DNA of 63,220 nucleotides, the filler included, from Stramenopiles sp. TOSAG23-6 (taxonomy: Eukaryota), in NCBI GenBank assembly GCA_900128565.1. It is 32 parts of 32 records of this genome, joined end to end, with 100 filler letters (N's around TTAATTAATTAA, not from the genome) between each part and the next. Parts side by side here need not be neighbours in the genome. Positions count along the whole stretch, not along the records: positions 1,997 to 3,891 come from LT638478.1; positions 3,992 to 5,885 come from LT638479.1; positions 5,986 to 7,878 come from LT638480.1; positions 7,979 to 9,871 come from LT638481.1; positions 9,972 to 11,864 come from LT638482.1; positions 11,965 to 13,856 come from LT638483.1; positions 13,957 to 15,847 come from LT638484.1; positions 15,948 to 17,837 come from LT638485.1; 24 more parts are not named here. One strand, given 5' to 3'. A program made the position numbers and the translations under genes. Numbering within the stretch: the first letter of the stretch is position 1; each line of letters opens with the position of its first letter. Shown here piece after piece: positions 1 through 63,220 of this stretch. The notes under the pieces are model-generated. The model did not search any database. It saw only the letters and a list, made by a program, of their open reading frames with translations, and was not told the origin of the DNA.

Positions 1-1
1 G

Positions 2-1896
2 TCTGATAGTCTTGCACCAGCATTACATATGATGACAGTCGTCATACATTTACGCATGGGTGTATTCAATTGTGGTAAACCGAAGCGAATGGCGGAGTTA
101 TTTAGACTTGCTGTCCCGCTTGCGAAACTTTTACATGGATATAGTAGGTTTGATGGTATGTTGATGTCAGCTACTCTTCCGTCTGCTCTGCAGTCACTGG
201 ATACATCAGCATGTGCAGCAGATGTTTCTGAAGTTAGTTCATCTGGCAATTTGAAAGATAATACAAGTAAAACAAAGTTTTCTAAAGACTCGACAATCAC
301 TAAATGGCCGAATTGGTTAGCGCCTGCTATACTCTTATTAGAGCGTCTTGTTTGTATTTCATCAATGACTGCACCATTTGTGTCCGATGCTCAGTTTGCT
401 CGCAATTGGTGTGCCTCAATACTAAGTCACTTCGATCGTGTTGTTGAATCATGGGGTCCAATTTCTACTGATGTGTTTCCAGGGTACGAAGACGCCGATC
501 TTAAATTGCGACTGAAACCTGTACCTGGAGTTAAAGCCGAATCCCCTGGTCTTGATTTTAGAATTGTTCGTAATCGTTTATATTCTAGTTTGAAAGATAA
601 GGGATATCCATCAGTAGAGGCATTTATTAAAGACATGAATGCTGTGGCTAATAATGCGATTGACTTCTTTGAACCCTCTCACTTTAAAAAAAATGGAGAT
701 AGAAATGCAGTAATGAAAGCATTTGCACAGGCAAAAACGCGGCGTGCTAATTGGACATCTTTGAAAAGTCGCTTTGTTGTTGCTGTAATGACCATGATTG
801 ATCAAAAACCTGATCGTCATATTTTCCGTAGTACTAGCTTATTGGGTGATGGGAGTCTCGGAGCCATGAGTTTGATTGACATATGTCTAAAAATACTCAA
901 ACTGAAACCTTTTCCAATGTTGCTTCAATCATGTATGTGTTTATGTTCGCGTTTATTACGAGTTCGTGGTGTATCAGAGCGATTTATTAAAAATGGAGGT
1001 GCTGAAGAACTTTTATCTATTGCTTCTAGAGATTCTTTTCCTGGTATGAACAAACTTGTAACATCAATAATGAAAAAGTTGACTGCAGATTCTGAGGCGA
1101 CTGAAAAGTTCGTTGCAAATGAAATTCGAAAGTGTATCCTTACGTCTTGTCATGGCCGCGGACGCTCTTCAAACCCAAGTACCTCTATTCAATTGCGCTC
1201 TTTAATAGAAACAATGGCGCCACTTATTTTTCAATCACCGGAAATTTTCGTAAGCGCCATAAAAACAGTTGCTAGAATGTTTACGTACAAAGTTCGTGGT
1301 AAGAAAACTCCTCATATATCACAGTTTTCTCTTGCTGCAGACTTTCGACCCAAAATACAATTAACGCTGCGCCGTGGAGCGTCAGTCCATAATTTAGTCA
1401 TACCACCCAGGGAAGATGGTGAATCTAGTTTAGGTGCTGAGATGTTGATGGCTGGATATACAACACATTCTGGATTTGGAGGCTCGCCAGGAATTTGCTC
1501 TACAACAAACGATTTGTACTATTGTGGTAGGCTACTTGGAAAAAATCTGATTCCAGGTTCGGATGGTCGTTGTGGTCCTCAAAATGGGCCACAGTGTGCT
1601 TCTTGTAAACGTTTCCAAGCGAAAATAACAAAGTCAAATTCTTTGAATATTTTATCTGACGGAGTTTCAAGTCTCGTACACAGTTTGCTTAATAGATTGT
1701 TAGATTTGCATTCGTGTAAAAAGTCAAAAGTGGAGGAACCTATACAATTGAAAACTCCAGTAAAGACTAAAAAAGTTCCAGAAAATGTTTCGAAGAATTG
1801 TACACCTTCTATTAAAACATCAATGTCGACCAAAAATGACGCTATATCAACCTTGGATGTATCCGCATTTGATGTCCTTCAAATTTTGAAACTTTT
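2..1896 (+). CDS. HUWE1/Tom1/UPL1-like giant HECT E3 ligase, internal fragment, with a bromodomain-like insert and a Cys-rich motif
   Basis: PNWLAPAILLLERL, LLQSCMCLCSRLLR...SFPGMNKLVTSIMKKL and LIETMAPLIFQSPEIF match the order and pattern of HUWE1 armadillo-region motifs (PKWITPVLLLID; LHATLRLCLRLTR...GFNGFTPLVTLLLRHI; LGPAACRNPDIF); open across the contig. Confidence 0.7.
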
Positions 1897-1996
1897 NNNN
1901 NNNNNNNNNNNNNNNNNNNNNNNNNNNNNNNNNNNNNNNNTTAATTAATTAANNNNNNNNNNNNNNNNNNNNNNNNNNNNNNNNNNNNNNNNNNNN
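1897..1996. other. Artificial contig spacer (N44-TTAATTAATTAA-N44); first of 31 such linkers
   Basis: Identical 100-nt linker with stops in all six frames recurs every ~2 kb; the contigs between linkers decrease in length. Confidence 0.98.
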
Positions 1997-2049
1997 TACG
2001 AAATTTTGTACCTAACGATTTNTTTTTGAAATATTTTTCCAAAATAAAT

Positions 2050-3891
2050 GGGGTAACGGCAATCCAATGTGGATCAATAAATGGGTTAAACCATCCAACC
2101 AGGATTTCAGGAATATTTTCTATTTACAACCTGTTGATAAAGACACCATCAAATTTGGTGTGTATACGACTGATAATAATGCTGTTGAGGCTGATATTTC
2201 ATCTTTGAAAATAAATGAATGGCACCACTACTGTGGCGTTTATGATGGTTCAAAAATGAGATTGTACGTTGATGGTCAAAAAAAAGGCGAAGAAAATGTT
2301 TCAGGAGTAATCTTTAACCAAGGAATAGAGGAAACAAATCACTTGGGAATATCATTTTGTAATGCTGATACCAACAATGATGATGATTCGGATAGCTTCA
2401 TTAAAAAATATGGGTGCTATGAAGGATTTTTATCTGACGTTCGAGTTTATAAGGATCCTTTGTCAGAGACTGAAATAAATAATATATCTACATCAGAACT
2501 CCAAAATCAGAGCGATGTTACTCTGACGATTACATTTCCGAAGGCTCGTAATATCAGGGAAGTGAGGGTGCGCCCAGTTGGTAGGTCTGGTAATACTAAT
2601 GGCAATGCCTTTAAAATTCAGTTGGGCGACGAGTACACATCCAACACTGAAAGAAAAGGTAGTGAAAACCTTGGCTACGTATGGTCGAAAAAATTTAACG
2701 AAGTGGTAAATGTTGAAACAATCACCGTCACAGTGTTGTCAGTGGGAACATATGGTCCAATATTGGAGGAGCTGATGATATATGAAGGTGGTAGTGATGT
2801 TGTCTCGAGACGGCGTAGACTTCAAGAAGAAGACGATGAAACAGATCTTGTGTTAATAGACATGTCCTGTCCCAACAATGTTTTCAAGAGTAATACTAAT
2901 ACAAAATGTTGGGGTTATCCTAGTAATGACACAAAATACAACGTTTACTATTTCCCCTCTAAATCTGAATACGAGAATGGTTCCGAGGATGGTATCAAGG
3001 TGACACCTTCACCGAAAATAAAATGTTACTCAACTGCAACCTCAGGTACTTACGCTAATTGTGGTGCGCCTTTTTGGCATTTGGATATGCTTTTTGATCA
3101 ATCGGATCATTATGCAAATAGCTTTCCTAGTGGTTGGTATTTTACAATGGTTTATAATCATAGTACGAATCACGACTACAAATTTGAATTTAGTAGAACA
3201 TACTTTATTGGAAAGGTTAGGGTTTTAGGTTCCAAGTATGATAATAATGTAAAACCTAGTCTGTTGATTGGTAGTAAATCATGGATGAGTACCGAAGCTT
3301 TGTCCAAACTAAATGCTCCAAGTGGTTCTAAATACAGCTTCAAAAATGTATGGGACCAGGATATCAGTCCTCCCGAAGAAGTGGGCCCAAACATTCACGC
3401 AACTATAAGAATTACAGGATCACAACAAATTCAAGAAATTGAGTTCTGGGAGTATATCCCTGGTTTGAAAAAGATTGATTTATCGTGTCCCAATAATAAT
3501 TGTTATTCTAGTAATGTATATACAATTGAGGGTGTTGCTACAGCGGCTGTGACGAACTCTGCCGGATATCCCTACAATCGAGGAAGTTTAAATCCAGTTT
3601 TCGATGGTTCGGGTTATAAAGGTATCGATAATAAGTATGCAAGTCCCTATCCCTATTATCTCATGCTAGGTGTTACATCTGGTTATAGGCTCAATGTTAC
3701 GTTTCAATCTCCTCGAAATATACAGTACATCAAACTTTGGCCAAATGGGCTAAATACTCCTACAGGCATTTTTAGAATAGTAGCTGATGACGTTTATCAA
3801 TCAGATTGGATAAATATGTATACATATAGATATTGGCCAGCTCGGCAGTGGTCCAAAAGGTTTACTCCTCCGATTAGGATAACTAAAGTTT
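2050..3891 (+). CDS. Extracellular LamG/concanavalin-like plus beta-sandwich repeat protein, exon fragment, variant A
   Basis: NEWHHYCGVYDGSKMRLYVDG...EGFLSDVRVYKDPLSETEI LamG-3 motif and an RRRRLQ motif; begins after an intron-family 3' end (CCAAAATAAAT). Confidence 0.75.
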
Positions 3892-3993
3892 NNNNNNNNN
3901 NNNNNNNNNNNNNNNNNNNNNNNNNNNNNNNNNNNTTAATTAATTAANNNNNNNNNNNNNNNNNNNNNNNNNNNNNNNNNNNNNNNNNNNNGA

Positions 3994-4857
3994 AAAGCAG
4001 TTTGTTGTTGCTGCTGCTACAAGCTACGCAGCTGGAGTCTTTTACAGAACGGGGAAGATGGTATTATTCAGAAACTATTTACACTCATTCCTGCTCCGCC
4101 AAGTGGTAGAAAACGATGGGCTGTAGATGTAGGTGCATGGAATGGAAAACATCTTTCAAATACTTATGCATTGCTCACAAAACCATGTGGTACATGGAAG
4201 GGATTACTGATTGAAGCAAATTCTACGCGAATTGCTGAATGCGAGACACTTTATAACACTTCAGAAAACATTTGTGTGTGTAAAGAAGTGTCTTGTATTG
4301 CAAACTCAGAGTCATCACTTCCAAAAATATTAGAACATAACGCCCCGGATATTCCAACTGACATTGATTTTATAACTATAGATGTCGATGGTACAGATTA
4401 TTGGATTTTTGAAACACTATTACAGCACAGTCATTTTCGACCTAAAGTTGTTTGTGTGGAATTTAATCCTACCATACCTGATAGTATTATTTATATACAG
4501 CCTCGAGATGACAATATAAGACATGGCTCTTCCCTTGCTGCAATAACTGAACTAGCGAATAATAATGGATATACCTTAGTTGAGACCACTTTATTTAATG
4601 CTTTTTTTGTTACTAATGATATATATGACAAGTTCATCAAGGAACAGTTACCTCTATACGATACAAGTATTGAAGCTTTGCACGACTCCACTTCGATGAC
4701 CACACAAATGTATCAACTCTACGATGGGACACTCAAAATATCTGGTTGTAAAAAACTACTTTGGCATAGGGTGCCAATCAAAGAGTCTGACATTCAAGTC
4801 TTGCCTAAAAATAAAAGGGGAAGTTTTCCATTTGCTCCACCTCAATCAAAGAATTGA
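3994..4857 (+). CDS. FkbM-like SAM-dependent methyltransferase, 5' partial
   Basis: QNGEDGIIQ, VDVGAWNG..SNT, GLLIEA, IDFITIDVDGTDYWI, RPKVVCVEFNP motifs. Confidence 0.8.
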   Translation, partial: KAVCCCCCYKLRSWSLLQNGEDGIIQKLFTLIPAPPSGRKRWAVDVGAWNGKHLSNTYALLTKPCGTWKGLLIEANSTRIAECETLYNTSENICVCKEVSCIANSESSLPKILEHNAPDIPTDIDFITIDVDGTDYWIFETLLQHSHFRPKVVCVEFNPTIPDSIIYIQPRDDNIRHGSSLAAITELANNNGYTLVETTLFNAFFVTNDIYDKFIKEQLPLYDTSIEALHDSTSMTTQMYQLYDGTLKISGCKKLLWHRVPIKESDIQVLPKNKRGSFPFAPPQSKN

Positions 4858-5188
4858 ATTGATTAGGGTTAAAATACTGATGAATCAGAGAATTATCGTT
4901 AGGGATTTATTTGGTTTTTATACAATTACGCACATTTATAAAATAGTAATAATTGTAGCTAAGCCATTTTACTGGGCATTTTTTTTATTTTTATTTTTTA
5001 ATTGTCTGAAATGTCAGAAATGAATCTGACAGGCTTGATACCAACGATACCACATTCACATCCAGGAAGCTAATTATTCTTTTTCATTTATTATTCTTTA
5101 AAAAATTCTTTATAGTATAATCTCGGAATCCTTGGTAGATATTTACTTATGGTTCATAACATTTACAAAATCCTTGGTAGATATTTAC

Positions 5189-5885
5189 TTATGGTTCATG
5201 ACATTCACGCTTATGCCCAGCCTTCCAATGAGCGCGCTGACATGTTCTGGAACAATATGCCACTTTCTTGCAACGACTACATTGAGCAAATTTCTTTCCT
5301 TTGATTTCATTTTCTTTGTGGCAGTTGGAGCATTTTATCTTTTCAATTGATCGCTTCGTTGATATTTCAAGTTTTTCCATTCTAATATTGTTACTTACAT
5401 TTGACTCTTCATCTATCATGGAAAAAACATCGTCATAAGATTTCATCACATCTAAGGGGGGCAGCTTCCTCTTTGATCGACTGAGAAGCCTTTAAAGCTT
5501 TACGGAAATACTTTACTGATTTCTTGATGTCCTTTTCCACAGAAATACCTTGTTCGTACATCACTCCGAGCTTCTGTAAAGCTTCAGGGTGGTTTTGAGC
5601 AGCTGAAAGTTTTAGCATTTTCACCACCATGGAAGGATCAACAGATACACCACCACGTCCCTTGGAATAGAATGAAGCTAAATTATAAAGAGCAACAGGA
5701 TGATCTTGATCACCTGCTTTTTTGTACCATTTAAATGCAAGATCCGCATTTTCTTCTACACCGCCTTCGCCAAAATCATACATTTCTCCTAATTTATATT
5801 GTGACTCTTTAAAATGTAGTTCTGCTGATTTCTTGTACCAGTAGAGTGATAACTTCGGGTTAAAGTTAACCCCATCAGTGCTATA
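5189..5885 (-). CDS. Sel1-repeat protein with C-terminal MYND zinc finger; 1-nt frameshift in the G6 run at 5456-5461
   Basis: AFKWYKKAGDQDHPVALYNLA Sel1 repeats; CSNC...CSRCKKVAYCSRTCQRAHWKAGHKREC MYND; removing one base from the homopolymer joins the two ORFs (EAAPLDVMKS). Confidence 0.8.
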
Positions 5886-6081
5886 NNNNNNNNNNNNNNN
5901 NNNNNNNNNNNNNNNNNNNNNNNNNNNNNTTAATTAATTAANNNNNNNNNNNNNNNNNNNNNNNNNNNNNNNNNNNNNNNNNNNNAAAAATTCAAAAAAA
6001 TTCAAAAAAATTCAAAAAAATTCAAAAAAATTCAAAAAAAATCAAAAAAATTCAAAAAAATTCAAAAAAAATAAAACATAC

Positions 6082-7362
6082 ATGACATGATGTCATTGCA
6101 ACAGATGTTACTGCATGAATATGTCCCTCTTTTTTATTCATTGTTCGAATATGTTTACCTTCGGATGTCGACCATAACATGACATGATGATCAACAGCAC
6201 CACTCAAAATCCATTCGCCACTTTTAGAGACAGCAAGTGCTGTAATTCGTGCAGAATGCATTTGAGGTAAACATTTCACACGCCATGCACCACTACATCC
6301 AGCACGACGCCCAGTACCAGCCAATTTACTCCATAATTCTACAGCATTGGCACTTCGACTCATTCCTGGAATTCGTCTTGCTGAGTCGAGACATTGTAAA
6401 GCTTCACCTACTTTAGTTGCATCTTTTAATCCAATACAATGATCATATTCTTTACATTGTAAAAATGTTTTTGCTGAACTGACCAACAAATGAAATCGAC
6501 GAGCCATGTATTGTGAAAAAATATTTTTTGTTTTTTGTTTTTTGTTTTTTGTTAGGTACGAAATTTTTATAAAAAAAAAATAAATTCGATTTTTTTGTAA
6601 AAAAAAAAAATAAAACGTACATGGAAATGGCTTCAACCCAACTAACAGCTTCATCAGATGTTTTTGTTTGAAGTTCATAATCTTTATTTCGTGCAGTACG
6701 AATGACCATTTTAGTTGTGGAATCTTCATGTTGTACTTCAATAATATCACTTAAATTAATTTCACCTTTAGGAACTTTTGTATGTTCTGAATCATAATAA
6801 GATAATTTTAGATCTGTAAGAATGAAAACCCGAGTTTTCCAATTTTTACGTAAATGGCCTTTTTTAGAAAGTGAACCCTTTTTTATAATTCCACGTCGCT
6901 CAACAAGAAATTCGTGTAACTGACGCAATGCACCTTCTAATTGTCCCTTTGCTGTGACTCGTCCAGCAATCCATGGATTATAAAAAAATATTTAAAAAAA
7001 AAATTTGAAAATTTGTTAGGTACAAAATTTCGTACGAAAAAAAAACAAAAAAAAAATAAAACGTACATGGATGCGATAACACTTGTTCAACAGTAAGTCT
7101 TCTCCTAGGTTCAAGGACTAATAATTTTCGTATTAAATCTTTCGCTTCTATACTGATTGAATCCCAATACGGAGAATCAAATCGATATTCGCATTCTTTT
7201 ATTTTACGAAATAAAATAGTTTGATTGTCGTGATGAAATGGTGGATATCCAGCAAGTAATATATAAGTAATGACACCAATACTCCACATATCTACAGATG
7301 CATCATAGGGTCGCCCAGTGAGGATTTCAGGAGCGACGTACCATGGTGATCCACAATCGGTC
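6082..7362 (-). CDS. CAMK-family kinase C-lobe + PH domain + WD40 protein; exons 7362-7067, 6972-6621, 6505-6082
   Basis: CGSPWYVAPE, DMWSIGVITYILLAGYPPF, VLSHP/WI; KKGSLSKKG..RKNWKTRVFIL PH domain; HSARITALAVS..ILSGAVDHHVMLW WD40; frames join on removing two GT-AT introns. Confidence 0.85.
6506..6620 (-). mobile_element. Introner-like GT-AT intron
   Basis: TCC AT|GTACGTTTT...CACAATACAT|G GCT; family core present; joins the PH and downstream exons in frame. Confidence 0.8.
6973..7066 (-). mobile_element. Introner-like GT-AT intron
   Basis: CCA T|GTACGTTTT...TAATCCAT|GG restores the kinase-terminal HPW motif. Confidence 0.85.
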
Positions 7363-7476
7363 ATGTATTTTGGAAAAATATTTGAAAAAAATCTAAAAAA
7401 ATTTCTTAGGTACAAAATTTCCTATAAAAAAAAAAAAAAATTCGATTTTTTTGTAAAAAAAAATAATAAAACATAC

Positions 7477-7832
7477 ATCCTTTTTCACTAAATATTTCTA
7501 CATATTTTTCAAGTTTTAAAGATAAAAAACTTGATTCTGTTGGAAATACTTCATAATCTGATATATTAGAAATATCAACATGTGTACATCGACTTTCATT
7601 TTTTATTGCAACATTGGCCTTCGCGTTGGTGTTAGGGTTAGGGTTGGCTACTCGTTTAAATCCACCCATATTTAATCTGCTTGTTGTTGCATGAGAGACA
7701 TCAGCTGGAAATGCGACATCATTTACAGTATTTTGTGATGCATTAGATCTTCTTCGAAGTTTACCAGTATTGTTAGGCTGTATCATTGTTGGATTTATTT
7801 GTTCCTTATGTACAAAAGTATTTGATACATTC
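7477..7832 (-). CDS. Exon ending in the start of a SAM-like domain; probably a different gene from the kinase
   Basis: FLSLKLEKYVEIFSEKG resembles SAM helices 1-2; bounded by family introns; phase incompatible with the next exon. Confidence 0.45.
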
Positions 7833-7978
7833 GATGTATTTTGGAAAAATATTTGAAAAAAAAAAAACTTAAATTTGTNNNNNNNNNNNNNNNNNNNNNN
7901 NNNNNNNNNNNNNNNNNNNNNNTTAATTAATTAANNNNNNNNNNNNNNNNNNNNNNNNNNNNNNNNNNNNNNNNNNNN

Positions 7979-9189
7979 CCAACAGCAGCTCCGACAGCAG
8001 CTCCGACTGCAGCTCCAACAGCATCNCCAACTGCATCGCCAACAGCAGCTCCAACAGCCACACCAACAGCATCACCAACTGCAGCTCCAACAGCCACACC
8101 AACAGCATCACCAACTGCAGCTCCAACAGCATCACCAACTGCATCGCCAACACCGGACTGGTACAAAGATATCTCCGAAAACAATTGTGAAGTTGATGGC
8201 ATCACATGTAATGATGATACTCAAATCATTAACGTGTAAGTAAACCATAATAATTCACATTATCAATAACTCTCTCTAACTCATTTATAATATTAATATA
8301 TATATATATATATATATAACTGACAAATACACTATGTACTCAATTATCATACAATACAGAAAGTTGCATTCCAATGTATCTGGTACAATACCAACGGAAA
8401 TTGGTCAACTATCAAATCTTGAATTATTGTGGTTGAAGAAAAACGATCAACTATCTGGTTCAATTCCAACGGAAATTGGTCAACTAACAAGTCTCACAGA
8501 TTTGAAATTGGTTAGCAACCATCAACTATCTGGGTCAATTCCAACGGAAATTGGTCAACTAACAAGTCTTGAAAAATTGTACTTGCAAAACAACAAACTA
8601 ACTGGTTCAATTCCAACGCAAATTGGTAAACTAACAAATCTCATAAAGTTGCACTTGTATAACGACGAATATAACGACGAACCATTGTATAACAACAAAC
8701 TAACTGGTCCAATTCCAACGGAAATTGGTCTACTAATAAATCTTGAAGAGTTGTACTTGTATAACAACAACAAACTAACTGGTTCAATTCCAAAAGAAAT
8801 CGGTCAACTAAAAAGTCTTGAAACATTGTTCTTGCACTTAAACAACCTATCTGGTTCAATACCAAAAGAAATTGGTCGACTAAAAAATCTCAAATTTTTG
8901 TACTTGCGAAATAACCAACTATCTGGTCCAATACCAACAGAAATTGGTGACCTAACAAATCTCCAAAGATTGTACTTGTCAAATAACATCAATCTATCTG
9001 GTACAATTCCAACNGAANTTNGTGACAAAAAAACACAAGGGCAGCTTACTTTGTAAGTAATCTTTCATATTATCCAGTACTATATTTTATGTATATATAT
9101 TTATAACTAACAAATACATTATGTACTCAATTATCATACAATACAGGCTTTACGACCAGGACAAGGTAAGAGGCTGTCCATTAAATTAG
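7979..9189 (+). CDS. PTAA-repeat + plant-type LRR protein; exons 7979-8235, 8360-9052, 9147-9189
   Basis: About nine [20 protein letters not shown] repeats; PTAAPTAS linker; two canonical GTAAGT...TACAG introns keep the frame. Confidence 0.85.
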
Positions 9190-9971
9190 TTTTGTAATTA
9201 CAAACAAAATAAAAGTATTTCAAATATGTATATGTGTGTTACTATTTAGCGTTTACTTTGAACGAGAACAAATCAAAATGCATTTTTGTTTCCGGTTCCT
9301 TGTAATCTGAAATATCTATCTATTTTTTGTGCTATTTCTCATCTTGTCGCAGAATCTATTTTTATATTTCGAACATTCTTTAAATTATCAGCTATATACG
9401 TATATATAAATGACTTGAATAATTCAGAATCAGACCCAAAGTAAGTAGGTTTGTACCGAGTTTCTTAGGTAGAAAATTTCCTATGAAAAAACTTGCCAAC
9501 AATGCCTTTACAATACATCTTTGCCTTGGAGTTTTTACATGACACCTTGACTATGGTCTATAATAGACTCAGAGCGGTCGCGTCCTCAGGACTTTTGTCA
9601 AAAAAAAAAAATTGGTAGGTCAAACGCAAACTTTGAGGGAAAAAAAAAAAAAGAGTTTAGACGCGTAGCACACACACAAGTAGTGTATATCATTGAATTG
9701 TGGTTCATTCAATGTTTAATGAATACAGGTTAATTGTGAATGTGTGTTTTCTATTGTATATTACAATTTTTTTTTTTTTTTTTTTTCAAAAATTTGTTAG
9801 GTATAAAATTTCGTATGAAAACCAAAAAAAAAAAAAAAAAAAAANTTGTGTGTTTCATATACAAAATCTCTNNNNNNNNNNNNNNNNNNNNNNNNNNNNN
9901 NNNNNNNNNNNNNNNTTAATTAATTAANNNNNNNNNNNNNNNNNNNNNNNNNNNNNNNNNNNNNNNNNNNN

Positions 9972-10305
9972 TTGTTTCAGGCATCTCAGGCATCTCATCA
10001 AAATTATTGATTAATTGTTTTTGTCGTGATTCATCTATTGTTTCAGGCATCTCAGGCATCTCATCAAAATTATTGATTAATTGTTTTTGTCGTGATTCAT
10101 CTATTGTTTCAGGCATCTCAGGCATCTCATCAAAATTATTGATTAATTGTTTTTGTCGCGATTCATCTATTGTTTCAGGTATCTCAACAACATTATTGAT
10201 TTCTTGTTTTTCTAGTATTTCACTTGCTTTTTTAAATATCTCAACAACATTATTGATTTCTTGTTTTTGTCGTGATTCATCTATTGTTTCAGGTATCTCA
10301 ACAAC
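9972..10305 (-). repeat. Coding tandem repeat, ~66-nt unit (ETIDESRQKQLINNFDEMPEMP)
   Basis: Near-identical units visible in both DNA and protein. Confidence 0.9.
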
Positions 10306-11862
10306 ATCTCTGAATTTAAATCGAACTCTGACAGGCGGAGTTGTTGTTTTTAATATTTTCTGAACATCCTCATGGCTTTTAACAGCTTGGCCTGATATAT
10401 GTGTTATTTGGTCACCTATTGATATTGCATTCATTATCGGATCTTTTATATCAAAAAACTGTGAGAAACTCTCAACAGCGAGTGTTTTTTTTGATAAAAA
10501 CAGACCAAACTTCTTCCTTGGGAAAACTACCTCAAAGTTTTTCTTTGAAATTTGTTTTTGTGGTGCTTCATTATCTACTGGTTGAAGTGTGTCATCAACG
10601 TCAATGTTATCCTCACATGGACTTGACTCATTTATTACTTGAGTAATTTCAACAACTTCGTTAACTGTTTGTTCATTTGAATCCTTCTCCCATTTCTTTT
10701 TAATACTCTTTAGTAAAATTGGCTCAATTCCATAAGGAGAATACTTAACGCATGCCCAACCATCGCAAGTAGCACGTTTCGGAGTCACCTCACGGACACA
10801 CTTTAATGCCCATCCAGACAGAGTTGTGAATATCTCATTCTTATACAATATTTCACCTCCGTTGCTAAGATCTGCGTTGAACACGACATCTTTGTACCGT
10901 AAAGCCAAATGATTCTTCCCAGCTTTCAAGTAACCGGCTTTTATCATTTGAAGAAGAAGTGTATCCTTACATGAATTTGATATTTGTTGAAAAATTTGAG
11001 TCGGACAGGCCCGTTTGACTTCAGAATTATCAGAGTTATCAGAATTAACTAAATTAGTTTTATCTGCCATTACGTTTTGAGATATCTCAACAAGACCATC
11101 GACTTTCTTTGAGAGTAGCGATGGATATCCTTTCTGAATACGCAAACCGTCATAAATTTCGAGGAAAGTCGGCAGTTCTAGCTTTCGTCCTTTGTCTAGG
11201 TTTTCAATTAACGAAGAGTCTTTTATTCCTTCATTGATACTAGTGGACTGTATTTTCTTACTTTTAATATTATCTGTATCATCAAAAGTCTCTGTAGTTA
11301 GATCGAGACTCTTCCAACGTATTTTTACAGCATTTTCAGTACGACCATGTAAAAGTTTTGAAATTGCTGACCAGCGATTACCTAATAACTCATGTTGTTC
11401 CCAAATTAATTTGTCTTCCTCTGCAGTCCATTCGCCTTTTTTTACACGCGGGTCTAAATGATTGAACCACCTTTCTCGGCACTGTTTTGGAGTACGACCA
11501 GTGATTTCTCCTGCAATAAAACCCCAATTTGGGTTTGCTTCATTACGTAATATTAAGCGCAATAATAATTCGTCTTCCTCTTCTGCCCACTTGCCTTTCA
11601 CAAGACCAGGTCGTAAGACTTTCCAACGATTCAGACACTGAACATTACTTCGAGTCGGAACCATCGCAGCGATTGACTTCCAATTACGACCGTCATAGTG
11701 ACTAACAGCAGCAGACAACGAATCGTCTTCTTCTTGGGTCCAACGTCTTGGAGGCCTTCGACGCATTTTACCGCTATTCGGTTTTGCATTGCCTCTTTCG
11801 GAAATATTCTCATTAGCAGTCTTCTGCGACTTTTCACATTTGTGTTTACCGTCTGAGGATGC
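9972..11862 (-). CDS. Three-repeat Myb protein with RAMA-like and PDZ-like domains and C-terminal 22-aa repeats (partial)
   Basis: WTQEED..RSNVQCLNRW, GKWAEEED..KQCRERWFNHLDP, WTAEED..GNRWSAISKLL.GRTENAVKIRW; Y..VVFNADL...GEI....F.TLSGWA....CDGWACVKY (RAMA as in MPND); FGLFL...IGDQITHISGQAV (PDZ). Confidence 0.85.
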
Positions 11863-12018
11863 TGNNNNNNNNNNNNNNNNNNNNNNNNNNNNNNNNNNNN
11901 NNNNNNNNTTAATTAATTAANNNNNNNNNNNNNNNNNNNNNNNNNNNNNNNNNNNNNNNNNNNNATTTTGTACCTAACAAATTTTAGTTTTTTTTTGAAA
12001 TATTTTTCCAAAATACAT

Positions 12019-12365
12019 GCGGTGGACCATTGGCAGCAGCAGGGAATTGTGGCACGTTTCTTGAAGTTCATTTACCTGTACGTTTTCCATTATTACATTT
12101 TCACCTGAATTGTTTTTTAATCCTATATAATAACGAAAAATGTAAAAAAATTGTATCGAATAAAAATTTCACGTATTTCCAAAATTGATTTTTTCTTCAA
12201 AATTCAGGGTCAACCAGAGATTCTTTCAGAAAAAAAAGTACCCGGGGGGTTTACTTCTGGATACCGCATGTTAAATCTACCACTGGAATTTAAAAATGAT
12301 AACAATACAGTTTTATGTGAAGGCGACTATGAAATTTGGTGGACGCAAAGACAACCAGGGACTAT
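12019..12365 (+). CDS. Unknown protein; exons 12019-12077 and 12208-12365
   Basis: Open exons joined in frame by GT-AG intron 12078-12207 (LEVHLP/GQPEIL). Confidence 0.5.
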
Positions 12366-12467
12366 GTATGTTTTATTTTTTTTCAAATTCGATTTTTTTT
12401 TTCGTACGTAATTTTGTACCTAACAAATTTAAGTTTTTTTTTTTTGAAATATTTTTCAAAAATAAAT

Positions 12468-13543
12468 ATACTGCGCAATGTTTTGTGGTATGGAGAAGAT
12501 CGCAAGAACTGCTGCTGGTATAGGTGAGAATTCAAAAGGTATAATGCAATTTATACCTTTACAAAGAATTCGTGTCGAACCAGGATTTGCGAGTTATTCT
12601 GAACCAATGCTACCTCTTAGTTTTCATGTGCTAATACGATTTGGTCGCTGGTCGGAGATTATCGATAGGGCGAATGTCATTGATTCCTATTCTGTTGAAG
12701 ATAAACATATTTTTTGTACGTTTACTGCTACGGCGTATTATGCACGAGGATTAGCTTATGCTGCAATGGATAGAGTAGACGAAGCAGAAAAAGAACTTAA
12801 AATGTTTATTTCTGTGTGTGAATTTGAGGAGATGAAGAGCCGAATTCTGCATAACAATACAATGTTGGCTATTTTTGAAGTAAATCGTAAAATGCTACAA
12901 GGTGAAATAGCTTTCAGAAGGGGAGAATTAGGAATTCGGTTATTAAAAAAGAAAGGAGATGCTGCATTGATACAGTCTAGTAAATCTCGTCTTATATCAG
13001 AACATTTATCATATATGAAAAAAGGTCTACGCTTTCTTCGTGAATCTGTTCAATTAAATGATTCTTTAGCGTACGATGAACCTTGGGGGCGTATTAGATA
13101 CTTATACAAATACTGAAATAATGTATTTTTACAGTACTATTTTTTACTCTTTATGCAATTGACATATTTTTCACATTAAATAGATGCAACCACCGAGACA
13201 TGCCTTGGGAGCTCTTTTATTAGAATATGGAAATGTTTGGCCTGGACCAGAAGCAAATAAATTTTGCATTGAAGCCATCTGTGAGTTTAGGAAAGATCTA
13301 ACTGAGTATAATCCGCGGAATGTATGGGCATTAAGAGGATTGCAAATTGCATTGGAAACACAAATAAGTTTCCAGAAAAAAAAAGATTCCAAATGTAAAT
13401 TAGATACTTCTCTTCTGAAAGAACTCGAAAATACGAAATCGCTATTTGAAATTGCTTCAAAAAATGCAGATTTTAAAGTAGAAGTGAGTTGTGCATGTGC
13501 ACTTTCTGCATTGAAAAAAAACAAAGGTTGTTGTGATAAATGA
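12468..13543 (+). CDS. TPR-domain protein C-terminus; exons 12468-13090 and 13182-13543
   Basis: HVLIRFGRWSEI, YYARGLAYAA, GEIAFRRG, LAYDEPWG(Q)MQPPRHALGALL, NPRNVWALRGL motifs of a widespread fungal/bacterial TPR family. Confidence 0.75.
13091..13181 (+). other. GT-AT intron lacking the family core
   Basis: GGG C|GTATTAG...CATTAAAT|AG ATG gives EPWGQMQP; the AG two nt downstream is out of frame. Confidence 0.7.
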
Positions 13544-14034
13544 TACTTATCCATATTTTAATGTGGTATTCTATAAGAAGAAGTTTCTTAGTTGAGAATT
13601 CTTGTCGCAAAATACAAATTAAGCAATTTTTATAAAATGTAAATACACTGATGTTTTTAAGAACATCTTTTGAAAATTAATTTTTATTTTTCTCTAAGAA
13701 AGTATTTGAATTAATGATTTATTATTTTGCAAAGCTAAATGAAAATGGAGCTGAACTTTCTTTGCTTGTATCTTCCACAGAATTACCAAAACCACCAAAT
13801 ACAGGTTTACTTTTTTCCGCCGCTGCATTTTTTCCCATTCCGGCTGGTGCTGCGTCNNNNNNNNNNNNNNNNNNNNNNNNNNNNNNNNNNNNNNNNNNNN
13901 TTAATTAATTAANNNNNNNNNNNNNNNNNNNNNNNNNNNNNNNNNNNNNNNNNNNNTTTTTTTTTTTTTTTTTTTTTCGTAAAAAAAATTTCATACCTAA
14001 CGATTTTTTTCTGTAATATTTTTTCACAATATAG

Positions 14035-15847
14035 TAAAGCTGTGAACAAAACTATAACAAAGAAAAGTCGCTCTATCGAGGATTCTACTACACAAAATTC
14101 AAATAAAGACATCAAAATAGACAAAATTGTCGATTCTTTTTTAGATTCTAATACTAAAAAAAATGACCCTAACCCTAGTAGCCCTAACCCTAATGACAAT
14201 AGTATGCATACATATAACAATCAAAGTACATCACTATTGAACAAACCAAATGGAGCCACTCCAAAAGACTTTTTGAAAATCCAAAATACATTAAAAAAAC
14301 AATCCCAAATGAAAAATTATTGCATTGCCATAGAATGTCCTTCATTAGACTTATTTCATCGTTCTTCAACAGAAACATCACAAAATGGTTATGCATCAAA
14401 GACAAATGCAATCCAAAAAGTAAAAATGAATAAAATACCAAATAAAAATGAATATAATCAACAAAATGTTTTGAGAAAAAAAGAATCTACTACATTGAAT
14501 TCTATAAAAAGTGTATCAAATAATAAGGAAGATATTTTTCATGATGCTTTTGGATGTCTTGTCATATTAAAAATGAGGTATAAAAATAATAGTCTCACAT
14601 CAAAGACATCTAAATCGTATTGGGAATATTTTGGAATGACAGAAGTTCATCGATTTACGGAATGTGATGAATATTCTCGAAGTATGTCAGAATGTAAATC
14701 TAGTCTGTCAAATACTTCAAAATTGTCGGGTAATATTTGTTTTAATGTTGTTAGATCACTTTGTTGTGATAAACCAAATGATGTAGAGTTGAGGTTTGAA
14801 TTATATTATGTGTCAACTTCAGCTATTTTTACCCCTAATCAACTATTACCCAGTGAAATGTACGCCACAACAACAACAACTTTAAGTAATTTGCTCTCAC
14901 ATTTGCCAAGCAAAATGTATGAAAGGTCTCAGTCATTAAGCCAGAGTCAATTTGTAAATTTAACACTGATGAAAAGTGGATTGGAAAAGATAGGTCATTT
15001 AAGTGTGAGTGTTGATGCTATTTTAGAAAACGCATCCGTTGCAGCACATGAGAGAAAAATGTATTGGTTTCCAAGGCAGTCATCCACAGAATGTCTGGAG
15101 ATAGAAAATGAAAAAAATATATACTTTTCTTCTGGAAAACAAAAAAAATATCAACGTCAATTTGTGATAGAAGATTTGAGTGAGTCTCCTTATACAACTG
15201 AAATACCGTGCCAGCTTTTACCTATATATATTAAAGATTTAAAACATGCATGTGTTGTTGCCGAAGAGCAGTTAATGTCATTTGAAAAATTGTACGCAAA
15301 ACGAAATTTAGGATTTTCACAGAGTGCATCAACTGGTGGAACACTTAATCAATCTGCTGCTGCCAGTAACTTTATAAGAAAATATGGTGACAGTGAGAGT
15401 CCTGCAGAATTTTCGAAGGATTCTCAACAAGTAAAACAGTCGACCGATGGATATCAAATAAATGAAGCGAAACAGCCATCGACTCTTGCATGGTATGAAA
15501 TAGTAGCTGGAACACTTCAAAGTGACGCAGAATTTGGCAAACAGCAGTACTGGTTACAACAAAGATTAGAAAAACGAAAAAAAAGATTACAGTTTACAGA
15601 GGATTGTTTTAGGTCATGTTTATTCTGGAGATCTGATAAGCTGCATTTTAAATCTAGCAGAGAAAAAAAAACACCCGAATTTTCATTTATGCCGACAAAT
15701 TTACATGTGCAGCGTATGTCAGTATTCTCAGGACATGTTGGTATGAAAAATGTCCCATTAAATGATTCAATTATGAGAGAATATGTAACACCAGACAGTA
15801 GATTTGTATCACAGGCTGAAGGTGTCTATAATATTGTAACTGTAGGG
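14035..15847 (+). CDS. Inositol polyphosphate 4-phosphatase (INPP4-like), N-terminal/central fragment
   Basis: C2-like region, then FKSSREKKTPEFSFMPTNLHVQRM...YNIVTVG matching INPP4 FK.S..K....LEFVPTNLHIQRM...YDIVTIG. Confidence 0.75.
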
Positions 15848-15994
15848 NNNNNNNNNNNNNNNNNNNNNNNNNNNNNNNNNNNNNNNNNNNNTTAATTAAT
15901 TAANNNNNNNNNNNNNNNNNNNNNNNNNNNNNNNNNNNNNNNNNNNNAAAAAAAAAAATAAATTCAAAATTGAAAAAAAAATAAAAACATACAT

Positions 15995-16584
15995 ATACTT
16001 GTAAGAAAACTACACATAAAAACATTCCAACACTACATCTTGTTATATCACCTTCTGGAATCATAGCTAAGCCACCAGTCATTGAATGTGTGAAATTATT
16101 TAAAAAATTTTGAAAACGTTTGTTAGGTACAAAATTTCGTACGAAAAAAAAATTTCAAAAAAAAAAAATGAAATTCATGAGGAGGACATACATTACACAT
16201 TTTCTCAACATTTCAACTAATTCATAATACCAATATTTATGTTTGTACGCTGTAAACAATGAACCATATTTCAATTGTGCTGATTGATATTTTTGGTTAT
16301 TATATATATGCCCTAACCCTAATACTCGTAACTGCAATGGTGCAATTAAATAATGTATTTTGGAAAAATATTTCAAAATTTTCTTAAAAAAAATATTTTG
16401 TTAGGTACGAAATTTCGTACGAAAAAAAAATTCAAATTTTCAAAATAATAAAACATACATGACGTTGTCTGTATAAAATAATGAAATACAACAATGGTAT
16501 TCCAATCACATATATTACAATACCACTACTAGCAACAAACGCTAGTGTATTCCACTCATCATTACCACAAATAATATTTGGGTC
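15995..16584 (-). CDS. Multi-pass membrane region; exons 16584-16459, 16352-16192, 16080-~15995
   Basis: IVIYVIGIPLLYF, YGSLFTAYKHKYWYYELVEMLRK motif typical of protist ectodomain-TM proteins; GT-AT introns 16353-16458 and 16081-16191 restore the frame. Confidence 0.7.
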
Positions 16585-16700
16585 ATGTAGTACAAAACAA
16601 TATTTCAAATTTTTTTTTTTAGTTTCAAAAAAAAAAAAAAAATTTGTTAGGTACAAAATTTCGTACGAAAAAAAAATTTAAAAAAAAAAATAAAAGATAC

Positions 16701-17705
16701 ATTCCCGTTTCCACCACATATTTGCTTCAAGTTCAACATCAGAAAACGACATGCCTTGTTGTTCACATACTGTACGTGGCGGACATGAAATACATACAAG
16801 TCCACTTGTACTATTTGAATTTGTGTCACCACTGCTAAATGTACCCACTTTGCATTCACATTTGCTACCATCAGCACTTGCAGCAACTTGAGCTTGAGGT
16901 AACCCTAAGCATGTTGTACATGAACCACATTTACCAGTTGGACAAACTGTTCCCTCATCACAAGGTATTGCTGCTACACTTCCTTCAGGACATTTATGTC
17001 CAACTGGACAATCTATTGTATTCATTCCATCAGGACAAAAGGATCCAGTTGGACAAATTGTTGGAGCAAACACTCCTTCAGGGCAAGTATAGGCTGTGTC
17101 TACCTTAATGGCTCCTGAAGGATCACCATTGTCTGACGTCGTGCAGGAATGAGATGTTGCTCCATTATTTAGACAATAAGAGGCTGCAGGACAAATTGTC
17201 GCTTCTTTATTACCAGCAGGGCAATAATATTGAATACCTTGTTTTATAATTTTAGATTTTTCTGCACTTTGACCTTGAGAATAAGTACATGATTCTTTTG
17301 TTTTTGCTTCGGGACAATAATATCCTTCTGGACACGTGTCCATTCTAATTGTACCTTCAGGACAATAATTACCAGTAGTACTTCCACTAACAATACAAGT
17401 TGTTTTGGTTGCAGGATTTGAACATTCATATCCTGAAGGACATCTAGCGTTTATATCTATTCCTTTTACAGGACAGTAACCACCCTCAGCAGCAGTTTCA
17501 CAAGTAATGCATTCCACTTGATTGCGCGCATTTTGGGAAAATCCTGCAGGACAATCAACACATTGTGCGGTATCTTCATTTGAATACTCACCTGCTTCAC
17601 AAGCAAAATATTCAAATAATGAACCGTTCCCATTAATCACAAAATTTTGTTTTTTCCACATTGATAAATTACATTGGCATGTATGTGTATCAGTATTATC
17701 ATATG
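16701..17705 (-). CDS. Cys-rich extracellular repeat exon (CPxGxYC; ephrin-receptor-like/TNFR-like repeats)
   Basis: Repeated CPAG/CPEGYYC units; flanked by family introns. Confidence 0.75.
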
Positions 17706-17992
17706 TATGTGTTGTGAAAAATATTTTGTTTTTTTGTTTTTTTGTTTTTTAAAGTGTTTTGTTAGGTATATATTTTCGTACGAAAAAAAAAAAATTACAA
17801 AAAAAAAAAAAAAATTAAAAAAAAAAAAAAAAAACAANNNNNNNNNNNNNNNNNNNNNNNNNNNNNNNNNNNNNNNNNNNNTTAATTAATTAANNNNNNN
17901 NNNNNNNNNNNNNNNNNNNNNNNNNNNNNNNNNNNNNTGTACCTAACAATTTTTTTTAGATTTTTTTTTTGAAATATTTTTCCAAAATACAT

Positions 17993-18501
17993 ACAGCTCA
18001 TAATTTAAAACAGAAAATGCAGTCTAGTGGAAATACAAGGTCAACAGAATTATTACAACAAAGTTTGTACAAAGAATGTTTGAATACATGTATTGGTTCA
18101 TCATCTTTTACGTTGCCATACGGCTTAAATGTTGGATGCATTCTTCCTGATCAATGTAGGGTCATGTATGTTTTCGTCATTAGGGTTAGGGTTAGGATCA
18201 TTCATTTTTTTTATCCTACACAATTCCGTACCTAACGATGTTTTTCTAAAATATTTTTTCACAATACATGGGATCAGCTGCAGCCCCATTATGGTTAACT
18301 TTTTTAGCTCAAGAAAAAGAGCCTCATGATGATGATTCATCAATAAATAATTCAAAAACAATGAATCTACTACAAAATGATTTAAACAATAGCAAATCAT
18401 TTTCTAGTAGTATTCAAGACTTGGGTGATGCATCAGTGATTAGAGCAGCAAAAGCATCTGCGTCGCGAAGAAGTACTCTAAACTCGAGTGGATATAGACA
18501 T
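17993..18501 (+). CDS. PI3-kinase-like fragment (start of catalytic domain); exons 17993-18165, 18270-18501
   Basis: Spliced ILPDQCRV-M-GSAAAPLWLTF matches the PI3K motif ECRIMSSAKRPLWL. Confidence 0.65.
18166..18269 (+). mobile_element. Introner-like GT-AT intron containing TTAGGG repeats
   Basis: GTC AT|GTATGTTTT...GTACCTAAC...CACAATACAT|G GGA. Confidence 0.8.
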
Positions 18502-18906
18502 GTACGTTTTCATCATGAATTTCTAATTTATTTATTTTTTTCATGGAAAATTTCGTACTTTTCAAAAACGATTTTTTGTTTGGTATTTTCGTGGAGGATT
18601 AGAGTATCCTGCCTGGAGCAACCCATGACTTTCAAATCTATCGCTAATTTTCAGATTTTGTTTCGTATATATATCTCTACAATTTCAAATCCTATTTTTT
18701 TTTCTCATACTAAAATGTTTCCAACTTTTACACATATTTTTTACAATATATGACGTAAATAGAAAAGATATAAGTATAAATGGAAGTTATGCAAAATCGG
18801 TTCGAAGTATCGATGAGTCTGTAGAATACGCTCATTTATAAGATTGATTATATACATGAGATAAAAAATATTTTTATATCTTTTTATTTAATCCTTTTCT
18901 CNTTTT

Positions 18907-19719
<813 letters not shown>

Positions 19720-19734
19720 ATATAATGTGAAAAA

Positions 19735-19784
<50 letters not shown>

Positions 19785-19970
19785 CTTTGGGAAAAAATTT
19801 TACCAAAAAAAAAAAAAAAAAAAAAAANNNNNNNNNNNNNNNNNNNNNNNNNNNNNNNNNNNNNNNNNNNNTTAATTAATTAANNNNNNNNNNNNNNNNN
19901 NNNNNNNNNNNNNNNNNNNNNNNNNNNACGAATTTTAAGTTTTTTTTTCAAATATTTTTCAAAAATACAT

Positions 19971-20942
19971 GCGATGGATCAAAAAGGTGCAGTTAGTATG
20001 GGTGCAAGTAGTGCAGCTTCAAGTAATGCTAATACAGTGTGGAAATTAGCTTATGCTGCGGAACCAGCGATTCGCAATAAAGTAACTAATATAATAACAG
20101 AAGTAATCCCATATCGACTCTCTGAAAATCTTGCTGCTGGTTTGACAATGAATCTTGGACCACGTGTGAAGACAGATGTTGTACACAAGACAACACCAAA
20201 AGTAAAAGAAACTGTAGGAACATTTCTGAGCTCTGAAATACCAACTAAAATATCAGCTGTTTTACCAATACTTTTAGAAAGATCATTGCCAAGAACTCTC
20301 ACCGAAGATCTCACTCGTTCAGTAACTCATGCTATTGTACCCACACTTACTCAAGCCTTAAGTCGAACACCAAAACAGGAATTCTTCTGTGATGCATGCT
20401 ATAATAGGAACGAGCATTGTAATAAATGCCACGACTCAGCTGAATCCCAATACTATACAACATATTACAGCGCATATTATTCTGATTATTATTCTGACTA
20501 CTATGAAAAATATTACGCTGATGCATTCACTAATATAGAACTAGCTCAACATGGAAAGTATCAAAAATTTCCAAAAGAAGTTAATGAAGAACGTTTCAAG
20601 CCATATACAAATCGTGATGCTTTAAATATACAAAAACGTAACTTAGGAATGAAAGATCTTTCTACACCAGCTAATTGGGGACAACCCTTATATAAAAAAG
20701 GTACAACAATGCCTTATATGGATATGAAGGATGTATTAGGTAAATCATCAACGCCGTATAGACATTATGTGAATGAAATGAGTCCTTCGGGATTATTACC
20801 ATCAACACCTTATTCTCAAAGACACCCTGTTGAAAACATATACACTTGGGACAGTAGGTTTGATTCATCATTTGAAATTCGGTACGGAAAATTATATGCT
20901 TTCCCTCCAAATAAGTTTCTTTTCTTTTATCTTTTCAAATAG
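19971..20942 (+). CDS. Uncharacterised protein exon with CxxC...CxxC and a YYSxYYSDYY tract
   Basis: 322-aa open frame following a family intron 3' end. Confidence 0.6.
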   Translation, partial: AMDQKGAVSMGASSAASSNANTVWKLAYAAEPAIRNKVTNIITEVIPYRLSENLAAGLTMNLGPRVKTDVVHKTTPKVKETVGTFLSSEIPTKISAVLPILLERSLPRTLTEDLTRSVTHAIVPTLTQALSRTPKQEFFCDACYNRNEHCNKCHDSAESQYYTTYYSAYYSDYYSDYYEKYYADAFTNIELAQHGKYQKFPKEVNEERFKPYTNRDALNIQKRNLGMKDLSTPANWGQPLYKKGTTMPYMDMKDVLGKSSTPYRHYVNEMSPSGLLPSTPYSQRHPVENIYTWDSRFDSSFEIRYGKLYAFPPNKFLFFYLFK

Positions 20943-21042
20943 ATTCTAATAAGATAATTAAAATGAAATTGCGAGACAATATAATTTATAACTTTTGAAA
21001 TTAAAATGTATATAAATATATATATATATATATACTATCTTT

Positions 21043-21761
21043 TTAGAAACAGGTTTCTTCAATCAGCCTGCGATAAAACTCATGCAACGCAATCAAATTA
21101 CATTTTGATATTTTCTCATTTGTGCCATGAAACATATCAACATCCTTCAAATCAAGTACAATAGGCGAAAATCTATAAATATCTGAACTTAATTCCCAGT
21201 ACCATCTTGTATCTGTATTTCCAATCATCAACATCGGACAACAAGGCGTGCCAAAAACAGAGGCTACGCAATTTTTAATACTTTCGAATCCAAAAGTATC
21301 TACATTCGATATTGGAGCAGGTGGAATCCAGCTTTTATGCTCTCCATCGAAACTAACTGTGGATAATTTAACACGATCGTCTGCAATTACAGTCTTGTCA
21401 TAATTGAGTACTCTATCAAATGAGACTGTAGTACGATCATTTGCATCAGTAGTACAATCTCTTGGGTGTATTCTATGATTAATATACGCTATAGCTTCTC
21501 CAGGGACAGTGTTGATCTTATTTCCTGCACGGATTACAGTAGTAGATGTTGTAGTACGTAATAATGCAGCAGTTGTATTCTTTGATAATAAAAGTCGAGT
21601 CATCAATGGTCCAAATAACCATGTATTGGCTACTATGATTTGTACACTAAAATTCAGTGAAGATCCAAGGTATCGAAGCATATCATAGAAATCAGAAGGA
21701 TGGGGAGGAAAAGGTTGTGACTCAAGTCTTGAAATAGCAGCAGCAAGTACTCCAACATTAC
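21043..21761 (-). CDS. Peptidase M20 (carboxypeptidase S/PM20D1-like), last exon
   Basis: LLRTTTSTTVIRAGNKINTVP, INHRIHP, MIGNTDTRWYWELSSDIYRFSP, FHGTNEKI. Confidence 0.88.
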
Positions 21762-21915
21762 ATGTATTGTAAAAAAAATTAAATTCGAAATTTGTTAGGT
21801 ACAAAATTTTCAAANNNNNNNNNNNNNNNNNNNNNNNNNNNNNNNNNNNNNNNNNNNNTTAATTAATTAANNNNNNNNNNNNNNNNNNNNNNNNNNNNNN
21901 NNNNNNNNNNNNNNT

Positions 21916-22388
21916 TGAAATGGGTAAGAAGTCAAAATCCACCTTGTCCGTGGGATGAATGGACGTGTTCTTGTGCAGCTGAACATGGTCACTTAGAATT
22001 ATTGAAATGGGTAAGAAGGCAAAATCCACCTTGTCCGTGGAATAAATATACAAATATTCTGGCAGCTAAAAATGGTCATTTGGAAGTGTTGAAATGGGTA
22101 AGAAGTCAAAATCCACCTTGTCCTTGGACTGAATATACGTGTCAGGATGCAGCTGAATATGGTCACTTGGAAGTATTAAAATGGNTAAGAAGTCAAAATC
22201 CACCTTGTCCATGGGATGCCGATACGTGTTGGCATGCAGCTATGAATGGTCACTTAAACGTATTAAAATGGTTAAGAAGTCAAAATCCACCTTGTCCATG
22301 GAATGAACATGCGTGTCGTTTAGCAGCTGCAAATGGTCATTTAGAAGTATTACAATGGTTGAGAGAGATGGGAGCTCCAGAGTTCTGA
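21916..22388 (+). CDS. Ankyrin-repeat protein (GHLEVLKWVRSQNPPCPW type), 3' fragment
   Basis: About six 29-aa repeats AAxNGHLEVLKWxRSQNPPCPW. Confidence 0.85.
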
Positions 22389-23101
22389 GAAAGATTCAGA
22401 TTCTACTTCTGAAGAAGAATGGTAAAATCACATTCATTTCAAATGTAGGCTATATTTTAAAATAATGAAACTAAAATTTATATTTTGTGTAAATTATAAA
22501 AGACGTAAGCTAAAATAAATCGTAAAAATTAGAAAATATATTATCATATACTCTATCACAAACAAAAATGAACACGAAATACTATTCCTCTCATTCAAAT
22601 AATCCATTGAATCAAATCTGCAAATGTAAAAATACAAACACAAAATGCTTTATATAATATAATCAATTCTTTTCTTGTGTTTTTCACACAACGTCAAATG
22701 TCAATTAATTAATTTTTCTACGAGATAATAAATAAAAATTTTGAATTTGTAATGTAAAAATAATTTGTAAAAAAGAGGTTCATGCTACATCATAAAANTA
22801 TGACAAGAATGAAAGTGTAATTATTTTTATTGCCTTTTATTATTATGAGCTATTTTACTATTTTGTTTTTTTTAAAGGCAAAATTACAAGAATGTTTGTT
22901 ACATTTACTAATCATTGTAATCTCCAATTAAATCTCTTCATTAGCTTGAACAAACATTTTGACGATTCACTCCTTGTTTTATTTTTTATTTTTGTCGTTT
23001 TGGAGTATATTGTTAACAAATTTGTTTACATAGAATGTTTTNTTATTTNTCCTATGAAATTTTATAAAAACTTCCTGNACATATGAAGTAAGCAGGTTTG
23101 T

Positions 23102-23743
23102 TTAAACAGCATGTCCTGTCCTATTTTCTGATATAAAATTTTCATCATTACCATCATACACGGGAACATGTATTGTGAAAAAAAAATATTACTTTTGAAA
23201 TTCGTTAGGTACAAAATTTCGTATGAAAAAAAAATAAAAATAAATTTTCATACTAAAAAAACGTACATATGGAGGTTCCTCTTCTTCTTCNAGGTTTTCA
23301 TCAGTAGTAACCCCTACAACATTATCAAATATAACATTACCAGCTGTTTCAAGAAAACTTTCTTTTGGTACACAGCATTTCTTATTTGGCCAAAAGTTGT
23401 ATGTATTTTTGAAAAATATTTCAAAAAAAATCCAAAAATATGTTAGGTACAAAATTTCGTACGAAAAAAAATCGATTTTTTTGTTAAGAAAAAAATAAAA
23501 CATACATTCACCAAGAAGAGCCATTGTACATGGAATAATCATTTTCGTAGTAATAAAACAATCGATAAGAATTCCAATGATGAGTAGAAAAGCAATTTCA
23601 TTCAGCGTCGGTGTTGCAGATACTAACAGAGAAAAAAATGCAACAACCATAACAATTCCAGCAGCACTAATGATGTTTGCAGTTTGGCTTATTGCCTTAA
23701 TAGTTGCATCTCTAATAGACGAACCACACCTGATTTCTTCAGC
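23102..23743 (-). CDS. MMPL/RND-family membrane protein, 3' exons 23743-23506, 23400-23267, 23167-23102
   Basis: AISQTANIISAAGIVMVVAFFSL...GILIDCFI...IIPCTMALLGEYNFWP; GT-AT introns 23401-23505 and 23168-23266. Confidence 0.8.
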
Positions 23744-23900
23744 AAGTATTTTGGAAAAATATTTGAAAAAAAAAATCGTTAGGTACAAAATTTCGTACGA
23801 NNNNNNNNNNNNNNNNNNNNNNNNNNNNNNNNNNNNNNNNNNNNTTAATTAATTAANNNNNNNNNNNNNNNNNNNNNNNNNNNNNNNNNNNNNNNNNNNN

Positions 23901-24690
23901 GCTATCGATGTTCTTCAATCCATATTCTTCGCAATTAATGTACTTTGCATTTTTCAGAAAAAACAATTGACTCATTTCTAACGAAGTCACAAAATCCGCA
24001 TATTTTCGTCTCGTAGGCTCAACATACATTCCTGACTGTATAATATTTAAGGCATTAGCGACTATTATAGAAACATGCTCAAGTGGAAGTTTCTCTGATT
24101 TATTCGCTTTCGGGAAGCAAAACTTAAAAATTGAAGCTAAACTTTGGTTGGTCTCAAGACCTAATTTTGTAACACCAACTTGAGCTTTTAAATTTTCATA
24201 TTGAACCAAATGACCAAGCATCAGTACTGAGTAGTGGCACACATGCATCCTTTTCAGGTGGGGGATTTCTGATTGCTTGCATAGTGGTAGTTGTTGATTT
24301 TGAAAGTGACACCTCGAATAGAAGTCTAACGGTAATGTCCCCCCGTTTCACAATCCCCTGAGAGTTAGGGTCCCCTGACAGTTTAGCGGAATTTGTTATA
24401 TCAATACGAATTTGTGTATCTCCAAAATCCGTGTTTACTCGGAATATATTGCTATACTTTATATCAAGATTTAAAATATTGTATCCATGCATACACTTCA
24501 ATCCTTCAGCAATGCTTGGCAAGTGACTTAATCGCTCTGATATATTTAAATTGTTCAAAGTACCCAGAGGAAAGTATTCAGTAGCTATTACATGTACATT
24601 CACTACGTTGTCATACGTAATTCTACGTTCTTTCTTGTCATATAAGCCAACAACGTTGGGACAATCGACTGTTTTCAATATTGAATAAAC
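23901..24690 (-). pseudogene. Degenerate protein kinase-like sequence, frameshifted
   Basis: IATEYFPLGTL...IAEGLKCMHGYNILNLDIKYSNIF and DAWSFG motifs; split across frames with no clean N-terminus. Confidence 0.5.
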
Positions 24691-25264
24691 ATTTTGAAAC
24701 CTGGTGCTGCAATCACCCCCTTTACAAAATGTTAGCCTAAGTTGCTGTTTCGCTGATCAATTCTTCGAACTTAAAATTATTTTCCCTTAAGAAATCGCTG
24801 ATCTCGGAACTCCTTGAAGGCGTTGTTGTCCAGTTATCTGTCGCGTAACAAACAGATGCACAAAATATTAAGTAATGTACTTTTCTAATAATCATTCTAT
24901 GACAATGTTTCTTATGATTAGTAAAGAGGTTTGCTGATATATATTCTTAGCAAGGGGAATATTCAATATTCAATTCCACTGTTGATACCGTTGTTTTTTT
25001 AGTTGAAGGTTTATATTATTTATTGTTGTGTTGTTGTTGTTGCAGCTATTTTTAAAATTTTTTTTTTGAAATTTCAATTTTGATGGGCGAGCCTAACCAG
25101 CCGGATGGAGATTTTCTAAAGTAGAGGGAAATTTGTGTTTTTTTGATAGCAAAAATTTCCAATTGACAGCATCATAATATTATATTGCTGGTATTCTCGA
25201 GCGAATGGTTATAATATTATCTTCCTTTTTATACTCATCGCATACCTCATAAGATAACTCAGTA

Positions 25265-25785
25265 ATGGACCCCTTAATGATCAACTTCAAACTCATGATG
25301 TTATTCAAAACATGCTCACTTGTCCTCAGTCTTACGGTACTCCTCATCAAAAATAAAACTTCAACAAGTGCTGTGAATATGAAAGAAGTAGAGACTTATA
25401 AAGCTATTGGTTGTTACTCTCTCGAGGAAACTGGGACGTTGCTTATGCTTAATAATAAAGCTGTAGATGGTACTGTAGTTGATTGCATGATTCACTGCAA
25501 CAATGGTGAACCAACAGATAGAAAACAACTTTTCACTCTGCTTCGTTTCGGGGCGTATGATAACACGAATACATGCTTTTGTTCATCAAAGGATATTCTG
25601 AAGCACAGTAAGCACGACCCCGAAAAATGTATTCAACAAAATTGTCTTCATCGTAAAAGAAATGGGGAATATCCTAATACTACTTGTGTAGGACAGTATT
25701 GTAAAGGATTTTGTAGTGCAAAAAATGGTAAATTTCACATGGTATTTCAGCAGATTTTGGATGATACACAAGAAAAAAGAGGAAC
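25265..25785 (+). CDS. Secreted WSC-like domain protein, 3' partial
   Basis: Hydrophobic N-terminus; YKAIGCYS...TVVDCMIHC...TCFCS. Confidence 0.6.
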
Positions 25786-25885
25786 NNNNNNNNNNNNNNN
25801 NNNNNNNNNNNNNNNNNNNNNNNNNNNNNTTAATTAATTAANNNNNNNNNNNNNNNNNNNNNNNNNNNNNNNNNNNNNNNNNNNN

Positions 25886-26308
25886 CTGGGCATAGATGTC
25901 GTTCACGACCGGGACGACTATCGCAGAGAGAGGCTGTACACTATGGCGGTAGAGAAAACATTTTCCAAATGGTTGCGAAAGCTTAAGCTGTTGTTCCGGA
26001 AACGAGCGGACCGCGGTAAGTACATGAGCTGGGAAAGGTTTTTGGAGTTGATGGTTTCGTTCGACCAGATAGACGAAGAGTTTAGCCAGCGGCAGGCCAG
26101 ACTGGCTTTTCAATGGTCGAAAATGAGGGTTTCTGACGAAATGAAGGGGTACCAAAAGCTAAAGATGCTGGATTTTGTGAGTTTGCTGGAAGTCATCGCA
26201 CGGATAGCCGACTACAAAACCATACCTCCGAAAGACACGCTACGCTCCAGTACTGGGAAGTTAAAGGGGTGTTTTCTCTGCACTTTTGAGGGGAGAAAAG
26301 AGAGATGA
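25886..26308 (+). CDS. Uncharacterised EF-hand-like fragment
   Basis: MSWERFLELM...LAFQWSKMRVSDE...LDFVSLLEVIARIAD; plausible coding composition. Confidence 0.5.
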   Translation: MGIDVVHDRDDYRRERLYTMAVEKTFSKWLRKLKLLFRKRADRGKYMSWERFLELMVSFDQIDEEFSQRQARLAFQWSKMRVSDEMKGYQKLKMLDFVSLLEVIARIADYKTIPPKDTLRSSTGKLKGCFLCTFEGRKER

Positions 26309-26588
26309 ATTTTACAAGATACATAATTAAATTTATTAAAAACATACCCCACACTTACGGTAATATGAGATATCATACGAGATAGGATTAGGGTTGGATT
26401 TGAAGTAGTATTGGATTTAAAATGAGAGTTTTAAAATGAGAGTCTTAAAACATACTATATATTTTGTTTTTCATACGTTTTTTACACCCAAACAGAGGAA
26501 AACACACGCAAAAACGGCTTAAAATACCCTGTGCAAAAGCACGCTTACGAATCATCGGATTGCGACGCATTTCCCGCGACTCGCATCG

Positions 26589-27761
26589 TCATGCCTGCGA
26601 CTTAAAAGCGATGAAATCCAAGTGAGTTGGGGGCTGGAGGCGATCTACAAGGTCGTCATCATTTCTCAATGCTGCGTCAAGCATAGCGCGCTCTCGGCGA
26701 AGGTCCATGCGTTCAATGTAGTTGACAACGCTGCTCATAAACGTGTAGTCCGTCACACCAGTGCTTATTGCCGACACTTTTGCGTGCTTCAAAAACTTAT
26801 CCAGCCCCCCAATATCGACAAAATTCATTGCAATACTGATGGTTTGCCCAACGTTTAAAACTTGATGGGGAACAGCTGCCGGTATGAATATAACTTCCCC
26901 GGCTTCTAAAACACCTTCATATACAGACGCGTACTTTGCCGTTTCAAACTCATCGCTGGGTTCAAAAATATCAGAAGGAAACGTATTCGCACGTATAGGA
27001 TCTTCATAAAGCAAATGTCGGTCTCGTGGATGAACGATTCGCCACCTCTTTTTGCCAGAAACTAAGCCCATCCAAGCCGCAGAGTTGCACCAATCGGCGT
27101 GAAGCGCCGACATTGTATTTTCTCCACCAATGAATATACTCGGCCAATAATCACGATAGCCTTTCCACAGGCGGTGTGTACTCCCTGGAACGCGCTGCAT
27201 GATGTCGGCGCTGAAGTAGTTTGGCACGACAACATCGTGCAGCAACTCCGGGCACGTCGTGTTCAACGGAGCATCGTGCAAGTACAAATGCTCCAAAAGG
27301 CGCTTCTGCGACCCCGGGGCGAGGTCCTCCATCCACACGGCGTTCAAGTAGTCTCTTGCCACTACTTTCTTAAACGCTTTCATGCGGGCCCAGCTTTGGG
27401 TGTCGTCTCTGTCGAGCTTTTTCAACAAAAACTCCCGATTACTACATATGTTTCGGATGCGGTCTACGCTCCAGGGTGGAAGCCCCGGCACAGCAGCATC
27501 GTCGGCGCCATGCAAATCTCGAAAACCTTCAATTATAACCGGCGTAGATGTGTGCGCATATCTCAGGTACTCGGCGTACGAAAAGTTAGAGGCGTGGACT
27601 CGATCAATTGCAAAACGTTCACCTTCTCCAACCCTATTGTTTCCGTGTCTATCTGGCTCTCCGTAAGCCGCGTCTGACAACAGCGTTTGAACGTAAAGCG
27701 ATGGCTCAAACCCTAAAGGTTCTCCTTTCCCATTCTTTGCGAGAAGAAGAAAATATCGCAA
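26589..27761 (-). CDS. JmjC (cupin-like) domain protein, 5' partial
   Basis: YLHD, IFIGGENTMSALHAD, GKKRWRI, LEAGEVIFIPAAVPHQVLN: HxD...H Fe ligands. Confidence 0.88.
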   Translation of the reverse strand: MRYFLLLAKNGKGEPLGFEPSLYVQTLLSDAAYGEPDRHGNNRVGEGERFAIDRVHASNFSYAEYLRYAHTSTPVIIEGFRDLHGADDAAVPGLPPWSVDRIRNICSNREFLLKKLDRDDTQSWARMKAFKKVVARDYLNAVWMEDLAPGSQKRLLEHLYLHDAPLNTTCPELLHDVVVPNYFSADIMQRVPGSTHRLWKGYRDYWPSIFIGGENTMSALHADWCNSAAWMGLVSGKKRWRIVHPRDRHLLYEDPIRANTFPSDIFEPSDEFETAKYASVYEGVLEAGEVIFIPAAVPHQVLNVGQTISIAMNFVDIGGLDKFLKHAKVSAISTGVTDYTFMSSVVNYIERMDLRRERAMLDAALRNDDDLVDRLQPPTHLDFIAFKSQA

Positions 27762-27869
27762 AAGATCTCNNNNNNNNNNNNNNNNNNNNNNNNNNNNNNN
27801 NNNNNNNNNNNNNTTAATTAATTAANNNNNNNNNNNNNNNNNNNNNNNNNNNNNNNNNNNNNNNNNNNN

Positions 27870-28361
27870 CAAATCTCAAAGAATTGTACTTGTCTAACAC
27901 TGAAATATCTGGCGCAATACCAACCGAAATTGGTCAACTAACAAAGCTCCAAAATTTGCTATTGGAACAAAACAAACTATCTGGTTCAATACCAAATGAA
28001 ATTGGTCGACTAACAAATCTTGGAAGGTTGAACTTGTCATACAACCAACTAACTGGTCCAATTCCAACGGAAATTGGTGAACTATCAAATCTCAGATTTT
28101 TGCTTTTGAATAGTAACCAACTAACTGGTACAATTCCAAAGGAAATTGATCAACTAACAAAGCTTACACAATTTGAGTTCCATAATAACCAACTAACTGG
28201 TTAACTGAAATTGGTCAACTATCAAATCTCAAAGGATTGTACTTGTATAATAAAAAACTAACTGGTTCAATTCCAACGGAAATTGGTCTACTAACGAATC
28301 TTGAACGTTTGAACTTGAAAAACAACAAACTAACTGGTTCAATACCGAAATATGGCAAGTA
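27870..28361 (+). pseudogene. LRR gene fragment with frameshift/stop near 28200
   Basis: GxIPTEIGxLTNL repeats continue in another frame after a short deletion. Confidence 0.65.
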
Positions 28362-29049
28362 AAACAAAATCATAATTTTTTTATGAGTCAATATTTTAAA
28401 TTCATCAATCTTTTTATTTTTTTGTCTCATTATTTCTGCCGTTTCATCTTTAAAATGAATAAAAAATTGTAGAATGATTTCTCCATCTATTTATGATATT
28501 TTCATACCATACAACACAATATATATTGTGAAAAAAAATAAAAAATTGTTTTTTCTTAGGTACAAAATTTACTATAAAAAAAAATTAGACTAAACATTGA
28601 AAAAAAAAAAAAAAAAAAAAAATTGTTAGGAACAAAATGTACTAAAAAAAAAAAAAAAACATTGAAACGAAAAGGTTAAAAAAATCATGTGTGTAAATAT
28701 TGAAAATTAAAAAAAAAATTTAAAAAAAAATTCNAAAAAAAAAAAAAAAATGTTTTTCTATGAAAATGTACTACAAAAAAAAAATATTGAAAACATAGAA
28801 AAAACGTACCAGGCGATGAATTTCCAATGACATGAGAAAAAGTACTAATTACGGATGCTCCTGCAAGAGGCGCACCGATAGACCAAACCAATATTTCTGA
28901 TATAACTAAAATATTAAATGTCGGATTTAAAATTGTCTAAATAAATCGAAAATATTTGAATTTTTTTTTTTTTTTTGTTAGGTACAAAATTTTGTATGAA
29001 AAAAAAGATTGTAAAAAAATTATTTAAAAAAAAAATTACAAAAGCAGTG

Positions 29050-29673
29050 CAAAATGTTCCGAATCCAATCATTGCAAATGCAAATACATTCCAGTTATGA
29101 TCCTTTATTGTGAATTTTTTACCTAAAAATCCTTTCGAGCTACACGCCACAGAATGTGAAAAATATTTCAATAAAAATTTAAAAAAAATCGTTAGGTACA
29201 AAATTTCGTATGAAANTTTTTTTTTTTTTTTTTTTTAAATTCATGATAAACACGAAAAAGACATACATTGTGAGCATTACAAAAAAACCTATTATACCAA
29301 GATACATTAAAAATAAAGAAATATTTGTTGAATGTGTATGGAGTATACTATCTGAATTATTTGAATGAAGCAATATAGTTGTAGGTTTCGTGTTATTTTG
29401 AAATGTTTGAGTTGTATTTGTTATATTTGTTATATTTGTTGTATTTGTTGTAAGGTTAACCCTACTAGGGTTAGGGTTATTTTGTGTTATTTTCATATTT
29501 TTTGTTTTTAAATATAGAAATGGGGTAATTGTTTCAAAAATTGACAAAATTCCCTTAGCTAACAAATTTAGTATGATAAATAAGATATATCCTTTCCAAT
29601 AAAGAAAAGAAGGTAAAATTTGACTTTTATCTATAGGGTTAGGGTTAGGGTTAGTTTTTTTTTTCATAGACAT
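29050..29673 (-). CDS. Membrane (MFS-like) protein exons separated by family introns
   Basis: Hydrophobic helices (ILFIILNLLAKGILSIFET; FLMYLGIIGFFVML); family donor near 29265. Confidence 0.45.
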
Positions 29674-29749
29674 TTTTGTATTAATTTTTGTATTAATTTT
29701 TGTATTAATTTTTGTATCAATTTTTGTATTAATTTTTGTATCAATTTTT
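29672..29749. repeat. 12-bp tandem repeat (TTTTTGTATYAA)n
   Basis: About six units up to the contig end. Confidence 0.85.
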
Positions 29750-29851
29750 NNNNNNNNNNNNNNNNNNNNNNNNNNNNNNNNNNNNNNNNNNNNTTAATTA
29801 ATTAANNNNNNNNNNNNNNNNNNNNNNNNNNNNNNNNNNNNNNNNNNNNAT

Positions 29852-31561
29852 AATGCCGTTTTGGAAGACAAAAGTGTCACTGAAATATTGGTCCATTTTT
29901 TGAAAATGTTTGGTCAAAATAGTCCATTCATCAAATATAATTCTATTGGAATGATGTTTGACACCGCTATTGAGGAAGATAGCGAAAACAAAATTTTTAA
30001 AGCCTATTGCGCTCAAGATATTATGGTAAGGGATCCTGATGAACATATGTTCATTCAAAACCCTCTAAAAGGAGATAGCAACGTGTGTAAGAATGTGACT
30101 TTAGTTACAAATTTGAGAGATGCATTTCAAGATTTATACGATAATATCATAAATGGTCATATTGATAATTTAGAAAGGGCGTTTTCTCTACCACAGATAC
30201 CTGTTACCGGCGCTGACAGGGTCGGTGTTGAGGAGAGAGCGTCCGCCCATGAAGGCGCCGCAAGTGAGAGTGACGCGCTTGCACACCCAGAGGCCCAGCT
30301 CCCACCGAAGGAGTTGAGTGGGGGCCATCCTCCAGAACAGTTTCAAGAAAACGCCTCAACAATAGCAATAAGTGCAGTGCAAGAAGATGCAGCACATTTC
30401 AGTACAGTTGAATATAAAGCCAAAACCGGCGCTGAGGGCAATCCTACAAAACCTAAAAAGAAGAAAAAGAAGAACAAAAAGAAAAACAAAAAGAAGAAAA
30501 AAACAACCGAAAGTGGTGATAACGATGTACTTGTACTTGCACAAGCTCTTGCTGAAAAAGAAGAAGCAATCGCACGAGATCTTGCTGAAAAAGAAGAAGC
30601 AATCAAAACACACACTGAATACATCACGAAAATGGTAGAGATGATTCTGCCAGAAGAAAAAATTTGCTCAATGATAGATCATAGCATAATAGACTTTTTC
30701 TTTACCGCGCCTTTCACTTCTGATGCATCCGCTGTCACTGGAGCTACTCTTCATTATGTCGAGCCTGATGATGATTTTCGCGTGAAATTTGACCACATTA
30801 AAGCTTATGTGCATGCAGCTCTAAGAGATTCTGTGTATGTACAGTCTATATATGAAGAAGCGACAGACCGTGTAGATATAGAAATGGAACATCAGCTAGA
30901 TAAAGCGATATATTATGAGCAAAAGCAAAGGAATATGGATGAAGTTTTCGATAAATTAATTTCACACGTTTTCAGAGAATCCTATAAAAGGGGGATAGTC
31001 AAACCATTAAATGGTACATTTGGACTTGTAAAAGATTTGAAAAAAATGATGAATGCATCAATTGTATTTATGGCAGAGTATCTAGTTGAGAACCAGATAA
31101 GCCTGATGAAAACTGCACCATTGAAGGTTTTAACCGCGGAACACGGACCAAAAGTATTTCTTGATGAATTTTCTTCTAAATTTTCTGGTGGTGTATTAAA
31201 TCAAGTAGAATGTGAAAGTTTATTTGATATTATTACCGACGATATCATTCATAGCCCATTGTTGAAATTATTTAAACTTGGACACGATGAAATACTTGTA
31301 CTAAGAGATGAAACACATGAAACACATGAATTTCGATGGTATATTCAATTCAGCGATTCAATACGAATGAAAATAATGATGCAAGCGCAATCCATTGAAG
31401 TTCCCCAAACAATGAATGAAGTTGTCCAAACCCTTGTATTATCAGCCAATCCAGGTTCAGGGATCCAAGAATTGAGAATTTCTCCTCCGAAACCTACATC
31501 TGCAGCATCAGAAGTTGTGGCAGAAGTTGATAAAAAATCTGAACCTGAACCTGAATCTTAG
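29852..31561 (+). CDS. Protein with a PAP/TUTase-associated-like N-terminal segment and Lys-rich tract, 5' partial
   Basis: SVTEILVHFLKMFG...MFIQNPL..DSNVCKN resembles PAP_assoc; 566-aa ORF. Confidence 0.5.
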   Translation, partial: NAVLEDKSVTEILVHFLKMFGQNSPFIKYNSIGMMFDTAIEEDSENKIFKAYCAQDIMVRDPDEHMFIQNPLKGDSNVCKNVTLVTNLRDAFQDLYDNIINGHIDNLERAFSLPQIPVTGADRVGVEERASAHEGAASESDALAHPEAQLPPKELSGGHPPEQFQENASTIAISAVQEDAAHFSTVEYKAKTGAEGNPTKPKKKKKKNKKKNKKKKKTTESGDNDVLVLAQALAEKEEAIARDLAEKEEAIKTHTEYITKMVEMILPEEKICSMIDHSIIDFFFTAPFTSDASAVTGATLHYVEPDDDFRVKFDHIKAYVHAALRDSVYVQSIYEEATDRVDIEMEHQLDKAIYYEQKQRNMDEVFDKLISHVFRESYKRGIVKPLNGTFGLVKDLKKMMNASIVFMAEYLVENQISLMKTAPLKVLTAEHGPKVFLDEFSSKFSGGVLNQVECESLFDIITDDIIHSPLLKLFKLGHDEILVLRDETHETHEFRWYIQFSDSIRMKIMMQAQSIEVPQTMNEVVQTLVLSANPGSGIQELRISPPKPTSAASEVVAEVDKKSEPEPES

Positions 31562-31881
31562 CATACCTCTGCTGCTCTGTAGTTAACCCAAAAGATGCCA
31601 CTGATAGGGAAGAGAGCACACAACTACACTTTCTAGCAATTGTGTGTGAATATGAATATCCATTCCTTTTAGTATATACCGAGTGTAATATATTCATACA
31701 GTACATTGTTTTGCCATTTGGTTTAAATNNNNNNNNNNNNNNNNNNNNNNNNNNNNNNNNNNNNNNNNNNNNTTAATTAATTAANNNNNNNNNNNNNNNN
31801 NNNNNNNNNNNNNNNNNNNNNNNNNNNNTACGAAATTTTGTACCTAACGATTTNTTTTTGAAATATTTTTCCAAAATAAAT

Positions 31882-33702
31882 GGGGTAACGGCAATCCAAT
31901 GTGGATCAATAAATGGGTTAAACCATCCAACCAGGATTTCAGGAATATTTTCTATTTACAACCTGTTGATAAAGACACCATCAAATTTGGTGTGTATACG
32001 ACTGATAATAATGCTGTTGAGGCTGATATTTCATCTTTGAAAATAAATGAATGGCACCACTACTGTGGCGTTTATGATGGTTCAAAAATGAGATTGTACG
32101 TTGATGGTCAAAAAAAAGGCGAAGAAAATGTTTCAGGAGTAATCTTTAACCAAGGAATAGAGGAAACAAATCACTTGGGAATATCATTTTGTAATGCTGA
32201 TACCAACAATGATGATGATTCGGATAGCTTCATTAAAAAATATGGGTGCTATGAAGGATTTTTATCTGACGTTCGAGTTTATAAGGATCCTTTGTCAGAG
32301 ACTGAAATAAATAATATATCTACATCAGAACTCCAAAATCAGAGCGATGTTACTCTGACGATTACATTTCCGAAGGCTCGTAATATCAGGGAAGTGAGGG
32401 TGCGCCCAGTTGGTAGGTCTGGTAATACTAATGGCAATGCCTTTAAAATTCAGTTGGGCGACGAGTACACATCCAACACTGAAAGAAAAGGTAGTGAAAA
32501 CCTTGGCTACGTATGGTCGAAAAAATTTAACGAAGTGGTAAATGTTGAAACAATCACCGTCACAGTGTTGTCAGTGGGAACATATGGTCCAATATTGGAG
32601 GAGCTGATGATATATGAAGGTGGTAGTGATGTTGTCTCGAGACGGCGTAGACTTCAAGAAGAAGACGATGAAACAGATCTTGTGTTAATAGACATCTCCT
32701 GTCACAACAGTTATGGCAACACTAATACAAAATGTTGGGGTTATCCTAATCTTGACACAAAATACAACACTTACTATTTTCCCTCTAAATCTGAATACGA
32801 AAATGGTTCCGAGGATGGTATCAGGGTGACACCTACACCGGGTATAGACTGTTACTACAGTAGTTGTAGTCAGGCTTTTTGGCATATGGATATGCTTTTT
32901 GATCAATCGGATCATTTAGCAAGTACCCCTGGTGGTTGGTGGCATACAATGGTTTATAATGATAGTACGAATCACAGCTACAAATTTGAATTTAGTAGAA
33001 CATACTTTATTGGAAAGGTTAGGGTTTTAGGTTCCAAGTATGATAATAATGTAAAACCTAGTCTGTTGATTGGTAGTAAATCATGGATGAGTACCGAAGC
33101 TTTGTCCAAACTAAATGCTCCAAGTGGTTCTAAATACAGCTTCAAAAATGTATGGGACCAGGATATCAGTCCTCCCGAAGAAGTGGGCCCAAACATTCAC
33201 GCAACTATAAGAATTACAGGATCACAACAAATTCAAGAAATTGAGTTCTGGGAGTATATCCCTGGTTTGAAAAAGATTGATTTATCGTGTCCCAATAATA
33301 ATTGTTGGGCTAATTATCAATATACAATTGACGGTGTTGCTACTGTGGCTGTGACGAACTCTTCCGGAAATATCTCCAGTGACGTAGAAAATTTCTATCC
33401 AGTTTTCAATGGTTCGTTTTCTGGAGGTATCGATAATAAGTATGCAAGTCCCTATCCCTATTATCTCAGTAGTAAGGGTGTACAAAATTATCATAGTCTC
33501 GATGTTACGTTTGGATCTCCTCGAAATATACAGTACATCAAAGTTTGGCCAAATGGGAAAGATAGTCCTCCTAGCTCTAGTTTCCGTATAGTAGCTGATG
33601 ACGTTTATCAATCAGATTGGATAAATATGAATACATTAAGATATTATCCAGCTCGGCAGTGGTCCAAAAGGTTTACTCCTCCGATTAGGATAACTAAAGT
33701 TT
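31882..33702 (+). CDS. LamG-like extracellular protein, variant B of 2050-3891
   Basis: Identical to variant A except in two divergent blocks. Confidence 0.75.
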
Positions 33703-33802
33703 NNNNNNNNNNNNNNNNNNNNNNNNNNNNNNNNNNNNNNNNNNNNTTAATTAATTAANNNNNNNNNNNNNNNNNNNNNNNNNNNNNNNNNNNNNNNNNN
33801 NN

Positions 33803-35257
33803 TACACGCCACTGTTGGTCTTCAGCTAAATCAACTATTGCGGGAAATAGAGACTGTGAAAGCAGTCCAATCCCAATTACTTTATTCACATCAGATAATT
33901 TTGAAATTATGTTTAATCTTACATCAGGATTTGAATCCTTCAGCAACAAAAGAAACATCGGAAGAAGATGTGAAATAGTATTTTCTTTACCAAGAACTGG
34001 TGCCATTGCCATAACATCCCCTGCTAATGCACTTCGAACATGTTCAGATGCATCTGTAGCTAAACATCTTACCTGTGGAAGTATCTTCTCTAGAGCAGAT
34101 TGAACAGAAATAAGTTTCGCAATAGCTGATACTTTAGATGCAGCTGCTGTGCGAACTTCTGCCTCATCATCCTGTAGTAAAGATTGAAAAATATCTGTCA
34201 TATGAAGTTCAGTTGAAGCACGACCTAAGGGTGTACACAACTCGACGAATTGATTTGCTACAGACCAACGCACTCGCCAAGAAGGATCTCGTGCTAGTGC
34301 AATTGCCATAGGCAGAACTTCCGTAAGAACTCCATGTACTGTGAAAGAATTATTTTACGTTTGAAATTTGTTAGGTACGAAATGTAGTACAAAAACAAAC
34401 TAATTTCAATTTTGAAATGAAAACATACATTTTCGGGGAGAATACTCGCAAGTAAAATGCAGTTATCAACGGCTAATAATCGAACTGAATCCTGGTCATC
34501 TTTACTTAACTTTGAGAATAGAGGTATTATAGAAGTTGTCACCTCTTCTAGAGTCATTTGTTGACAAAACTTCCCCATGTGGGTAGCTGCAGACCTACGT
34601 ACCATAGGTGTATCATCTTTGGAAAGTTTCGTATATATATCTATCATTGCACGCTGATTTTCTGGGGATACTCGCTTATAACCGACCCAAAATAAACCAC
34701 ATGCTGAAATACGTGAAGTAAACCAGTCTTTTGTACCCAACCTTGTCAATAAGGGAACAAAGTGCATCGAAACTGACTCAGCCGTAAGCTGTTGTATGAC
34801 AATGCAAATTGAAGCCACTGCTCGATCACGGACAGTAATTTCTTCTACCGTACATAAAGCCTCTAATGGAACTAACAGATGGTGTGCGTGGTTTGCTCCG
34901 CCGATAAGGGCAACAAATTTACCGAGCTTCTCAGCTAGAACTAGTAACACTTCATCCTCGTCATCCACAGACTCGTTGACGAAAGGAATTAGCTCATCAC
35001 GTGTTCGATCCGTTCCAAGAGCTGCAGCGATTTCATCGAGTCGCTTCATCGACTTAAGGCGCAAATTAATATCATCATGCTTTAGATCATCTATCAGCTT
35101 GGCTATCGGGTATATATCTGTTATTAGGAAAATATCTAAGAAAACAGGAGAATAGTGAGGACAAATGTTTTGTTGAATAGTGAAAAGTACAATTTTTACT
35201 TTAGAGCTAGTATAGTGCCAATAACTTGTAAAAATATTGCATACCTGTTGTCGCCAT
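33803..35257 (-). CDS. PPP2R1A: Protein phosphatase 2A scaffold (A) subunit; exons 35257-35245, 35117-34429, 34333-33803 (3' partial)
   Basis: IYPIAKLIDDLK, LGTDRTRDELIPF, DWFTSRISAC, DDTPMVRR, DQDSVRLLAV, DPSWRVR HEAT repeats; intron 1 (35118-35244) is GT-AG. Confidence 0.95.
34334..34428 (-). mobile_element. Introner-like GT-AT intron in PP2A-A
   Basis: GAA AAT|GTATGTTTT...CACAGTACAT|GGA gives LP-ENGVLTE-VLP (7-residue spacing as in human LP-QEDLEAL-VMP); the nearby CAG is out of frame. Confidence 0.9.
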
Positions 35258-35776
35258 ACTGCACTCTAATCACGTGCGTGGAATGATTATCGCGTTGTAT
35301 CCCTCGGAGATTTGCTGATGGATTANNNNNNNNGAAAATTATACAGCCGGGCTCTTCTCTCTCCTCGAACGACGATTTTTCGATTTCCCTAAAAAATGAC
35401 AATCGCAAAAATCGTTACCCGGGTCCACAAATAAATTAAAATATTTAATTTTTGATTTTTTCCAACTTAAAATTCATTATTATACAATAGTAAAAATGAT
35501 GAAAAGATATAAAGTACTGTGTACCGATATTAAACATTATAAACGCATGCGATTTTTGATTTTAGTTTAAAATATTTAAGAAATGAAATAAAAACTTCTT
35601 TATGCCAATCAAATCCCAGGTTCGCAAGGTGTCATTTGATGGAATAAGTTGAGGTCTATAGAAAAGCCATGCTTATNNNNNNNNNNNNNNNNNNNNNNNN
35701 NNNNNNNNNNNNNNNNNNNNTTAATTAATTAANNNNNNNNNNNNNNNNNNNNNNNNNNNNNNNNNNNNNNNNNNNN

Positions 35777-37575
35777 TTGATTCATACTTGATGATTGTAA
35801 AGGTTGTAGAGGTTGTTTAGTTAAAACTGGCTGAGCGAGAATTGGTTCTGAGNCTTGNTNCACTGTACTATATCGGTTAATATTTTTGATATGATTAACA
35901 GAGAGGGAGCGCTTGCGTAGTATAGTAGCAAGGGTATCATTGATATCATATAACTCAGAATTTTCAACAACGGCACGAAAACGACCAGCACCAGATCTAG
36001 AAATTCGAAGACCTCGTTTTAGGCCATATGTATTTTTTAGTGCTTTTAATAATTTATACAGGGTAGGATAACATGTATTTTGTAAAAATATTTCAAAAAA
36101 AATCGTTAGGTACAAAATTTCGTACGAAAAAAAAGATAAATTTGAAATTCAATTTTGAAATCATACATGTGCTAGATAATGTATCCTTTGAAAGTGCGAA
36201 TGAAACTGTAGGATCTATTTCCATTTTAATGATTTTTTCGATGGTAGTTTTTGATTTATCAACATAGCAAAGACCTAATTCTTTTGATGAAAAATTTCTC
36301 AACCGAACTACAAATGTCCCAACATTTTCATTTTGTAGAACATCCACTGCATTATCCCACGACATTAGAGGACTAAAATATCGAAATCCACGATCAAGAA
36401 GTTCATCTTCACCAGACCAATTCATTCCCATACTATAAAAAGATTTGGCAGTACTATCATGATTTCTCTCAGATGATTTGGATATTTCGGGAATTTTGGC
36501 GGGAATTACACTTATAGGATGCAATGGTGCAATTTGTTTTCCAATCCAAGGAGCATTTCTGGTCCGATATTTGAGGCTACTCATTCTGCCCTTTCTACTT
36601 CGGGCTTTTTGGCATGACACACATACACCAACAGCAAGACCAGGTCTGAACTCGAGCGGACGATTGCATCGCACACAATTTTTTATTTTACTTTCTGTCA
36701 CCTTGGATGATGATATGGTATTCTTTTTTATTTTACTTTCTGTCACCTTGGACGATGATATGGTATTCTTTTGTACAGGTACCTGAACTGAAAAGTGATC
36801 ACCCGGCACAACTCCAGCAGGGATTGTTATTGTTGCTTCTGTAGTAATTTCTCCTATTCGAACTGAAGCATTTATTTGATCTCCTCCAACTGAATGTTCA
36901 GGACAAGTAATTAAATGCTCTTCAAATTCTTCATCAGATGTATCTTTATTATCTACATCGATTTTACTGTATGATGAAAAAATATTTCAAAAAAAAAATC
37001 ATTAGGTACAAAATTTCGTACGAAACAAAATCAAATTTGAAAAAAATAAAACATACCTTTGTACCATTGAACTTCTTTTCCTCATTTTACTCTGTATCAT
37101 TGAACTTCTTTTCCACGTGATATTTTCATCTTTTTTACGAATCCACTTTCCAGGAATTCCATTGTATAAACATTCCGCTTCATCTCCATCAACACGGAGA
37201 ACATCAGCAACTAACCAAATTTTTCTACTCCTAGAATATGTTAATATTGAATCTCCAACGTAAAGAAACTTTTTACTATCTTTGTTTGGAATAGTAAAAC
37301 TATTCTGAGTAATTAGGGTTGGGAAATTCAAATCTTGATTCAAATGTTGATTCAAATGTTGATTCAAATGTTGATGTAAATCTTGATTCAAACCATTAAT
37401 TTTTTCTGATATCGGTTCTTTTATGCCAATAATGGATGTATCCTCTTGTACTTCAATTGAAACATTTTGTTCATAGAATATCATAACTGGTTGTAAATGA
37501 CCTTTTATACATCGACTTCTGACTATATCCCAGGAGCCAACATGAATTACATTTTTATCATCAAAAAGAAGCCAT
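35777..37575 (-). CDS. Multi-exon protein with an SH2-like domain; introns 36073-36166 (GT-AT) and 36967-37056 (GT-AG)
   Basis: YFSPLMSWDNAVDVLQNENVGTFVVRL...LGLCYV...YPTLYKLL SH2 pattern; both joins are in frame. Confidence 0.65.
36967..37056 (-). mobile_element. Introner-like intron with AG duplication, giving a canonical GT-AG
   Basis: CAA AG|GTATGTTTT...core...CATACAG|T AAA. Confidence 0.8.
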
Positions 37576-37845
37576 ATATAGTAAAAAAATATACCAAATT
37601 CGAAATTCGTTAATTACTCAAAAAAAAAGAAAATATTTTTTTAAGAGTGNNNNNNNNNNNNNNNNNNNNNNNNNNNNNNNNNNNNNNNNNNNNTTAATTA
37701 ATTAANNNNNNNNNNNNNNNNNNNNNNNNNNNNNNNNNNNNNNNNNNNNTCAAAAAAAATTCTAAAAAATTTGTTAGGTACAAAATTTCGTACGAAAAAA
37801 AAAATCGATTTTTTTTTTTACCGTAAAAAAAAAAAATAAAACAGA

Positions 37846-38258
37846 CATGAAGGTAGTTCACCGTATTGTACTTGTTGAATTGCGTATATACATAATTCAC
37901 AATATCCATGTTCACCTGAATTTTTTGCTTGTACGGACATTTTAACTTTTTGTTCCATTTTTGTACTTAATTTTGTAGTTATTTTTGAAGCCATCTCTAC
38001 AAAGGATATTGGCATTGTATGTTGATTTGATGTGTTCTTTGAATACAAAGGATCGATATTATACTTATTATACATCTTCGACATGATTTCGTTCGGTCCT
38101 CTCTGTCTTTTGATTTGGCGTTCGGTGTCGTTTTTATCAAACATGTTTGAGAAAGGAATGAAAGGAGTAACGTGGAATCCGCCGCCGCTCCCCATGGTGT
38201 GAGTAAAACATGAACAAAGCCACACCGTTAAGAAACAAGAAAATTGTGTACAGTACAT
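37846..38258 (-). CDS. Secreted uncharacterised protein, first exon (second copy ~61455-61867)
   Basis: Signal-peptide-like start; GYCELCIYAIQQ; runs into a family intron with an atypical donor. Confidence 0.55.
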
Positions 38259-38770
38259 TCCTTGATATATATACTATGCTTGCTGAATGATAACGTCAGT
38301 GTTTCATATATATATATATATCAATAGGGTTTAAATTGGGTTTATTTGTAATATAGAGTTTACAATATTTGTTTTTGTTCAACAGATCAAAAGAGAGAGA
38401 GAGAGAGATCGACATAAAAACGAATAATTTTTCAAAAAAAATTTCTTCGATTCCAAAACACGAAATCTGATCATTTTGTTATAACGGTTCAATTTTTTTT
38501 TAGATTTCATTTTTTTTTAGATTTTTTTTTGGTGTTTTTTTTTTTTTTTTGTGTGTTTTTCAGCGTTTTTCAGCAAGCGATCTTTTTTAACTGTTACATC
38601 TGAATGCTCTACTGAAAAAACTAAATAGCAGCACTTTCAGATGATATAACTATTAGTAATAATAAAGTAAAGTAGAATATAGCACGATTAATTACTCGGA
38701 TGAATGACATACATCATACACCGAAGAAAAAGACACAGTAAAGAATGTGTCTTGAATAGATCCTTACACA

Positions 38771-39614
38771 ATGTCTAAAGGACGATTTTCGGCCTTTTCT
38801 TTTTTCGTAGCACGTAATGCTGCTTTAGCAGCTGGTGTCGCAACGTCTATGAGATATTTCGTAGGTGATAGCTTATGTCAACGGTACGAAAACCAAGTAA
38901 AGCGACATCATACAAAAGATAGTACTATTTCAACACACACACACGCAACGAACACAATGACAACCACAGTGTCCAAAACTAAACTATTGGAATGGTGGAA
39001 CCCATTTCGCACAAGTATATTTGCTACGTTTGGTATGGTGTACGGAATTGGTCCTGGTTATTTCTGGTATAACAAGGTTTTACCTCGTTTCTTCAAAGGA
39101 ATACCTCTACGTGCTGCAATATTTGATGTATTAGTGCAATGTCCTGCAATATATTTCCCTTTATTTTATATAACCAAGAGTACATTTGAACATTTTGATG
39201 ATGAAAGCTTTTTTGACCAACAATGGAATACAAGTCCTAACCCTAACCCTAACCCTAACCAGAAAAATGGGCTTACTTTGATACAATCTGCCTTATCCAA
39301 CTACCAGAACAATATAGTAAAAGATATGCAAGCTTTAATGTATGTTTTATTTTTTTTTCATCATGAATTTATTAATTTATTTTTTTTTTGAATTTTAAAT
39401 ATTTTTTTTCGTACGAAATTCTGTACCTAACAATTTTTTTTCAATTTTTTTTTTAAATATTTTTCCATACTACATAACATTTTGGTTACCTTGTCATTAT
39501 ATAAATTTCAGGTTTGTGCCAATTCATTTTCGCATGCCTTTCATGGGAATCGTTGGCGTTGCTTGGGTCTTCATTTTGAGTCGTATAAGAGGAGGAGGTG
39601 GTGTTTTAGATTAG
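38771..39614 (+). CDS. Mpv17/PMP22 family membrane protein; exons 38771-39339, 39476-39614
   Basis: GDSLCQ, RT..FATFG, spliced ALI-TFWLPCHYINFRFVPIHFRMPFMGIVGVAWVFILS. Confidence 0.88.
39340..39475 (+). mobile_element. Introner-like GT-AT intron
   Basis: TTA AT|GTATGTTTT...CCATACTACAT|A ACA TTT TGG restores the Mpv17 C-terminal motif. Confidence 0.85.
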
Positions 39615-39934
39615 TTTTATATNNNNNNNNNNNNNNNNNNNNNNNNNNNNNNNNNNNNNNNNNNNNTTAATTAATTAANNNNNNNNNNNNNNNNNNNNNN
39701 NNNNNNNNNNNNNNNNNNNNNNTAAAATTTTTTTTTTTTTTTGTGTTTGAGTAAGTTAAAGAACGAACAGGTTTGTGTTTTTTGTTGGATCGTATCACTC
39801 GTACATTATCATGACGTACATGTATTGTGAAAAAAAAAAAATTACAAAAAAAATTTTTTGAAAATTCGTTAGGTACAAAATTTCGTATGAAAACTAAAAA
39901 AAAAAAAAAAAAAAAAAATTAAAAAAAAAAAAAA

Positions 39935-40595
39935 TCGTGTATTTCGTGTATTTCGTGTAATACTGCCACGGGAAGAAATTCTTGAACGCATTTGTCGTGA
40001 TGATGATAATGATGATAGTGTTGTCGTTGTTGCTGGGCTTCTTGGTGGTTTTGAAACACTACCTAATTTCATAATAGAAGATATTACTGGATTTTTTGGA
40101 TTTTTTTGATTTTTTGGATTTCGTGTTCTTGGTGTTACAATTGTTTTTCGTCTTGCAGCTTTTTCTTGATTTCGTGTTCTTGGTGTTACAATTGTTTTTC
40201 GTCTTGCAGCTTTTTCTTGTTTTTCTTGTTTTTCTTTTTTTTTTGATTTTGTGATTGAACTATTCATTTGTGGCTTTGGACTGAGAAGAGTTTCACGACG
40301 TTCATTTTTTTGTTTTTTTTGTGATTTCGTATAATTTCCATTTTTTAATGATTTCGTGTTTTTAATATTGTTTTTTTTTTTAGATGAACGTCGAGACCAG
40401 GCGGATGTTTTAACAGTATTAGTATCATTAATATCATCATCACTAATATCATAATTATTATTATTATCATAATTATTATTATTATTATCATCATCATCAC
40501 TAATATCATAATTATTATTATTATCATAATTATTATTATTATCATTGTTATTAGTATCATCATTATCATAATTATCATAATTATCATAATTATTA

Positions 40596-40627
<32 letters not shown>

Positions 40628-40970
40628 GATAAGATTTCGTGTTTTTTTTTTGGTTGAGGTTACAATTGTTTTTCGTCTTTCTGCTTTTGCCTGTTGAATT
40701 GCCCACCTCTGAGCTTTTTTTGCAATTTCATTTTCAACTTTATCATTATCATTTATAATTTTAAAATTTTTTTTAGTATTATCATTCGTTTTTGAATCAT
40801 TCATTTTTTTATCATTAGGGTTAGGGTTATACAATGATGAAATTGAAGAGATTTGACAATTTTGATTTTTCATGTTTTCTTCACGCATATCACAAACCTG
40901 TCTCTGGAATCGCATACGTTCTGCATCTAGTTGAACAGCCCCATTATTTAATTCTTCTTGCTGCTGAGCA
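39935..40970 (-). CDS. Low-complexity Asn/Asp/Lys-rich exon with internal repeats (ARRKTIVTPRTRN)
   Basis: 348-aa ORF between intron-like tracts. Confidence 0.55.
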
Positions 40971-41710
40971 TTTATTTAGAAAAATATTTAAAAAAAAATA
41001 AGAAAATTAAGAAAATTTTTTTGTAGAAAAAAAAAAATGAATTGTATTGAAATCAATTAAAAAAAAAATTTTTCATAGTTTAAAAAAAAAACAAAAAAAA
41101 AAAAAAAAAAAAATTGAAATTCAAAAAAANNNNNNNNNNNNNNNNNNNNNNNNNNNNNNNNNNNNNNNNNNNNNNNNNNNNNNNNNNNNNNNNNNNNNNN
41201 NNNNNNNNNNNNNNNNNNNNNNNNNNNNNNNNNNNNNNNNNNNNNNNNNNNNNNNNNNNNNNNNNNNNNNNNNNNNNNNNNNNNNNNNNNNNNNNNAAAA
41301 AAAAAAAAAAAAAAAAAAAAAAATTCGATTTTTTGTTTAAAAAAAAAAAAAACATACATGTATTCTCTTCGTCTTCTATTCCATATGTATTATCATTAGG
41401 GTTAGGGTTATTGAGAGATGTTGGTACTATAGAACCATCCTTATAATCACATTGTAATGAATTTCGTAATAAATGTATTTTGGAAAAATAATTCAAAAAA
41501 TTTTTTGAAAAATTTGTTAGGTACAAAATTTCGTATGAAAAAAAAAAAAAAAAATTCAAATTTTAATTTTAATTCAAATTAAAAAAAAAAAAAAANNNNN
41601 NNNNNNNNNNNNNNNNNNNNNNNNNNNNNNNNNNNNNNNTTAATTAATTAANNNNNNNNNNNNNNNNNNNNNNNNNNNNNNNNNNNNNNNNNNNNAAAAA
41701 AACGAAAACG

Positions 41711-41743
<33 letters not shown>

Positions 41744-41868
41744 TTTAAAAAAAAATTTTGGACCCAAAAATTTTTTTTTTTTTTTTTTTTAAACGAAATT
41801 TTTTACCTAAAAAATTTCAAATTCAATTTTTAAAAAAAAAAAAAAAAAAATATTTCCAACAAGTATAT

Positions 41869-42837
41869 GTAGATGACGTCATAATCCCAAATATGTCAAA
41901 AGTGTGTCGAACTCCAGGATTTCGACATCATGGGTCAAAGAATTCTCCATGGAACCCGGTAACATCAAATAATGACGGAATTTTTTTAACCAAGAAAAAT
42001 TTTCGTCAAAACTTTGTGGATACTTCAAACCCTAACCCTACTTCAAACCCTAACCACCCTGATTTGGACGTGAATGTTATTTCAAATATTGTGAAATATA
42101 ATGAAAAGAATATAAACAATGTAATTCCGTCTCATCATCATCAACAAAATATTGGAAATGTAGCTAACCCTAACCCTAATGTAGCTTTGTCTAATGTACT
42201 TAACTATGCTAATTTGTATACAAAAACGCCGTCGCCATCACCACAAAAATCGCAAAGTTCTGAAATAAAATTCAATACAAATACAAATGAAGAAGGGAAA
42301 GATAAAGATAAGGAAAATTTTGGTTTTGCAAAAAATACAAAAAAACAAATTTTTTTTGAAAAAAACAAATTTGAAAAACAATTGACTTGTAATACGGTGG
42401 ATGATGTTGATGCTTCTACACCAAAAATACCAAAAATACCAAAAATACCAAAAAATGAAAATTGTTCAGCAGATCATATTTCAACTGAAATTGTAGACAA
42501 ACAAAAAATGAAAAATGAAAATTCAATACCAAATGGATTTGATGAGTCAACAACAAAATTGTTGATTTCGTGTAATAATAGTACTGTCGATGACGTCACT
42601 CAGCAAAGTAGTTTGGAAAAACAAAACTCTATTTCGAATATACAAAATATTGATAACAGTCAAATTAAAAATAATGAAATAATTGAGACTACTCAAAACC
42701 CTAACCCTAATAAATGTACTGTTGTACACTGTGATACGATGGAGACTGCTTCATTAGTAGATGATACTACACGAAATACAGAAAATACACAAAATACACA
42801 AAATATTTTTGTAAATTTTATGAATAATTCGATGTAG
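41869..42837 (+). CDS. Asn-rich low-complexity terminal exon
   Basis: Long ORF after a family intron end. Confidence 0.5.
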   Translation, partial: VDDVIIPNMSKVCRTPGFRHHGSKNSPWNPVTSNNDGIFLTKKNFRQNFVDTSNPNPTSNPNHPDLDVNVISNIVKYNEKNINNVIPSHHHQQNIGNVANPNPNVALSNVLNYANLYTKTPSPSPQKSQSSEIKFNTNTNEEGKDKDKENFGFAKNTKKQIFFEKNKFEKQLTCNTVDDVDASTPKIPKIPKIPKNENCSADHISTEIVDKQKMKNENSIPNGFDESTTKLLISCNNSTVDDVTQQSSLEKQNSISNIQNIDNSQIKNNEIIETTQNPNPNKCTVVHCDTMETASLVDDTTRNTENTQNTQNIFVNFMNNSM

Positions 42838-42957
42838 ACTCTGCTAGTTTTTTAAATTATTGAATGATAAACGGATTTCAAAACTATTCTTTTATTTCAT
42901 TTTTGTTTTGAAAAAGAACCCTAACCCTAACCCTAGTATTCTTCTTCTTCATTTATT

Positions 42958-43539
42958 TCATATTTTTGTTGAGTTTTCACGAGCAAGTTTTTGAAATTTT
43001 GCCCATTTTGAAAAAGAACCATCACCATCAACCCTAACCCTAGTATTCTTATTATTACTATTATTATTATTATTATCCACCAAATCCATGACGTCATCAA
43101 TTACGGTAGTACCTTTTTGTTTCAACTGGATATTTTTAGGGTTAGGGTTATATCTATTTTTTGGAGATATTGTACTGTCTTGATTTATTTGATAAATTTG
43201 TGATTCTTTAGACTGATGTAAAGGTTCACCACTTGTCATATTATTTTCTTTGTTCTCATGATTTTTTATTATATTTCGTGTTAAACTGTCCTGTTTTGTC
43301 ATTTTTACATTTCTAACTAATGCTTCAACTAAATTTCTAGAGTTTATACTTAAATTACTACAATCATCTTCAGATTCAGTTTCACTTGTACTAATGGAGT
43401 TCAAGTTATATGTATTTTCCATTTTCGTATCTACGGGAGGTATAGTATTTTCTGGATTTTTTTTCTTTTTTGTAAGACGTACACTGGGCTGGGAGATTTG
43501 TATCGACCATACTTGAAATCTGTTAACTTCCATATACAT
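42958..43539 (-). CDS. Asn-rich low-complexity terminal exon, convergent with the previous one
   Basis: 193-aa ORF. Confidence 0.45.
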   Translation of the reverse strand: MYMEVNRFQVWSIQISQPSVRLTKKKKNPENTIPPVDTKMENTYNLNSISTSETESEDDCSNLSINSRNLVEALVRNVKMTKQDSLTRNIIKNHENKENNMTSGEPLHQSKESQIYQINQDSTISPKNRYNPNPKNIQLKQKGTTVIDDVMDLVDNNNNNSNNKNTRVRVDGDGSFSKWAKFQKLARENSTKI

Positions 43540-43667
43540 TGAAATATAGTTTTTTTTTCCCTCACCGNNNNNNNNNNNNNNNNNNNNNNNNNNNNNNNNN
43601 NNNNNNNNNNNTTAATTAATTAANNNNNNNNNNNNNNNNNNNNNNNNNNNNNNNNNNNNNNNNNNNN

Positions 43668-43936
43668 AAAAAATTTTAAAAATTTTTTTTTTTTTTTTGG
43701 TAGAAAAAAAAAAATTTTTAGGTAAAAAATTTCGTATAAAAAAAAAAAAAAAAAAAAAAATCAGAATTTTACTATGAAAGAAACATACTATAGCTGATAA
43801 TGCACATGATGCATACAACATTGAATCTTCTGCTGCTGTTAATGCAATAAATGCAGCAGGCGCAGATGCCCATGCTTTGGTTGCATTAGATCTCCTCTTA
43901 CATAACAAAATAGTCTATTGTGTTGAAAAAATATTT

Positions 43937-43977
<41 letters not shown>

Positions 43978-44560
43978 TAAAAATTTTTTTAAAAAAAAAA
44001 TTTTTTTTTTTTTTTTTTTTTTCGTACAAAATTTTTTTCCTAAAAATTTTTTTTTTTTTTTACTAACCAAAAAAAAAAAAAATTTTGAAATATTTTTCCA
44101 AAATACATATGATAAGGAACGAACAATGAAAGTTTTACTCCGTACTCTACAAGATCCTCCACCGTCACTAAAGACGTATGAAGAATATGTAGGTTTTCTT
44201 TTTTAATACGAAATTTTGTACCTAAACCTAAAAAAAAAATTTAAAAAAAAAAAAAATATTTTTTCAAACTACATGGAGACACTGGAAAAAAACCCAAAGA
44301 TTTTAAAAAAGCGTTTAAAGATTTTTACAGCGTTTGTTTAATCAAAGATCCAAAAAAGAGACCTACAGCTTCGAAATTACTTTCAAAACCATTTCTTACT
44401 AAATTAACAGTTAAAACAGGTCATTTGGAATCTCTTGTGACATTGTTGCCTTCAGTTGGTATGTTTTTAGTGTCTAAAAAAAAAATTCAAAAAAAACATT
44501 TCATACGAAATTTTGTACCTAACAAAAAAACATTCAAAAAAAAATTCAAATTTTTTTTTT

Positions 44561-44642
<82 letters not shown>

Positions 44643-45225
44643 AAAAAAAAAATTTGAATTTTTTTTTGAATGTTTTTTTGTTAGGTACAAAATTTCGTAT
44701 GAAATGTTTTTTTTGAATTTTTTTTTTAGACACTAAAAACATACCAACTGAAGGCAACAATGTCACAAGAGATTCCAAATGACCTGTTTTAACTGTTAAT
44801 TTAGTAAGAAATGGTTTTGAAAGTAATTTCGAAGCTGTAGGTCTCTTTTTTGGATCTTTGATTAAACAAACGCTGTAAAAATCTTTAAACGCTTTTTTAA
44901 AATCTTTGGGTTTTTTTCCAGTGTCTCCATGTAGTTTGAAAAAATATTTTTTTTTTTTTTAAATTTTTTTTTTAGGTTTAGGTACAAAATTTCGTATTAA
45001 AAAAGAAAACCTACATATTCTTCATACGTCTTTAGTGACGGTGGAGGATCTTGTAGAGTACGGAGTAAAACTTTCATTGTTCGTTCCTTATCATATGTAT
45101 TTTGGAAAAATATTTCAAAATTTTTTTTTTTTTTGGTTAGTAAAAAAAAAAAAAAATTTTTAGGAAAAAAATTTTGTACGAAAAAAAAAAAAAAAAAAAA
45201 AATTTTTTTTTTAAAAAAATTTTTA

Positions 45226-45266
<41 letters not shown>

Positions 45267-45535
45267 AAATATTTTTTCAACACAATAGACTATTTTGTTA
45301 TGTAAGAGGAGATCTAATGCAACCAAAGCATGGGCATCTGCGCCTGCTGCATTTATTGCATTAACAGCAGCAGAAGATTCAATGTTGTATGCATCATGTG
45401 CATTATCAGCTATAGTATGTTTCTTTCATAGTAAAATTCTGATTTTTTTTTTTTTTTTTTTTTTTATACGAAATTTTTTACCTAAAAATTTTTTTTTTTC
45501 TACCAAAAAAAAAAAAAAAATTTTTAAAATTTTTT
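43668..45535. repeat. Whole-contig perfect inverted repeat centred at 44601/44602 (likely artefact)
   Basis: The second half is the exact reverse complement of the first; mirrored ORFs are identical. Confidence 0.95.
44109..44458 (+). CDS. OSR1/SPAK-like STE20 kinase C-lobe; exons 44109-44188, 44275-44458 (mirrored at 44745-45094)
   Basis: MKVLLRTLQDPPPSL...FKDFYSVCLIKDPKKRPTASKLLSKPF; GT-AT intron 44189-44274. Confidence 0.8.
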
Positions 45536-45635
45536 NNNNNNNNNNNNNNNNNNNNNNNNNNNNNNNNNNNNNNNNNNNNTTAATTAATTAANNNNNNNNN
45601 NNNNNNNNNNNNNNNNNNNNNNNNNNNNNNNNNNN

Positions 45636-47503
45636 ATGAATGGTTTTAGCATTTTAATGATAATAATGATTATTTATTTCAAATACTATTGACATATTGT
45701 AGAGATTATTGGCTGTAGTTTTGTTTTTATTCAAAAGATGAATGATGTTTGTTTTAGAATGATAAAAATGTTGATTTATTTCAAATACTATTGACATATT
45801 GTTGAGATTATTGCCAGTATTTTTGTTTTATTCAAAAGATGATTGATGTTTAGTATGATAACAATGTTTATTTATTTCAAATACTATTGTCATATTGTAT
45901 AGTTTATTTACTGTATTTTTGGGTTTCCTGCAAAGATGAATATTGTTGATGTTTACATGATAAAAATATTTATTCATTTAAAATACTATTGACATATTCT
46001 AAAGATCATTGTGGTATTTTTGTGACTATTATATGTGTGGATGATTTTGCCTTTGAACAGAAGAATGATTATCCATTTCAAAATACTATTGACATATTGT
46101 ATATTTTATTGTATGTAGTTTTGTTATTCTTGCAAAACAAAGAATGCCGCCTATTCAATAATATCAATTTTTATTCATTTTGAGTACCATTTACATATTG
46201 ATCAGAGTATTGCGAGTACTTTTTGTATTCCTTGGAAAATGAGTGATATTTGTTTTCAAATTAAGAGTGTTTATTCATTGAAAATACTGTTGGCATATTC
46301 TAAAGATTATTGGAAATATTTTGAGCTTTCTTGCAAGGATTGATAGATTTTGCTCTTCAATGATAACACTGATTATTCATTTGAATTACTCTTCAAATAT
46401 TATCTATATGATTTGCTTTATTTTAGTTTTTCTTGCAAAGATAAATATTGTTTGCTTTTCAAGGTTAACATTGTTTACTTATTTCAAAAACTATTGTCAT
46501 ATTGTATAGATTCTTGACAGTATTTTTGTTTTTCTTCAAAAGATGAATACTGTTGACTTTTGAATTATAAAAATGTTTGTTTAGTTTTTAAATACTATTG
46601 AGATATTGAACAGATTATTGTGGGTATTTTTTGTTTTGCATGTAAAGATGATTGCTGTGTGCTTTCAGGTAATAATAATGTTTATTTATTTAAAATAGTA
46701 TTGAACATATTGTACACATTATTTGAAGTATTTTTGTTTTTATTCAAAAGATGAATATTATAACTTTTAAATGATAAACATATTTATTTTGTGATTTGGT
46801 ATTGACATATTGTGTAGATTATTGGACGTATTTTTTTATTTTTCTTGCAAAGATGAATATTATAACATTTAAACAATAAAAATGTTTACGTTTTGATTTG
46901 GTATTGACATATTGTAGAGATTATTGACTGTAGTTTTGTTTTTATTCAAAAGATCAATGATTGATGTTTAGTAGGATAACAATGTTTATTTATTTCAAAT
47001 ACTATTGATATATTGTAGAGATTATTGGATGTATTTTTATTTTTATTCAAAAGATGAATGATGTTTTCTTTTTAATGATGAAAATGTTGATTTATTTCAA
47101 ATACTATTGACATATTGTAGAGATTATTGCCGGTATTTTTGTTTTTATTCAAAAGATGAATGATGTTTGCTTTAGAATGATATAAAGGTTTATTTATTTC
47201 AAATACTATTGACATATTGTTGAGATTATTGGGAGTATTTTTATTTTTATTCAAAAGATGAATGATGTTTGCTTTAGAATGATAAAAATATTTATTCATT
47301 AAAAATACAATTGACATATTGTAAAGATTATTTCAAGTATTTTTGTTTTCATTCAAAAGATGAATTATGTTTTGTCTTGCATGATAACAATTTTTGTTTA
47401 TTTAAAATATTAGTGACATATTGTAGAGATTATTTTGTGTATTTTTGATTTTATTCAAAAGATGAATGATGTTTGCTTTAGAATGATAAAACTGTTTATT
47501 TAT
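45636..47503. repeat. Diverged AT-rich satellite, ~100-bp unit, ~18 copies
   Basis: AAATACTATTGACATATTG...ATTCAAAAGATGAATGATG recurs about every 100 nt across the whole contig. Confidence 0.9.
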
Positions 47504-47674
47504 NNNNNNNNNNNNNNNNNNNNNNNNNNNNNNNNNNNNNNNNNNNNTTAATTAATTAANNNNNNNNNNNNNNNNNNNNNNNNNNNNNNNNNNNNNNNNN
47601 NNNTTTTTTTTCGTACGAAATTTTGTACCTAACAAATTTAATTTTTTTTTTTCAAATATTTTTCCAAAATACAT

Positions 47675-48057
47675 GTATTTGGCTTGAACTCGAACTTGAA
47701 AATCCAGTTGTTGCACCTAAAACTCATAAGAAAAGAAAACTGAATAACAAAAGGAAGAAAGTTGCTGGATATCGTCCTAATGCTGAACGTTGCATTTTAT
47801 TTGTAACATCTGTAATTGATGCTCATTTTGTGGATTTTGTGGCTAGAATAGCCAATCCACCGTGCAAAGAGGAGGCTTGCGGTTTAGATCTTGTAATGAC
47901 TAGATTAAGTAGTATATTAGTTAGTCAAGTTCAGTTTTGTGAAGCAGCTCAAGGAGTAATAGGTCATCTTAGACAATTATGTGATAAACGTAACAAAATG
48001 AATGCTCTGAAAAGTAAATCTTCTGAATATTCCATTGATCTCATTCATGTTTTTTAA
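47675..48057 (+). CDS. Uncharacterised terminal exon
   Basis: Open frame after family acceptor CCAAAATACAT. Confidence 0.5.
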
Positions 48058-48360
48058 AATAAAATATTTTTCGTACACGTTGATAGTTTTTTATTTTTAA
48101 TTCGTACAAGTTGATTTTTTTTGAAGTTTTTTTTTAAGTTNTCTTTTNATGGNANCANACNTGATTTGTTGGAGTCGGAGGTTTAAACTTTATCCGAATT
48201 TCTCAGACCTGTAGCGACCTGTAGTCTGTAGAGCCAGTGCACACACATGCATGCGCTCGCGTTCACACGCAGAGTTGTCTGGTAGAAGACAATAAAGGGC
48301 GCCAATAATAATAAGTACAATTCAAACAAAATCATTGGCAAGGCTACGGTTCAATTCATC

Positions 48361-49471
48361 ATGGATGCAAGCAATTCACGTAACAGTTTCGACAGTTTCT
48401 TGAAAAGGAATGAAACCTCAGTTAAATTGTTGAAAATGTCTGCGGAACAAGGCCATGGAGACGCACAGTTAGCTCTTGGTATATGTTATTATAATGGTCT
48501 TGGTGTCACTAAATGTTATAAAAATGCTGTAACATGGTTTACAAAAGCTGCAAAACAAGGCCATCTAGAAGCGCAGTGCAGACTTGGTCTATGTTATTTG
48601 TTGGGTGATGGTGTCACTCAATGTTATAAAACTGCAGTTAAATGGTTGAAAAGGGCTGCAAGTCAAGGCCATGCAAAAGCACAGTATACTCTTGGTAGCT
48701 GTTATTATAGTGGTGATGGTATCGATGGTGTCACTCAATGTTATAAAACTGCAGTTAAATGGTATAAAAAGTCTGCCAAACAAGGCTGTGTAGAAGCACA
48801 GTGTGCTCTTGGTAGATGTTATTTGTTGGGTGATGGTGTCACTAAATGTTCTAAAACTGCAGTTAAATGGTGGAAAAAGGCTGCCAATCAAGGCGACGCG
48901 ATAGCACAGTATAAACTTGGTAGATGTTATTTCAACGGTGATGGTGTAACGCAATGTTATAAAACCTCAGTGACATGGTTGAAAAAGGCTGCAAATCAAG
49001 GCCATGTAGAAGCACAGTATACTCTTGGTAGGTGTTATTGTAACGGAGGTGGTGTCACTCAATGTTATAAAACAGGAATTATATGGCTTAAAAAGTCTGC
49101 CAATCAAGGCGACGCGATGGCACAGCATCATCTTGGTAGGTGTTATTATAACGGTGAGGGTGTAAAGCAATGTTATAAAACAGCAGGTACATGGTTTAAA
49201 AAAGCTGCAAATCAAGGATGTAAGCAAGCACAAGTCTCTCTTGCAATGTGTTATTGTGATGGTATTGGTGTCACTAAATGTTTGAAAACCGCAGCAAAAT
49301 GGAACGGAAAAGCAAAAAAGCAGATGAAAGACACAGATGATGATTTTTTAAGAGAACTCATAATCAAACAGAGTAAATCAAAATGTTTTACTTGTGGTTT
49401 AGAGGGTAAAAATAAAAAAATGCTTCTTTGTAGTCAGTGTAAGGCTGTGTCATATTGTTCAAAGAAGTGTC
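48361..49471 (+). CDS. Sel1-repeat protein with MYND zinc finger, 3' partial
   Basis: About eight 36-aa AQxxLGxCYxxGDGVTQCYKTAVKWxKKAAxQG repeats; CFTC...CSQCKAVSYCSKKC. Confidence 0.9.
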
Positions 49472-49574
49472 NNNNNNNNNNNNNNNNNNNNNNNNNNNNN
49501 NNNNNNNNNNNNNNNTTAATTAATTAANNNNNNNNNNNNNNNNNNNNNNNNNNNNNNNNNNNNNNNNNNNNTTT

Positions 49575-49607
<33 letters not shown>

Positions 49608-49848
49608 TACGAAACTTTATACCTAACGATTTTTATCATGATTTCGTGTTTTTTTTCACAAAACATGGCAGCAATGCGTGCGTTCTGGAAACCGTCAGAG
49701 CCAATATCTATCAAGTTGAAAGCTTTGTATTCATTATTTGCAGGTGATGATGACATGGTTGGTTTAGCAGAATTATTTAGTATATGTAGGTTTTTTTTTT
49801 TTTTTTTAAAAATTTTTTTTTTTTTTTTTTTTTAAAAAAAATTTTTTC

Positions 49849-49892
<44 letters not shown>

Positions 49893-49900
49893 CAATACAT

Positions 49901-50233
49901 GATCAAAACAAGAATGCAAGGGTTGGAAGCATCAAAATATTCAAGTATTGTTGATTGTTTCAAAAAAGTATTGAATGATGAAGGTCCCGCAGCTTTCTAC
50001 AAAGGAGTCGGTGCCCGCTTAAGTCGTGTTGTCCCAGGTCAAGGAATAATCTTTATGTATGTTTTATATGAATTTCTAATTTAATTTTTTTTTTTTTGGT
50101 TTTTTGGTTTTTTTTTTTCATACGAAATTTTGTACCTAACAAATTTTTTTAGATTTTTTTTTGAAATATTTTTTCACAATACATGTCATATGAATCAATT
50201 TCAAATTTCTATGAAAGCAGGTTAGGAGTATAA
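49901..50233 (+). CDS. Mitochondrial tricarboxylate/citrate carrier (SLC25A1-like), last exons 49901-50056, 50185-50233
   Basis: IKTRMQGLEASKY...EG..AFYKG..RL.RV.PGQGIIF-M-SYE; GT-AT intron 50057-50184. Confidence 0.85.
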
Positions 50234-50375
50234 GACGTTTTATATTTATTAAATTTTTTGGCGAAAAAAATAAAAAAAAATAAAAAAAAATAAAAAAAAA
50301 TAAAAAAAAAATTAACAAAAATAAAAAAAAATAAAAAAAGTAGTTAATACATTTATTCTTCTTCATAAAATTATT

Positions 50376-51310
50376 TTAATCAAAATCGGAATCTGAATCT
50401 GATAAAATTTCCACTTCAAATTTAGTTTCTTCATTTTTGTTTTGTTGTGTAACTGAAGAATCCCAAGGAAAAGTTAAGTCAACATTATCATCATTATCAT
50501 TCATATTACCATTGACATTATTTGTATTATTAATAGTATTAGTATTATTAATAGTATTATTAATAGTATTAGTATTATCAATAGTATTAGTATTATTAAT
50601 AGTATTAGTATTATTAATAGTATTAGTATTATTAATAGTATTATCAATAGTATTAGTATTATTAATAGTAGTACCATCATCAGAATGTACAAAACTGTCT
50701 GAATCATCAGAATCGTTTAAATCGTTTAATTCCATTTCAGACAATTTTTCAAATTCTTGATTCATTGACGAGGTATTCTTATTATGATAATGAATAACTT
50801 CACCAATCGCGGAGTCATCGACAAAAATATCCCCATGAAATAAACATTTTGGAAAAATATTTGAGAAAAAAAAATCGTTAGGTACAAAATTTTCAAAAAA
50901 AAAAAAATTTGAAAAAAAATTTGAAAAAAAATAAAACATACAAAAATTTAGGAAGAGAGTCTCTCATATCAATCATAATATCTTGTAAATCCAAATAATA
51001 CTTATGTGGTATAATACCACCAGCTGCAAATGCTCTATTAATTGCACTTGCTTTCTCATCTTCAGTAATTCCACCATGTATTTTGGAAAAATATTTCAAA
51101 AAATCTAAAAAAATTGTTAGGTACAAAATTTCGTACGAAAAAAAAATTCAATTTCAAATTTAAAAAAAAAAAAAAAACATACATCTTCTTCCATCCATTG
51201 AATCTGTTTTAAACCTAGTTTCACATCACGCATCCATTGTGTACGGAGTCTACATCGACCAATATGAGGCATAAAACGACATATATCTTCCCAATCATAT
51301 CCGATGGTAC
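50376..51310 (-). CDS. Uncharacterised protein, last exons 51310-51183, 51075-50942, 50841-50376
   Basis: In-frame joins across family introns 51076-51182 (GT-AT) and 50842-50941 (GT-TT); NTINNT repeats. Confidence 0.55.
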
Positions 51311-51624
51311 ATGTATTTTGGAAAAAGTATTTCAAAAAAAAAACAAATTTGTTAGGTACAAAATTTCCTACAAAATTTCCTACAAAAAAAAAAAAATTCA
51401 ATTTTTTTGTAAAAAAAAAATAAAAACATCCCTACCCCNNNNNNNNNNNNNNNNNNNNNNNNNNNNNNNNNNNNNNNNNNNNTTAATTAATTAANNNNNN
51501 NNNNNNNNNNNNNNNNNNNNNNNNNNNNNNNNNNNNNNAAAAAATCTAAAAAAATTTGTTAGGTACAAAATTTCGTACGAAAAAAAAATTCAATTTCAAA
51601 ATTCAATAAAAAAATAAAACATAC

Positions 51625-52431
51625 ATGACCATCGTTTAACTCCTTAAACCATTTTCGAACGTCTGTTACAGTAGGTAAAGTTTCGTTTTTTATAAATGTA
51701 TGAAATTTCAAATCATCTTTTGAACATTTTGAACGATTTACTTTGTCATTTTTATACTTATTAGTCATTACTTTTAACTTGTCATTTTTATACTTTTCAG
51801 TCATTACTTTTGACTTTGAAAGAGACAATTCAAGTTGGTAACCACGACCATATATTGTTTTCAAATGCTGTGTGCTACCTAAACAACACAAATGACCATC
51901 AACCATAATTCCAGTTCTTGTACATAAAGCTTCACATTCCTCCATTGAATGTGTAGTAAGAATTACTGCACAATTTTTGTCTTCTATGGATATTTGATTA
52001 ATAATATTCCACATTTTTCTTCGTGACAATGGATCCATACCTGTTGATGGTTCGTCTAGAAATACAATCTTTGGATTTCCTAGAGTTGCAATAGCAACTG
52101 ATAATTTTCGTTTATTTCCACCAGAATACGTNCCTGCCATATTATCACAATCATGTAATAAATCTAATTTCACTATTTTGGCTTGAACTGCTTCATCAAT
52201 TAAATGTTTAGGAATTCCTTTTAATTTTGCATAAAAATTTAAATGTTCCCGACCTGTTAATTTTTCAAATAACGCATCAAATTGAGGACAGTAACCAATC
52301 AATTTTCGTGCTTCTGTGAGATTTTCATGAATTGAATATCCGGCTAGAAATCCATGACCTGAAGTAGGACGAATATCACCAGAAAGAATTTTAATCGTTG
52401 TTGTTTTACCAGCCATACATTGTGAAACATA

Positions 52432-52464
<33 letters not shown>

Positions 52465-53351
52465 TTGAAAAAAAAAAAAAAAAAAAAAAATTTTAATTTT
52501 TTAAAAAAAAAAAAAAAAAAAAAATTTTAAATTTTTAAAAAAAAAAAAAAAATAAAAACGTACCCATTCACTCCTAAAAGTCCAAAACATTCACCTTTAG
52601 GAATCCCAAGTGAAAAATCACTGACAGCAATTTTTGGTCCTTGAGACGTTTTATATATTTTACGGACATTTTCAAGTATAATAATATCATTCATTTTGTT
52701 TGCTTCTCCACTTGAAACACGAAATCTCTCTGTTTTTACATCCTCGTCTTCAAATGTATTCGTTTGTTTTGAGTGTTGTAAAGGACCAATATTTTTTCCA
52801 CTACTATTATTGGATATTGTTGGATCTCTCAAACAAGGAAAAAGTCTCAGTTGTATATCTTTATTATAATCAAGCCATTCTATAAAAAATACAAGAACTG
52901 AATGTATTTTGGAAAAATATTTCAAAATTTTTTTTTTTTCGTAAAAAAAAAAAAAAAAAATTGTTAGGTACAAATTTTTTTTTTTCGTAAAAAAAAAGAA
53001 AAAAATTCAATTTTTTTGTTAAAAAAAAAAATAAAACATTCATAAATGATTACATGAGAAGCTAAACAAAGACAATCTGTTCCTGCAATTTGCATATCCA
53101 ATGGTGAGAGTTCAACACCGAGACCACCAATAAAGAATGAAATTAATTCTTTCAATGTTATATTCATCAATGCTTTAGAAAAACAAAATGGAGGAAAAAT
53201 ACGAAATATCCAACGCAATTTCAATCCTAAATCTTTTGTTCCGAGTAAATCAGTTAAATCCCATAAAATAAAATCAGTAATTAACATTAAAATAGAGCAG
53301 ATAAAACAAAGCACCAACATGGCAACTTGTGCAGTTCCATATCGTTGAAAT
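51625..53351 (-). CDS. ABCA-subfamily transporter, second TMD/NBD; exons 53351-53042, 52901-52564, 52414-51625
   Basis: [26 protein letters not shown] Walker [48 protein letters not shown]. Confidence 0.95.
52415..52563 (-). mobile_element. GT-AT intron splitting Walker A
   Basis: AAT GG|GTACGTTTT...CACAATGTAT|G GCT GGT AAA is the only GT-donor register giving GVNGAGKT. Confidence 0.88.
52902..53041 (-). mobile_element. Introner-like GA-AT intron
   Basis: ATT TAT|GAATGTTTT...CCAAAATACAT|TCA GTT gives [12 protein letters not shown]. Confidence 0.75.
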
Positions 53352-53504
53352 GTATTTTGGAAAAATATTTGAAAAAAAATCTTAAAAAATTTGTTAGGTA
53401 CAAANNNNNNNNNNNNNNNNNNNNNNNNNNNNNNNNNNNNNNNNNNNNTTAATTAATTAANNNNNNNNNNNNNNNNNNNNNNNNNNNNNNNNNNNNNNNN
53501 NNNN

Positions 53505-54184
53505 GTTTAACCTGACGTGTGTCATCATTAGTTGGAAAGGGTATAGACGGATCATATTTTTCTGTACAAAATCTTGCCAATCCATCGTCAAACAAATAAA
53601 TGCAAAGAGGGTCAACAGAAGTTACTGCAACATAAAGACGTAAATCAAATTTTAGTCCGTCTAATAAAAAAGGATCAGCAATGTATCGTTGAACAATAAC
53701 TTTGCTTTCATCGTCAGGTTGTGCAAACAAGTTGTGTTTTTTGCGAAGTTCACGTTCAAAAACTGTACAATTAGAAATATGAGACGTTATCAGGGAAAAT
53801 AAAAGTCTCTGGAGCAATGCCTTTAAATGGTAAACCACAAATCCGTTCCATGCAGGCTAAACGCTGGGCAAGAATATCCTTGTAGCTTAAAGAATGAAAT
53901 AGAGGAAAGTGGTTAAGCTTGCGGTGACCTTTGTGGAAATTCCACGCATGGTCCATATTACCCTTATATGTAACACCATAACATGCATCCCATGGGCTAT
54001 TCCACTGATACCCCGAAAGTAAGATTTGTGAGTATCCAGCAGTAGTGAAAGCGTCGACTAACGACTTTTTCAGACATCCAAAGAAGGTAAGTTTGTCCTC
54101 ATCCGTCAGTTTGAGTGGAAATACTTTCCCCTTAGGCTGGGGACGAGTTTTGTAAAGCTTCTCGGGGTAGTTAAAGAAAACAAA
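53505..54184 (-). pseudogene. Tubulin-tyrosine-ligase-like (TTLL) fragment, frameshifted near 53775
   Basis: [56 protein letters not shown]; the WIVKP segment is apparently missing. Confidence 0.6.
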
Positions 54185-54770
54185 NNNNNNNNNNNNNNNN
54201 NNNNNNNNNNNNNNNNNNNNNNNNNNNNNNNNNNNNNNNNNNNNNNNNNNNNTATAGTTGCTTCACTTGAGTTGAAACAACTCTGTCGGCACCTTTTGGG
54301 TGGTAGTAGTAGTTCGACACTGTCAACACATCAGCGGAGGTAGCAAAATTTTCGACAGTATAACCCTAACCCTAGAAAAATAAAGAAATTCATTTTCACT
54401 TGATTATTTATAATTAAATTCAATACAATGTCATTGAAATGCAACTGGAAAAAGAAATTATCCAACTGGTTCGATTCCTGGAACTTGAGCACTATTCAAA
54501 CGAGTAAGTTCTCTCACTGGTGNNNNNNNNNNNNNNNNNNNNNNNNNNNNNNNNNNNNNNNNNNNNNNNNNNNNNNNNNNNNNNNNNNNNNNNNNNNNNN
54601 NNNNNNNNNNNNNNNNNNNNNNNNNNNNNNNNNNNNNNNNNNNNNNNNNNNNNNNNNNNNNNNNNNNNNNNNNNNNNNNNNNNNNNNNNNNNNNNNNNNN
54701 NNNNNNNNNNNNNNNNNNNNNNNNNNNNNNNNNNNNNNNNNNNNNNNNNNNNNNNNNNNNNNNNNNNNNN

Positions 54771-55369
54771 TTTGTCCCAAAATTTAAGTCCACCCGTTGA
54801 ATGGTCTAAATTGAAGTTCGCATCTGAAATCCACCAATTTACTGTTATTGCCGCATTATCAGAATGCATTTGAAGACCTGAAGAATTTTTCATTAGTCTA
54901 TAACCCCAAACTTTTTGCAATCGATGTTTTCCAAATAAATCTGGCATTTGCTTACGAAGTTGTTCAGCAATCTTTAATATAATATGTCCTGACATGCCAA
55001 CAGTATTATCTGATCCTAAATAAGTTGGAACATCATCCCAAAGAAAGGGAAGATGCCAAATCATTGNNNNNNNTTTGTCCCAAAATTTAAGTCCACCCGT
55101 TGAATGGTCTAAATTGAAGTTCGCATCTGAAATCCACCAATTTACTGTTATTGCCGCATTATCAGAATGCATTTGAAGACCTGAAGAATTTTTCATTAGT
55201 CTATAACCCCAAACTTTTTGCAATCGATGTTTTCCAAATAAATCTGGCATTTGCTTACGAAGTTGTTCAGCAATCTTTAATATAATATGTCCTGACATGC
55301 CAACAGTATTATCTGATCCTAAATAAGTTGGAACATCATCCCAAAGAAAGGGAAGATGCCAAATCATTG
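54771..55369 (-). CDS. 2OG-Fe(II) oxygenase-like fragment present twice (54771-55066, 55074-55369)
   Basis: VWGYRL...GLQMHSDNAAITVNWWI...GGL HxD motif; exact duplicate around a 7-N gap. Confidence 0.55.
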
Positions 55370-55545
55370 NNNNNNNNNNNNNNNNNNNNNNNNNNNNNNN
55401 NNNNNNNNNNNNNTTAATTAATTAANNNNNNNNNNNNNNNNNNNNNNNNNNNNNNNNNNNNNNNNNNNNAAAAATAAAAAAAATAAAAAAAAAAAAAAAA
55501 AAATTCAAATTTAATTTTTTTTTTTTTTTTTTTTTTTTTTTTCCA

Positions 55546-55577
<32 letters not shown>

Positions 55578-55582
55578 CATAC

Positions 55583-55822
55583 AATATATTTAACCACTAA
55601 TTCATGTCTATGCAAAAAACGTGTTACAATTCCAGGAATCCGAAAGATATAATGAAGATCTGTAAATACTGACGTGAATCGTTGATGCGTGATGGCTCTA
55701 TTCAATAATAATCCAGTACCGGGATCTTCAGTTCTGTATTGTGAAGAAACACGAAAAAAAAAAAAAAAACGTTAGGTACAAAATTTCGTACGAAAAAAAA
55801 AATTTGGAATTTGAAAAAAAAA

Positions 55823-55855
<33 letters not shown>

Positions 55856-57152
55856 ATACATTCGAACACTAGCTCTTCCTTTCACACCTGGTGACATTGA
55901 AACAAATATTTTATATAGTGAATGTATAACGACTGATAACAAGTCGATGTTATTAGGGTTAGGGTTAGACACATTTTCAGAACGACTAGGGTTAGGGTTA
56001 GAAAGACTTTTGACTACTGATGGAACTGTAAATAGTTGAACTGTCATTTGTATTTTGGAACAATATTTCAAAATTTTCTATAAAAAAAAATTGTTAGGTA
56101 CAAAAATTTTTTACCAAAAGAAAAAAAAATAAATTCGAAATTAAAAAAATATATATAAAAAAAATTGTTAGGTACAAAATTTCCTATGAAAAAAAAAATA
56201 TAAATTCGAAATTGAAAAAAAAAATAAAATCATACATTGGACGCAGCACCAACATCTTCCGTACCAACACCAACAAAATATTGATGACTAACATATTCGT
56301 AATGATAAGCTAATGACAATGCAACGGCTCTTTTAAATTTGGGTAAGATTACTGGATTATGAAAAAATATCAAAATAAAATAAAGTTTGGTAAAACATAT
56401 TTTCAAATATATTTTCAAAAAAAAAAAAAATCAAAAAAAAAAAATTCATAAATTCATAAATTCATAATGAAAAAAAAAAACATACAAATTTTTGAAAAAA
56501 GAGACGTAGTCAGTGACGTCATTTGTTTTGGAAGTAAAGCACCTGATGATAGTAACGTCCCAATTGCATGTTTTGAGTTTTTCCGCACATCTAATCTTGG
56601 TGAAAGTTGATAAATTGTGTCATTTACACCACGTGATGAAGAGACATTTAATCCATTAGGGTTAGGGTTTACATAGGCAGGAAAAAGAATTCCGTCATTT
56701 TCTATTTCATCATCTTCATCTTGAAGACCAATCATATCATGAAAAAATTCAGGATCATTCATTTGTTCAACAATATCATTAAAATTATTAGCATCAAAAT
56801 CAAAATATTCCTCATCCACATCATCAAAATCAGCATCATCAATATATTCGTCATCAACCTCAACATCATCATCGTCAATATATTCGTCATCATCAACATC
56901 ATCATCATCATCATCATCATCAACAGCATCATTCATATTAATATATTCATCCTCAAAAATATCAGGGGGAAGATCATCAACATATTTATCAACATAATCA
57001 TCACCATCATCAATCATTGCATTTGAAGTAACACTAGGGTTAGGGTTATTTGAAGTAACACTAGGGTTAGGGGTTTCTGTATTTGAGTATTCTTCATTAT
57101 TATATTCATTATAACGATTCATTAAGTCCTCCAAATCATTTGAACTATCCAT
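55583..57152 (-). CDS. UBR1/PRT6-like N-degron E3 ligase fragment; introns 56352-56485 (GT-AG), 56048-56235 (GT-AA), 55734-55859 (GT-AG)
   Basis: FKRAVALSL..HY...MTVQLFTVPSV...LLSVVI...RFTSVFTDLHYI matches UBR1 (YKKLFA..F..YY...SVQMFTVPTL...RV..VICDLKYI). Confidence 0.75.
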
Positions 57153-57487
57153 ATACTATAAAACAATATTTCAGACGATATAATTTCCAAATAAAAATTT
57201 GACATTTGTTATAATATCTATAGAAAAAAAAGAATTTAAAAAAAAAAAAATTTTTTTTTTTTTTTTTTTTTTTTTTAGGAAAAAAATTTCAAAAAAAAAA
57301 AAATAAAAAAAAAAAAAAAAAAATCATGATGAANNNNNNNNNNNNNNNNNNNNNNNNNNNNNNNNNNNNNNNNNNNNTTAATTAATTAANNNNNNNNNNN
57401 NNNNNNNNNNNNNNNNNNNNNNNNNNNNNNNNNAAATTTCGTATGAAAAATAAATTCGAAATTGAAAAAAAAATAAAACATACATAC

Positions 57488-57961
57488 ATTGCCTGCCTGA
57501 CTGTATATTTCACAAGCTTTCTGTAAAAGTGATAATGAGCGTGTTGTATCTACCTTTTCTAATACACTCGAAGCTTCCATACACATTTCTGCATTCTTGG
57601 CCGTTTTATCAGCTTGTGCATAAAGTTGACCCGCCATAAGAAAATATTTTGACGCTTTCAGCGCCATTTTTGGATTCGTAAAGCGAAAACGCTTTGCCAG
57701 TTTCCCAGCCTTTTCCAAACGATCTGCGGCCATATACTCTTGCCCAGACTTTAAAGCACAATTTGAAGACTCTTCGTAAGCTCGCATTGCTTCATCAAGA
57801 GCGCCAGCCATTGAAAAATCTCTCGCAGCTGAGTCGTAATAGCCCTGAGCCATTAGAAAATCTGGATTCCACTTGAACACTGAAGTCTTTAGAGAAGATG
57901 CCGCCTTTTTCATATTTTCTCTAGCTGATGAAAGCTTCTGCTGCTTCATAAGTGAAGACAT
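57488..57961 (-). CDS. Gamma-SNAP-like, first exon
   Basis: AASSLKTSVFKWNPDF..A..YYDSAARDF matches the NAPG N-terminus (AEKYLKTGFLKWKPDYDSAA). Confidence 0.75.
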
Positions 57962-58335
57962 CTTCTATTGATCTATTTCGTAAAATTAAAGTTTACCTTT
58001 TTAGTGGGGAACTATAATGAGAGTTAATTAAGCAACAAGCTTGAAAGAATAGAAAACTTACTGTAAAAACAAACAACAATTTTTAATGGCTTTTTAATGT
58101 CAATTTTTTACATCAGTGAACGTCTTAGGCTAGGGTTAGGGTTAGTCAAAACAATTATTACATGAACATGAACACCATGCCGCATGAACATGAATGACGT
58201 GTACACACTCGCTCTATTATTTTCGGGTCGCTCCTCCCAAACAATATCTTAGTTTTAACGTATTGTCTTGCATTTTGGTATCAGCTCTTACAGCAGATTG
58301 TGTCTTTCATTATTACATTAAAAATATTATTCGAA

Positions 58336-59021
58336 TGATAAAGTCTTCCACGTTTACTCAGATTTTCATTTTACTATTAAGCTTTCCTTTAGCGCTTTCT
58401 CAATGCAAGTGCCGAGATCCTGGTTGTAAAGATACAGAAGGTCCTCACTCAGGCACTCTCCGAAATTCGAGTTTCTGCTCCTCTAGAACTACTGAGTTTG
58501 ATTGCCAAGGTGGATGTAGACAAGACTTTACTGGATCAGGTCATGCTAGTGTGGGGAACAATCTTTGTATTTGGGATAATCAAAATGAAAGCAAAGCCAC
58601 CGCAAAAGTAGGTGGAAAGAATTTTCATGACACGGAAATTAATAACCGGGGGCATGTTTGCGCTAGAACATACTGCTCTGGAAATATGGTATGTTGACTT
58701 TAGTTTATTTTTTTCTCATTTATTAGTTATATGAATCTTCAATTACACTCACGATAATTCAATTGTATAATACATTTTACTTAATAGGTCCATAACGGTG
58801 ACTTTGTACCTATAAGAGATTCAGCGGGAGATTTTTATTTGGAAGAAAAAAATTTTTCATGCCCCAGTGGATACAATGCTATTTCTGGAGGTGCTTATCA
58901 CAAAAAAGGTAATGGTGTTGGAGGTATTGAATGGGCAGAATTATCTTGGAATGGTAACAAGTGGGTGGTACCAACGACAGAGGACGCAACAAAAATTAGT
59001 AAATGTTGTGAAGTGTGCACT
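58336..59021 (+). CDS. Secreted Cys-rich protein; exons 58336-58688, 58788-59021
   Basis: Signal peptide MIKSSTFTQIFILLLSFPLALS; canonical GT-AG intron 58689-58787 joins in frame; followed by family intron 59022-59118. Confidence 0.7.
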
Positions 59022-59397
59022 GTACGTTTTCAGTATGAATTTCAATTTTTTCAATTTTTTTTTTCGTACGAAATTTCGTACCTAACAAATTTCGAATTTA
59101 ATTTTTTTCACAATACATGAACGTATACAAAGACTTTCTAAAGGACACCTTTGTTTATCGACATCTCTCGCTTTTTGCTTTGTCGCATGTCGTTTAAATT
59201 TTGAACCTGTACGTTTTTTTTTTTTTATTGAATTTTTTTTTTTTTTTTCATACGAAATGTTGTACCTAAGAATTGAATTTTTTTTTTTTTTTTTTTNNNN
59301 NNNNNNNNNNNNNNNNNNNNNNNNNNNNNNNNNNNNNNNNTTAATTAATTAANNNNNNNNNNNNNNNNNNNNNNNNNNNNNNNNNNNNNNNNNNNNA

Positions 59398-61041
59398 GGA
59401 AATCAAACTAAATGCTGTACACGGAAAATTGTAAAGACTTCTTTTGCATGTACACTCTTACTTGGTTTACTTGGTGGTGTGATTTACTTGATTGCAAAAG
59501 ATCAAGTCTGTGATAAACATGTTGCTGTTATTTGTGAATCTGGAGTTGTGAAAGGAAATGATGTAAGACGACACAGTTGTGGTGAGATAACAATCACACA
59601 ACAATTCGATTTCAAAAATGGAAGATGTTCACTTGATTCAACACATGATGAGTTATTTGAGAAGTGTCGCAAGTATTGTAACACGGAAAGTCAATTAATT
59701 CATGCAACAATTAAAAACACCAATACTTTTGGGTCGACTAAAAATGGAGATGATTTGGTTTTGATATCAGGTCTTCCTGAGGATACTAATGGTCGGAGAA
59801 GACTGGCTAAATTCCCTTGGGGTAAACTTGAATTATCATTGCCAGAAAAATGCTATAACACATCTGGATTAGGAAGGCAAAAAAAAGGATATTGGGGTTG
59901 CTGCGGTCCAGGGATGTGCTGCGGTTTGTGTGGTAAGCCTCCTGTTTGTTTATGCGAATGCTGCATGACGATGGCAAAAAAACAGTATGACAGAACGCAC
60001 CCTAAAAATGATTCGAGACACCAAAGTAATGTGCAAATTCTTGGTTTTATTATAAAAAGAGATGGTATGAAAAATGTACATATATCAGATCCAACTCCAG
60101 CACCAACTCCAGCGCCAACTCCAGCAGGTAAAACAAGAAACCCCAGGGATTCGATTTGTCTATGGAAGGGAGTGTGTACTAACGGAAGTATTAATGAATT
60201 GGAGTCGTTGTACTTGAGCAATACAAATCTATCTGGTACAATACCAACGGGAATTGGTCAACTAACAAATCTCAAGGACATGTTGGGCTTGTCAAATAAC
60301 AAACTATCTGGTTCAATTCCAACAGAAATTGGTCAACTAAAAAATGTCAAATATTTGTACTTGAATAACAACAACCTATCTGGTTCAATACCAACTGAAA
60401 TTGGTCAACTAACAAATCTCAAAGGTTTGGACTTGTCAGATAACGAAGACCTATCTGGTACAATTCCAACTGAAATTGGTCAACTAACAAATCTCAAGGA
60501 CATGTTGGACTTGTCAAATAACAACCTATCTGGTTCAATACCAAGTGAAATTGGTCAACTAACAAATCTCGAAGAATTGGACTTGCAGCAAAATAATCAA
60601 CTATCTGGTACAATTCCGAGTGAAATTGGTCACTTAACAAATCTTGAAAGTTTGAACTTGCTAAACAATGAACTATCTGGTCCAATACCAACTGAAATTG
60701 GTCAACTAACAAAGCTCGAATATTTGTACTTGGACGGCAACAAACTAAGTGGTCCAATTCCAAGTGAAATTTATCGATTAACAAATCTCCATTTGAACTT
60801 GAAGAACAACGACCTATCTAGTCCAACTCCAGCTCCAACTCCAGCACCAACTCCAGCACCATATTTCACAAGATGGTGGAACGCTATAAAAAAAGCTGCA
60901 GCACCAACTCCAGCAAAAACTCCAGCACCAACTCCAGCACCAGCACCAACTCCAGCACCAACTCCAGCACCAACATCGTATTGGAACATGCTTTTTTGTC
61001 ATAGTTTCACCCACAAAAATGGGTGCAATAGTTTCAGGTGA
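59398..61041 (+). CDS. TM/Cys-rich/PTPA-linker/LRR protein, 5' partial
   Basis: Hydrophobic segment, GRRRLA, CCGPGMCCGLCG, PTPAPTPA linkers, about eight LSGxIPTEIGQLTNL repeats. Confidence 0.85.
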   Translation, partial: GNQTKCCTRKIVKTSFACTLLLGLLGGVIYLIAKDQVCDKHVAVICESGVVKGNDVRRHSCGEITITQQFDFKNGRCSLDSTHDELFEKCRKYCNTESQLIHATIKNTNTFGSTKNGDDLVLISGLPEDTNGRRRLAKFPWGKLELSLPEKCYNTSGLGRQKKGYWGCCGPGMCCGLCGKPPVCLCECCMTMAKKQYDRTHPKNDSRHQSNVQILGFIIKRDGMKNVHISDPTPAPTPAPTPAGKTRNPRDSICLWKGVCTNGSINELESLYLSNTNLSGTIPTGIGQLTNLKDMLGLSNNKLSGSIPTEIGQLKNVKYLYLNNNNLSGSIPTEIGQLTNLKGLDLSDNEDLSGTIPTEIGQLTNLKDMLDLSNNNLSGSIPSEIGQLTNLEELDLQQNNQLSGTIPSEIGHLTNLESLNLLNNELSGPIPTEIGQLTKLEYLYLDGNKLSGPIPSEIYRLTNLHLNLKNNDLSSPTPAPTPAPTPAPYFTRWWNAIKKAAAPTPAKTPAPTPAPAPTPAPTPAPTSYWNMLFCHSFTHKNGCNSFR

Positions 61042-62368
61042 TTTGAAATTTGAAGCATTTGGTAAGTAGTGTAGTAATTAGAAGGAGGATTTTTTATTGC
61101 TTATCAACATTTAAAAAAAATTGAAAAAAAATCAAAAAATTTTGAAATTTTTTGAATTTTTTTTTGTTCTTTGGAGGTCATAGTACTGTTTATTGCTTCT
61201 ATGTGGGATGGGTGGTATTGGGATGGGTTTTTATTGGTATGTGATTTTATTAAGTTTTNNNNNNNNNNNNNNNNNNNNNNNNNNNNNNNNNNNNNNNNNN
61301 NNTTAATTAATTAANNNNNNNNNNNNNNNNNNNNNNNNNNNNNNNNNNNNNNNNNNNNTCAAAAAAAATTCTAAAAAATTTGTTAGGTACAAAATTTCGT
61401 ACGAAAAAAAAAATCGATTTTTTTTTTTACCGTAAAAAAAAAAAATAAAACAGACATGAAGGTAGTTCACCGTATTGTACTTGTTGAATTGCGTATATAC
61501 ATAATTCACAATATCCATGTTCACCTGAATTTTTTGCTTGTACGGACATTTTAACTTTTTGTTCCATTTTTGTACTTAATTTTGTAGTTATTTTTGAAGC
61601 CATCTCTACAAAGGATATTGGCATTGTATGTTGATTTGATGTGTTCTTTGAATACAAAGGATCGATATTATACTTATTATACATCTTCGACATGATTTCG
61701 TTCGGTCCTCTCTGTCTTTTGATTTGGCGTTCGGTGTCGTTTTTATCAAACATGTTTGAGAAAGGAATGAAAGGAGTAACGTGGAATCCGCCGCCGCTCC
61801 CCATGGTGTGAGTAAAACATGAACAAAGCCACACCGTTAAGAAACAAGAAAATTGTGTACAGTACATTCCTTGATATATATACTATGCTTGCTGAATGAT
61901 AACGTCAGTGTTTCATATATATATATATATCAATAGGGTTTAAATTGGGTTTATTTGTAATATAGAGTTTACAATATTTGTTTTTGTTCAACAGATCGAC
62001 GACGAGAAAAAAGAAGAACAAACAAAAAAAACCAACCAACAATCAAAGTATAAAGGAATAATTTTCAAAAAAAAAAAAAAAATTCTTCGATTCCAAAACA
62101 CGAAATCTGATCATTTTGTTATAACGGTAGATTTTTTTTTTTGGTGTTTTTTTTTGGTGTTTTTTCAGCAATCGATCTTTTTTAAGTTTAACTGTTACAT
62201 CTGAATGCTCTACTGAAACTAAATAGCAGCACTTTCAGATGATATAACTATTAGTAATAATAAAGTAAAGTAGAATATAGCACGATTAATTACTCGGATG
62301 AATGACATACATCATACACCGAAGAAAAAGACACAGTAAAGAATGTGTCTTGAATAGATCCTTACACA

Positions 62369-63212
62369 ATGTCTAAAGGACGATTTTCGGCCTTTTCTTT
62401 TTTCGTAGCACGTAATGCTGCTTTAGCAGCTGGTGTCGCAACGTCTATGAGATATTTCGTAGGTGATAGCTTATGTCAACGGTACGAAAACCAAGTAAAG
62501 CGACATCATACAAAAGATAGTACTATTTCAACACACACACACGCAACGAACACAATGACAACCACAGTGTCCAAAACTAAACTATTGGAATGGTGGAACC
62601 CATTTCGCACAAGTATATTTGCTACGTTTGGTATGGTGTACGGAATTGGTCCTGGTTATTTCTGGTATAACAAGGTTTTACCTCGTTTCTTCAAAGGAAT
62701 ACCTCTACGTGCTGCAATATTTGATGTATTAGTGCAATGTCCTGCAATATATTTCCCTTTATTTTATATAACCAAGAGTACATTTGAACATTTTGATGAT
62801 GAAAGCTTTTTTGACCAACAATGGAATACAAGTCCTAACCCTAACCCTAACCCTAACCAGAAAAATGGGCTTACTTTGATACAATCTGCCTTATCCAACT
62901 ACCAGAACAATATAGTAAAAGATATGCAAGCTTTAATGTATGTTTTATTTTTTTTTCATCATGAATTTATTAATTTATTTTTTTTTTGAATTTTAAATAT
63001 TTTTTTTCGTACGAAATTCTGTACCTAACAATTTTTTTTCAATTTTTTTTTTAAATATTTTTCCATACTACATAACATTTTGGTTACCTTGTCATTATAT
63101 AAATTTCAGGTTTGTGCCAATTCATTTTCGCATGCCTTTCATGGGAATCGTTGGCGTTGCTTGGGTCTTCATTTTGAGTCGTATAAGAGGAGGAGGTGGT
63201 GTTTTAGATTAG
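62369..63212 (+). CDS. Mpv17/PMP22 protein, duplicate copy; intron 62938-63073
   Basis: Identical to 38771-39614. Confidence 0.85.
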
Positions 63213-63220
63213 TTTTATAT

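Follow-up and report, generated by a model that had tools for sequence, protein, structure and literature searches.

Introner-like introns with apparent GT...AT borders in the marine protist Stramenopiles sp. TOSAG23-6

The window analysed here, which is the whole stretch of 63,220 nucleotides taken from the genome assembly of Stramenopiles sp. TOSAG23-6 (GCA_900128565.1), contains about 50 short, sense-oriented introns of 86–188 nt that belong to one family. We consider it likely, with a probability of roughly 65%, that these are spliceosomal introns of an AT-rich marine protist, that almost all of them derive from one introner-like element copied into unrelated genes, and that they are removed from GT to AT. 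An earlier, sequence-only reading of this DNA had recognized the family as a putative introner; the AT rather than AG ends, which that reading missed, are the more unusual feature.

Architecture of the intron family

The window consists of 32 contigs of ~1.9 kb joined by N44-TTAATTAATTAA-N44 linkers. Three contig pairs are duplicated (c2 and c17; c20 and c32; c23, which is the reverse complement of c24), and the number of distinct family introns is therefore about 45–50, compared with the ~50 copies first estimated by eye. Over the whole window, the 26-nt core TTTTCGTACGAAATTTTGTACCTAAC has 35 matches at up to 3 mismatches, against 0 expected, and the box of 20–26 nt is identical in 12 copies. 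The 20-nt core has 56 matches at up to 4 mismatches, a count that includes a few opposite-strand self-matches of the palindrome TTTCGTACGAAA as well as the duplicated contigs. The 3′ block ATATTTTTCCAAAATACAT is found 29 times (0.33 expected) and the 5′ block GTATGTTTTATTTTT 105 times (24 expected). The assembly has inverted chimeras and breaks located at the repeat, and many contig ends fall within the element (1997-2049 and others). A search of the viral_contigs collection with the 20-nt core returned 0 matches.

The consensus runs from GTATGTTTT(A)T-run through a variable A/T tract, TTTCGTACGAAATTTTGTACCTAAC and a T-run to GAAATATTTTTCCAAAATACAT, and family copies begin with GTATGTTT. An end-to-end alignment of 20 full copies reproduces the architecture previously described: GTACCTAA is invariant, the stretches between the invariant columns differ widely in length, and the flanks beyond the element are unrelated. 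The shortest copy measures 86 nt (44189-44274) and the longest 188 nt (56048-56235), close to the ~85–190 nt given earlier. The same description had the introns sense to their hosts, in all three phases and in unrelated genes, and each of these points holds. Orientation is sense in every copy for which flanking ORFs can be identified; phases 0, 1 and 2 occur 6, 5 and 8 times in the 19 distinct copies whose flanking ORFs are clear; and the hosts comprise unrelated genes (LamG lectin, Myb, LRR, Sel1/MYND, PP2A-A, ALDH, ABCA, mitochondrial carrier and kinase).

Nearly all introns seen in the window are copies of this family, and essentially all have the same ends, including those that lack the core box (49786-49900 and 52415-52563). 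Subfamily variants are also evident. The variant (A)ACAAAAAAAT(C/T)GA is common to the copies at 6506, 7363, 23401, 52902 and 37750 (partial), and TTTTTTTAGATTTTTT is common to several copies. Two introns of different genes, 51076-51182 and 51539-51624, differ by 4 bases and 1 indel over 86 columns (~94% alike). Many introns of unrelated genes are similar over their whole length, as is expected of introners. The copies are as follows, with the supporting evidence in brackets.

6506-6620, minus: full family intron, ACAAAAAAATCGA-tract subfamily (sequence reading; 5′ and 3′ block matches)
6973-7066, minus: full family intron, GTACGT...ATCCAT (alignment; agrees with flanking frames)
7363-7476, minus: full family intron in a kinase gene (frames off by 1 from the GT..AT rule; upstream exon not alignable)
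12366-12467, plus: full family intron, end ..ATAAAT (alignment)
16086-16191, minus: full family intron (alignment)
16353-16458, minus: full family intron, phase 0 (alignment; folding)
16585-16700, minus: full family intron, GTATCT.. (alignment; frames break the rule)
18166-18269, plus: full family intron with an internal telomere-like TTAGGG run (alignment)
19026-19188, minus: ALDH9/BADH intron, GTAGGT...ATACAT, phase 1 (6vr6_A: exon B to residue 455, exon C from 457)
19404-19567, minus: ALDH9/BADH intron, GTATGT...ATATAT, phase 2 (6vr6_A: exon A to residue 385, exon B from 387)
23168-23266, minus: full family intron (alignment)
23401-23505, minus: full family intron, ACAAAAAAATCGA subfamily (alignment)
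29154-29266, minus: full family intron, divergent 3′ end, flanking frames ambiguous (alignment)
34334-34428, minus: PP2A-A intron, phase 0, length verified (9j5i_D: the junction brings residues 236 and 237 together)
36073-36166, minus: full family intron (alignment; folding)
36967-37056, minus: family intron with canonical ends, ..aag/GTATGT...ATACAG/ (alignment)
39340-39475, plus: full family intron, duplicate at 62938-63073, flanking frames ambiguous (alignment)
44189-44274, plus: shortest full copy, inverted duplicate at 44929-45014 (alignment)
49786-49900, plus: core-less intron-like stretch with family ends; exons join badly, possibly a chimeric join (flanking exons)
50057-50184, plus: mitochondrial-carrier intron, excision yields ..GQGIIFMSYESISNFYESRLGV* (alignment; contigs from other loci diverge just after 50184-50186)
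51076-51182, minus: full family intron, phase 0 (alignment; ~94% like 51539-51624)
51539-51624, minus: partial family intron at a contig end, ABCA gene (core and 5′ block matches)
52415-52563, minus: core-less ABCA intron within Walker A (..GVNG/AGKTT..), GTACGT...AATGTAT (7tbw_A: residues 1948 and 1950 flank one split codon)
52902-53041, minus: family intron, 5′ end with GAATGT (alignment)
55734-55859, minus: family intron, end ..ATACAG (AG), preceding exon ends AT (alignment)
56048-56235, minus: longest copy, branch-box module duplicated, end ..ATACAA (core matches; frames)
59022-59118, plus: family intron, preceding exon ends CT (alignment)
1997-2049, plus: partial copy at a contig start (core and 3′ block matches)
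7834-7878, 12000-12018, 17974-17992, 19952-19970, 23744-23800, 47604-47674, 49572-49660 and 53350-53404: further contig ends inside the element

Intron borders

Exon-by-exon alignment to solved structures shows that excising exactly GT...AT restores uninterrupted conserved PP2A-A, ALDH9/BADH and ABCA proteins. In PP2A-A, residues 236 and 237 of 9j5i_D meet; the ALDH junctions fall at residues 385|386|387 and 455|456|457 of 6vr6_A; and the ABCA junction lies at residues 1948|1949|1950 of 7tbw_A, with an upstream exon that ends in ..AATGG. All four junctions are exact against the solved structures, and at the protein level the removal is precise. Because the ABCA exon ends in GG, only GT..AT or TA..TG is possible at 52415-52563. 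At the PP2A-A site (34334-34428) alone, a GT-AG intron of the same length, shifted by +4 nt, is also possible.

Among the 20 aligned copies, 19 keep GT; at the other end, 16 have AT as the final dinucleotide and 2 have AG. The borders thus depart from the canonical GT(GC)-AG pattern, and the AT end is verified at the ALDH and ABCA junctions. The AC that precedes the final dinucleotide is replaced in several copies, by CC (6973), AT (19404) or AA (12467), and the upstream exon ends in AT in 18 of the 20. The element had earlier been drawn with a TAC end followed by two unspecified bases; the TAC stands, whereas the two bases are in fact AT and the intron ends after them.

Reading frames follow the rule GT..(A/C/T)A(T/G/A) in 14 of the 19 distinct copies with clear ORFs; three hand-checked copies (50057, 59022 and 52415) fit it as well. 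The other 5 of the 19 violate the rule, and these misfits are assumed to reflect draft errors or chimeric joins because a frameshift-like break is visible in contig 13. Readings with TG..CA ends, or with target-site duplications of 3 or 4 nt (ATG, ATGT), were rejected: neither the ABCA intron nor the one after a CT-ended exon permits them, and the window copies show no conserved GT downstream. An IES-like reading was likewise rejected, as the ends are not bounded by TA.

Splicing signals

We infer that the family is spliced as RNA. Each copy brings, in this order, a 5′ splice site of yeast type (GTATGT, then a T-run), a short hairpin (GUACGA...UUGUAC) adjoining a branch-site-like box (CCTAAC), a T-tract, and a conserved 3′ block ending in ...TTTTCCAAAATACAT. 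To restore conserved proteins, the excised piece must extend from the initial G of GTATGT to the final T in ..ACAT. The 3′ splice site would accordingly be AT, or AG in roughly a tenth of the copies. The last two exon bases and the intron start (AUGUAU) could pair with the last six intron bases (AUACAU), a pairing that would bring both cut sites together.

It is unlikely that the family is spliced instead by a divergent minor (U12-like) spliceosome that tolerates GT-AT ends, as in the mass gain of U12-type introns proposed for Physarum, even though GT-AT introns can be spliced by U12-type machinery and rare U12-type examples are listed (in the part of PMC1557818 drawn on here). Physarum U12-type introns have similar inverted ends and GT-AT ends, according to the portion of bioRxiv 10.1101/2020.10.12.336362 used here; the 5′ GTATGTT is one base from the Physarum gtatctt, and TTTGA occurs in the 3′ block of many copies. 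Against this, none of the family introns begins with RTATCCTT, and the 7 RTATCCTTT matches in the window all lie outside family introns: a pair at 38001/61610 in a continuous ORF, three (11125, 36181 and 59884) antisense to genes by coordinates, and those at 25588 and 29587. The branch motif TTCCTTRAY occurs in the window at chance level. U12 branch sites are usually 10–15 nt from the 3′ end, whereas in this family TTTGA lies ~21 nt from it and the CCTAAC box 32–61 nt in the aligned copies, or 120 nt in the long ALDH intron 19026-19188. The combination of GTATGT, CTAAC and a T-tract is the classical major-type set. No Rfam family reached the gathering threshold in the window, and no snRNA was found there.

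Origin of the family

An introner-like origin is well supported: the introns form one high-copy family, occupy unrelated genes and share similarity well beyond the splice signals. The opposite view, raised as an alternative from the start, is that the introns are old and unrelated in origin, and that selection has kept or homogenised their common blocks as extended splice signals, for a spliceosome that needs long matches. The strongest conservation does fall on the blocks expected to be splice signals; the invariant columns are the 5′ splice site, the branch-like box and the 3′ block, separated by stretches of variable length, and essentially all introns of the window, core-less copies included, have the same ends. 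Selection leaves unexplained, however, the subfamily variants shared in non-signal parts and the ~94% likeness of one pair in different genes, so that similarity is not limited to short signals. The conserved box (12 identical copies, 35 within 3 mismatches) is much longer than known snRNA contacts. Nor is the single intron position compared, that of PP2A-A, shared with two distant orthologues: it is absent in both, L001 being intronless and an exon of L003 spanning the site. We regard selection on old introns as quite improbable. A metagenome scan with the PP2A-A exon retrieved only 3 distant relatives, at 42–63% identity.

The family probably spread by copying; its inverted ends tilt the balance a little towards a DNA transposon, with spread through RNA as the alternative. 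The proposal of a mass gain by a MITE-like element fares well as regards a high-copy, introner-like family and less well as regards the MITE. Candidate terminal inverted repeats exist, but they span only 6–9 nt (GTAT(G)TTTT against AAAATAC, or ATGTAT/ATACAT plus T4/A4 when the exon AT is counted) and overlap the splice signals. The ends pair in 5 of 6 RNA folds; fold energies are barely better than those of shuffled sequences (z from −0.3 to −2.5), and a selected structure is not claimed. The apparent 2-nt direct repeat AT is the consensus on both sides. In the five introns whose exon end or intron end departs from AT, a covarying target-site duplication was found once (36967-37056, AG/AG), with mismatches at 55734, 56048, 59022 and 52415. 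No transposase domain was detected among the 10 largest ORFs of the window.

Other placements of the borders

Sliding the cut 2 nt to the left gives the same mRNA wherever the upstream exon ends in AT, as 18 of 20 do; ..ATAC-AT closes most copies, and AT...AC is the one well-known alternative terminal pair. True ends of AT...AC are nevertheless very improbable. They are impossible at 52415-52563 and 59022-59118, where the exons end in GG and CT, and it is the AC that is replaced in several copies while GT and the final AT (or AG) are kept.

It is just as doubtful that the introns are canonical GT-AG introns at nearby sites, with part of the 3′ block coding. The two database CDS models that match these genes, P0124 (100% identity) and P0003 (94% identity to the window exons), are built in this way, and the shifted PP2A-A intron has equal length; yet both models force GT-AG at the cost of conserved motifs. 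P0124 has SSFLQY in place of the conserved ..CTDEMT-I.. and adds CRHIFHNT to the P-W-G-G motif at a point that holds just one residue in solved ALDHs, and P0003 omits stretches of an uninterrupted exon. In several copies (e.g. 36073-36166 and 23401-23505), AG is lacking from the stretch that separates the branch box from the 3′ end. Use of the internal canonical AG (TTTAG) was rejected because of stop codons and lost motifs: it creates a stop codon in 51076-51182 and destroys the carrier C-terminus at 50057-50184.

The family in seawater sequence data

Two seawater DNA runs, and two RNA runs that stem from a single seawater sample, contain the family in very many copies, each with different flanks. 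On one 1.87-kb contig, 3170 (DNA, X3), 1346 (DNA, X5), 498 and 451 (RNA, X7 and X8) pieces were mapped, nearly all on intron bins, where summed depth was 10^3 to 6×10^4 versus 3–55 on unique exons, one low-complexity exon repeat (50580-50642) being set aside. Seventy-four X3 contigs diverge right after 50184-50186 and therefore derive from different loci. No RNA or DNA joints that skip an intron were seen on the one contig mapped, where cover is very thin, many bins are empty and repeats were masked. Two RNA-library contigs (X7 records 16 and 23) stay colinear with the genomic sequence where they cross intron borders; these libraries may contain DNA.

It is hardly credible that the elements are an artefact of amplification or assembly, or that they are DNA eliminated from the genome: the chimeras and breaks at the repeat and the lack of spliced RNA on one thinly covered contig would fit, but the element occurs with many different flanks in all four runs (X3, X5, X7 and X8), carries a complete set of spliceosomal signals, and lies only in sense orientation and between exons.

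Implications

A wider proposition, on which we see the odds as even, is that a free-living marine protist lineage has GT...AT introns as its majority class, with tens of thousands derived from one introner family ending in AT and a spliceosome that does not need G at the last position. The 3′ cut would perhaps be placed by the conserved 3′ block together with pairing of the intron end with the 5′ exon end. GT-AG-based gene models of the lineage would then be systematically wrong, and such introns would escape any gene finder or introner survey built on a GT-AG requirement. If true, this family, as the source of most introns of an abundant ocean protist, would demonstrate that an entire genome can be drawn into non-canonical splicing by a mobile element, and would offer a natural system in which to study 3′ splice-site choice in the absence of AG. 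It would also explain intron-poor-looking gene models with damaged conserved motifs in uncultured lineages, damage that both database models examined (P0124 and P0003) carry.

Comparison with known systems

Introners were reportedly also the subject of work by Huff et al. in 2016. Literature searches gave no match for 'GT-AT' together with 'introner'; among the matches listed, none combines 'introner' with MAST-3, MAST-4, Picozoa or SAGs, and the records retrieved, mostly titles and openings of abstracts, describe no such stramenopile introns. Introners are known from Micromonas, Aureococcus, Symbiodinium, Chrysochromulina and others (Gozashti et al. 2022, PMC9860276). They are currently the leading explanation for intron-gain bursts. 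In the portions of that paper drawn on here, the families described use ordinary splice sites. Like the present family, they are short, high-copy and AT-richer than exons, create introns in genes that are unrelated, bring along one splice site or both and often occur in marine protists, some families with TIRs and/or TSDs. Their 5′ end is GT or, more rarely, GC or GA, no AT end is described in those portions, and TSDs, where present, are 3–9 bp. By contrast, most copies here end in AT, a covarying TSD is lacking, and the family seemingly accounts for nearly all introns of the window.

Amoebophrya (Farhat et al. 2021, PMC7789003, in the sections used) is likewise a marine protist with non-canonical intron ends. 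Its introns have inverted repeats of 8–20 nt that join the ends, short direct repeats at the borders and no internal transposase, and are interpreted as MITE-like. They comprise many families without dominant terminal dinucleotides or standard signals, whereas the window has a single family that combines a standard 5′ site with a branch box, a T-tract and uniform GT..AT borders.

The U12-type introns of Physarum polycephalum, as presented in the part of bioRxiv 10.1101/2020.10.12.336362 drawn on, have inverted ends (rtatctt...aagATAT), a TA direct repeat and a TTTGA branch motif, and GT-AT accounts for 17% of their non-canonical ends. Inverted ends and an apparent 2-nt direct repeat are common to both systems, and a mass gain with proposed creation by transposons is described in Physarum. 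The Physarum introns retain a U12-type 5′ motif and a branch motif near the 3′ end, and few of them are GT-AT; in the present family, GT-AT prevails and the motifs resemble those of the major type.

In an animal lineage with genome-wide non-canonical splicing, the account drawn on here ties this state, in its discussion, to introner transposons with weak splice sites and to changed U2AF and snRNAs, and describes no single conserved repeat family, unlike the present case. The rare animal GT-AT introns listed by Sheth et al. (2006, PMC1557818, in the part consulted), both U2-type (DGCR2) and U12-type, share the terminal pair of this family. Those examples are single occurrences in sets of hundreds of thousands of introns, whereas here the same pair marks a repeated family and the majority class.

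A family of short introns with shared ends

Motif counts over the window recovered 35 matches to a 26-nt core at ≤3 mismatches (0 expected), 29 matches to a 19-nt 3' block (0.33 expected) and 105 matches to a 5' block (24 expected). The end-to-end alignment of 20 full copies, outside which the sequence is unrelated, gives a consensus with AT upstream of the border, GTATGTTTTATTTTTTTT as the 5' part and a variable A/T tract, followed by TTTTTTTTTCGTACGAAATTTTGTACCTAAC, a T-run and GAAATATTTTT(C)CA(A/C)AATACAT, with G across the 3' border. The introns are 86–188 nt long. In the 19 distinct copies whose flanking ORFs are clear, phases 0, 1 and 2 occur 6, 5 and 8 times; every copy with clear flanking ORFs is sense to its host. 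The window holds about 55 copies, a total that includes copies cut off by a contig end and those that lack the core box, and about 45–50 without the duplicated contigs. The intron feature is real, and the counts and the alignment bear out the sequence-only reading of about 50 similar sense introns of shared architecture, of some 85–190 nt and in all phases. In some introns (56048-56235, 51311-51431, 28535-28660) the branch-box module occurs as a tandem duplicate (..AAATTTTGTACCTAAC..).

Make-up of the window

The window is not a single locus, and consists of 32 contigs of 1.86–1.90 kb each, ordered from longest to shortest and separated by linkers of the form N44-TTAATTAATTAA-N44 (e.g. 1897-1996). 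The GC content is 22–39% in 31 contigs and 47% in the remaining one. Three contig pairs are duplicated (c2 and c17, c20 and c32, and c23 and c24, the latter two in reverse-complement orientation), and an internal inverted copy lies within one contig, c23 (43717-45486). Seawater metagenomes and metatranscriptomes contain the window sequence at high identity; this and the database proteins that match two of its exons, with a source label starting in GSMAST32, mark the organism as a marine protist, probably a heterotrophic stramenopile. Numerous contigs end inside the intron element (at 1997, 7878, 12000, 17974, 23800, 47604, 49572, 51438, 51539 and 53404, among many), and the assembly evidently breaks at this repeat; chimeric joins between contigs may be a further effect, perhaps at 49786-49900, where the flanking exons are mismatched. 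Contig 14 (25886-27769), at 47% GC and devoid of family introns, carries a JmjC/cupin ORF and may come from a different organism. At 24196-24347 one kinase-like gene lies in two overlapping frames (..DAWSFGSI* and ..LVQYENL..), which suggests a 1-nt draft error and bears on the introns that misfit the frame.

Telomere-like (CCCTAA)2 14-mers occur 25 times in the window (0 expected). Many are within coding exons, translated N-P-N-P, and one is within a family intron (18180-18193); they look like a second, separate insertion-like phenomenon. The (CCCTAA)2-type sites, among others, are:

7632-7645, (CCCTAA)2-type site
14180-14193, (CCCTAA)2-type site
39239-39258, (CCCTAA)2-type site
42166-42179, (CCCTAA)2-type site
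42697-42710, (CCCTAA)2-type site
55953-55999, (CCCTAA)2-type site
56656-56669, (CCCTAA)2-type site

Intron boundaries

If the introns are taken to begin at GTATGT, the frame is kept in 14 of 19 copies by an acceptor directly after ..ACAT (or ..ACAG, ..ATAT, ..AAAT, ..ACAA). The other five misfit this rule, and the assumed causes are frameshift-like errors in the draft and, possibly, chimeras formed at the repeat. Solved chains used as references locate the junctions exon by exon. In the PP2A-A gene, the 279 aa of exon 1 run up to residue 236 of 9j5i_D, and exon 2 takes over at residue 237. The ALDH9/BADH exons A, B and C correspond to residues 337-385, 387-455 and 457-491 of 6vr6_A, leaving exactly two split codons and nothing else between them, and in ABCA residue 1948 of 7tbw_A closes exon 2 and residue 1950 opens exon 3, the split codon being the Walker A glycine (GVNG-AGKTT). 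A mitochondrial carrier acquires the C-terminus ..GQGIIFMSYE.. once the intron is removed. These junctions and the carrier C-terminus identify the excised piece as GT...AT.

Because the upstream exon ends in AT in most copies, the cut can often be slid to AT...AC; the ABCA exon, which ends in GG, permits GT..AT (or TA..TG) only. A slid cut would alter the product at this ABCA intron (52415-52563) and at 55734-55859, 56048-56235 and 59022-59118. The PP2A-A junction does not discriminate between readings, since moving the intron by +4 nt gives canonical GT-AG ends at an unchanged length. Among the 20 aligned copies GT is retained in 19 and the final AT or AG in 18, and the AC preceding the final dinucleotide is frequently altered. 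In two copies, 36967-37056 and 55734-55859, the position usually occupied by AT holds AG instead. The intron set appears to be dominated by an introner-like family whose 3' ends are AT. No spliced RNA was seen in the RNA runs on one 1.87-kb contig, where cover is thin and the libraries may contain DNA; two RNA-library contigs, subject to the same thin cover and possible DNA, are unspliced across intron borders.

The translations of two window exons are 94% and 100% identical to database proteins, the CDS models P0003 (PP2A-A) and P0124 (ALDH) respectively, which were compared in the following regions:

18910-19716, window region of the P0124 comparison
33803-35265, window region of the P0003 comparison

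P0124, which matches the ALDH exon at 100% identity, places GT-AG sites within the intron element, with the loss of the conserved DxM motif and eight extra residues within P-W-G-G. P0003 has VF where the GT..AT junction yields GV, and skips parts of an uninterrupted exon. The models belong to the same or a near-identical organism, and their insertions and replacements hit conserved ALDH and PP2A-A motifs; both failed to recognise this intron class.

Probable spread by copying

The best-conserved alignment columns are the likely splice signals, as anticipated if selection on extended signals had shaped the shared blocks. The similarity nevertheless extends beyond them: a 12-nt palindrome (TTTCGTACGAAA) lies 5' of the branch-like box, (A)ACAAAAAAAT(C/T)GA is common to one subfamily and TTTTTTTAGATTTTTT to several copies, and two introns of different genes (51076-51182 and 51539-51624) show one indel and four base differences across 86 alignment columns. 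Seawater DNA runs placed 3170 and 1346 contig pieces on one 1.87-kb contig, and RNA-library runs 498 and 451, almost wholly on intron bins, with the exception of a low-complexity exon repeat (50580-50642). In the seawater DNA run X3, 74 contigs diverge immediately past the last bases of the intron, which together with the mass of pieces on intron bins indicates very many loci in nature. For one gene, PP2A-A, the intron position was compared in two distant metagenomic relatives: it is without an intron in the intron-less L001 (52% identical), and is spanned by an exon in the intron-rich L003 (63% identical). Taken together, the shared subfamilies, the abundance and the absence at the PP2A-A position support an introner-like family that would have spread by copying.

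The mass intron gain proposed earlier is partly supported: the family is introner-like, and a MITE-like mechanism is one possibility. The inverted ends are short, and the 2-nt 'AT' repeat, which is the consensus on both sides, matches in only one of five introns departing from AT. No transposase domain was found in the 10 largest ORFs of the window. The copying route may be a DNA transposon, or may run through RNA by reverse splicing.

Splicing machinery

The set of GTATGT, CTAAC and T-tract points to the major spliceosome. Fold energies of the family introns are near those of shuffled sequence. Splicing by U12-type machinery, for which GT-AT ends are documented in PMC1557818 and the mass gain of inverted-repeat U12-type introns in Physarum offers a precedent (bioRxiv 10.1101/2020.10.12.336362), is unlikely because the family is without RTATCCTT and TTCCTTRAY. 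The U12-type 5' consensus RTATCCTTT has seven matches in the window (1.6 expected), at 11125, 25588, 29587, 36181, 38001, 59884 and 61610. The duplicate pair 38001/61610 lies within a continuous ORF and three others are antisense to genes by coordinates; the excess is probably chance plus contig duplication.

Comparison with known introns

Genome papers searched for 'intron' described no such class, and literature searches found no link between 'introner' and GT-AT, nor, among the papers listed, any pairing of 'introner' with MAST, Picozoa or SAGs. The introner elements of Amoebophrya are non-canonical and carry both inverted and direct repeats (PMC7789003), introners elsewhere display TSD/TIR diversity and splice-site co-option (PMC9860276), and tunicate genomes not bound by the GT/AG rule are also described.

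What the first reader, a model, noticed from the sequence alone, without database searches (positions are those of the whole stretch)
34334..34428. Pervasive family of non-canonical GT-AT introns
Seen: in unrelated conserved genes the reading frame and family motif are restored only if an intron starting GTAYGT/GTAGGT and ending ...TACAT (not AG) is removed. Examples: PP2A-A 34334-34428; ALDH 19026-19188 (P|WGGYK) and 19404-19567; CAMK 6973-7066 (HP|W); PI3K 18166-18269; Mpv17 39340-39475; citrate carrier 50057-50184; OSR1 44189-44274; MMPL 23401-23505. In PP2A-A a CAG five nt upstream is out of frame, and the same gene carries a normal GT-AG intron (35118-35244). Established: almost all spliceosomal introns end in AG (AC in some U12 introns); abundant non-canonical introns are known in only a few lineages (euglenids, Fritillaria, Amoebophrya). 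Inference: this organism has a U2-like spliceosome (GTATGT donor, CTAAC branch site) with relaxed 3' dinucleotide recognition, so that GT-AT is its majority class here. I know of no description of this class, but could not check the literature.
Basis: partly seen in the sequence, partly recalled or inferred. Interest (0 to 1): 0.93.

Follow-up and report, generated by a model that had tools for sequence, protein, structure and literature searches.

The report
Repeated introns that end in AT
An uncultured marine protist carries dozens of copies of one short repeated intron in unrelated genes, and these are cut out of the RNA although they end in AT instead of the near-universal AG, which makes them a natural test of how the end of an intron is recognised.

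Summary
The 95-nt insert in the PP2A-A gene (34334-34428, minus strand) is present in an independent seawater DNA contig. One polyA metatranscriptome contig lacks exactly these 95 nt, and the neighbouring GT-AG intron is spliced in two RNA runs.

All nine listed inserts have the stated ends. Removing them restores frame and family motifs: ALDH, kinase HPW, carrier FMSYE.

The shared anatomy is:
- AT|GTAYGTTTT plus a T-run at the 5' end
- a TTTCGTACGAAA palindrome followed by GTACCTAAC
- a T-tract
- CA[AC]AATACAT| at the 3' end

An AT (often ATG) repeat at both borders makes GT-AT, TG-CA and AT-AC indistinguishable in RNA. Family comparison favours GT-A[T/G]:
- Five members carry AG at the same aligned position as AT.
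- Several members have CT, TT or TG before the GT.

Upstream AGs are skipped, so the 3' end looks specified rather than merely relaxed.

Best reading: an introner-like family with U2-like signals and a non-AG end. Two introns conflict by 1-2 nt. The spliceosome type and the mode of spread are inferred, not shown.

The parts
34334..34428 (-). Family intron in the PP2A-A gene, 95 nt, GTATGT...GTACAT
   Evidence: Sequence. Skipped in RNA contig X10 rec10 and kept in DNA contig X1 rec1. Gapless alignment to P0001 across the junction.
34420..34428 (-). 5' splice signal GTATGTTTT
   Evidence: Family logo over 38 ends: G1 38/38, T2 37, A3 37, G5 37, T6 36, T7-9 35-38.
34429..34430 (-). Exon AT, repeated as the last two intron bases (34334-34335). 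With the following G this forms a 3-nt ATG direct repeat.
   Evidence: read laying reports 'both=3'. With the two exon bases left free, 24 of 38 NNGTANGTTTT sites have AT.
34370..34378 (-). Box GTACCTAAC, the putative branch site, 38 nt from the 3' end
   Evidence: Invariant GTACCTAA block in the alignment of 21 copies.
34334..34346 (-). 3' tail TTTCACAGTACAT. The CAG at 34339-34341 is bypassed.
35118..35244 (-). Ordinary GT-AG intron of the same gene. It has no family box or tail.
   Evidence: Skip of 127 nt in RNA runs X10 and X7. Sequence.
19026..19188 (-). Family intron, ALDH (P|W|GGYK)
19404..19567 (-). Family intron, ALDH, ends ATATAT
6973..7066 (-). Family intron, CAMK-PH kinase (HP|W), ends TCCAT. 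It is absent from relative P0121.
6506..6620 (-). Family intron, same kinase gene
7363..7476 (-). Family intron, same kinase gene. GT..AT removal is 1 nt out of frame.
18166..18269 (+). Family intron with (TTAGGG)2 inside. The 'PI3K' label is not confirmed.
18502..18751 (+). Long family intron (250 nt), ends ATATAT
39340..39475 (+). Family intron, Mpv17/PMP22 gene (duplicated at 62938-63073)
50057..50184 (+). Family intron, citrate carrier (GIIF|M|SYE)
44189..44274 (+). Family intron, kinase C-lobe gene (mirrored at 44929-45014 in the palindromic contig)
23401..23505 (-). Family intron, MMPL-family gene
23168..23266 (-). Family intron, same gene. Flanking ORFs are too short for a frame test.
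12366..12467 (+). Family intron ending ATAAAT
12078..12207 (+). Degenerate family-like intron, CT|GTACGT...CAAAATTCAG|, with an AG end
16353..16458 (-). Family intron
16585..16700 (-). Family intron with donor GTATCT. GT..AT removal is out of frame (needs +2 or -1 nt).
36967..37056 (-). Family member with canonical ends: AG|GTATGT...CATCATACAG|
   Evidence: flanking ORFs of 185 and 290 codons, in frame
55734..55859 (-). Family member ending CACAATACAG
56352..56485 (-). Family member, TT|GTATGT...CATAATCCAG|
59022..59118 (+). Family intron with exon CT (not AT) before the GT and ACAT at the end. It is in frame, which excludes the AT-AC register for this copy.
52902..53041 (-). Family intron with donor GAATGT
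51076..51182 (-). Family intron
36073..36166 (-). Family intron, donor GTATGA
28521..28809 (-). Family intron with two boxes, TG|GTACGT...ATATAT|

Best explanation
The 95-nt insert is a genuine intron. It is one copy of a high-copy, introner-like intron family of an AT-rich uncultured marine protist.

What each copy carries:
- Its own donor (GTAYGTTTT).
- A branch-site-like box (GTACCTAAC), preceded by a 12-nt palindrome.
- A T-tract.
- A fixed 3' tail, CA[A/C]AATAC-AT.

Where copies sit. Each lies in sense orientation in an unrelated gene, directly after an exonic AT (often within cAT|Gg). Element plus flank therefore read ATGTAT...ATACAT, a 6-nt inverted repeat with a 2-3-nt direct repeat.

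How splicing works. Splicing removes the element together with one copy of the AT and restores the original codon: W in ccAT|GG, M in AT|G. The register that fits all members is GT...A[T/G], meaning the last base is T where other introns have G.

What is shown:
- Removal from RNA at one locus.
- Restoration of frame and motif at several others.
- The family relationship among copies.
- Bypass of upstream AGs.

What is inferred:
- Splicing is by a major-type (U2) spliceosome that picks the 3' end from the tail context rather than from AG.
- The family spread by insertion. This could be DNA transposition with an AT target duplication, or reverse splicing into AT|G sites.
- Rare AG-ending, more diverged copies are older copies that mutated T to G.
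For: RNA and DNA at the primary locus:
- PolyA-RNA contig X10 rec10 joins 34332 to 34428.
- DNA contig X1 rec1 retains the insert with the same ends.
- No joined form was seen in the DNA run.
- The control GT-AG intron is joined in 2 RNA runs.

Homology and frame. Of 28 family introns, 21 are in frame in the crude test.

Family relationship:
- Motif counts of 24 against 0.54 expected and 21 against 0 expected.
- Alignment of 21 complete copies has invariant GTACCTAA and near-invariant ends. Subsets also share non-signal blocks such as ACAAAAAAATCGAATTT and CATCATGAATTT.
- The intron of the same gene at 35118-35244 has none of these blocks.
- Depth over the core rises from 6.5 to 300-1391 in the DNA run, and 59 of the 65 laid X1 contigs are only 90-95% alike, which suggests other copies. 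The tool warns that this is not a copy number.

Register GT-A[T/G]:
- 43 curated 3' ends: 39 AT and 4 AG at the same aligned column, plus one more AG end.
- Copies with CT, TT or TG before the GT exist. The CT copy at 59022 is in frame.

U2-like signals:
- G5 in 37 of 38 and T6 in 36 of 38 donors.
- Box-to-end distance is 34-50 nt in most of the 38 ends that have a box.

Possible presence/absence. P0121, from a relative (89% identical to the kinase exon), reads through the 7066 intron site. It appears to run into a family-like donor at a site where the window has none.
Against: - RNA support is one contig (depth 3.1) at one locus.
- The AT/ATG repeat leaves four equivalent registers at that locus.
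- Two introns (7476, 16700) are out of frame by 1-2 nt under the rule. Assembly indels exist in this window, but this is not shown to be the cause.
- No locus-specific match beyond the constant AT, so a target-site duplication is not demonstrable.
- The inverted repeat is only 6 nt. Folding is not better than shuffles: z from +0.10 to -2.15, with 5 of 8 MFE structures closing the ends. Donor position +4 does not covary with its would-be partner (read by eye from the list).
- No transposase domain in the 10 long ORFs scanned.
- No copy was seen outside a gene or in antisense orientation.
- No snRNA in the window and no whole genome is held, so the spliceosome type is untested.
- The curated end lists are partly circular. 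24 of the 38 5' ends were found with a pattern that demanded AT, and 3' ends were placed by similarity to the tail.
Confidence: 0.6

Rival explanations
1. The family is spliced by a minor (U12-type) or hybrid spliceosome, which is known to tolerate GT-AT. On this reading the conserved tail TTYCA[AC]AAT, 6-10 nt from the end, would be the real branch region.
For: [quoted passage not shown]
- Physarum U12 introns also show a TA direct repeat plus inverted ends, read there as transposon-derived.
- The family donor GTAYGTTTT equals the U12 consensus RTATCCTTT (consensus recalled) at 7 of 9 positions. The box ACCTAAC resembles TCCTTAAC (recalled).
- The family T-run at +7 to +9 is invariant.
Against: - G5 and T6, the hallmarks of U2-type donors, are present in 37 and 36 of 38 ends, where U12-type donors have CC.
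- The box lies 34-50 nt from the end in most copies and is followed by a long T-tract. U12 branch sites lie about 10-20 nt from the end and lack a T-tract (recalled).
- No U11, U12, U4atac or U6atac in the window, although 63 kb says little.
Confidence: 0.12
2. The true boundaries lie 2 nt to the left: AT-AC introns (ATGTAYGT...AATAC) cut by a major spliceosome. This would use the known compatibility of A at the first and C at the last intron position.
For: - The AT repeat makes this register give the same mRNA at the RNA-verified locus and wherever the exon ends in AT: 31 of 38 curated ends, or 24 of 38 with free flanks.
- C at position -3 in 35 of 43 ends.
- U2-dependent AT-AC introns are known (PMC1557818, abstract in a search listing).
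Against: - Copies with CT, TT, TG or AG before the GT would become CT-AC, TT-CC and so on. The CT copy at 59022 is in frame only as GT-AT or TG-CA.
- Ends ATATAT, TCCAT and ATAAAT would give AT-AT, AT-CC and AT-AA.
- Five AG-ending members align their AG with the AT, not with the AC.
- GTAYGT would sit at +3 to +8, out of the usual U1/U6 register (inference).
Confidence: 0.12
3. The inserts are not a mobile family. This lineage simply demands very long, fixed splicing signals (as Giardia and Trichomonas do at the 3' end; recalled), so all its introns converge on one sequence.
For: - The best-conserved blocks coincide with the donor, box, T-tract and 3' end.
- No demonstrable target-site duplication.
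- No autonomous element.
- All copies are in sense orientation within genes.
Against: - An RNA-verified intron of the same gene lacks every family block and uses AG.
- Subsets share blocks with no obvious signal role.
- A relative lacks the 7066 copy.
- 24 of 64 contig ends lie within 120 nt of a family mark, against 25% of all window positions. This is a modest hint that the repeat breaks the assembly.
Confidence: 0.1
4. The inserts are removed at the DNA level (ciliate-IES-like, bounded by a dinucleotide repeat), or they are an artefact of single-cell amplification or assembly, or of reverse-transcriptase template switching at the repeat.
For: - A short direct repeat at both borders.
- The window shows amplification and assembly artefacts: a perfect 1868-nt palindromic contig, duplicated contigs and frame switches at homopolymers.
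Against: - An independent metagenome DNA contig carries the insert with identical ends, and the DNA run shows no joined form. The joined form is in polyA RNA, next to a spliced canonical intron.
- The inserts interrupt conserved codons of ALDH, kinase, carrier and PP2A-A, so the cell must remove them.
- A 3-nt repeat is short for template switching (inference).
Confidence: 0.03

Closest known systems
Introner elements (Micromonas, Aureococcus and others; PMC9860276 and review PMC11282704, passages read)
   Same: - Many near-identical short introns in unrelated genes of a marine protist.
- The element brings splice signals with it.
- A short direct repeat and inverted ends at the borders.
- Splicing restores the original message.
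   Different: - Described families use GY-AG. The surveys start from annotated introns and treat AG and AC as the accepted 3' ends (PMC12130899, passage read), so an AT-ending family would be missed or discarded.
- Here 39 of 43 ends are AT.
- A target-site duplication cannot be shown, because the repeat is the same AT everywhere.
Non-canonical introners of Amoebophrya (PMC7789003, passages read)
   Same: - Repeated introns with 3-5-nt direct repeats overlapping the borders, plus inverted repeats.
- Boundaries left ambiguous by the repeats.
- Non-canonical introns in the majority.
   Different: - Amoebophrya shows no dominant dinucleotide pair, has 8-20-nt hairpin-forming repeats, and its authors propose a mechanism apart from the ordinary one.
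- Here there is one dominant pair, with an intact GTAYGT donor, CTAAC box and T-tract, only a 6-nt terminal repeat, and no significant fold.
U12-type GT-AT introns and the transposon-like U12 introns of Physarum (PMC1557818; 10.1101/2020.10.12.336362; passages read)
   Same: - The same terminal pair.
- In Physarum, a dinucleotide direct repeat (TA) plus inverted ends, with mass gain of introns.
   Different: - The donor has GT, not CC, at +5/+6.
- The box is far from the 3' end.
- There is a T-tract.
- GT-AT is a small minority in those systems and the majority in this family.
Non-canonical U2 splicing in Fritillaria and other tunicates (PMC13326754, abstract in a search listing only; Henriet 2019 recalled)
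   Same: A major spliceosome is thought to process a majority of introns that break the GT/AG rule, with a proposed link to transposon insertions (recalled).
   Different: In tunicates the 5' GT is also lost and the ends are diverse. Here only the last base differs, and the family is uniform.
Euglenid non-conventional introns (review PMC11282704, passage read)
   Same: Direct repeats resembling target-site duplications at the junctions, and inverted ends that can pair.
   Different: Euglenid introns lack the GT donor and the T-tract and rely on end pairing. Here the canonical signals are kept, and the terminal pairing shows no covariation.

Membership tests
U2-type spliceosomal intron | Removed from mature RNA, exons joined precisely | tested here: met
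   Shown at one locus by an RNA contig. Supported at about 6 further loci by contiguity with homologues or Pfam profiles.
U2-type spliceosomal intron | Donor GTRNGT with G at +5 | tested here: met
   G1 38/38, T2 37/38, G5 37/38, T6 36/38
U2-type spliceosomal intron | Branch-site motif (CTAAC type) followed by a pyrimidine tract | tested here: inconclusive
   The motif GTACCTAAC and a T-tract are present, 34-50 nt from the end in most copies. The branch point itself is not mapped.
U2-type spliceosomal intron | 3' terminal AG | tested here: not met
   AT in 39 of 43 curated ends and AG in 4, plus 1 more AG end. AGs upstream of the end are skipped in 8 of 21 copies.
U12-type intron | Donor RTATCCTT (consensus recalled) | tested here: not met
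   The family donor is GTAYGTTTT. C at +5 occurs in 1 of 38 ends and C at +6 in 0 of 38.
U12-type intron | Branch motif TCCTTAAC about 10-20 nt from the 3' end, with no pyrimidine tract (recalled) | tested here: not met
   The box lies 34-66 nt away, or more than 100 nt in the ALDH copies, and a T-tract follows it. The tail TTYCAMAAT near the end is only a loose match.
U12-type intron | Minor snRNAs (U11, U12, U4atac, U6atac) in the genome | not testable with these tools
   No whole genome is held. Rfam finds nothing in the 63-kb window.
Introner (transposon-derived intron family) | Many introns of high mutual similarity in unrelated genes of one genome | tested here: met
   Host genes include ALDH, PP2A-A, a kinase, a carrier, an MMPL-family gene and Mpv17.
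Introner (transposon-derived intron family) | Target-site duplication with a locus-specific match | tested here: inconclusive
   Only the constant AT matches. Positions -3 to -6 match 8-9 of 28, against 6-9.5 expected. This is the ambiguous case described in PMC9860276.
Introner (transposon-derived intron family) | Terminal inverted repeats | tested here: inconclusive
   The repeat ATGTAT/ATACAT is 6 nt long when the AT is counted in. It closes the MFE fold in 5 of 8 copies, but the folds are no better than shuffles.
Introner (transposon-derived intron family) | Presence/absence between strains or relatives | tested here: inconclusive
   P0121 (89% identical) lacks the 7066 copy. Its DNA could not be fetched, so it could be a partly spliced RNA.
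Ciliate-type internal eliminated sequence | Absent from the bulk (somatic) DNA | tested here: not met
   The DNA contig retains the insert, and only RNA lacks it.

The most novel reading that the evidence does not exclude
An abundant oceanic protist has tens of thousands of introns whose 3' splice site is AT. These were created by a burst of one mobile intron family and are removed by an otherwise ordinary major spliceosome that ignores nearer AGs. If so, this would be the first lineage in which a non-AG 3' end, paired with canonical GT and branch signals, is the majority class. It would also be a live example of new introns later 'maturing' from AT to AG.
Probability: 0.4. Interest if true: 0.9.

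Novelty: new variant of a known kind. Interest (0 to 1): 0.75.

Why it matters
Recognition of the 3' AG is among the most conserved steps of splicing. A natural system in which dozens of otherwise canonical introns per 60 kb end in AT and skip upstream AGs isolates that step. It would allow comparison of U2AF35, Prp8, Slu7, Prp18 and the snRNAs with those of ordinary relatives.

There are practical consequences too:
- Gene callers and introner surveys that demand GY-AG (or AC) will break most genes of this organism and will not see the family.
- The repeat may also help to fragment its assemblies.

The family adds a case to the evidence that bursts of mobile introns shape marine protist genomes. 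Its rare, more diverged AG-ending copies suggest how a new intron becomes an ordinary one.

Tried and rejected
- Whole genome: none is held.
Only the PP2A-A contig was therefore laid, and the other eight listed introns have no RNA test. RNA run X6 has no contig over the intron, so it says nothing.
- Rfam on the window: 0 matches.
- Box 19-mer in JGI metagenome contigs: 3 loci, all unrelated chance matches.
- Box 19-mer in viral contigs: 0 matches.
- Automatic fuzzy end-finding and the exhaustive list of in-frame ends: too noisy to use. Replaced by curated ends.
- Hairpin or structure-driven splicing: folds are not better than shuffles, and position +4 shows no covariation.
- A 3-nt or longer target duplication: not supported.
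- The intron at 49786-49900 as a test case: dropped. Homologues have about 16 residues before IKTRMQ that the window lacks, and the insert contains A40 and T20 runs.
- Lineage: named hits are mixed for PP2A-A. For the kinase exon they lean towards stramenopiles (Peronospora, Ectocarpus, Ascophyllum). The lineage is left open.
- Literature: six searches found no abundant GT-AT class and no GT-AT introner. Supplementary tables of the introner surveys were not visible and could list such a family.
Full report
**What the window is.** The 63,220 bases are 32 contigs of 1,862-1,896 nt, sorted by length and chained with N44-TTAATTAATTAA-N44 spacers. GC content is 0.21-0.47. Some contigs are duplicates: c2 and c17 are 93% identical, and c20 and c32 are 98-100% identical. 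One contig, c23, is a perfect inverted palindrome. No whole genome is held. The PP2A-A contig is held by seawater DNA metagenomes (up to 0.89 of its sampled words) and by 12 runs on record as RNA, out of 22 runs listed. The organism is therefore an uncultured marine protist. Its lineage stays open. Named protein hits are mixed for PP2A-A and lean towards stramenopiles for a kinase exon.

**The observation.** On the minus strand the PP2A-A insert reads ...ccccgaaaAT|GTATGTTTTC...GTACCTAAC...TTTCACAGTACAT|ggagtt. All nine listed inserts have GTA[T/C/G]GT at the start and AT at the end. Removing each one joins long ORFs, whereas moving the 3' cut by one or two bases does not. Mpv17 is the exception: there the frames are equally long and Pfam decides.

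Independent checks on the junctions:
- The ALDH profile runs 318-363, 365-431 and 436-461 over three exons, with one split codon at each junction.
- Pkinase ends at 261/263 exactly at the CAMK junction. A relative's protein, P0121, reads VLSHPWIAG straight through it.
- Citrate-carrier homologues read GQGIIFMSYE across 50057-50184.
- The MMPL profile reaches the last residue before 23505.
- P0001 (67-70% identical) aligns to the two PP2A-A exons with no gap.
- The labels 'PI3K' and 'OSR1' were not confirmed by Pfam.

**RNA.** Only one contig could be laid, because the spacers make multi-contig stretches unacceptable to the tool.
- In polyA metatranscriptome run X10, a 259-nt contig without mismatch covers 34257-34332 and 34428-34610. 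It skips 95 nt, with three letters that fit either side.
- The ordinary intron 35118-35244 is skipped in X10 and X7.
- In DNA run X1, a 2,059-nt contig runs through the 95-nt insert. No difference is listed at its ends, and no joined form appears.

The insert is therefore in the DNA of an independent sample and is absent from mRNA. The terminal AT is not an assembly error. The three ambiguous letters mean that RNA cannot distinguish GT..AT, TG..CA, AT..AC and TA..TG.

- ATGTANGTTTT occurs 24 times against 0.54 expected.
- The 19-mer ACGAAATTTTGTACCTAAC occurs 21 times against none expected.
- GTACCTAAC with at most one mismatch occurs 55 times, counting a few chance hits and duplicates.

Printing the copies and aligning 21 complete ones gives a single architecture: AT|GTAYGTTTT and a T-run; a variable part; TTTCGTACGAAA (a perfect palindrome) running into TTTTGTACCTAAC; a T-rich stretch; (G)AAATATTTTT; and CA[A/C]AATACAT|. 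Subsets also share blocks with no obvious signal role, such as ACAAAAAAATCGAATTT and CATCATGAATTT. I count about 45 non-redundant copies in roughly 60 kb.

The RNA-verified GT-AG intron of the same gene has none of these blocks. Depth over the core of the PP2A-A copy jumps from 6.5 to 300-1391 in the DNA run, and most contigs laid there are only 90-95% alike. That fits many further copies, although the tool warns that this is not a copy number. Contig ends lie within 120 nt of a family mark in 24 of 64 cases, against 25% of all positions, which is only a modest excess.

**Ends of the family.**
- Among 38 curated 5' ends: G1 38, T2 37, A3 37, position 4 T27/C8/G3, G5 37, T6 36, T7-9 35-38. The exon before them ends in A (31) and T (35).
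- Twenty-four of these ends were found with a pattern that demanded AT. With the two exon bases left free, 24 of 38 NNGTANGTTTT sites have AT.
- Among 43 curated 3' ends, 39 are AT and 4 are AG. Position -2 is A in all and position -3 is C in 35. A fifth AG end was found later at 12078-12207. The 3' ends were placed by likeness to the tail, so these counts are partly circular.
- The next exon starts with G in 25 of 43 cases. The junction codons are conserved residues made from the AT: W in ccAT|GG and M in AT|G.

**Which register.** Shifting by two bases gives AT-AC wherever the exon ends in AT. Three observations argue against that:
- Copies with CT, TT, TG or AG before the GT exist. The CT copy at 59022 joins ORFs of 78 and 59 codons only as GT-AT or TG-CA.
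- Ends such as ATATAT, TCCAT and ATAAAT would become AT-AT, AT-CC and AT-AA.
- AG-ending members align their AG with the AT of the others.

GT...A[T/G] is the one description that fits all members.

**Frame test on the wider sample.** In 28 family introns with both ends, a crude test (longest ORF on each side) finds 21 consistent and 7 not. The 7 break down as follows:
- Mpv17 is rescued by Pfam.
- 23266 has ORFs too short to judge.
- 29266 and 56235 have uncertain 3' ends.
- 49786 is probably misassembled. Homologues have about 16 residues that the window lacks, and the insert holds A40 and T20 runs.
- 7476 and 16700 are real conflicts, needing +1 and +2 (or -1) nt.

The window does contain frame switches inside exons at homopolymers, so sequence error is possible. 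A variable cut is also possible, either at the second GT of GTATGT or at an AC end. The RNA-verified GT-AG control also fails this crude test because one of its flanking ORFs is short.

**How it probably works.** The donor, with G5 and T6, fits U1/U6 pairing of the major type. The box resembles TACTAAC and lies 34-50 nt from the end in most copies, followed by a T-tract. AGs between the box and the end are present in 8 of 21 copies and are not used. This includes the CAG 5 nt before the end in the RNA-verified copy. The end therefore seems to be set by the tail context, not by the first AG.

The terminal AUGUAU/AUACAU helix closes the minimum-energy fold in 5 of 8 copies. However, the folds are no better than shuffles (z from +0.10 to -2.15), and donor position +4 does not covary with its partner (read by eye from the list). 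I therefore read the inverted ends as a relic of insertion rather than an RNA requirement.

A target-site duplication cannot be shown, because nothing beyond the constant AT matches locus by locus. DNA transposition with an AT duplication and reverse splicing into AT|G sites both fit. No transposase domain was found in the 10 long ORFs scanned. All copies are in sense orientation within genes.

P0121, from a relative, lacks the 7066 copy. It seems to run into a family-like donor where the window has none. This hints at gain and loss, but its DNA could not be fetched.

**Comparison with what is known.**
- Introners are the closest kind (PMC9860276, PMC11282704, PMC12130899; passages read). Described families use GY-AG, and the surveys accept only AG or AC at the 3' end.
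- Amoebophrya has repeated non-canonical introns with direct and inverted repeats, but no dominant pair and strong hairpins (PMC7789003; passages read).
- GT-AT is a known rare pair of U12-type introns and of single U2-type introns (PMC1557818). [quoted passage not shown] The family's donor and branch spacing do not fit U12.
- Six searches found no abundant GT-AT class and no GT-AT introner.

**Verdict.** It is best filed as a new variant of the introner kind with a non-AG 3' end. Spliceosome type, exact register, copy number per genome and mode of spread remain to be shown.

Noticed in passing
window 7632, 14182, 16311, 18180, 29639, 39241, 40815, 41396, 42168, 42699, 42919, 43136, 55953, 56656, 62839: Telomere-like (TTAGGG)2-3 or (CCCTAA)2-3 occurs 15 times in 63 kb. 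Some hits lie inside coding exons, where they read as NPNP, and one lies inside the family intron at 18166-18269. This may be a second kind of short pervasive insertion.
   Followed up: partly
window 1-63220: The window is not one locus. It is 32 contigs of about 1.9 kb, sorted by size and joined with N44-TTAATTAATTAA-N44 spacers. Distances across the spacers mean nothing.
   Followed up: yes
window 43668-45535; 1997-3891 vs 31829-33702; 37750-39622 vs 61359-63220; 54771-55064 vs 55074-55367: c23 is a perfect 1868-nt inverted palindrome, as amplification chimeras are. c2 and c17 are 93% alike over their full length, c20 and c32 are 98-100% alike, and c28 holds an exact 296-nt tandem copy.
   Followed up: partly
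window about 24250-24350 (minus) and 53774-53856 (minus): Long ORFs switch frame within exons with no intron nearby. In c13 the switch is next to a G6 run. This points to indel errors in the assembly, which bear on the two out-of-frame family introns.
   Followed up: partly
window 49786-49900 (plus): This family-like insert has A40 and T20 runs and no box. Carrier homologues have about 16 residues (..NNPIDM) before IKTRMQ that are missing here, so this stretch is probably misassembled.
   Followed up: yes
window 25886-27769: Contig c14 has GC 0.47, against 0.21-0.39 for the other contigs, and carries no family marks. It may come from another genome or compartment.
   Followed up: no
protein P0121 against window 6776-7364 (minus): A relative's 171-aa protein (89% identical) starts at the M formed by ..ACAT|G and reads through the 7066 intron site. 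It ends in GMYYFC, which looks like a read-through into GTATGTATTATTTT at a site where the window has no intron.
   Followed up: partly
window 36967-37056, 55734-55859, 56352-56485, 12078-12207, and the 3' end at 14034: The five AG-ending family members have the more diverged tails: CATCATACAG, CATAATCCAG, CAAAATTCAG, CACAATATAG and CACAATACAG. This is compatible with older copies that changed T to G.
   Followed up: partly
window 52902-53041 (minus): One family copy has the donor GAATGT (GA instead of GT) and still joins ORFs of 121 and 124 codons in frame.
   Followed up: no

What the first reader, a model, noticed from the sequence alone, without database searches (positions are those of the whole stretch)
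36967..37056. The 3' dinucleotide usually copies the end of the upstream exon (2-bp TSD rule)
Seen: most copies are AT|GT...AT|, but 36967-37056 is AG|GT...AG| and 50842-50941 is TT|GT...TT|. The inferred cut sits at a fixed distance from the TTTTCCAAAA/TTTCACAA block whatever the dinucleotide (AT, TT, AG, and AA at 56048). Inference: a 2-bp target-site duplication with AT preference supplies the intron end, making insertion seamless, and the 3' site is chosen by position or upstream motif rather than by AG. Exceptions (GG..AT at 52415, AT..AG at 55734, AT..AA at 56048, TT..AG at 56352) suggest later drift, sometimes towards AG.
Basis: partly seen in the sequence, partly recalled or inferred. 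Interest (0 to 1): 0.8.

Follow-up and report, generated by a model that had tools for sequence, protein, structure and literature searches.

The report
Repeated introns ending in AT, not AG
An unidentified AT-rich eukaryote carries one family of about 100-base repeated introns that start with GT but mostly end in AT after an exon that also ends in AT; a 2-base insertion duplication could explain this, but this window cannot prove it.

Summary
The sequence facts hold. 36967-37056 (- strand) is AG|GT...AG| and 50842-50941 is TT|GT...TT|, both at the position where other copies end in AT.

I curated 31 family introns with both ends present:
- The upstream exon ends in AT in 23, against an AT share of 10-12% in the window.
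- The intron ends in AT in 23, and both are AT in 20.
- GT...AT borders are backed by protein colinearity in PP2A-A and by the ABC Walker A loop.
- An AG between the branch-like CTAAC and the cut goes unused in 9 of 25 copies.

The copying rule is not established. Outside AT/AT only 2 of 11 pairs match, and one of these is the canonical AG/AG. The excess of matches has p = 0.016 under free shuffling and p = 0.21 when shuffled within non-AT exon ends. Matching falls with divergence: 16 of 18 against 6 of 13. That fits drift, but it also fits decay of two separate AT preferences. Inverted ends are only 4 bases long. No spliced RNA and no empty site could be obtained.

Verdict: a real non-AG introner family. 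A 2-bp duplication is plausible (about 0.45) but unproven.

The parts
36967..37056 (-). Family intron, 90 nt, AG|GT...AG|. Little diverged: 0, 1 and 2 mismatches in the 5' block, core and tail.
   Evidence: In frame with 185 open codons upstream and 291 downstream.
50842..50941 (-). Family intron, 100 nt, TT|GT...TT| at the position-homologous cut. The junction is unverified.
   Evidence: in frame, 68 and 155 codons. No homologue or Pfam family for the flanking exons.
34334..34428 (-). Family intron in PP2A-A, AT|GT...AT|. An unused AG lies 5 nt before the cut.
   Evidence: colinear with P0001 (67-70% identity) with no gap across the junction. AG at distance 32 of 37.
52415..52563 (-). Diverged family intron in an ABCA-type gene, GG|GT...AT|. 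Discordant.
   Evidence: GLLGVN.GAGKTTT; exon 2 starts at ABC_tran profile position 22.
55734..55859 (-). Family intron, AT|GT...AG|. Discordant.
   Evidence: 72 and 74 codons open.
56048..56235 (-). Family intron with an internally duplicated core, AT|GT...AA|. Discordant.
   Evidence: 65 and 91 codons open.
56352..56485 (-). Diverged family intron, TT|GT...AG|. Discordant.
59022..59118 (+). Family intron, CT|GT...AT|.
   Evidence: 78 and 59 codons open.
29149..29266 (-). Family intron, AT|GT...GT| at the position-homologous cut. Discordant.
   Evidence: 160 and 78 codons open. Other in-frame cuts exist.
28937..29039 (-). Family-like intron, TT|GTAATT...TTTAG|. Discordant.
28521..28809 (-). 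Long family-like intron with two cores, or two introns with a micro-exon between them. TG|GT...AT|.
   Evidence: 42 and 23 codons open. The anatomy is uncertain.
51076..51182 (-). Near-consensus family intron, AT|GT...AT|. One mismatch in total over the three blocks.
35118..35244 (-). Non-family intron, canonical AG|GTATGC...AACAG|, after the start codon of PP2A-A.
   Evidence: and my reading of the frame; the alignment starts at the junction codon.
58689..58787 (+). Non-family intron, canonical TG|GTATGT...AATAG|.
   Evidence: 165 and 110 codons open. A cut at the internal ACAT would give a stop.

Best explanation
The roughly 90-190-base interruptions are copies of one introner, a mobile element that becomes a spliceosomal intron where it lands. 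Its consensus runs as follows: GTATGTTTTATTTT at the 5' end; a small hairpin, CGTACGAAATTTTGTAC, abutting a branch-like CTAAC; then a T-rich stretch; then GAAATATTTTT(C)CA(A/C)AATAC followed by two bases.

Shown:
- The family exists, and it sits in the sense strand of unrelated genes.
- Removing GT...NN restores the frame.
- The terminal NN is AT in 23 of 31 copies. At the same position it can also be AG, AA, GT or TT.
- The preceding exon ends in AT in 23 of 31 copies.

Inferred:
- The element proper is GTAT...ATAC. It inserts with a 2-base staggered cut, usually at AT, so the target dinucleotide flanks it on both sides.
- The spliceosome cuts at the element's first base and just after the downstream copy, which removes the element plus one copy without a scar.
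- This requires a 3' cut set by position relative to the element's 3' block rather than by AG.
- Older copies have drifted at either copy, partly towards AG.
For: - Family size: 26 and 37 motif hits against 1.2 and 0.3 expected. A 99-nt consensus was built from 22 of the 31 curated copies, hand-picked.
- Frame: 26 of 31 curated copies have at least 30 open codons on both sides at the stated cut. An arbitrary cut would be in frame one time in three.
- GT...AT is backed by a gap-free match to a 67%-identical PP2A-A and by the Walker A loop, with exon 2 starting at ABC_tran position 22.
- Exon-end AT is 23 of 31 against 10-12% (p about 1e-15). AT status at the two ends is associated: odds ratio 11, p = 0.013.
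- The seven least diverged copies all match, including AG/AG. Matching is 16 of 18 in less diverged copies and 6 of 13 in more diverged ones, p = 0.017.
- Non-AT exact matches number 2, with p = 0.016 when shuffled among all 31.
- Upstream AGs are unused in 9 of 25 copies.
- Canonical GT-AG introns coexist with the family.
Against: - No spliced RNA was obtained.
- Beyond AT/AT only 2 of 11 pairs match. Shuffling within the 8 non-AT exon ends gives p = 0.21.
- AG/AG is the canonical layout and needs no duplication.
- The other two complete introns after a TT exon end finish in AG. GG, CT and TG exon ends go with AT.
- The TT/TT cut is unverified.
- Terminal inverted repeats are only 4 bases. 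The mean is 6.0 of 14 matches in the duplication register, against 6.7 and 6.1 in two other registers.
- No empty site and no autonomous partner was seen.
- The decay of matching with divergence is equally expected if an element-borne AT and an AT target preference decay separately.
- I recall no transposon superfamily with a 2-bp AT duplication (recalled, not tested).
Confidence: 0.45

Rival explanations
1. There is no duplication. The terminal AT belongs to the element, whose intron consensus is ...ATACAT. The exon-end AT is a separate target or proto-splice preference, for example of a reverse-splicing or other non-transposase spread like that proposed for fungal introner-like elements. On this view the AG/AG and TT/TT pairs are coincidences.
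For: - Only 4-base inverted ends.
- 2 of 11 matches outside AT/AT, and p = 0.21 in the stratified shuffle.
- Several fairly young discordant copies, AT..AG and AT..AA, each with 6 mismatches.
- In ordinary introns the exon end and the intron end also share AG without any duplication (established knowledge).
Against: - It needs the coincidence that the preferred target dinucleotide equals the element's own last two bases.
- A young copy has both ends changed to AG.
- The full shuffle gives p = 0.016.
- An AT exon end is not what U1 pairing would select (established knowledge; this organism's U1 is unknown).
Confidence: 0.3
2. The 3' end is set by a minor-spliceosome-like rule. The conserved tail block (TTTTCCAAAA / TTTCACAA) is the real branch site, and the cut falls a fixed few bases after it whatever the dinucleotide, as in U12-type introns. 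This could hold with or without a duplication.
For: - The cut is 5 bases after the block in the AT, AG, AA, TT and GT variants.
- U12-type introns tolerate GT-AT and AT-AN ends (passages of PMC1557818).
Against: - The 5' end is GTATGTTTT, not RTATCCTT.
- A yeast-like CTAAC lies 33-62 bases upstream of the cut.
- A's of the tail block lie only about 6-9 bases from the cut.
- Two tail variants exist.
- No snRNA lies in the window, so the machinery is untested.
Confidence: 0.1
3. The true borders are shifted by two bases, giving AT...AC introns (C|ATGTATG...ATAC|ATG). The mRNA for AT/AT copies would be identical, and there would be no unusual 3' end.
For: For the 20 AT/AT copies the two registers give the same product. 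Standard aligners would choose AT-AC (my reasoning).
Against: - The 8 copies with other exon ends would then start with CT, TT, GG, AG or TG, while GTAYG stays constant.
- In the ABC gene the shifted register replaces the Walker A glycine.
- Four copies end in AG at the homologous position (37056, 55859, 56485 and 29039).
Confidence: 0.05
4. The elements are cut out of DNA, like the eliminated sequences of ciliates that leave one copy of a flanking dinucleotide. On this view they are not spliced from RNA.
For: - Identical short direct repeats flank the elements.
- No spliced joint was seen in the RNA contigs.
Against: - A yeast-like GTATGT and CTAAC are conserved in every good copy.
- The elements are present in essentially every gene of the assembled DNA.
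- The standard genetic code reads the exons.
Confidence: 0.05

Closest known systems
Introner elements of Micromonas pusilla and Aureococcus (MITE-like introners)
   Same: Hundreds of near-identical short introns in unrelated genes. Short flanking duplication. One splice site is carried by the element and the other is co-opted from the duplication, so removal is scarless (review PMC11282704, passages read).
   Different: - There the duplication is 3 bases with clear inverted repeats, and the co-opted 3' site is a proper AG.
- Here the putative duplication is 2 bases, usually AT, so the 3' end is non-AG.
- Inverted ends here are only 4 bases.
Non-canonical MITE-derived introns of Fritillaria borealis
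   Same: Transposon-derived introns with duplications at the borders and non-AG 3' ends (AG-AC, AG-AT), removed by a modified major spliceosome. Rare old GT-AG introns coexist with them (PMC11282704 passages; abstract of 10.1101/2025.08.15.670264).
   Different: In Fritillaria the 5' end is also non-GT. Here GTAYG is constant and only the 3' dinucleotide departs from the rule.
Amoebophrya introners; non-conventional introns of euglenids and hemistasiid diplonemids
   Same: Repeated non-canonical introns in which 3-5-base direct repeats overlap the borders, making the cut ambiguous (PMC7789003 passages; PMC12621601 abstract and section 5).
   Different: Those have 8-20-base inverted repeats or extensive end pairing and no conserved terminal dinucleotides. 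Here the ends pair over 4 bases only, the folds are weak (z from +0.2 to -3.9), T4-to-C copies show no compensating change (my reading), and the 5' GT, the branch CTAAC and the 3' A at -2 are conserved.
U12-type introns with non-canonical ends (GT-AT, AT-AN)
   Same: GT-AT is a documented rare pair: 7 of 66 non-canonical U12-type introns in four species. The 3' dinucleotide is relaxed (PMC1557818 passages).
   Different: The 5' and branch consensus of U12 introns are absent. The branch-like motif lies 33-62 bases from the cut.

Membership tests
Introner (intron-generating mobile element) | Many near-identical introns at unrelated sites | tested here: met
   26 and 37 motif hits against 1.2 and 0.3 expected. 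31 curated copies lie in unrelated genes.
Introner (intron-generating mobile element) | Removing each copy restores the coding frame | tested here: met
   26 of 31 copies have at least 30 open codons on both sides. The PP2A-A junction is colinear with a homologue. The Walker A loop is restored. Two copies conflict in frame, and a third is in frame only against a 68-codon upstream frame, not its 349-codon one.
Introner (intron-generating mobile element) | Spliced out of RNA | tested here: inconclusive
   RNA-library contigs were laid on 49572-51438 and gave no spliced joint. No contig could be counted as bridging an intron border.
MITE / cut-and-paste DNA transposon | Target-site duplication of fixed length | tested here: inconclusive
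   22 of 31 pairs match, but 20 of these are AT/AT. Non-AT matches: 2 among the 8 non-AT exon ends, p = 0.016 or 0.21 depending on the null. No empty sites were available.
MITE / cut-and-paste DNA transposon | Terminal inverted repeats | tested here: not met
   Only GTAT/ATAC. Mean 6.0 of 14 matches, no better than shifted registers.
MITE / cut-and-paste DNA transposon | Autonomous partner encoding a transposase | not testable with these tools
   No genome is held for this window. None was seen in the 63 kb.
Canonical U2-type GT-AG intron | 3' terminal AG, usually the first usable AG after the branch | tested here: not met
   5 of 31 copies end in AG. 9 of 25 copies skip an AG after CTAAC.
U12-type intron | 5' RTATCCTT, and a TCCTTAAC branch site about 10-20 bases from the 3' end | tested here: not met
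   The consensus is GTATGTTTT, and CTAAC lies 33-62 bases from the end. The U12 motifs are recalled, not taken from a call.
Euglenid / Amoebophrya-type non-conventional intron | Variable borders and stable pairing of the intron ends | tested here: not met
   The 5' GT is constant. A 4-5 bp end helix appears in 2 of 8 minimum-energy folds. Seven of 8 folds have z-scores between +0.2 and -1.6, and one has -3.9.

The most novel reading that the evidence does not exclude
In this lineage the major spliceosome picks the 3' splice site by its position at the end of an element-borne block, whatever the last two bases are. That allows a transposon that duplicates an arbitrary 2-base target, usually AT, to seed most of the genome's introns without scars. 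It would be a GT-conserved, AG-independent mode of splicing, distinct from those of Fritillaria, Amoebophrya and euglenids.
Probability: 0.3. Interest if true: 0.85.

Novelty: new variant of a known kind. Interest (0 to 1): 0.6.

Why it matters
Scarless intron creation by a transposon normally depends on the duplication happening to supply an AG. If a 2-base duplication of any sequence can serve as the 3' end here, two things follow.
- Target choice no longer limits where introns can be gained.
- The requirement for a terminal AG, one of the most conserved rules of splicing, has been relaxed while GT and the branch site were kept.

That would give a clean natural system for asking how the second step of splicing finds its site. 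It would also explain why such a genome defeats standard gene prediction and introner surveys, which expect AG or AC ends (PMC12130899 methods passage).

If the rule is wrong, the family is still a rare case of GT...AT introns in bulk. In the held library, five full-text searches found no paper that describes one.

Tried and rejected
- RNA: one study of seawater RNA libraries holds 8-10% of the sampled words. Its contigs were laid on 49572-51438:
  - 498 and 451 contigs were laid, almost all on the intron's 3' half, with summed depth of 2000-7500.
  - A few exon pieces had depth 3-8 and 0-4 differences.
  - There was no spliced joint, and no piece had 31 letters on both sides of a border.
  - So there is no RNA evidence either way.
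  - The single joint, 51097 to 51334, joins two element copies and carries 4 foreign letters.
- More copies elsewhere: exact scans for the 19-base core gave 0 hits in viral contigs, 3 in metagenome contigs and 1 in prokaryote genome contigs, a Bacteroidales MAG. All four hits are chance matches without the element.
- Junction of the TT/TT copy:
  - Exon 2 has no relative among proteins of 84-270 aa.
  - Exon 1 gave one spurious repeat-protein hit among 1.84 billion representatives.
  - Neither exon has a Pfam family.
- Organism: no Rfam match in the window. PP2A-A relatives are at most 67% identical and taxonomically scattered. A 613-aa exon has no relative of 337-1073 aa. The taxon is left undetermined.
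- End-pairing model: the folds are weak, and copies with GTAC instead of GTAT show no compensating change (my reading).
- A 3-base ATG or 4-base CATG duplication: exon -3 is C in 12 of 33 and exon +1 is G in 19 of 36, and very young copies have A or T at +1. I rejected this.
- Earlier notes of this scan: nothing found.
- Supplements of the papers were not opened.

Full report
**What the window is.** The 63,220 bases are about 33 separate contigs of roughly 1.9 kb. They are ordered by length and joined by N44-TTAATTAATTAA-N44 spacers. The DNA is AT-rich, 20-44% G+C. Exons read well in the standard code. No whole genome is held.

- No Rfam family matches.
- The best PP2A-A relative is an unnamed transcript at 67% identity, and named relatives at 48-58% are scattered over eukaryotes.
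- A 613-aa exon has no relative of similar length at all.

**The repeated intron.**
- A 5' block, GTATGTTTTATTTTTT, occurs 26 times with up to 2 mismatches, against 1.2 expected.
- A core, TTTTGTACCTAAYGAT, occurs 37 times, against 0.3 expected.
- Copies lie on both strands, always in the sense of the flanking open frames.
- A consensus of 22 of the 31 curated copies, hand-picked, is 99 nt long. It starts with GTATGTTTT. A small hairpin, CGTACGAAATTTTGTAC, runs into CTAAC. It ends GAAATATTTTT(C)CA(A/C)AATACAT.
- The yeast-like GTATGT and CTAAC argue for spliceosomal removal. That is an inference from established consensus sequences.

**Curated set.** I worked from the pattern hits and from inspection. 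I kept every intron whose two ends lie inside a contig. That gave 31 family or family-like introns and 2 unrelated ones.

Rows dropped before counting:
- Duplicates: 62938 duplicates 39340, and 45014 duplicates 44189.
- Copies that lose their 3' end at a contig end or a run of N: 6081, 15992, 41357, 37846 (= 61455), 51624, 57483, 55582, 59209 and 44459 (= 44744).
- Copies that lose their 5' end: those near 2011 (= 31843), 11973, 13996, 17942, 47628, 49622, 53398, 51356, 41521, 39873, 23783, 21799, 17766, 7800 and 9801.

The 3' end was placed at the position homologous to the consensus end and then checked for frame. Of the 31, 26 have at least 30 open codons on both sides in one phase.

The other five:
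- 50057 is followed by 16 codons and a stop.
- 28809 is followed by 23 codons and a stop.
- 23266 has an N close by.
- 49786 and 7476 conflict in frame.

16700 counts among the 26 only against a 68-codon upstream frame, not its 349-codon one. In 49786, 7476 and 16700, reading from the long upstream frame through the consensus cut gives T|GA. Because the introns are T-rich and often open, frame alone is a modest test. An arbitrary cut is in frame one time in three.

**Are the ends really GT...AT?** Yes, at the sites that can be checked.
- In PP2A-A the cut ...CCCGAAAAT|GT...CACAGTACAT|GGAGTT gives ...LPEN|GVLTEVLP... This aligns without a gap to ...LPEGQKLDQVLP... of P0001, at 67-70% identity on both sides. 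The AG five bases upstream would shift the frame.
- In the ABCA-type gene...GLLGVNG|AGKTTT... is restored only by GG|GT...AT| or by the equivalent one-base shift. Exon 2 starts at ABC_tran profile position 22 with its first residue.
- A two-base shift to AT...AC borders gives the same mRNA for AT/AT copies. It fails in the ABC gene, and it would make the 5' end variable in the eight copies whose exon does not end in AT.
- In 9 of 25 copies with a CTAAN motif, an AG lies between it and the inferred cut, at 10-32 bases, and is not used.
- Two unrelated introns are canonical: AG|GTATGC...AACAG| after the PP2A-A start codon and TG|GTATGT...AATAG| at 58689-58787. AG is therefore still usable in this organism.

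Counts over the 31 family introns:
- The exon ends in AT in 23, against an AT share of 10.2% in the window and 12.0% before any GT.
- The intron ends in AT in 23, and both are AT in 20.
- After an AT exon end, the other intron ends are AA, AG and GT.
- After the eight other exon ends, the pairs are CT/AG (or CT/AT), CT/AT, TT/AG, GG/AT, TT/TT, AG/AG, TT/AG and TG/AT.

The TT/TT cut is one of four in-frame options in a T-rich stretch (my reading). It could not be checked by homology or by RNA.

**Does the 3' dinucleotide copy the exon end?** The tests point in different directions.
- AT status at the two ends is associated: 20, 3, 3, 5; odds ratio 11; p = 0.013.
- Exact non-AT matches number 2. 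Shuffling intron ends among all 31 gives p = 0.016. Shuffling only among the 8 non-AT exon ends, which respects the fact that both ends tend to be non-AT in the same (older) copies, gives p = 0.21.
- A first shuffle within the 11 non-AT/AT pairs gave p = 0.49. That test is biased, because it can recreate AT/AT pairs.
- Matching declines with divergence from the family blocks: 16 of 18 copies with at most 8 mismatches, against 6 of 13 with more, p = 0.017. Non-AT/AT copies are more diverged, median 12 against 7, p = 0.03.
It fits equally well a model in which an element-borne AT and an AT target preference decay separately.
- The most telling item is the young AG/AG copy (3 mismatches). However, AG|GT...AG| is also the canonical layout.

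**Transposon hallmarks.**
- The termini GTAT...ATAC are inverted over 4 bases only. Comparing 14 bases at each end gives 6.0 matches in the duplication register, against 6.7 and 6.1 in two other registers.
- Exon -3 is C in 12 of 33 and exon +1 is G in 19 of 36. Very young copies have A or T at +1. A 3- or 4-base duplication (ATG, CATG) is therefore unlikely.
- RNA folds are weak. A 4-5 bp end helix appears in 2 of 8 minimum-energy structures. GTAC variants show no compensating change.
- Intron phases are spread over 0, 1 and 2 (about 10, 6 and 15). That suits recent insertion.

**Mechanism, with odds.**
- I put about 0.3 on the model without duplication.
- Smaller weights go to a U12-like distance rule, an AT-AC register and DNA-level excision.

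What I regard as established with high confidence is narrower: a large introner family whose 3' ends are mostly AT, at a fixed place after a conserved block, coexisting with canonical introns.

**Comparison with what is known.**
- Co-option of a splice site from a duplication is known for Micromonas-type introners (PMC11282704, passages).
- Non-canonical transposon-derived introns with direct repeats at their borders are known from Fritillaria (same review; abstract of 10.1101/2025.08.15.670264), from Amoebophrya (PMC7789003, passages), and from euglenids and hemistasiid diplonemids (PMC12621601, abstract and section 5).
- GT-AT occurs as a rare U12-type pair (PMC1557818, passages).
- The present family differs from all of these. 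It keeps a strict GT and branch motif, lacks long inverted ends or end pairing, and departs only at the 3' dinucleotide.
- Five full-text searches found no description of a genome with GT...AT introns in bulk. Subscription journals and supplements were not searched.
- Introner surveys start from annotated introns and expect AG or AC ends (PMC12130899, methods passage). Such a family in an unannotated draft would be missed.

Noticed in passing
whole window, e.g. 39239-39257 (+), 42028-42040 (+), 55954-55999 (-), 29634-29652 (-): The telomere-like AACCCTAACCCTA occurs 24 times against 0 expected. In the cases I looked at it lies in the sense strand of coding exons, where it reads Asn-Pro-Asn-Pro. 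One copy lies inside an intron, at 18181-18193. Origin unknown.
   Followed up: partly
window 1-63220: The window is a chain of about 33 contigs of roughly 1.9 kb with six-frame-stop spacers. Contig 37750-39622 is nearly duplicated at 61359-63220, and 1997-3891 has a diverged twin at 31829-33702. Contig 43668-45535 is an inverted duplication of itself.
   Followed up: partly
49786-49900 (+), 7363-7476 (-), 16585-16700 (-): In three family introns the consensus cut joins an exon ending in T to GA, which gives an in-frame TGA. In at least 7476 the downstream kinase frame is off by one base. The cause could be a sequencing error, a shifted cut or a dead copy; I could not decide.
   Followed up: partly
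e.g. 51114-51140 (-), in most copies: A conserved 6-bp hairpin, GTACGA(AATT)TTGTAC, sits directly in front of the branch-like CTAAC. It is predicted in 7 of the 8 folded copies that carry it.
   Followed up: partly
52902-53041 (-): A family intron begins with GAATGTTTT instead of GT, and the junction is in frame (121 and 124 codons open).
   Followed up: no
49572-51438: In two seawater RNA libraries of one study, hundreds of contigs match the 3' half of the element, 153 and 138 of them at 99% or more. A few exon pieces match with 0-4 differences. The same or a very close organism is therefore present there.
   Followed up: partly
25886-27769: One contig has 43.6% G+C, a 410-aa open frame at 26589..27821 and no family intron. 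It may come from another genome compartment or organism.
   Followed up: no
23745-23800 (-): A copy without its 5' end (lost at the contig end) finishes ...CCAAAATACTT|GCTG. That is TT at the fixed position. Another such copy near 13996 (+) finishes ...CACAATATAG|. The matching exon ends are not available.
   Followed up: no
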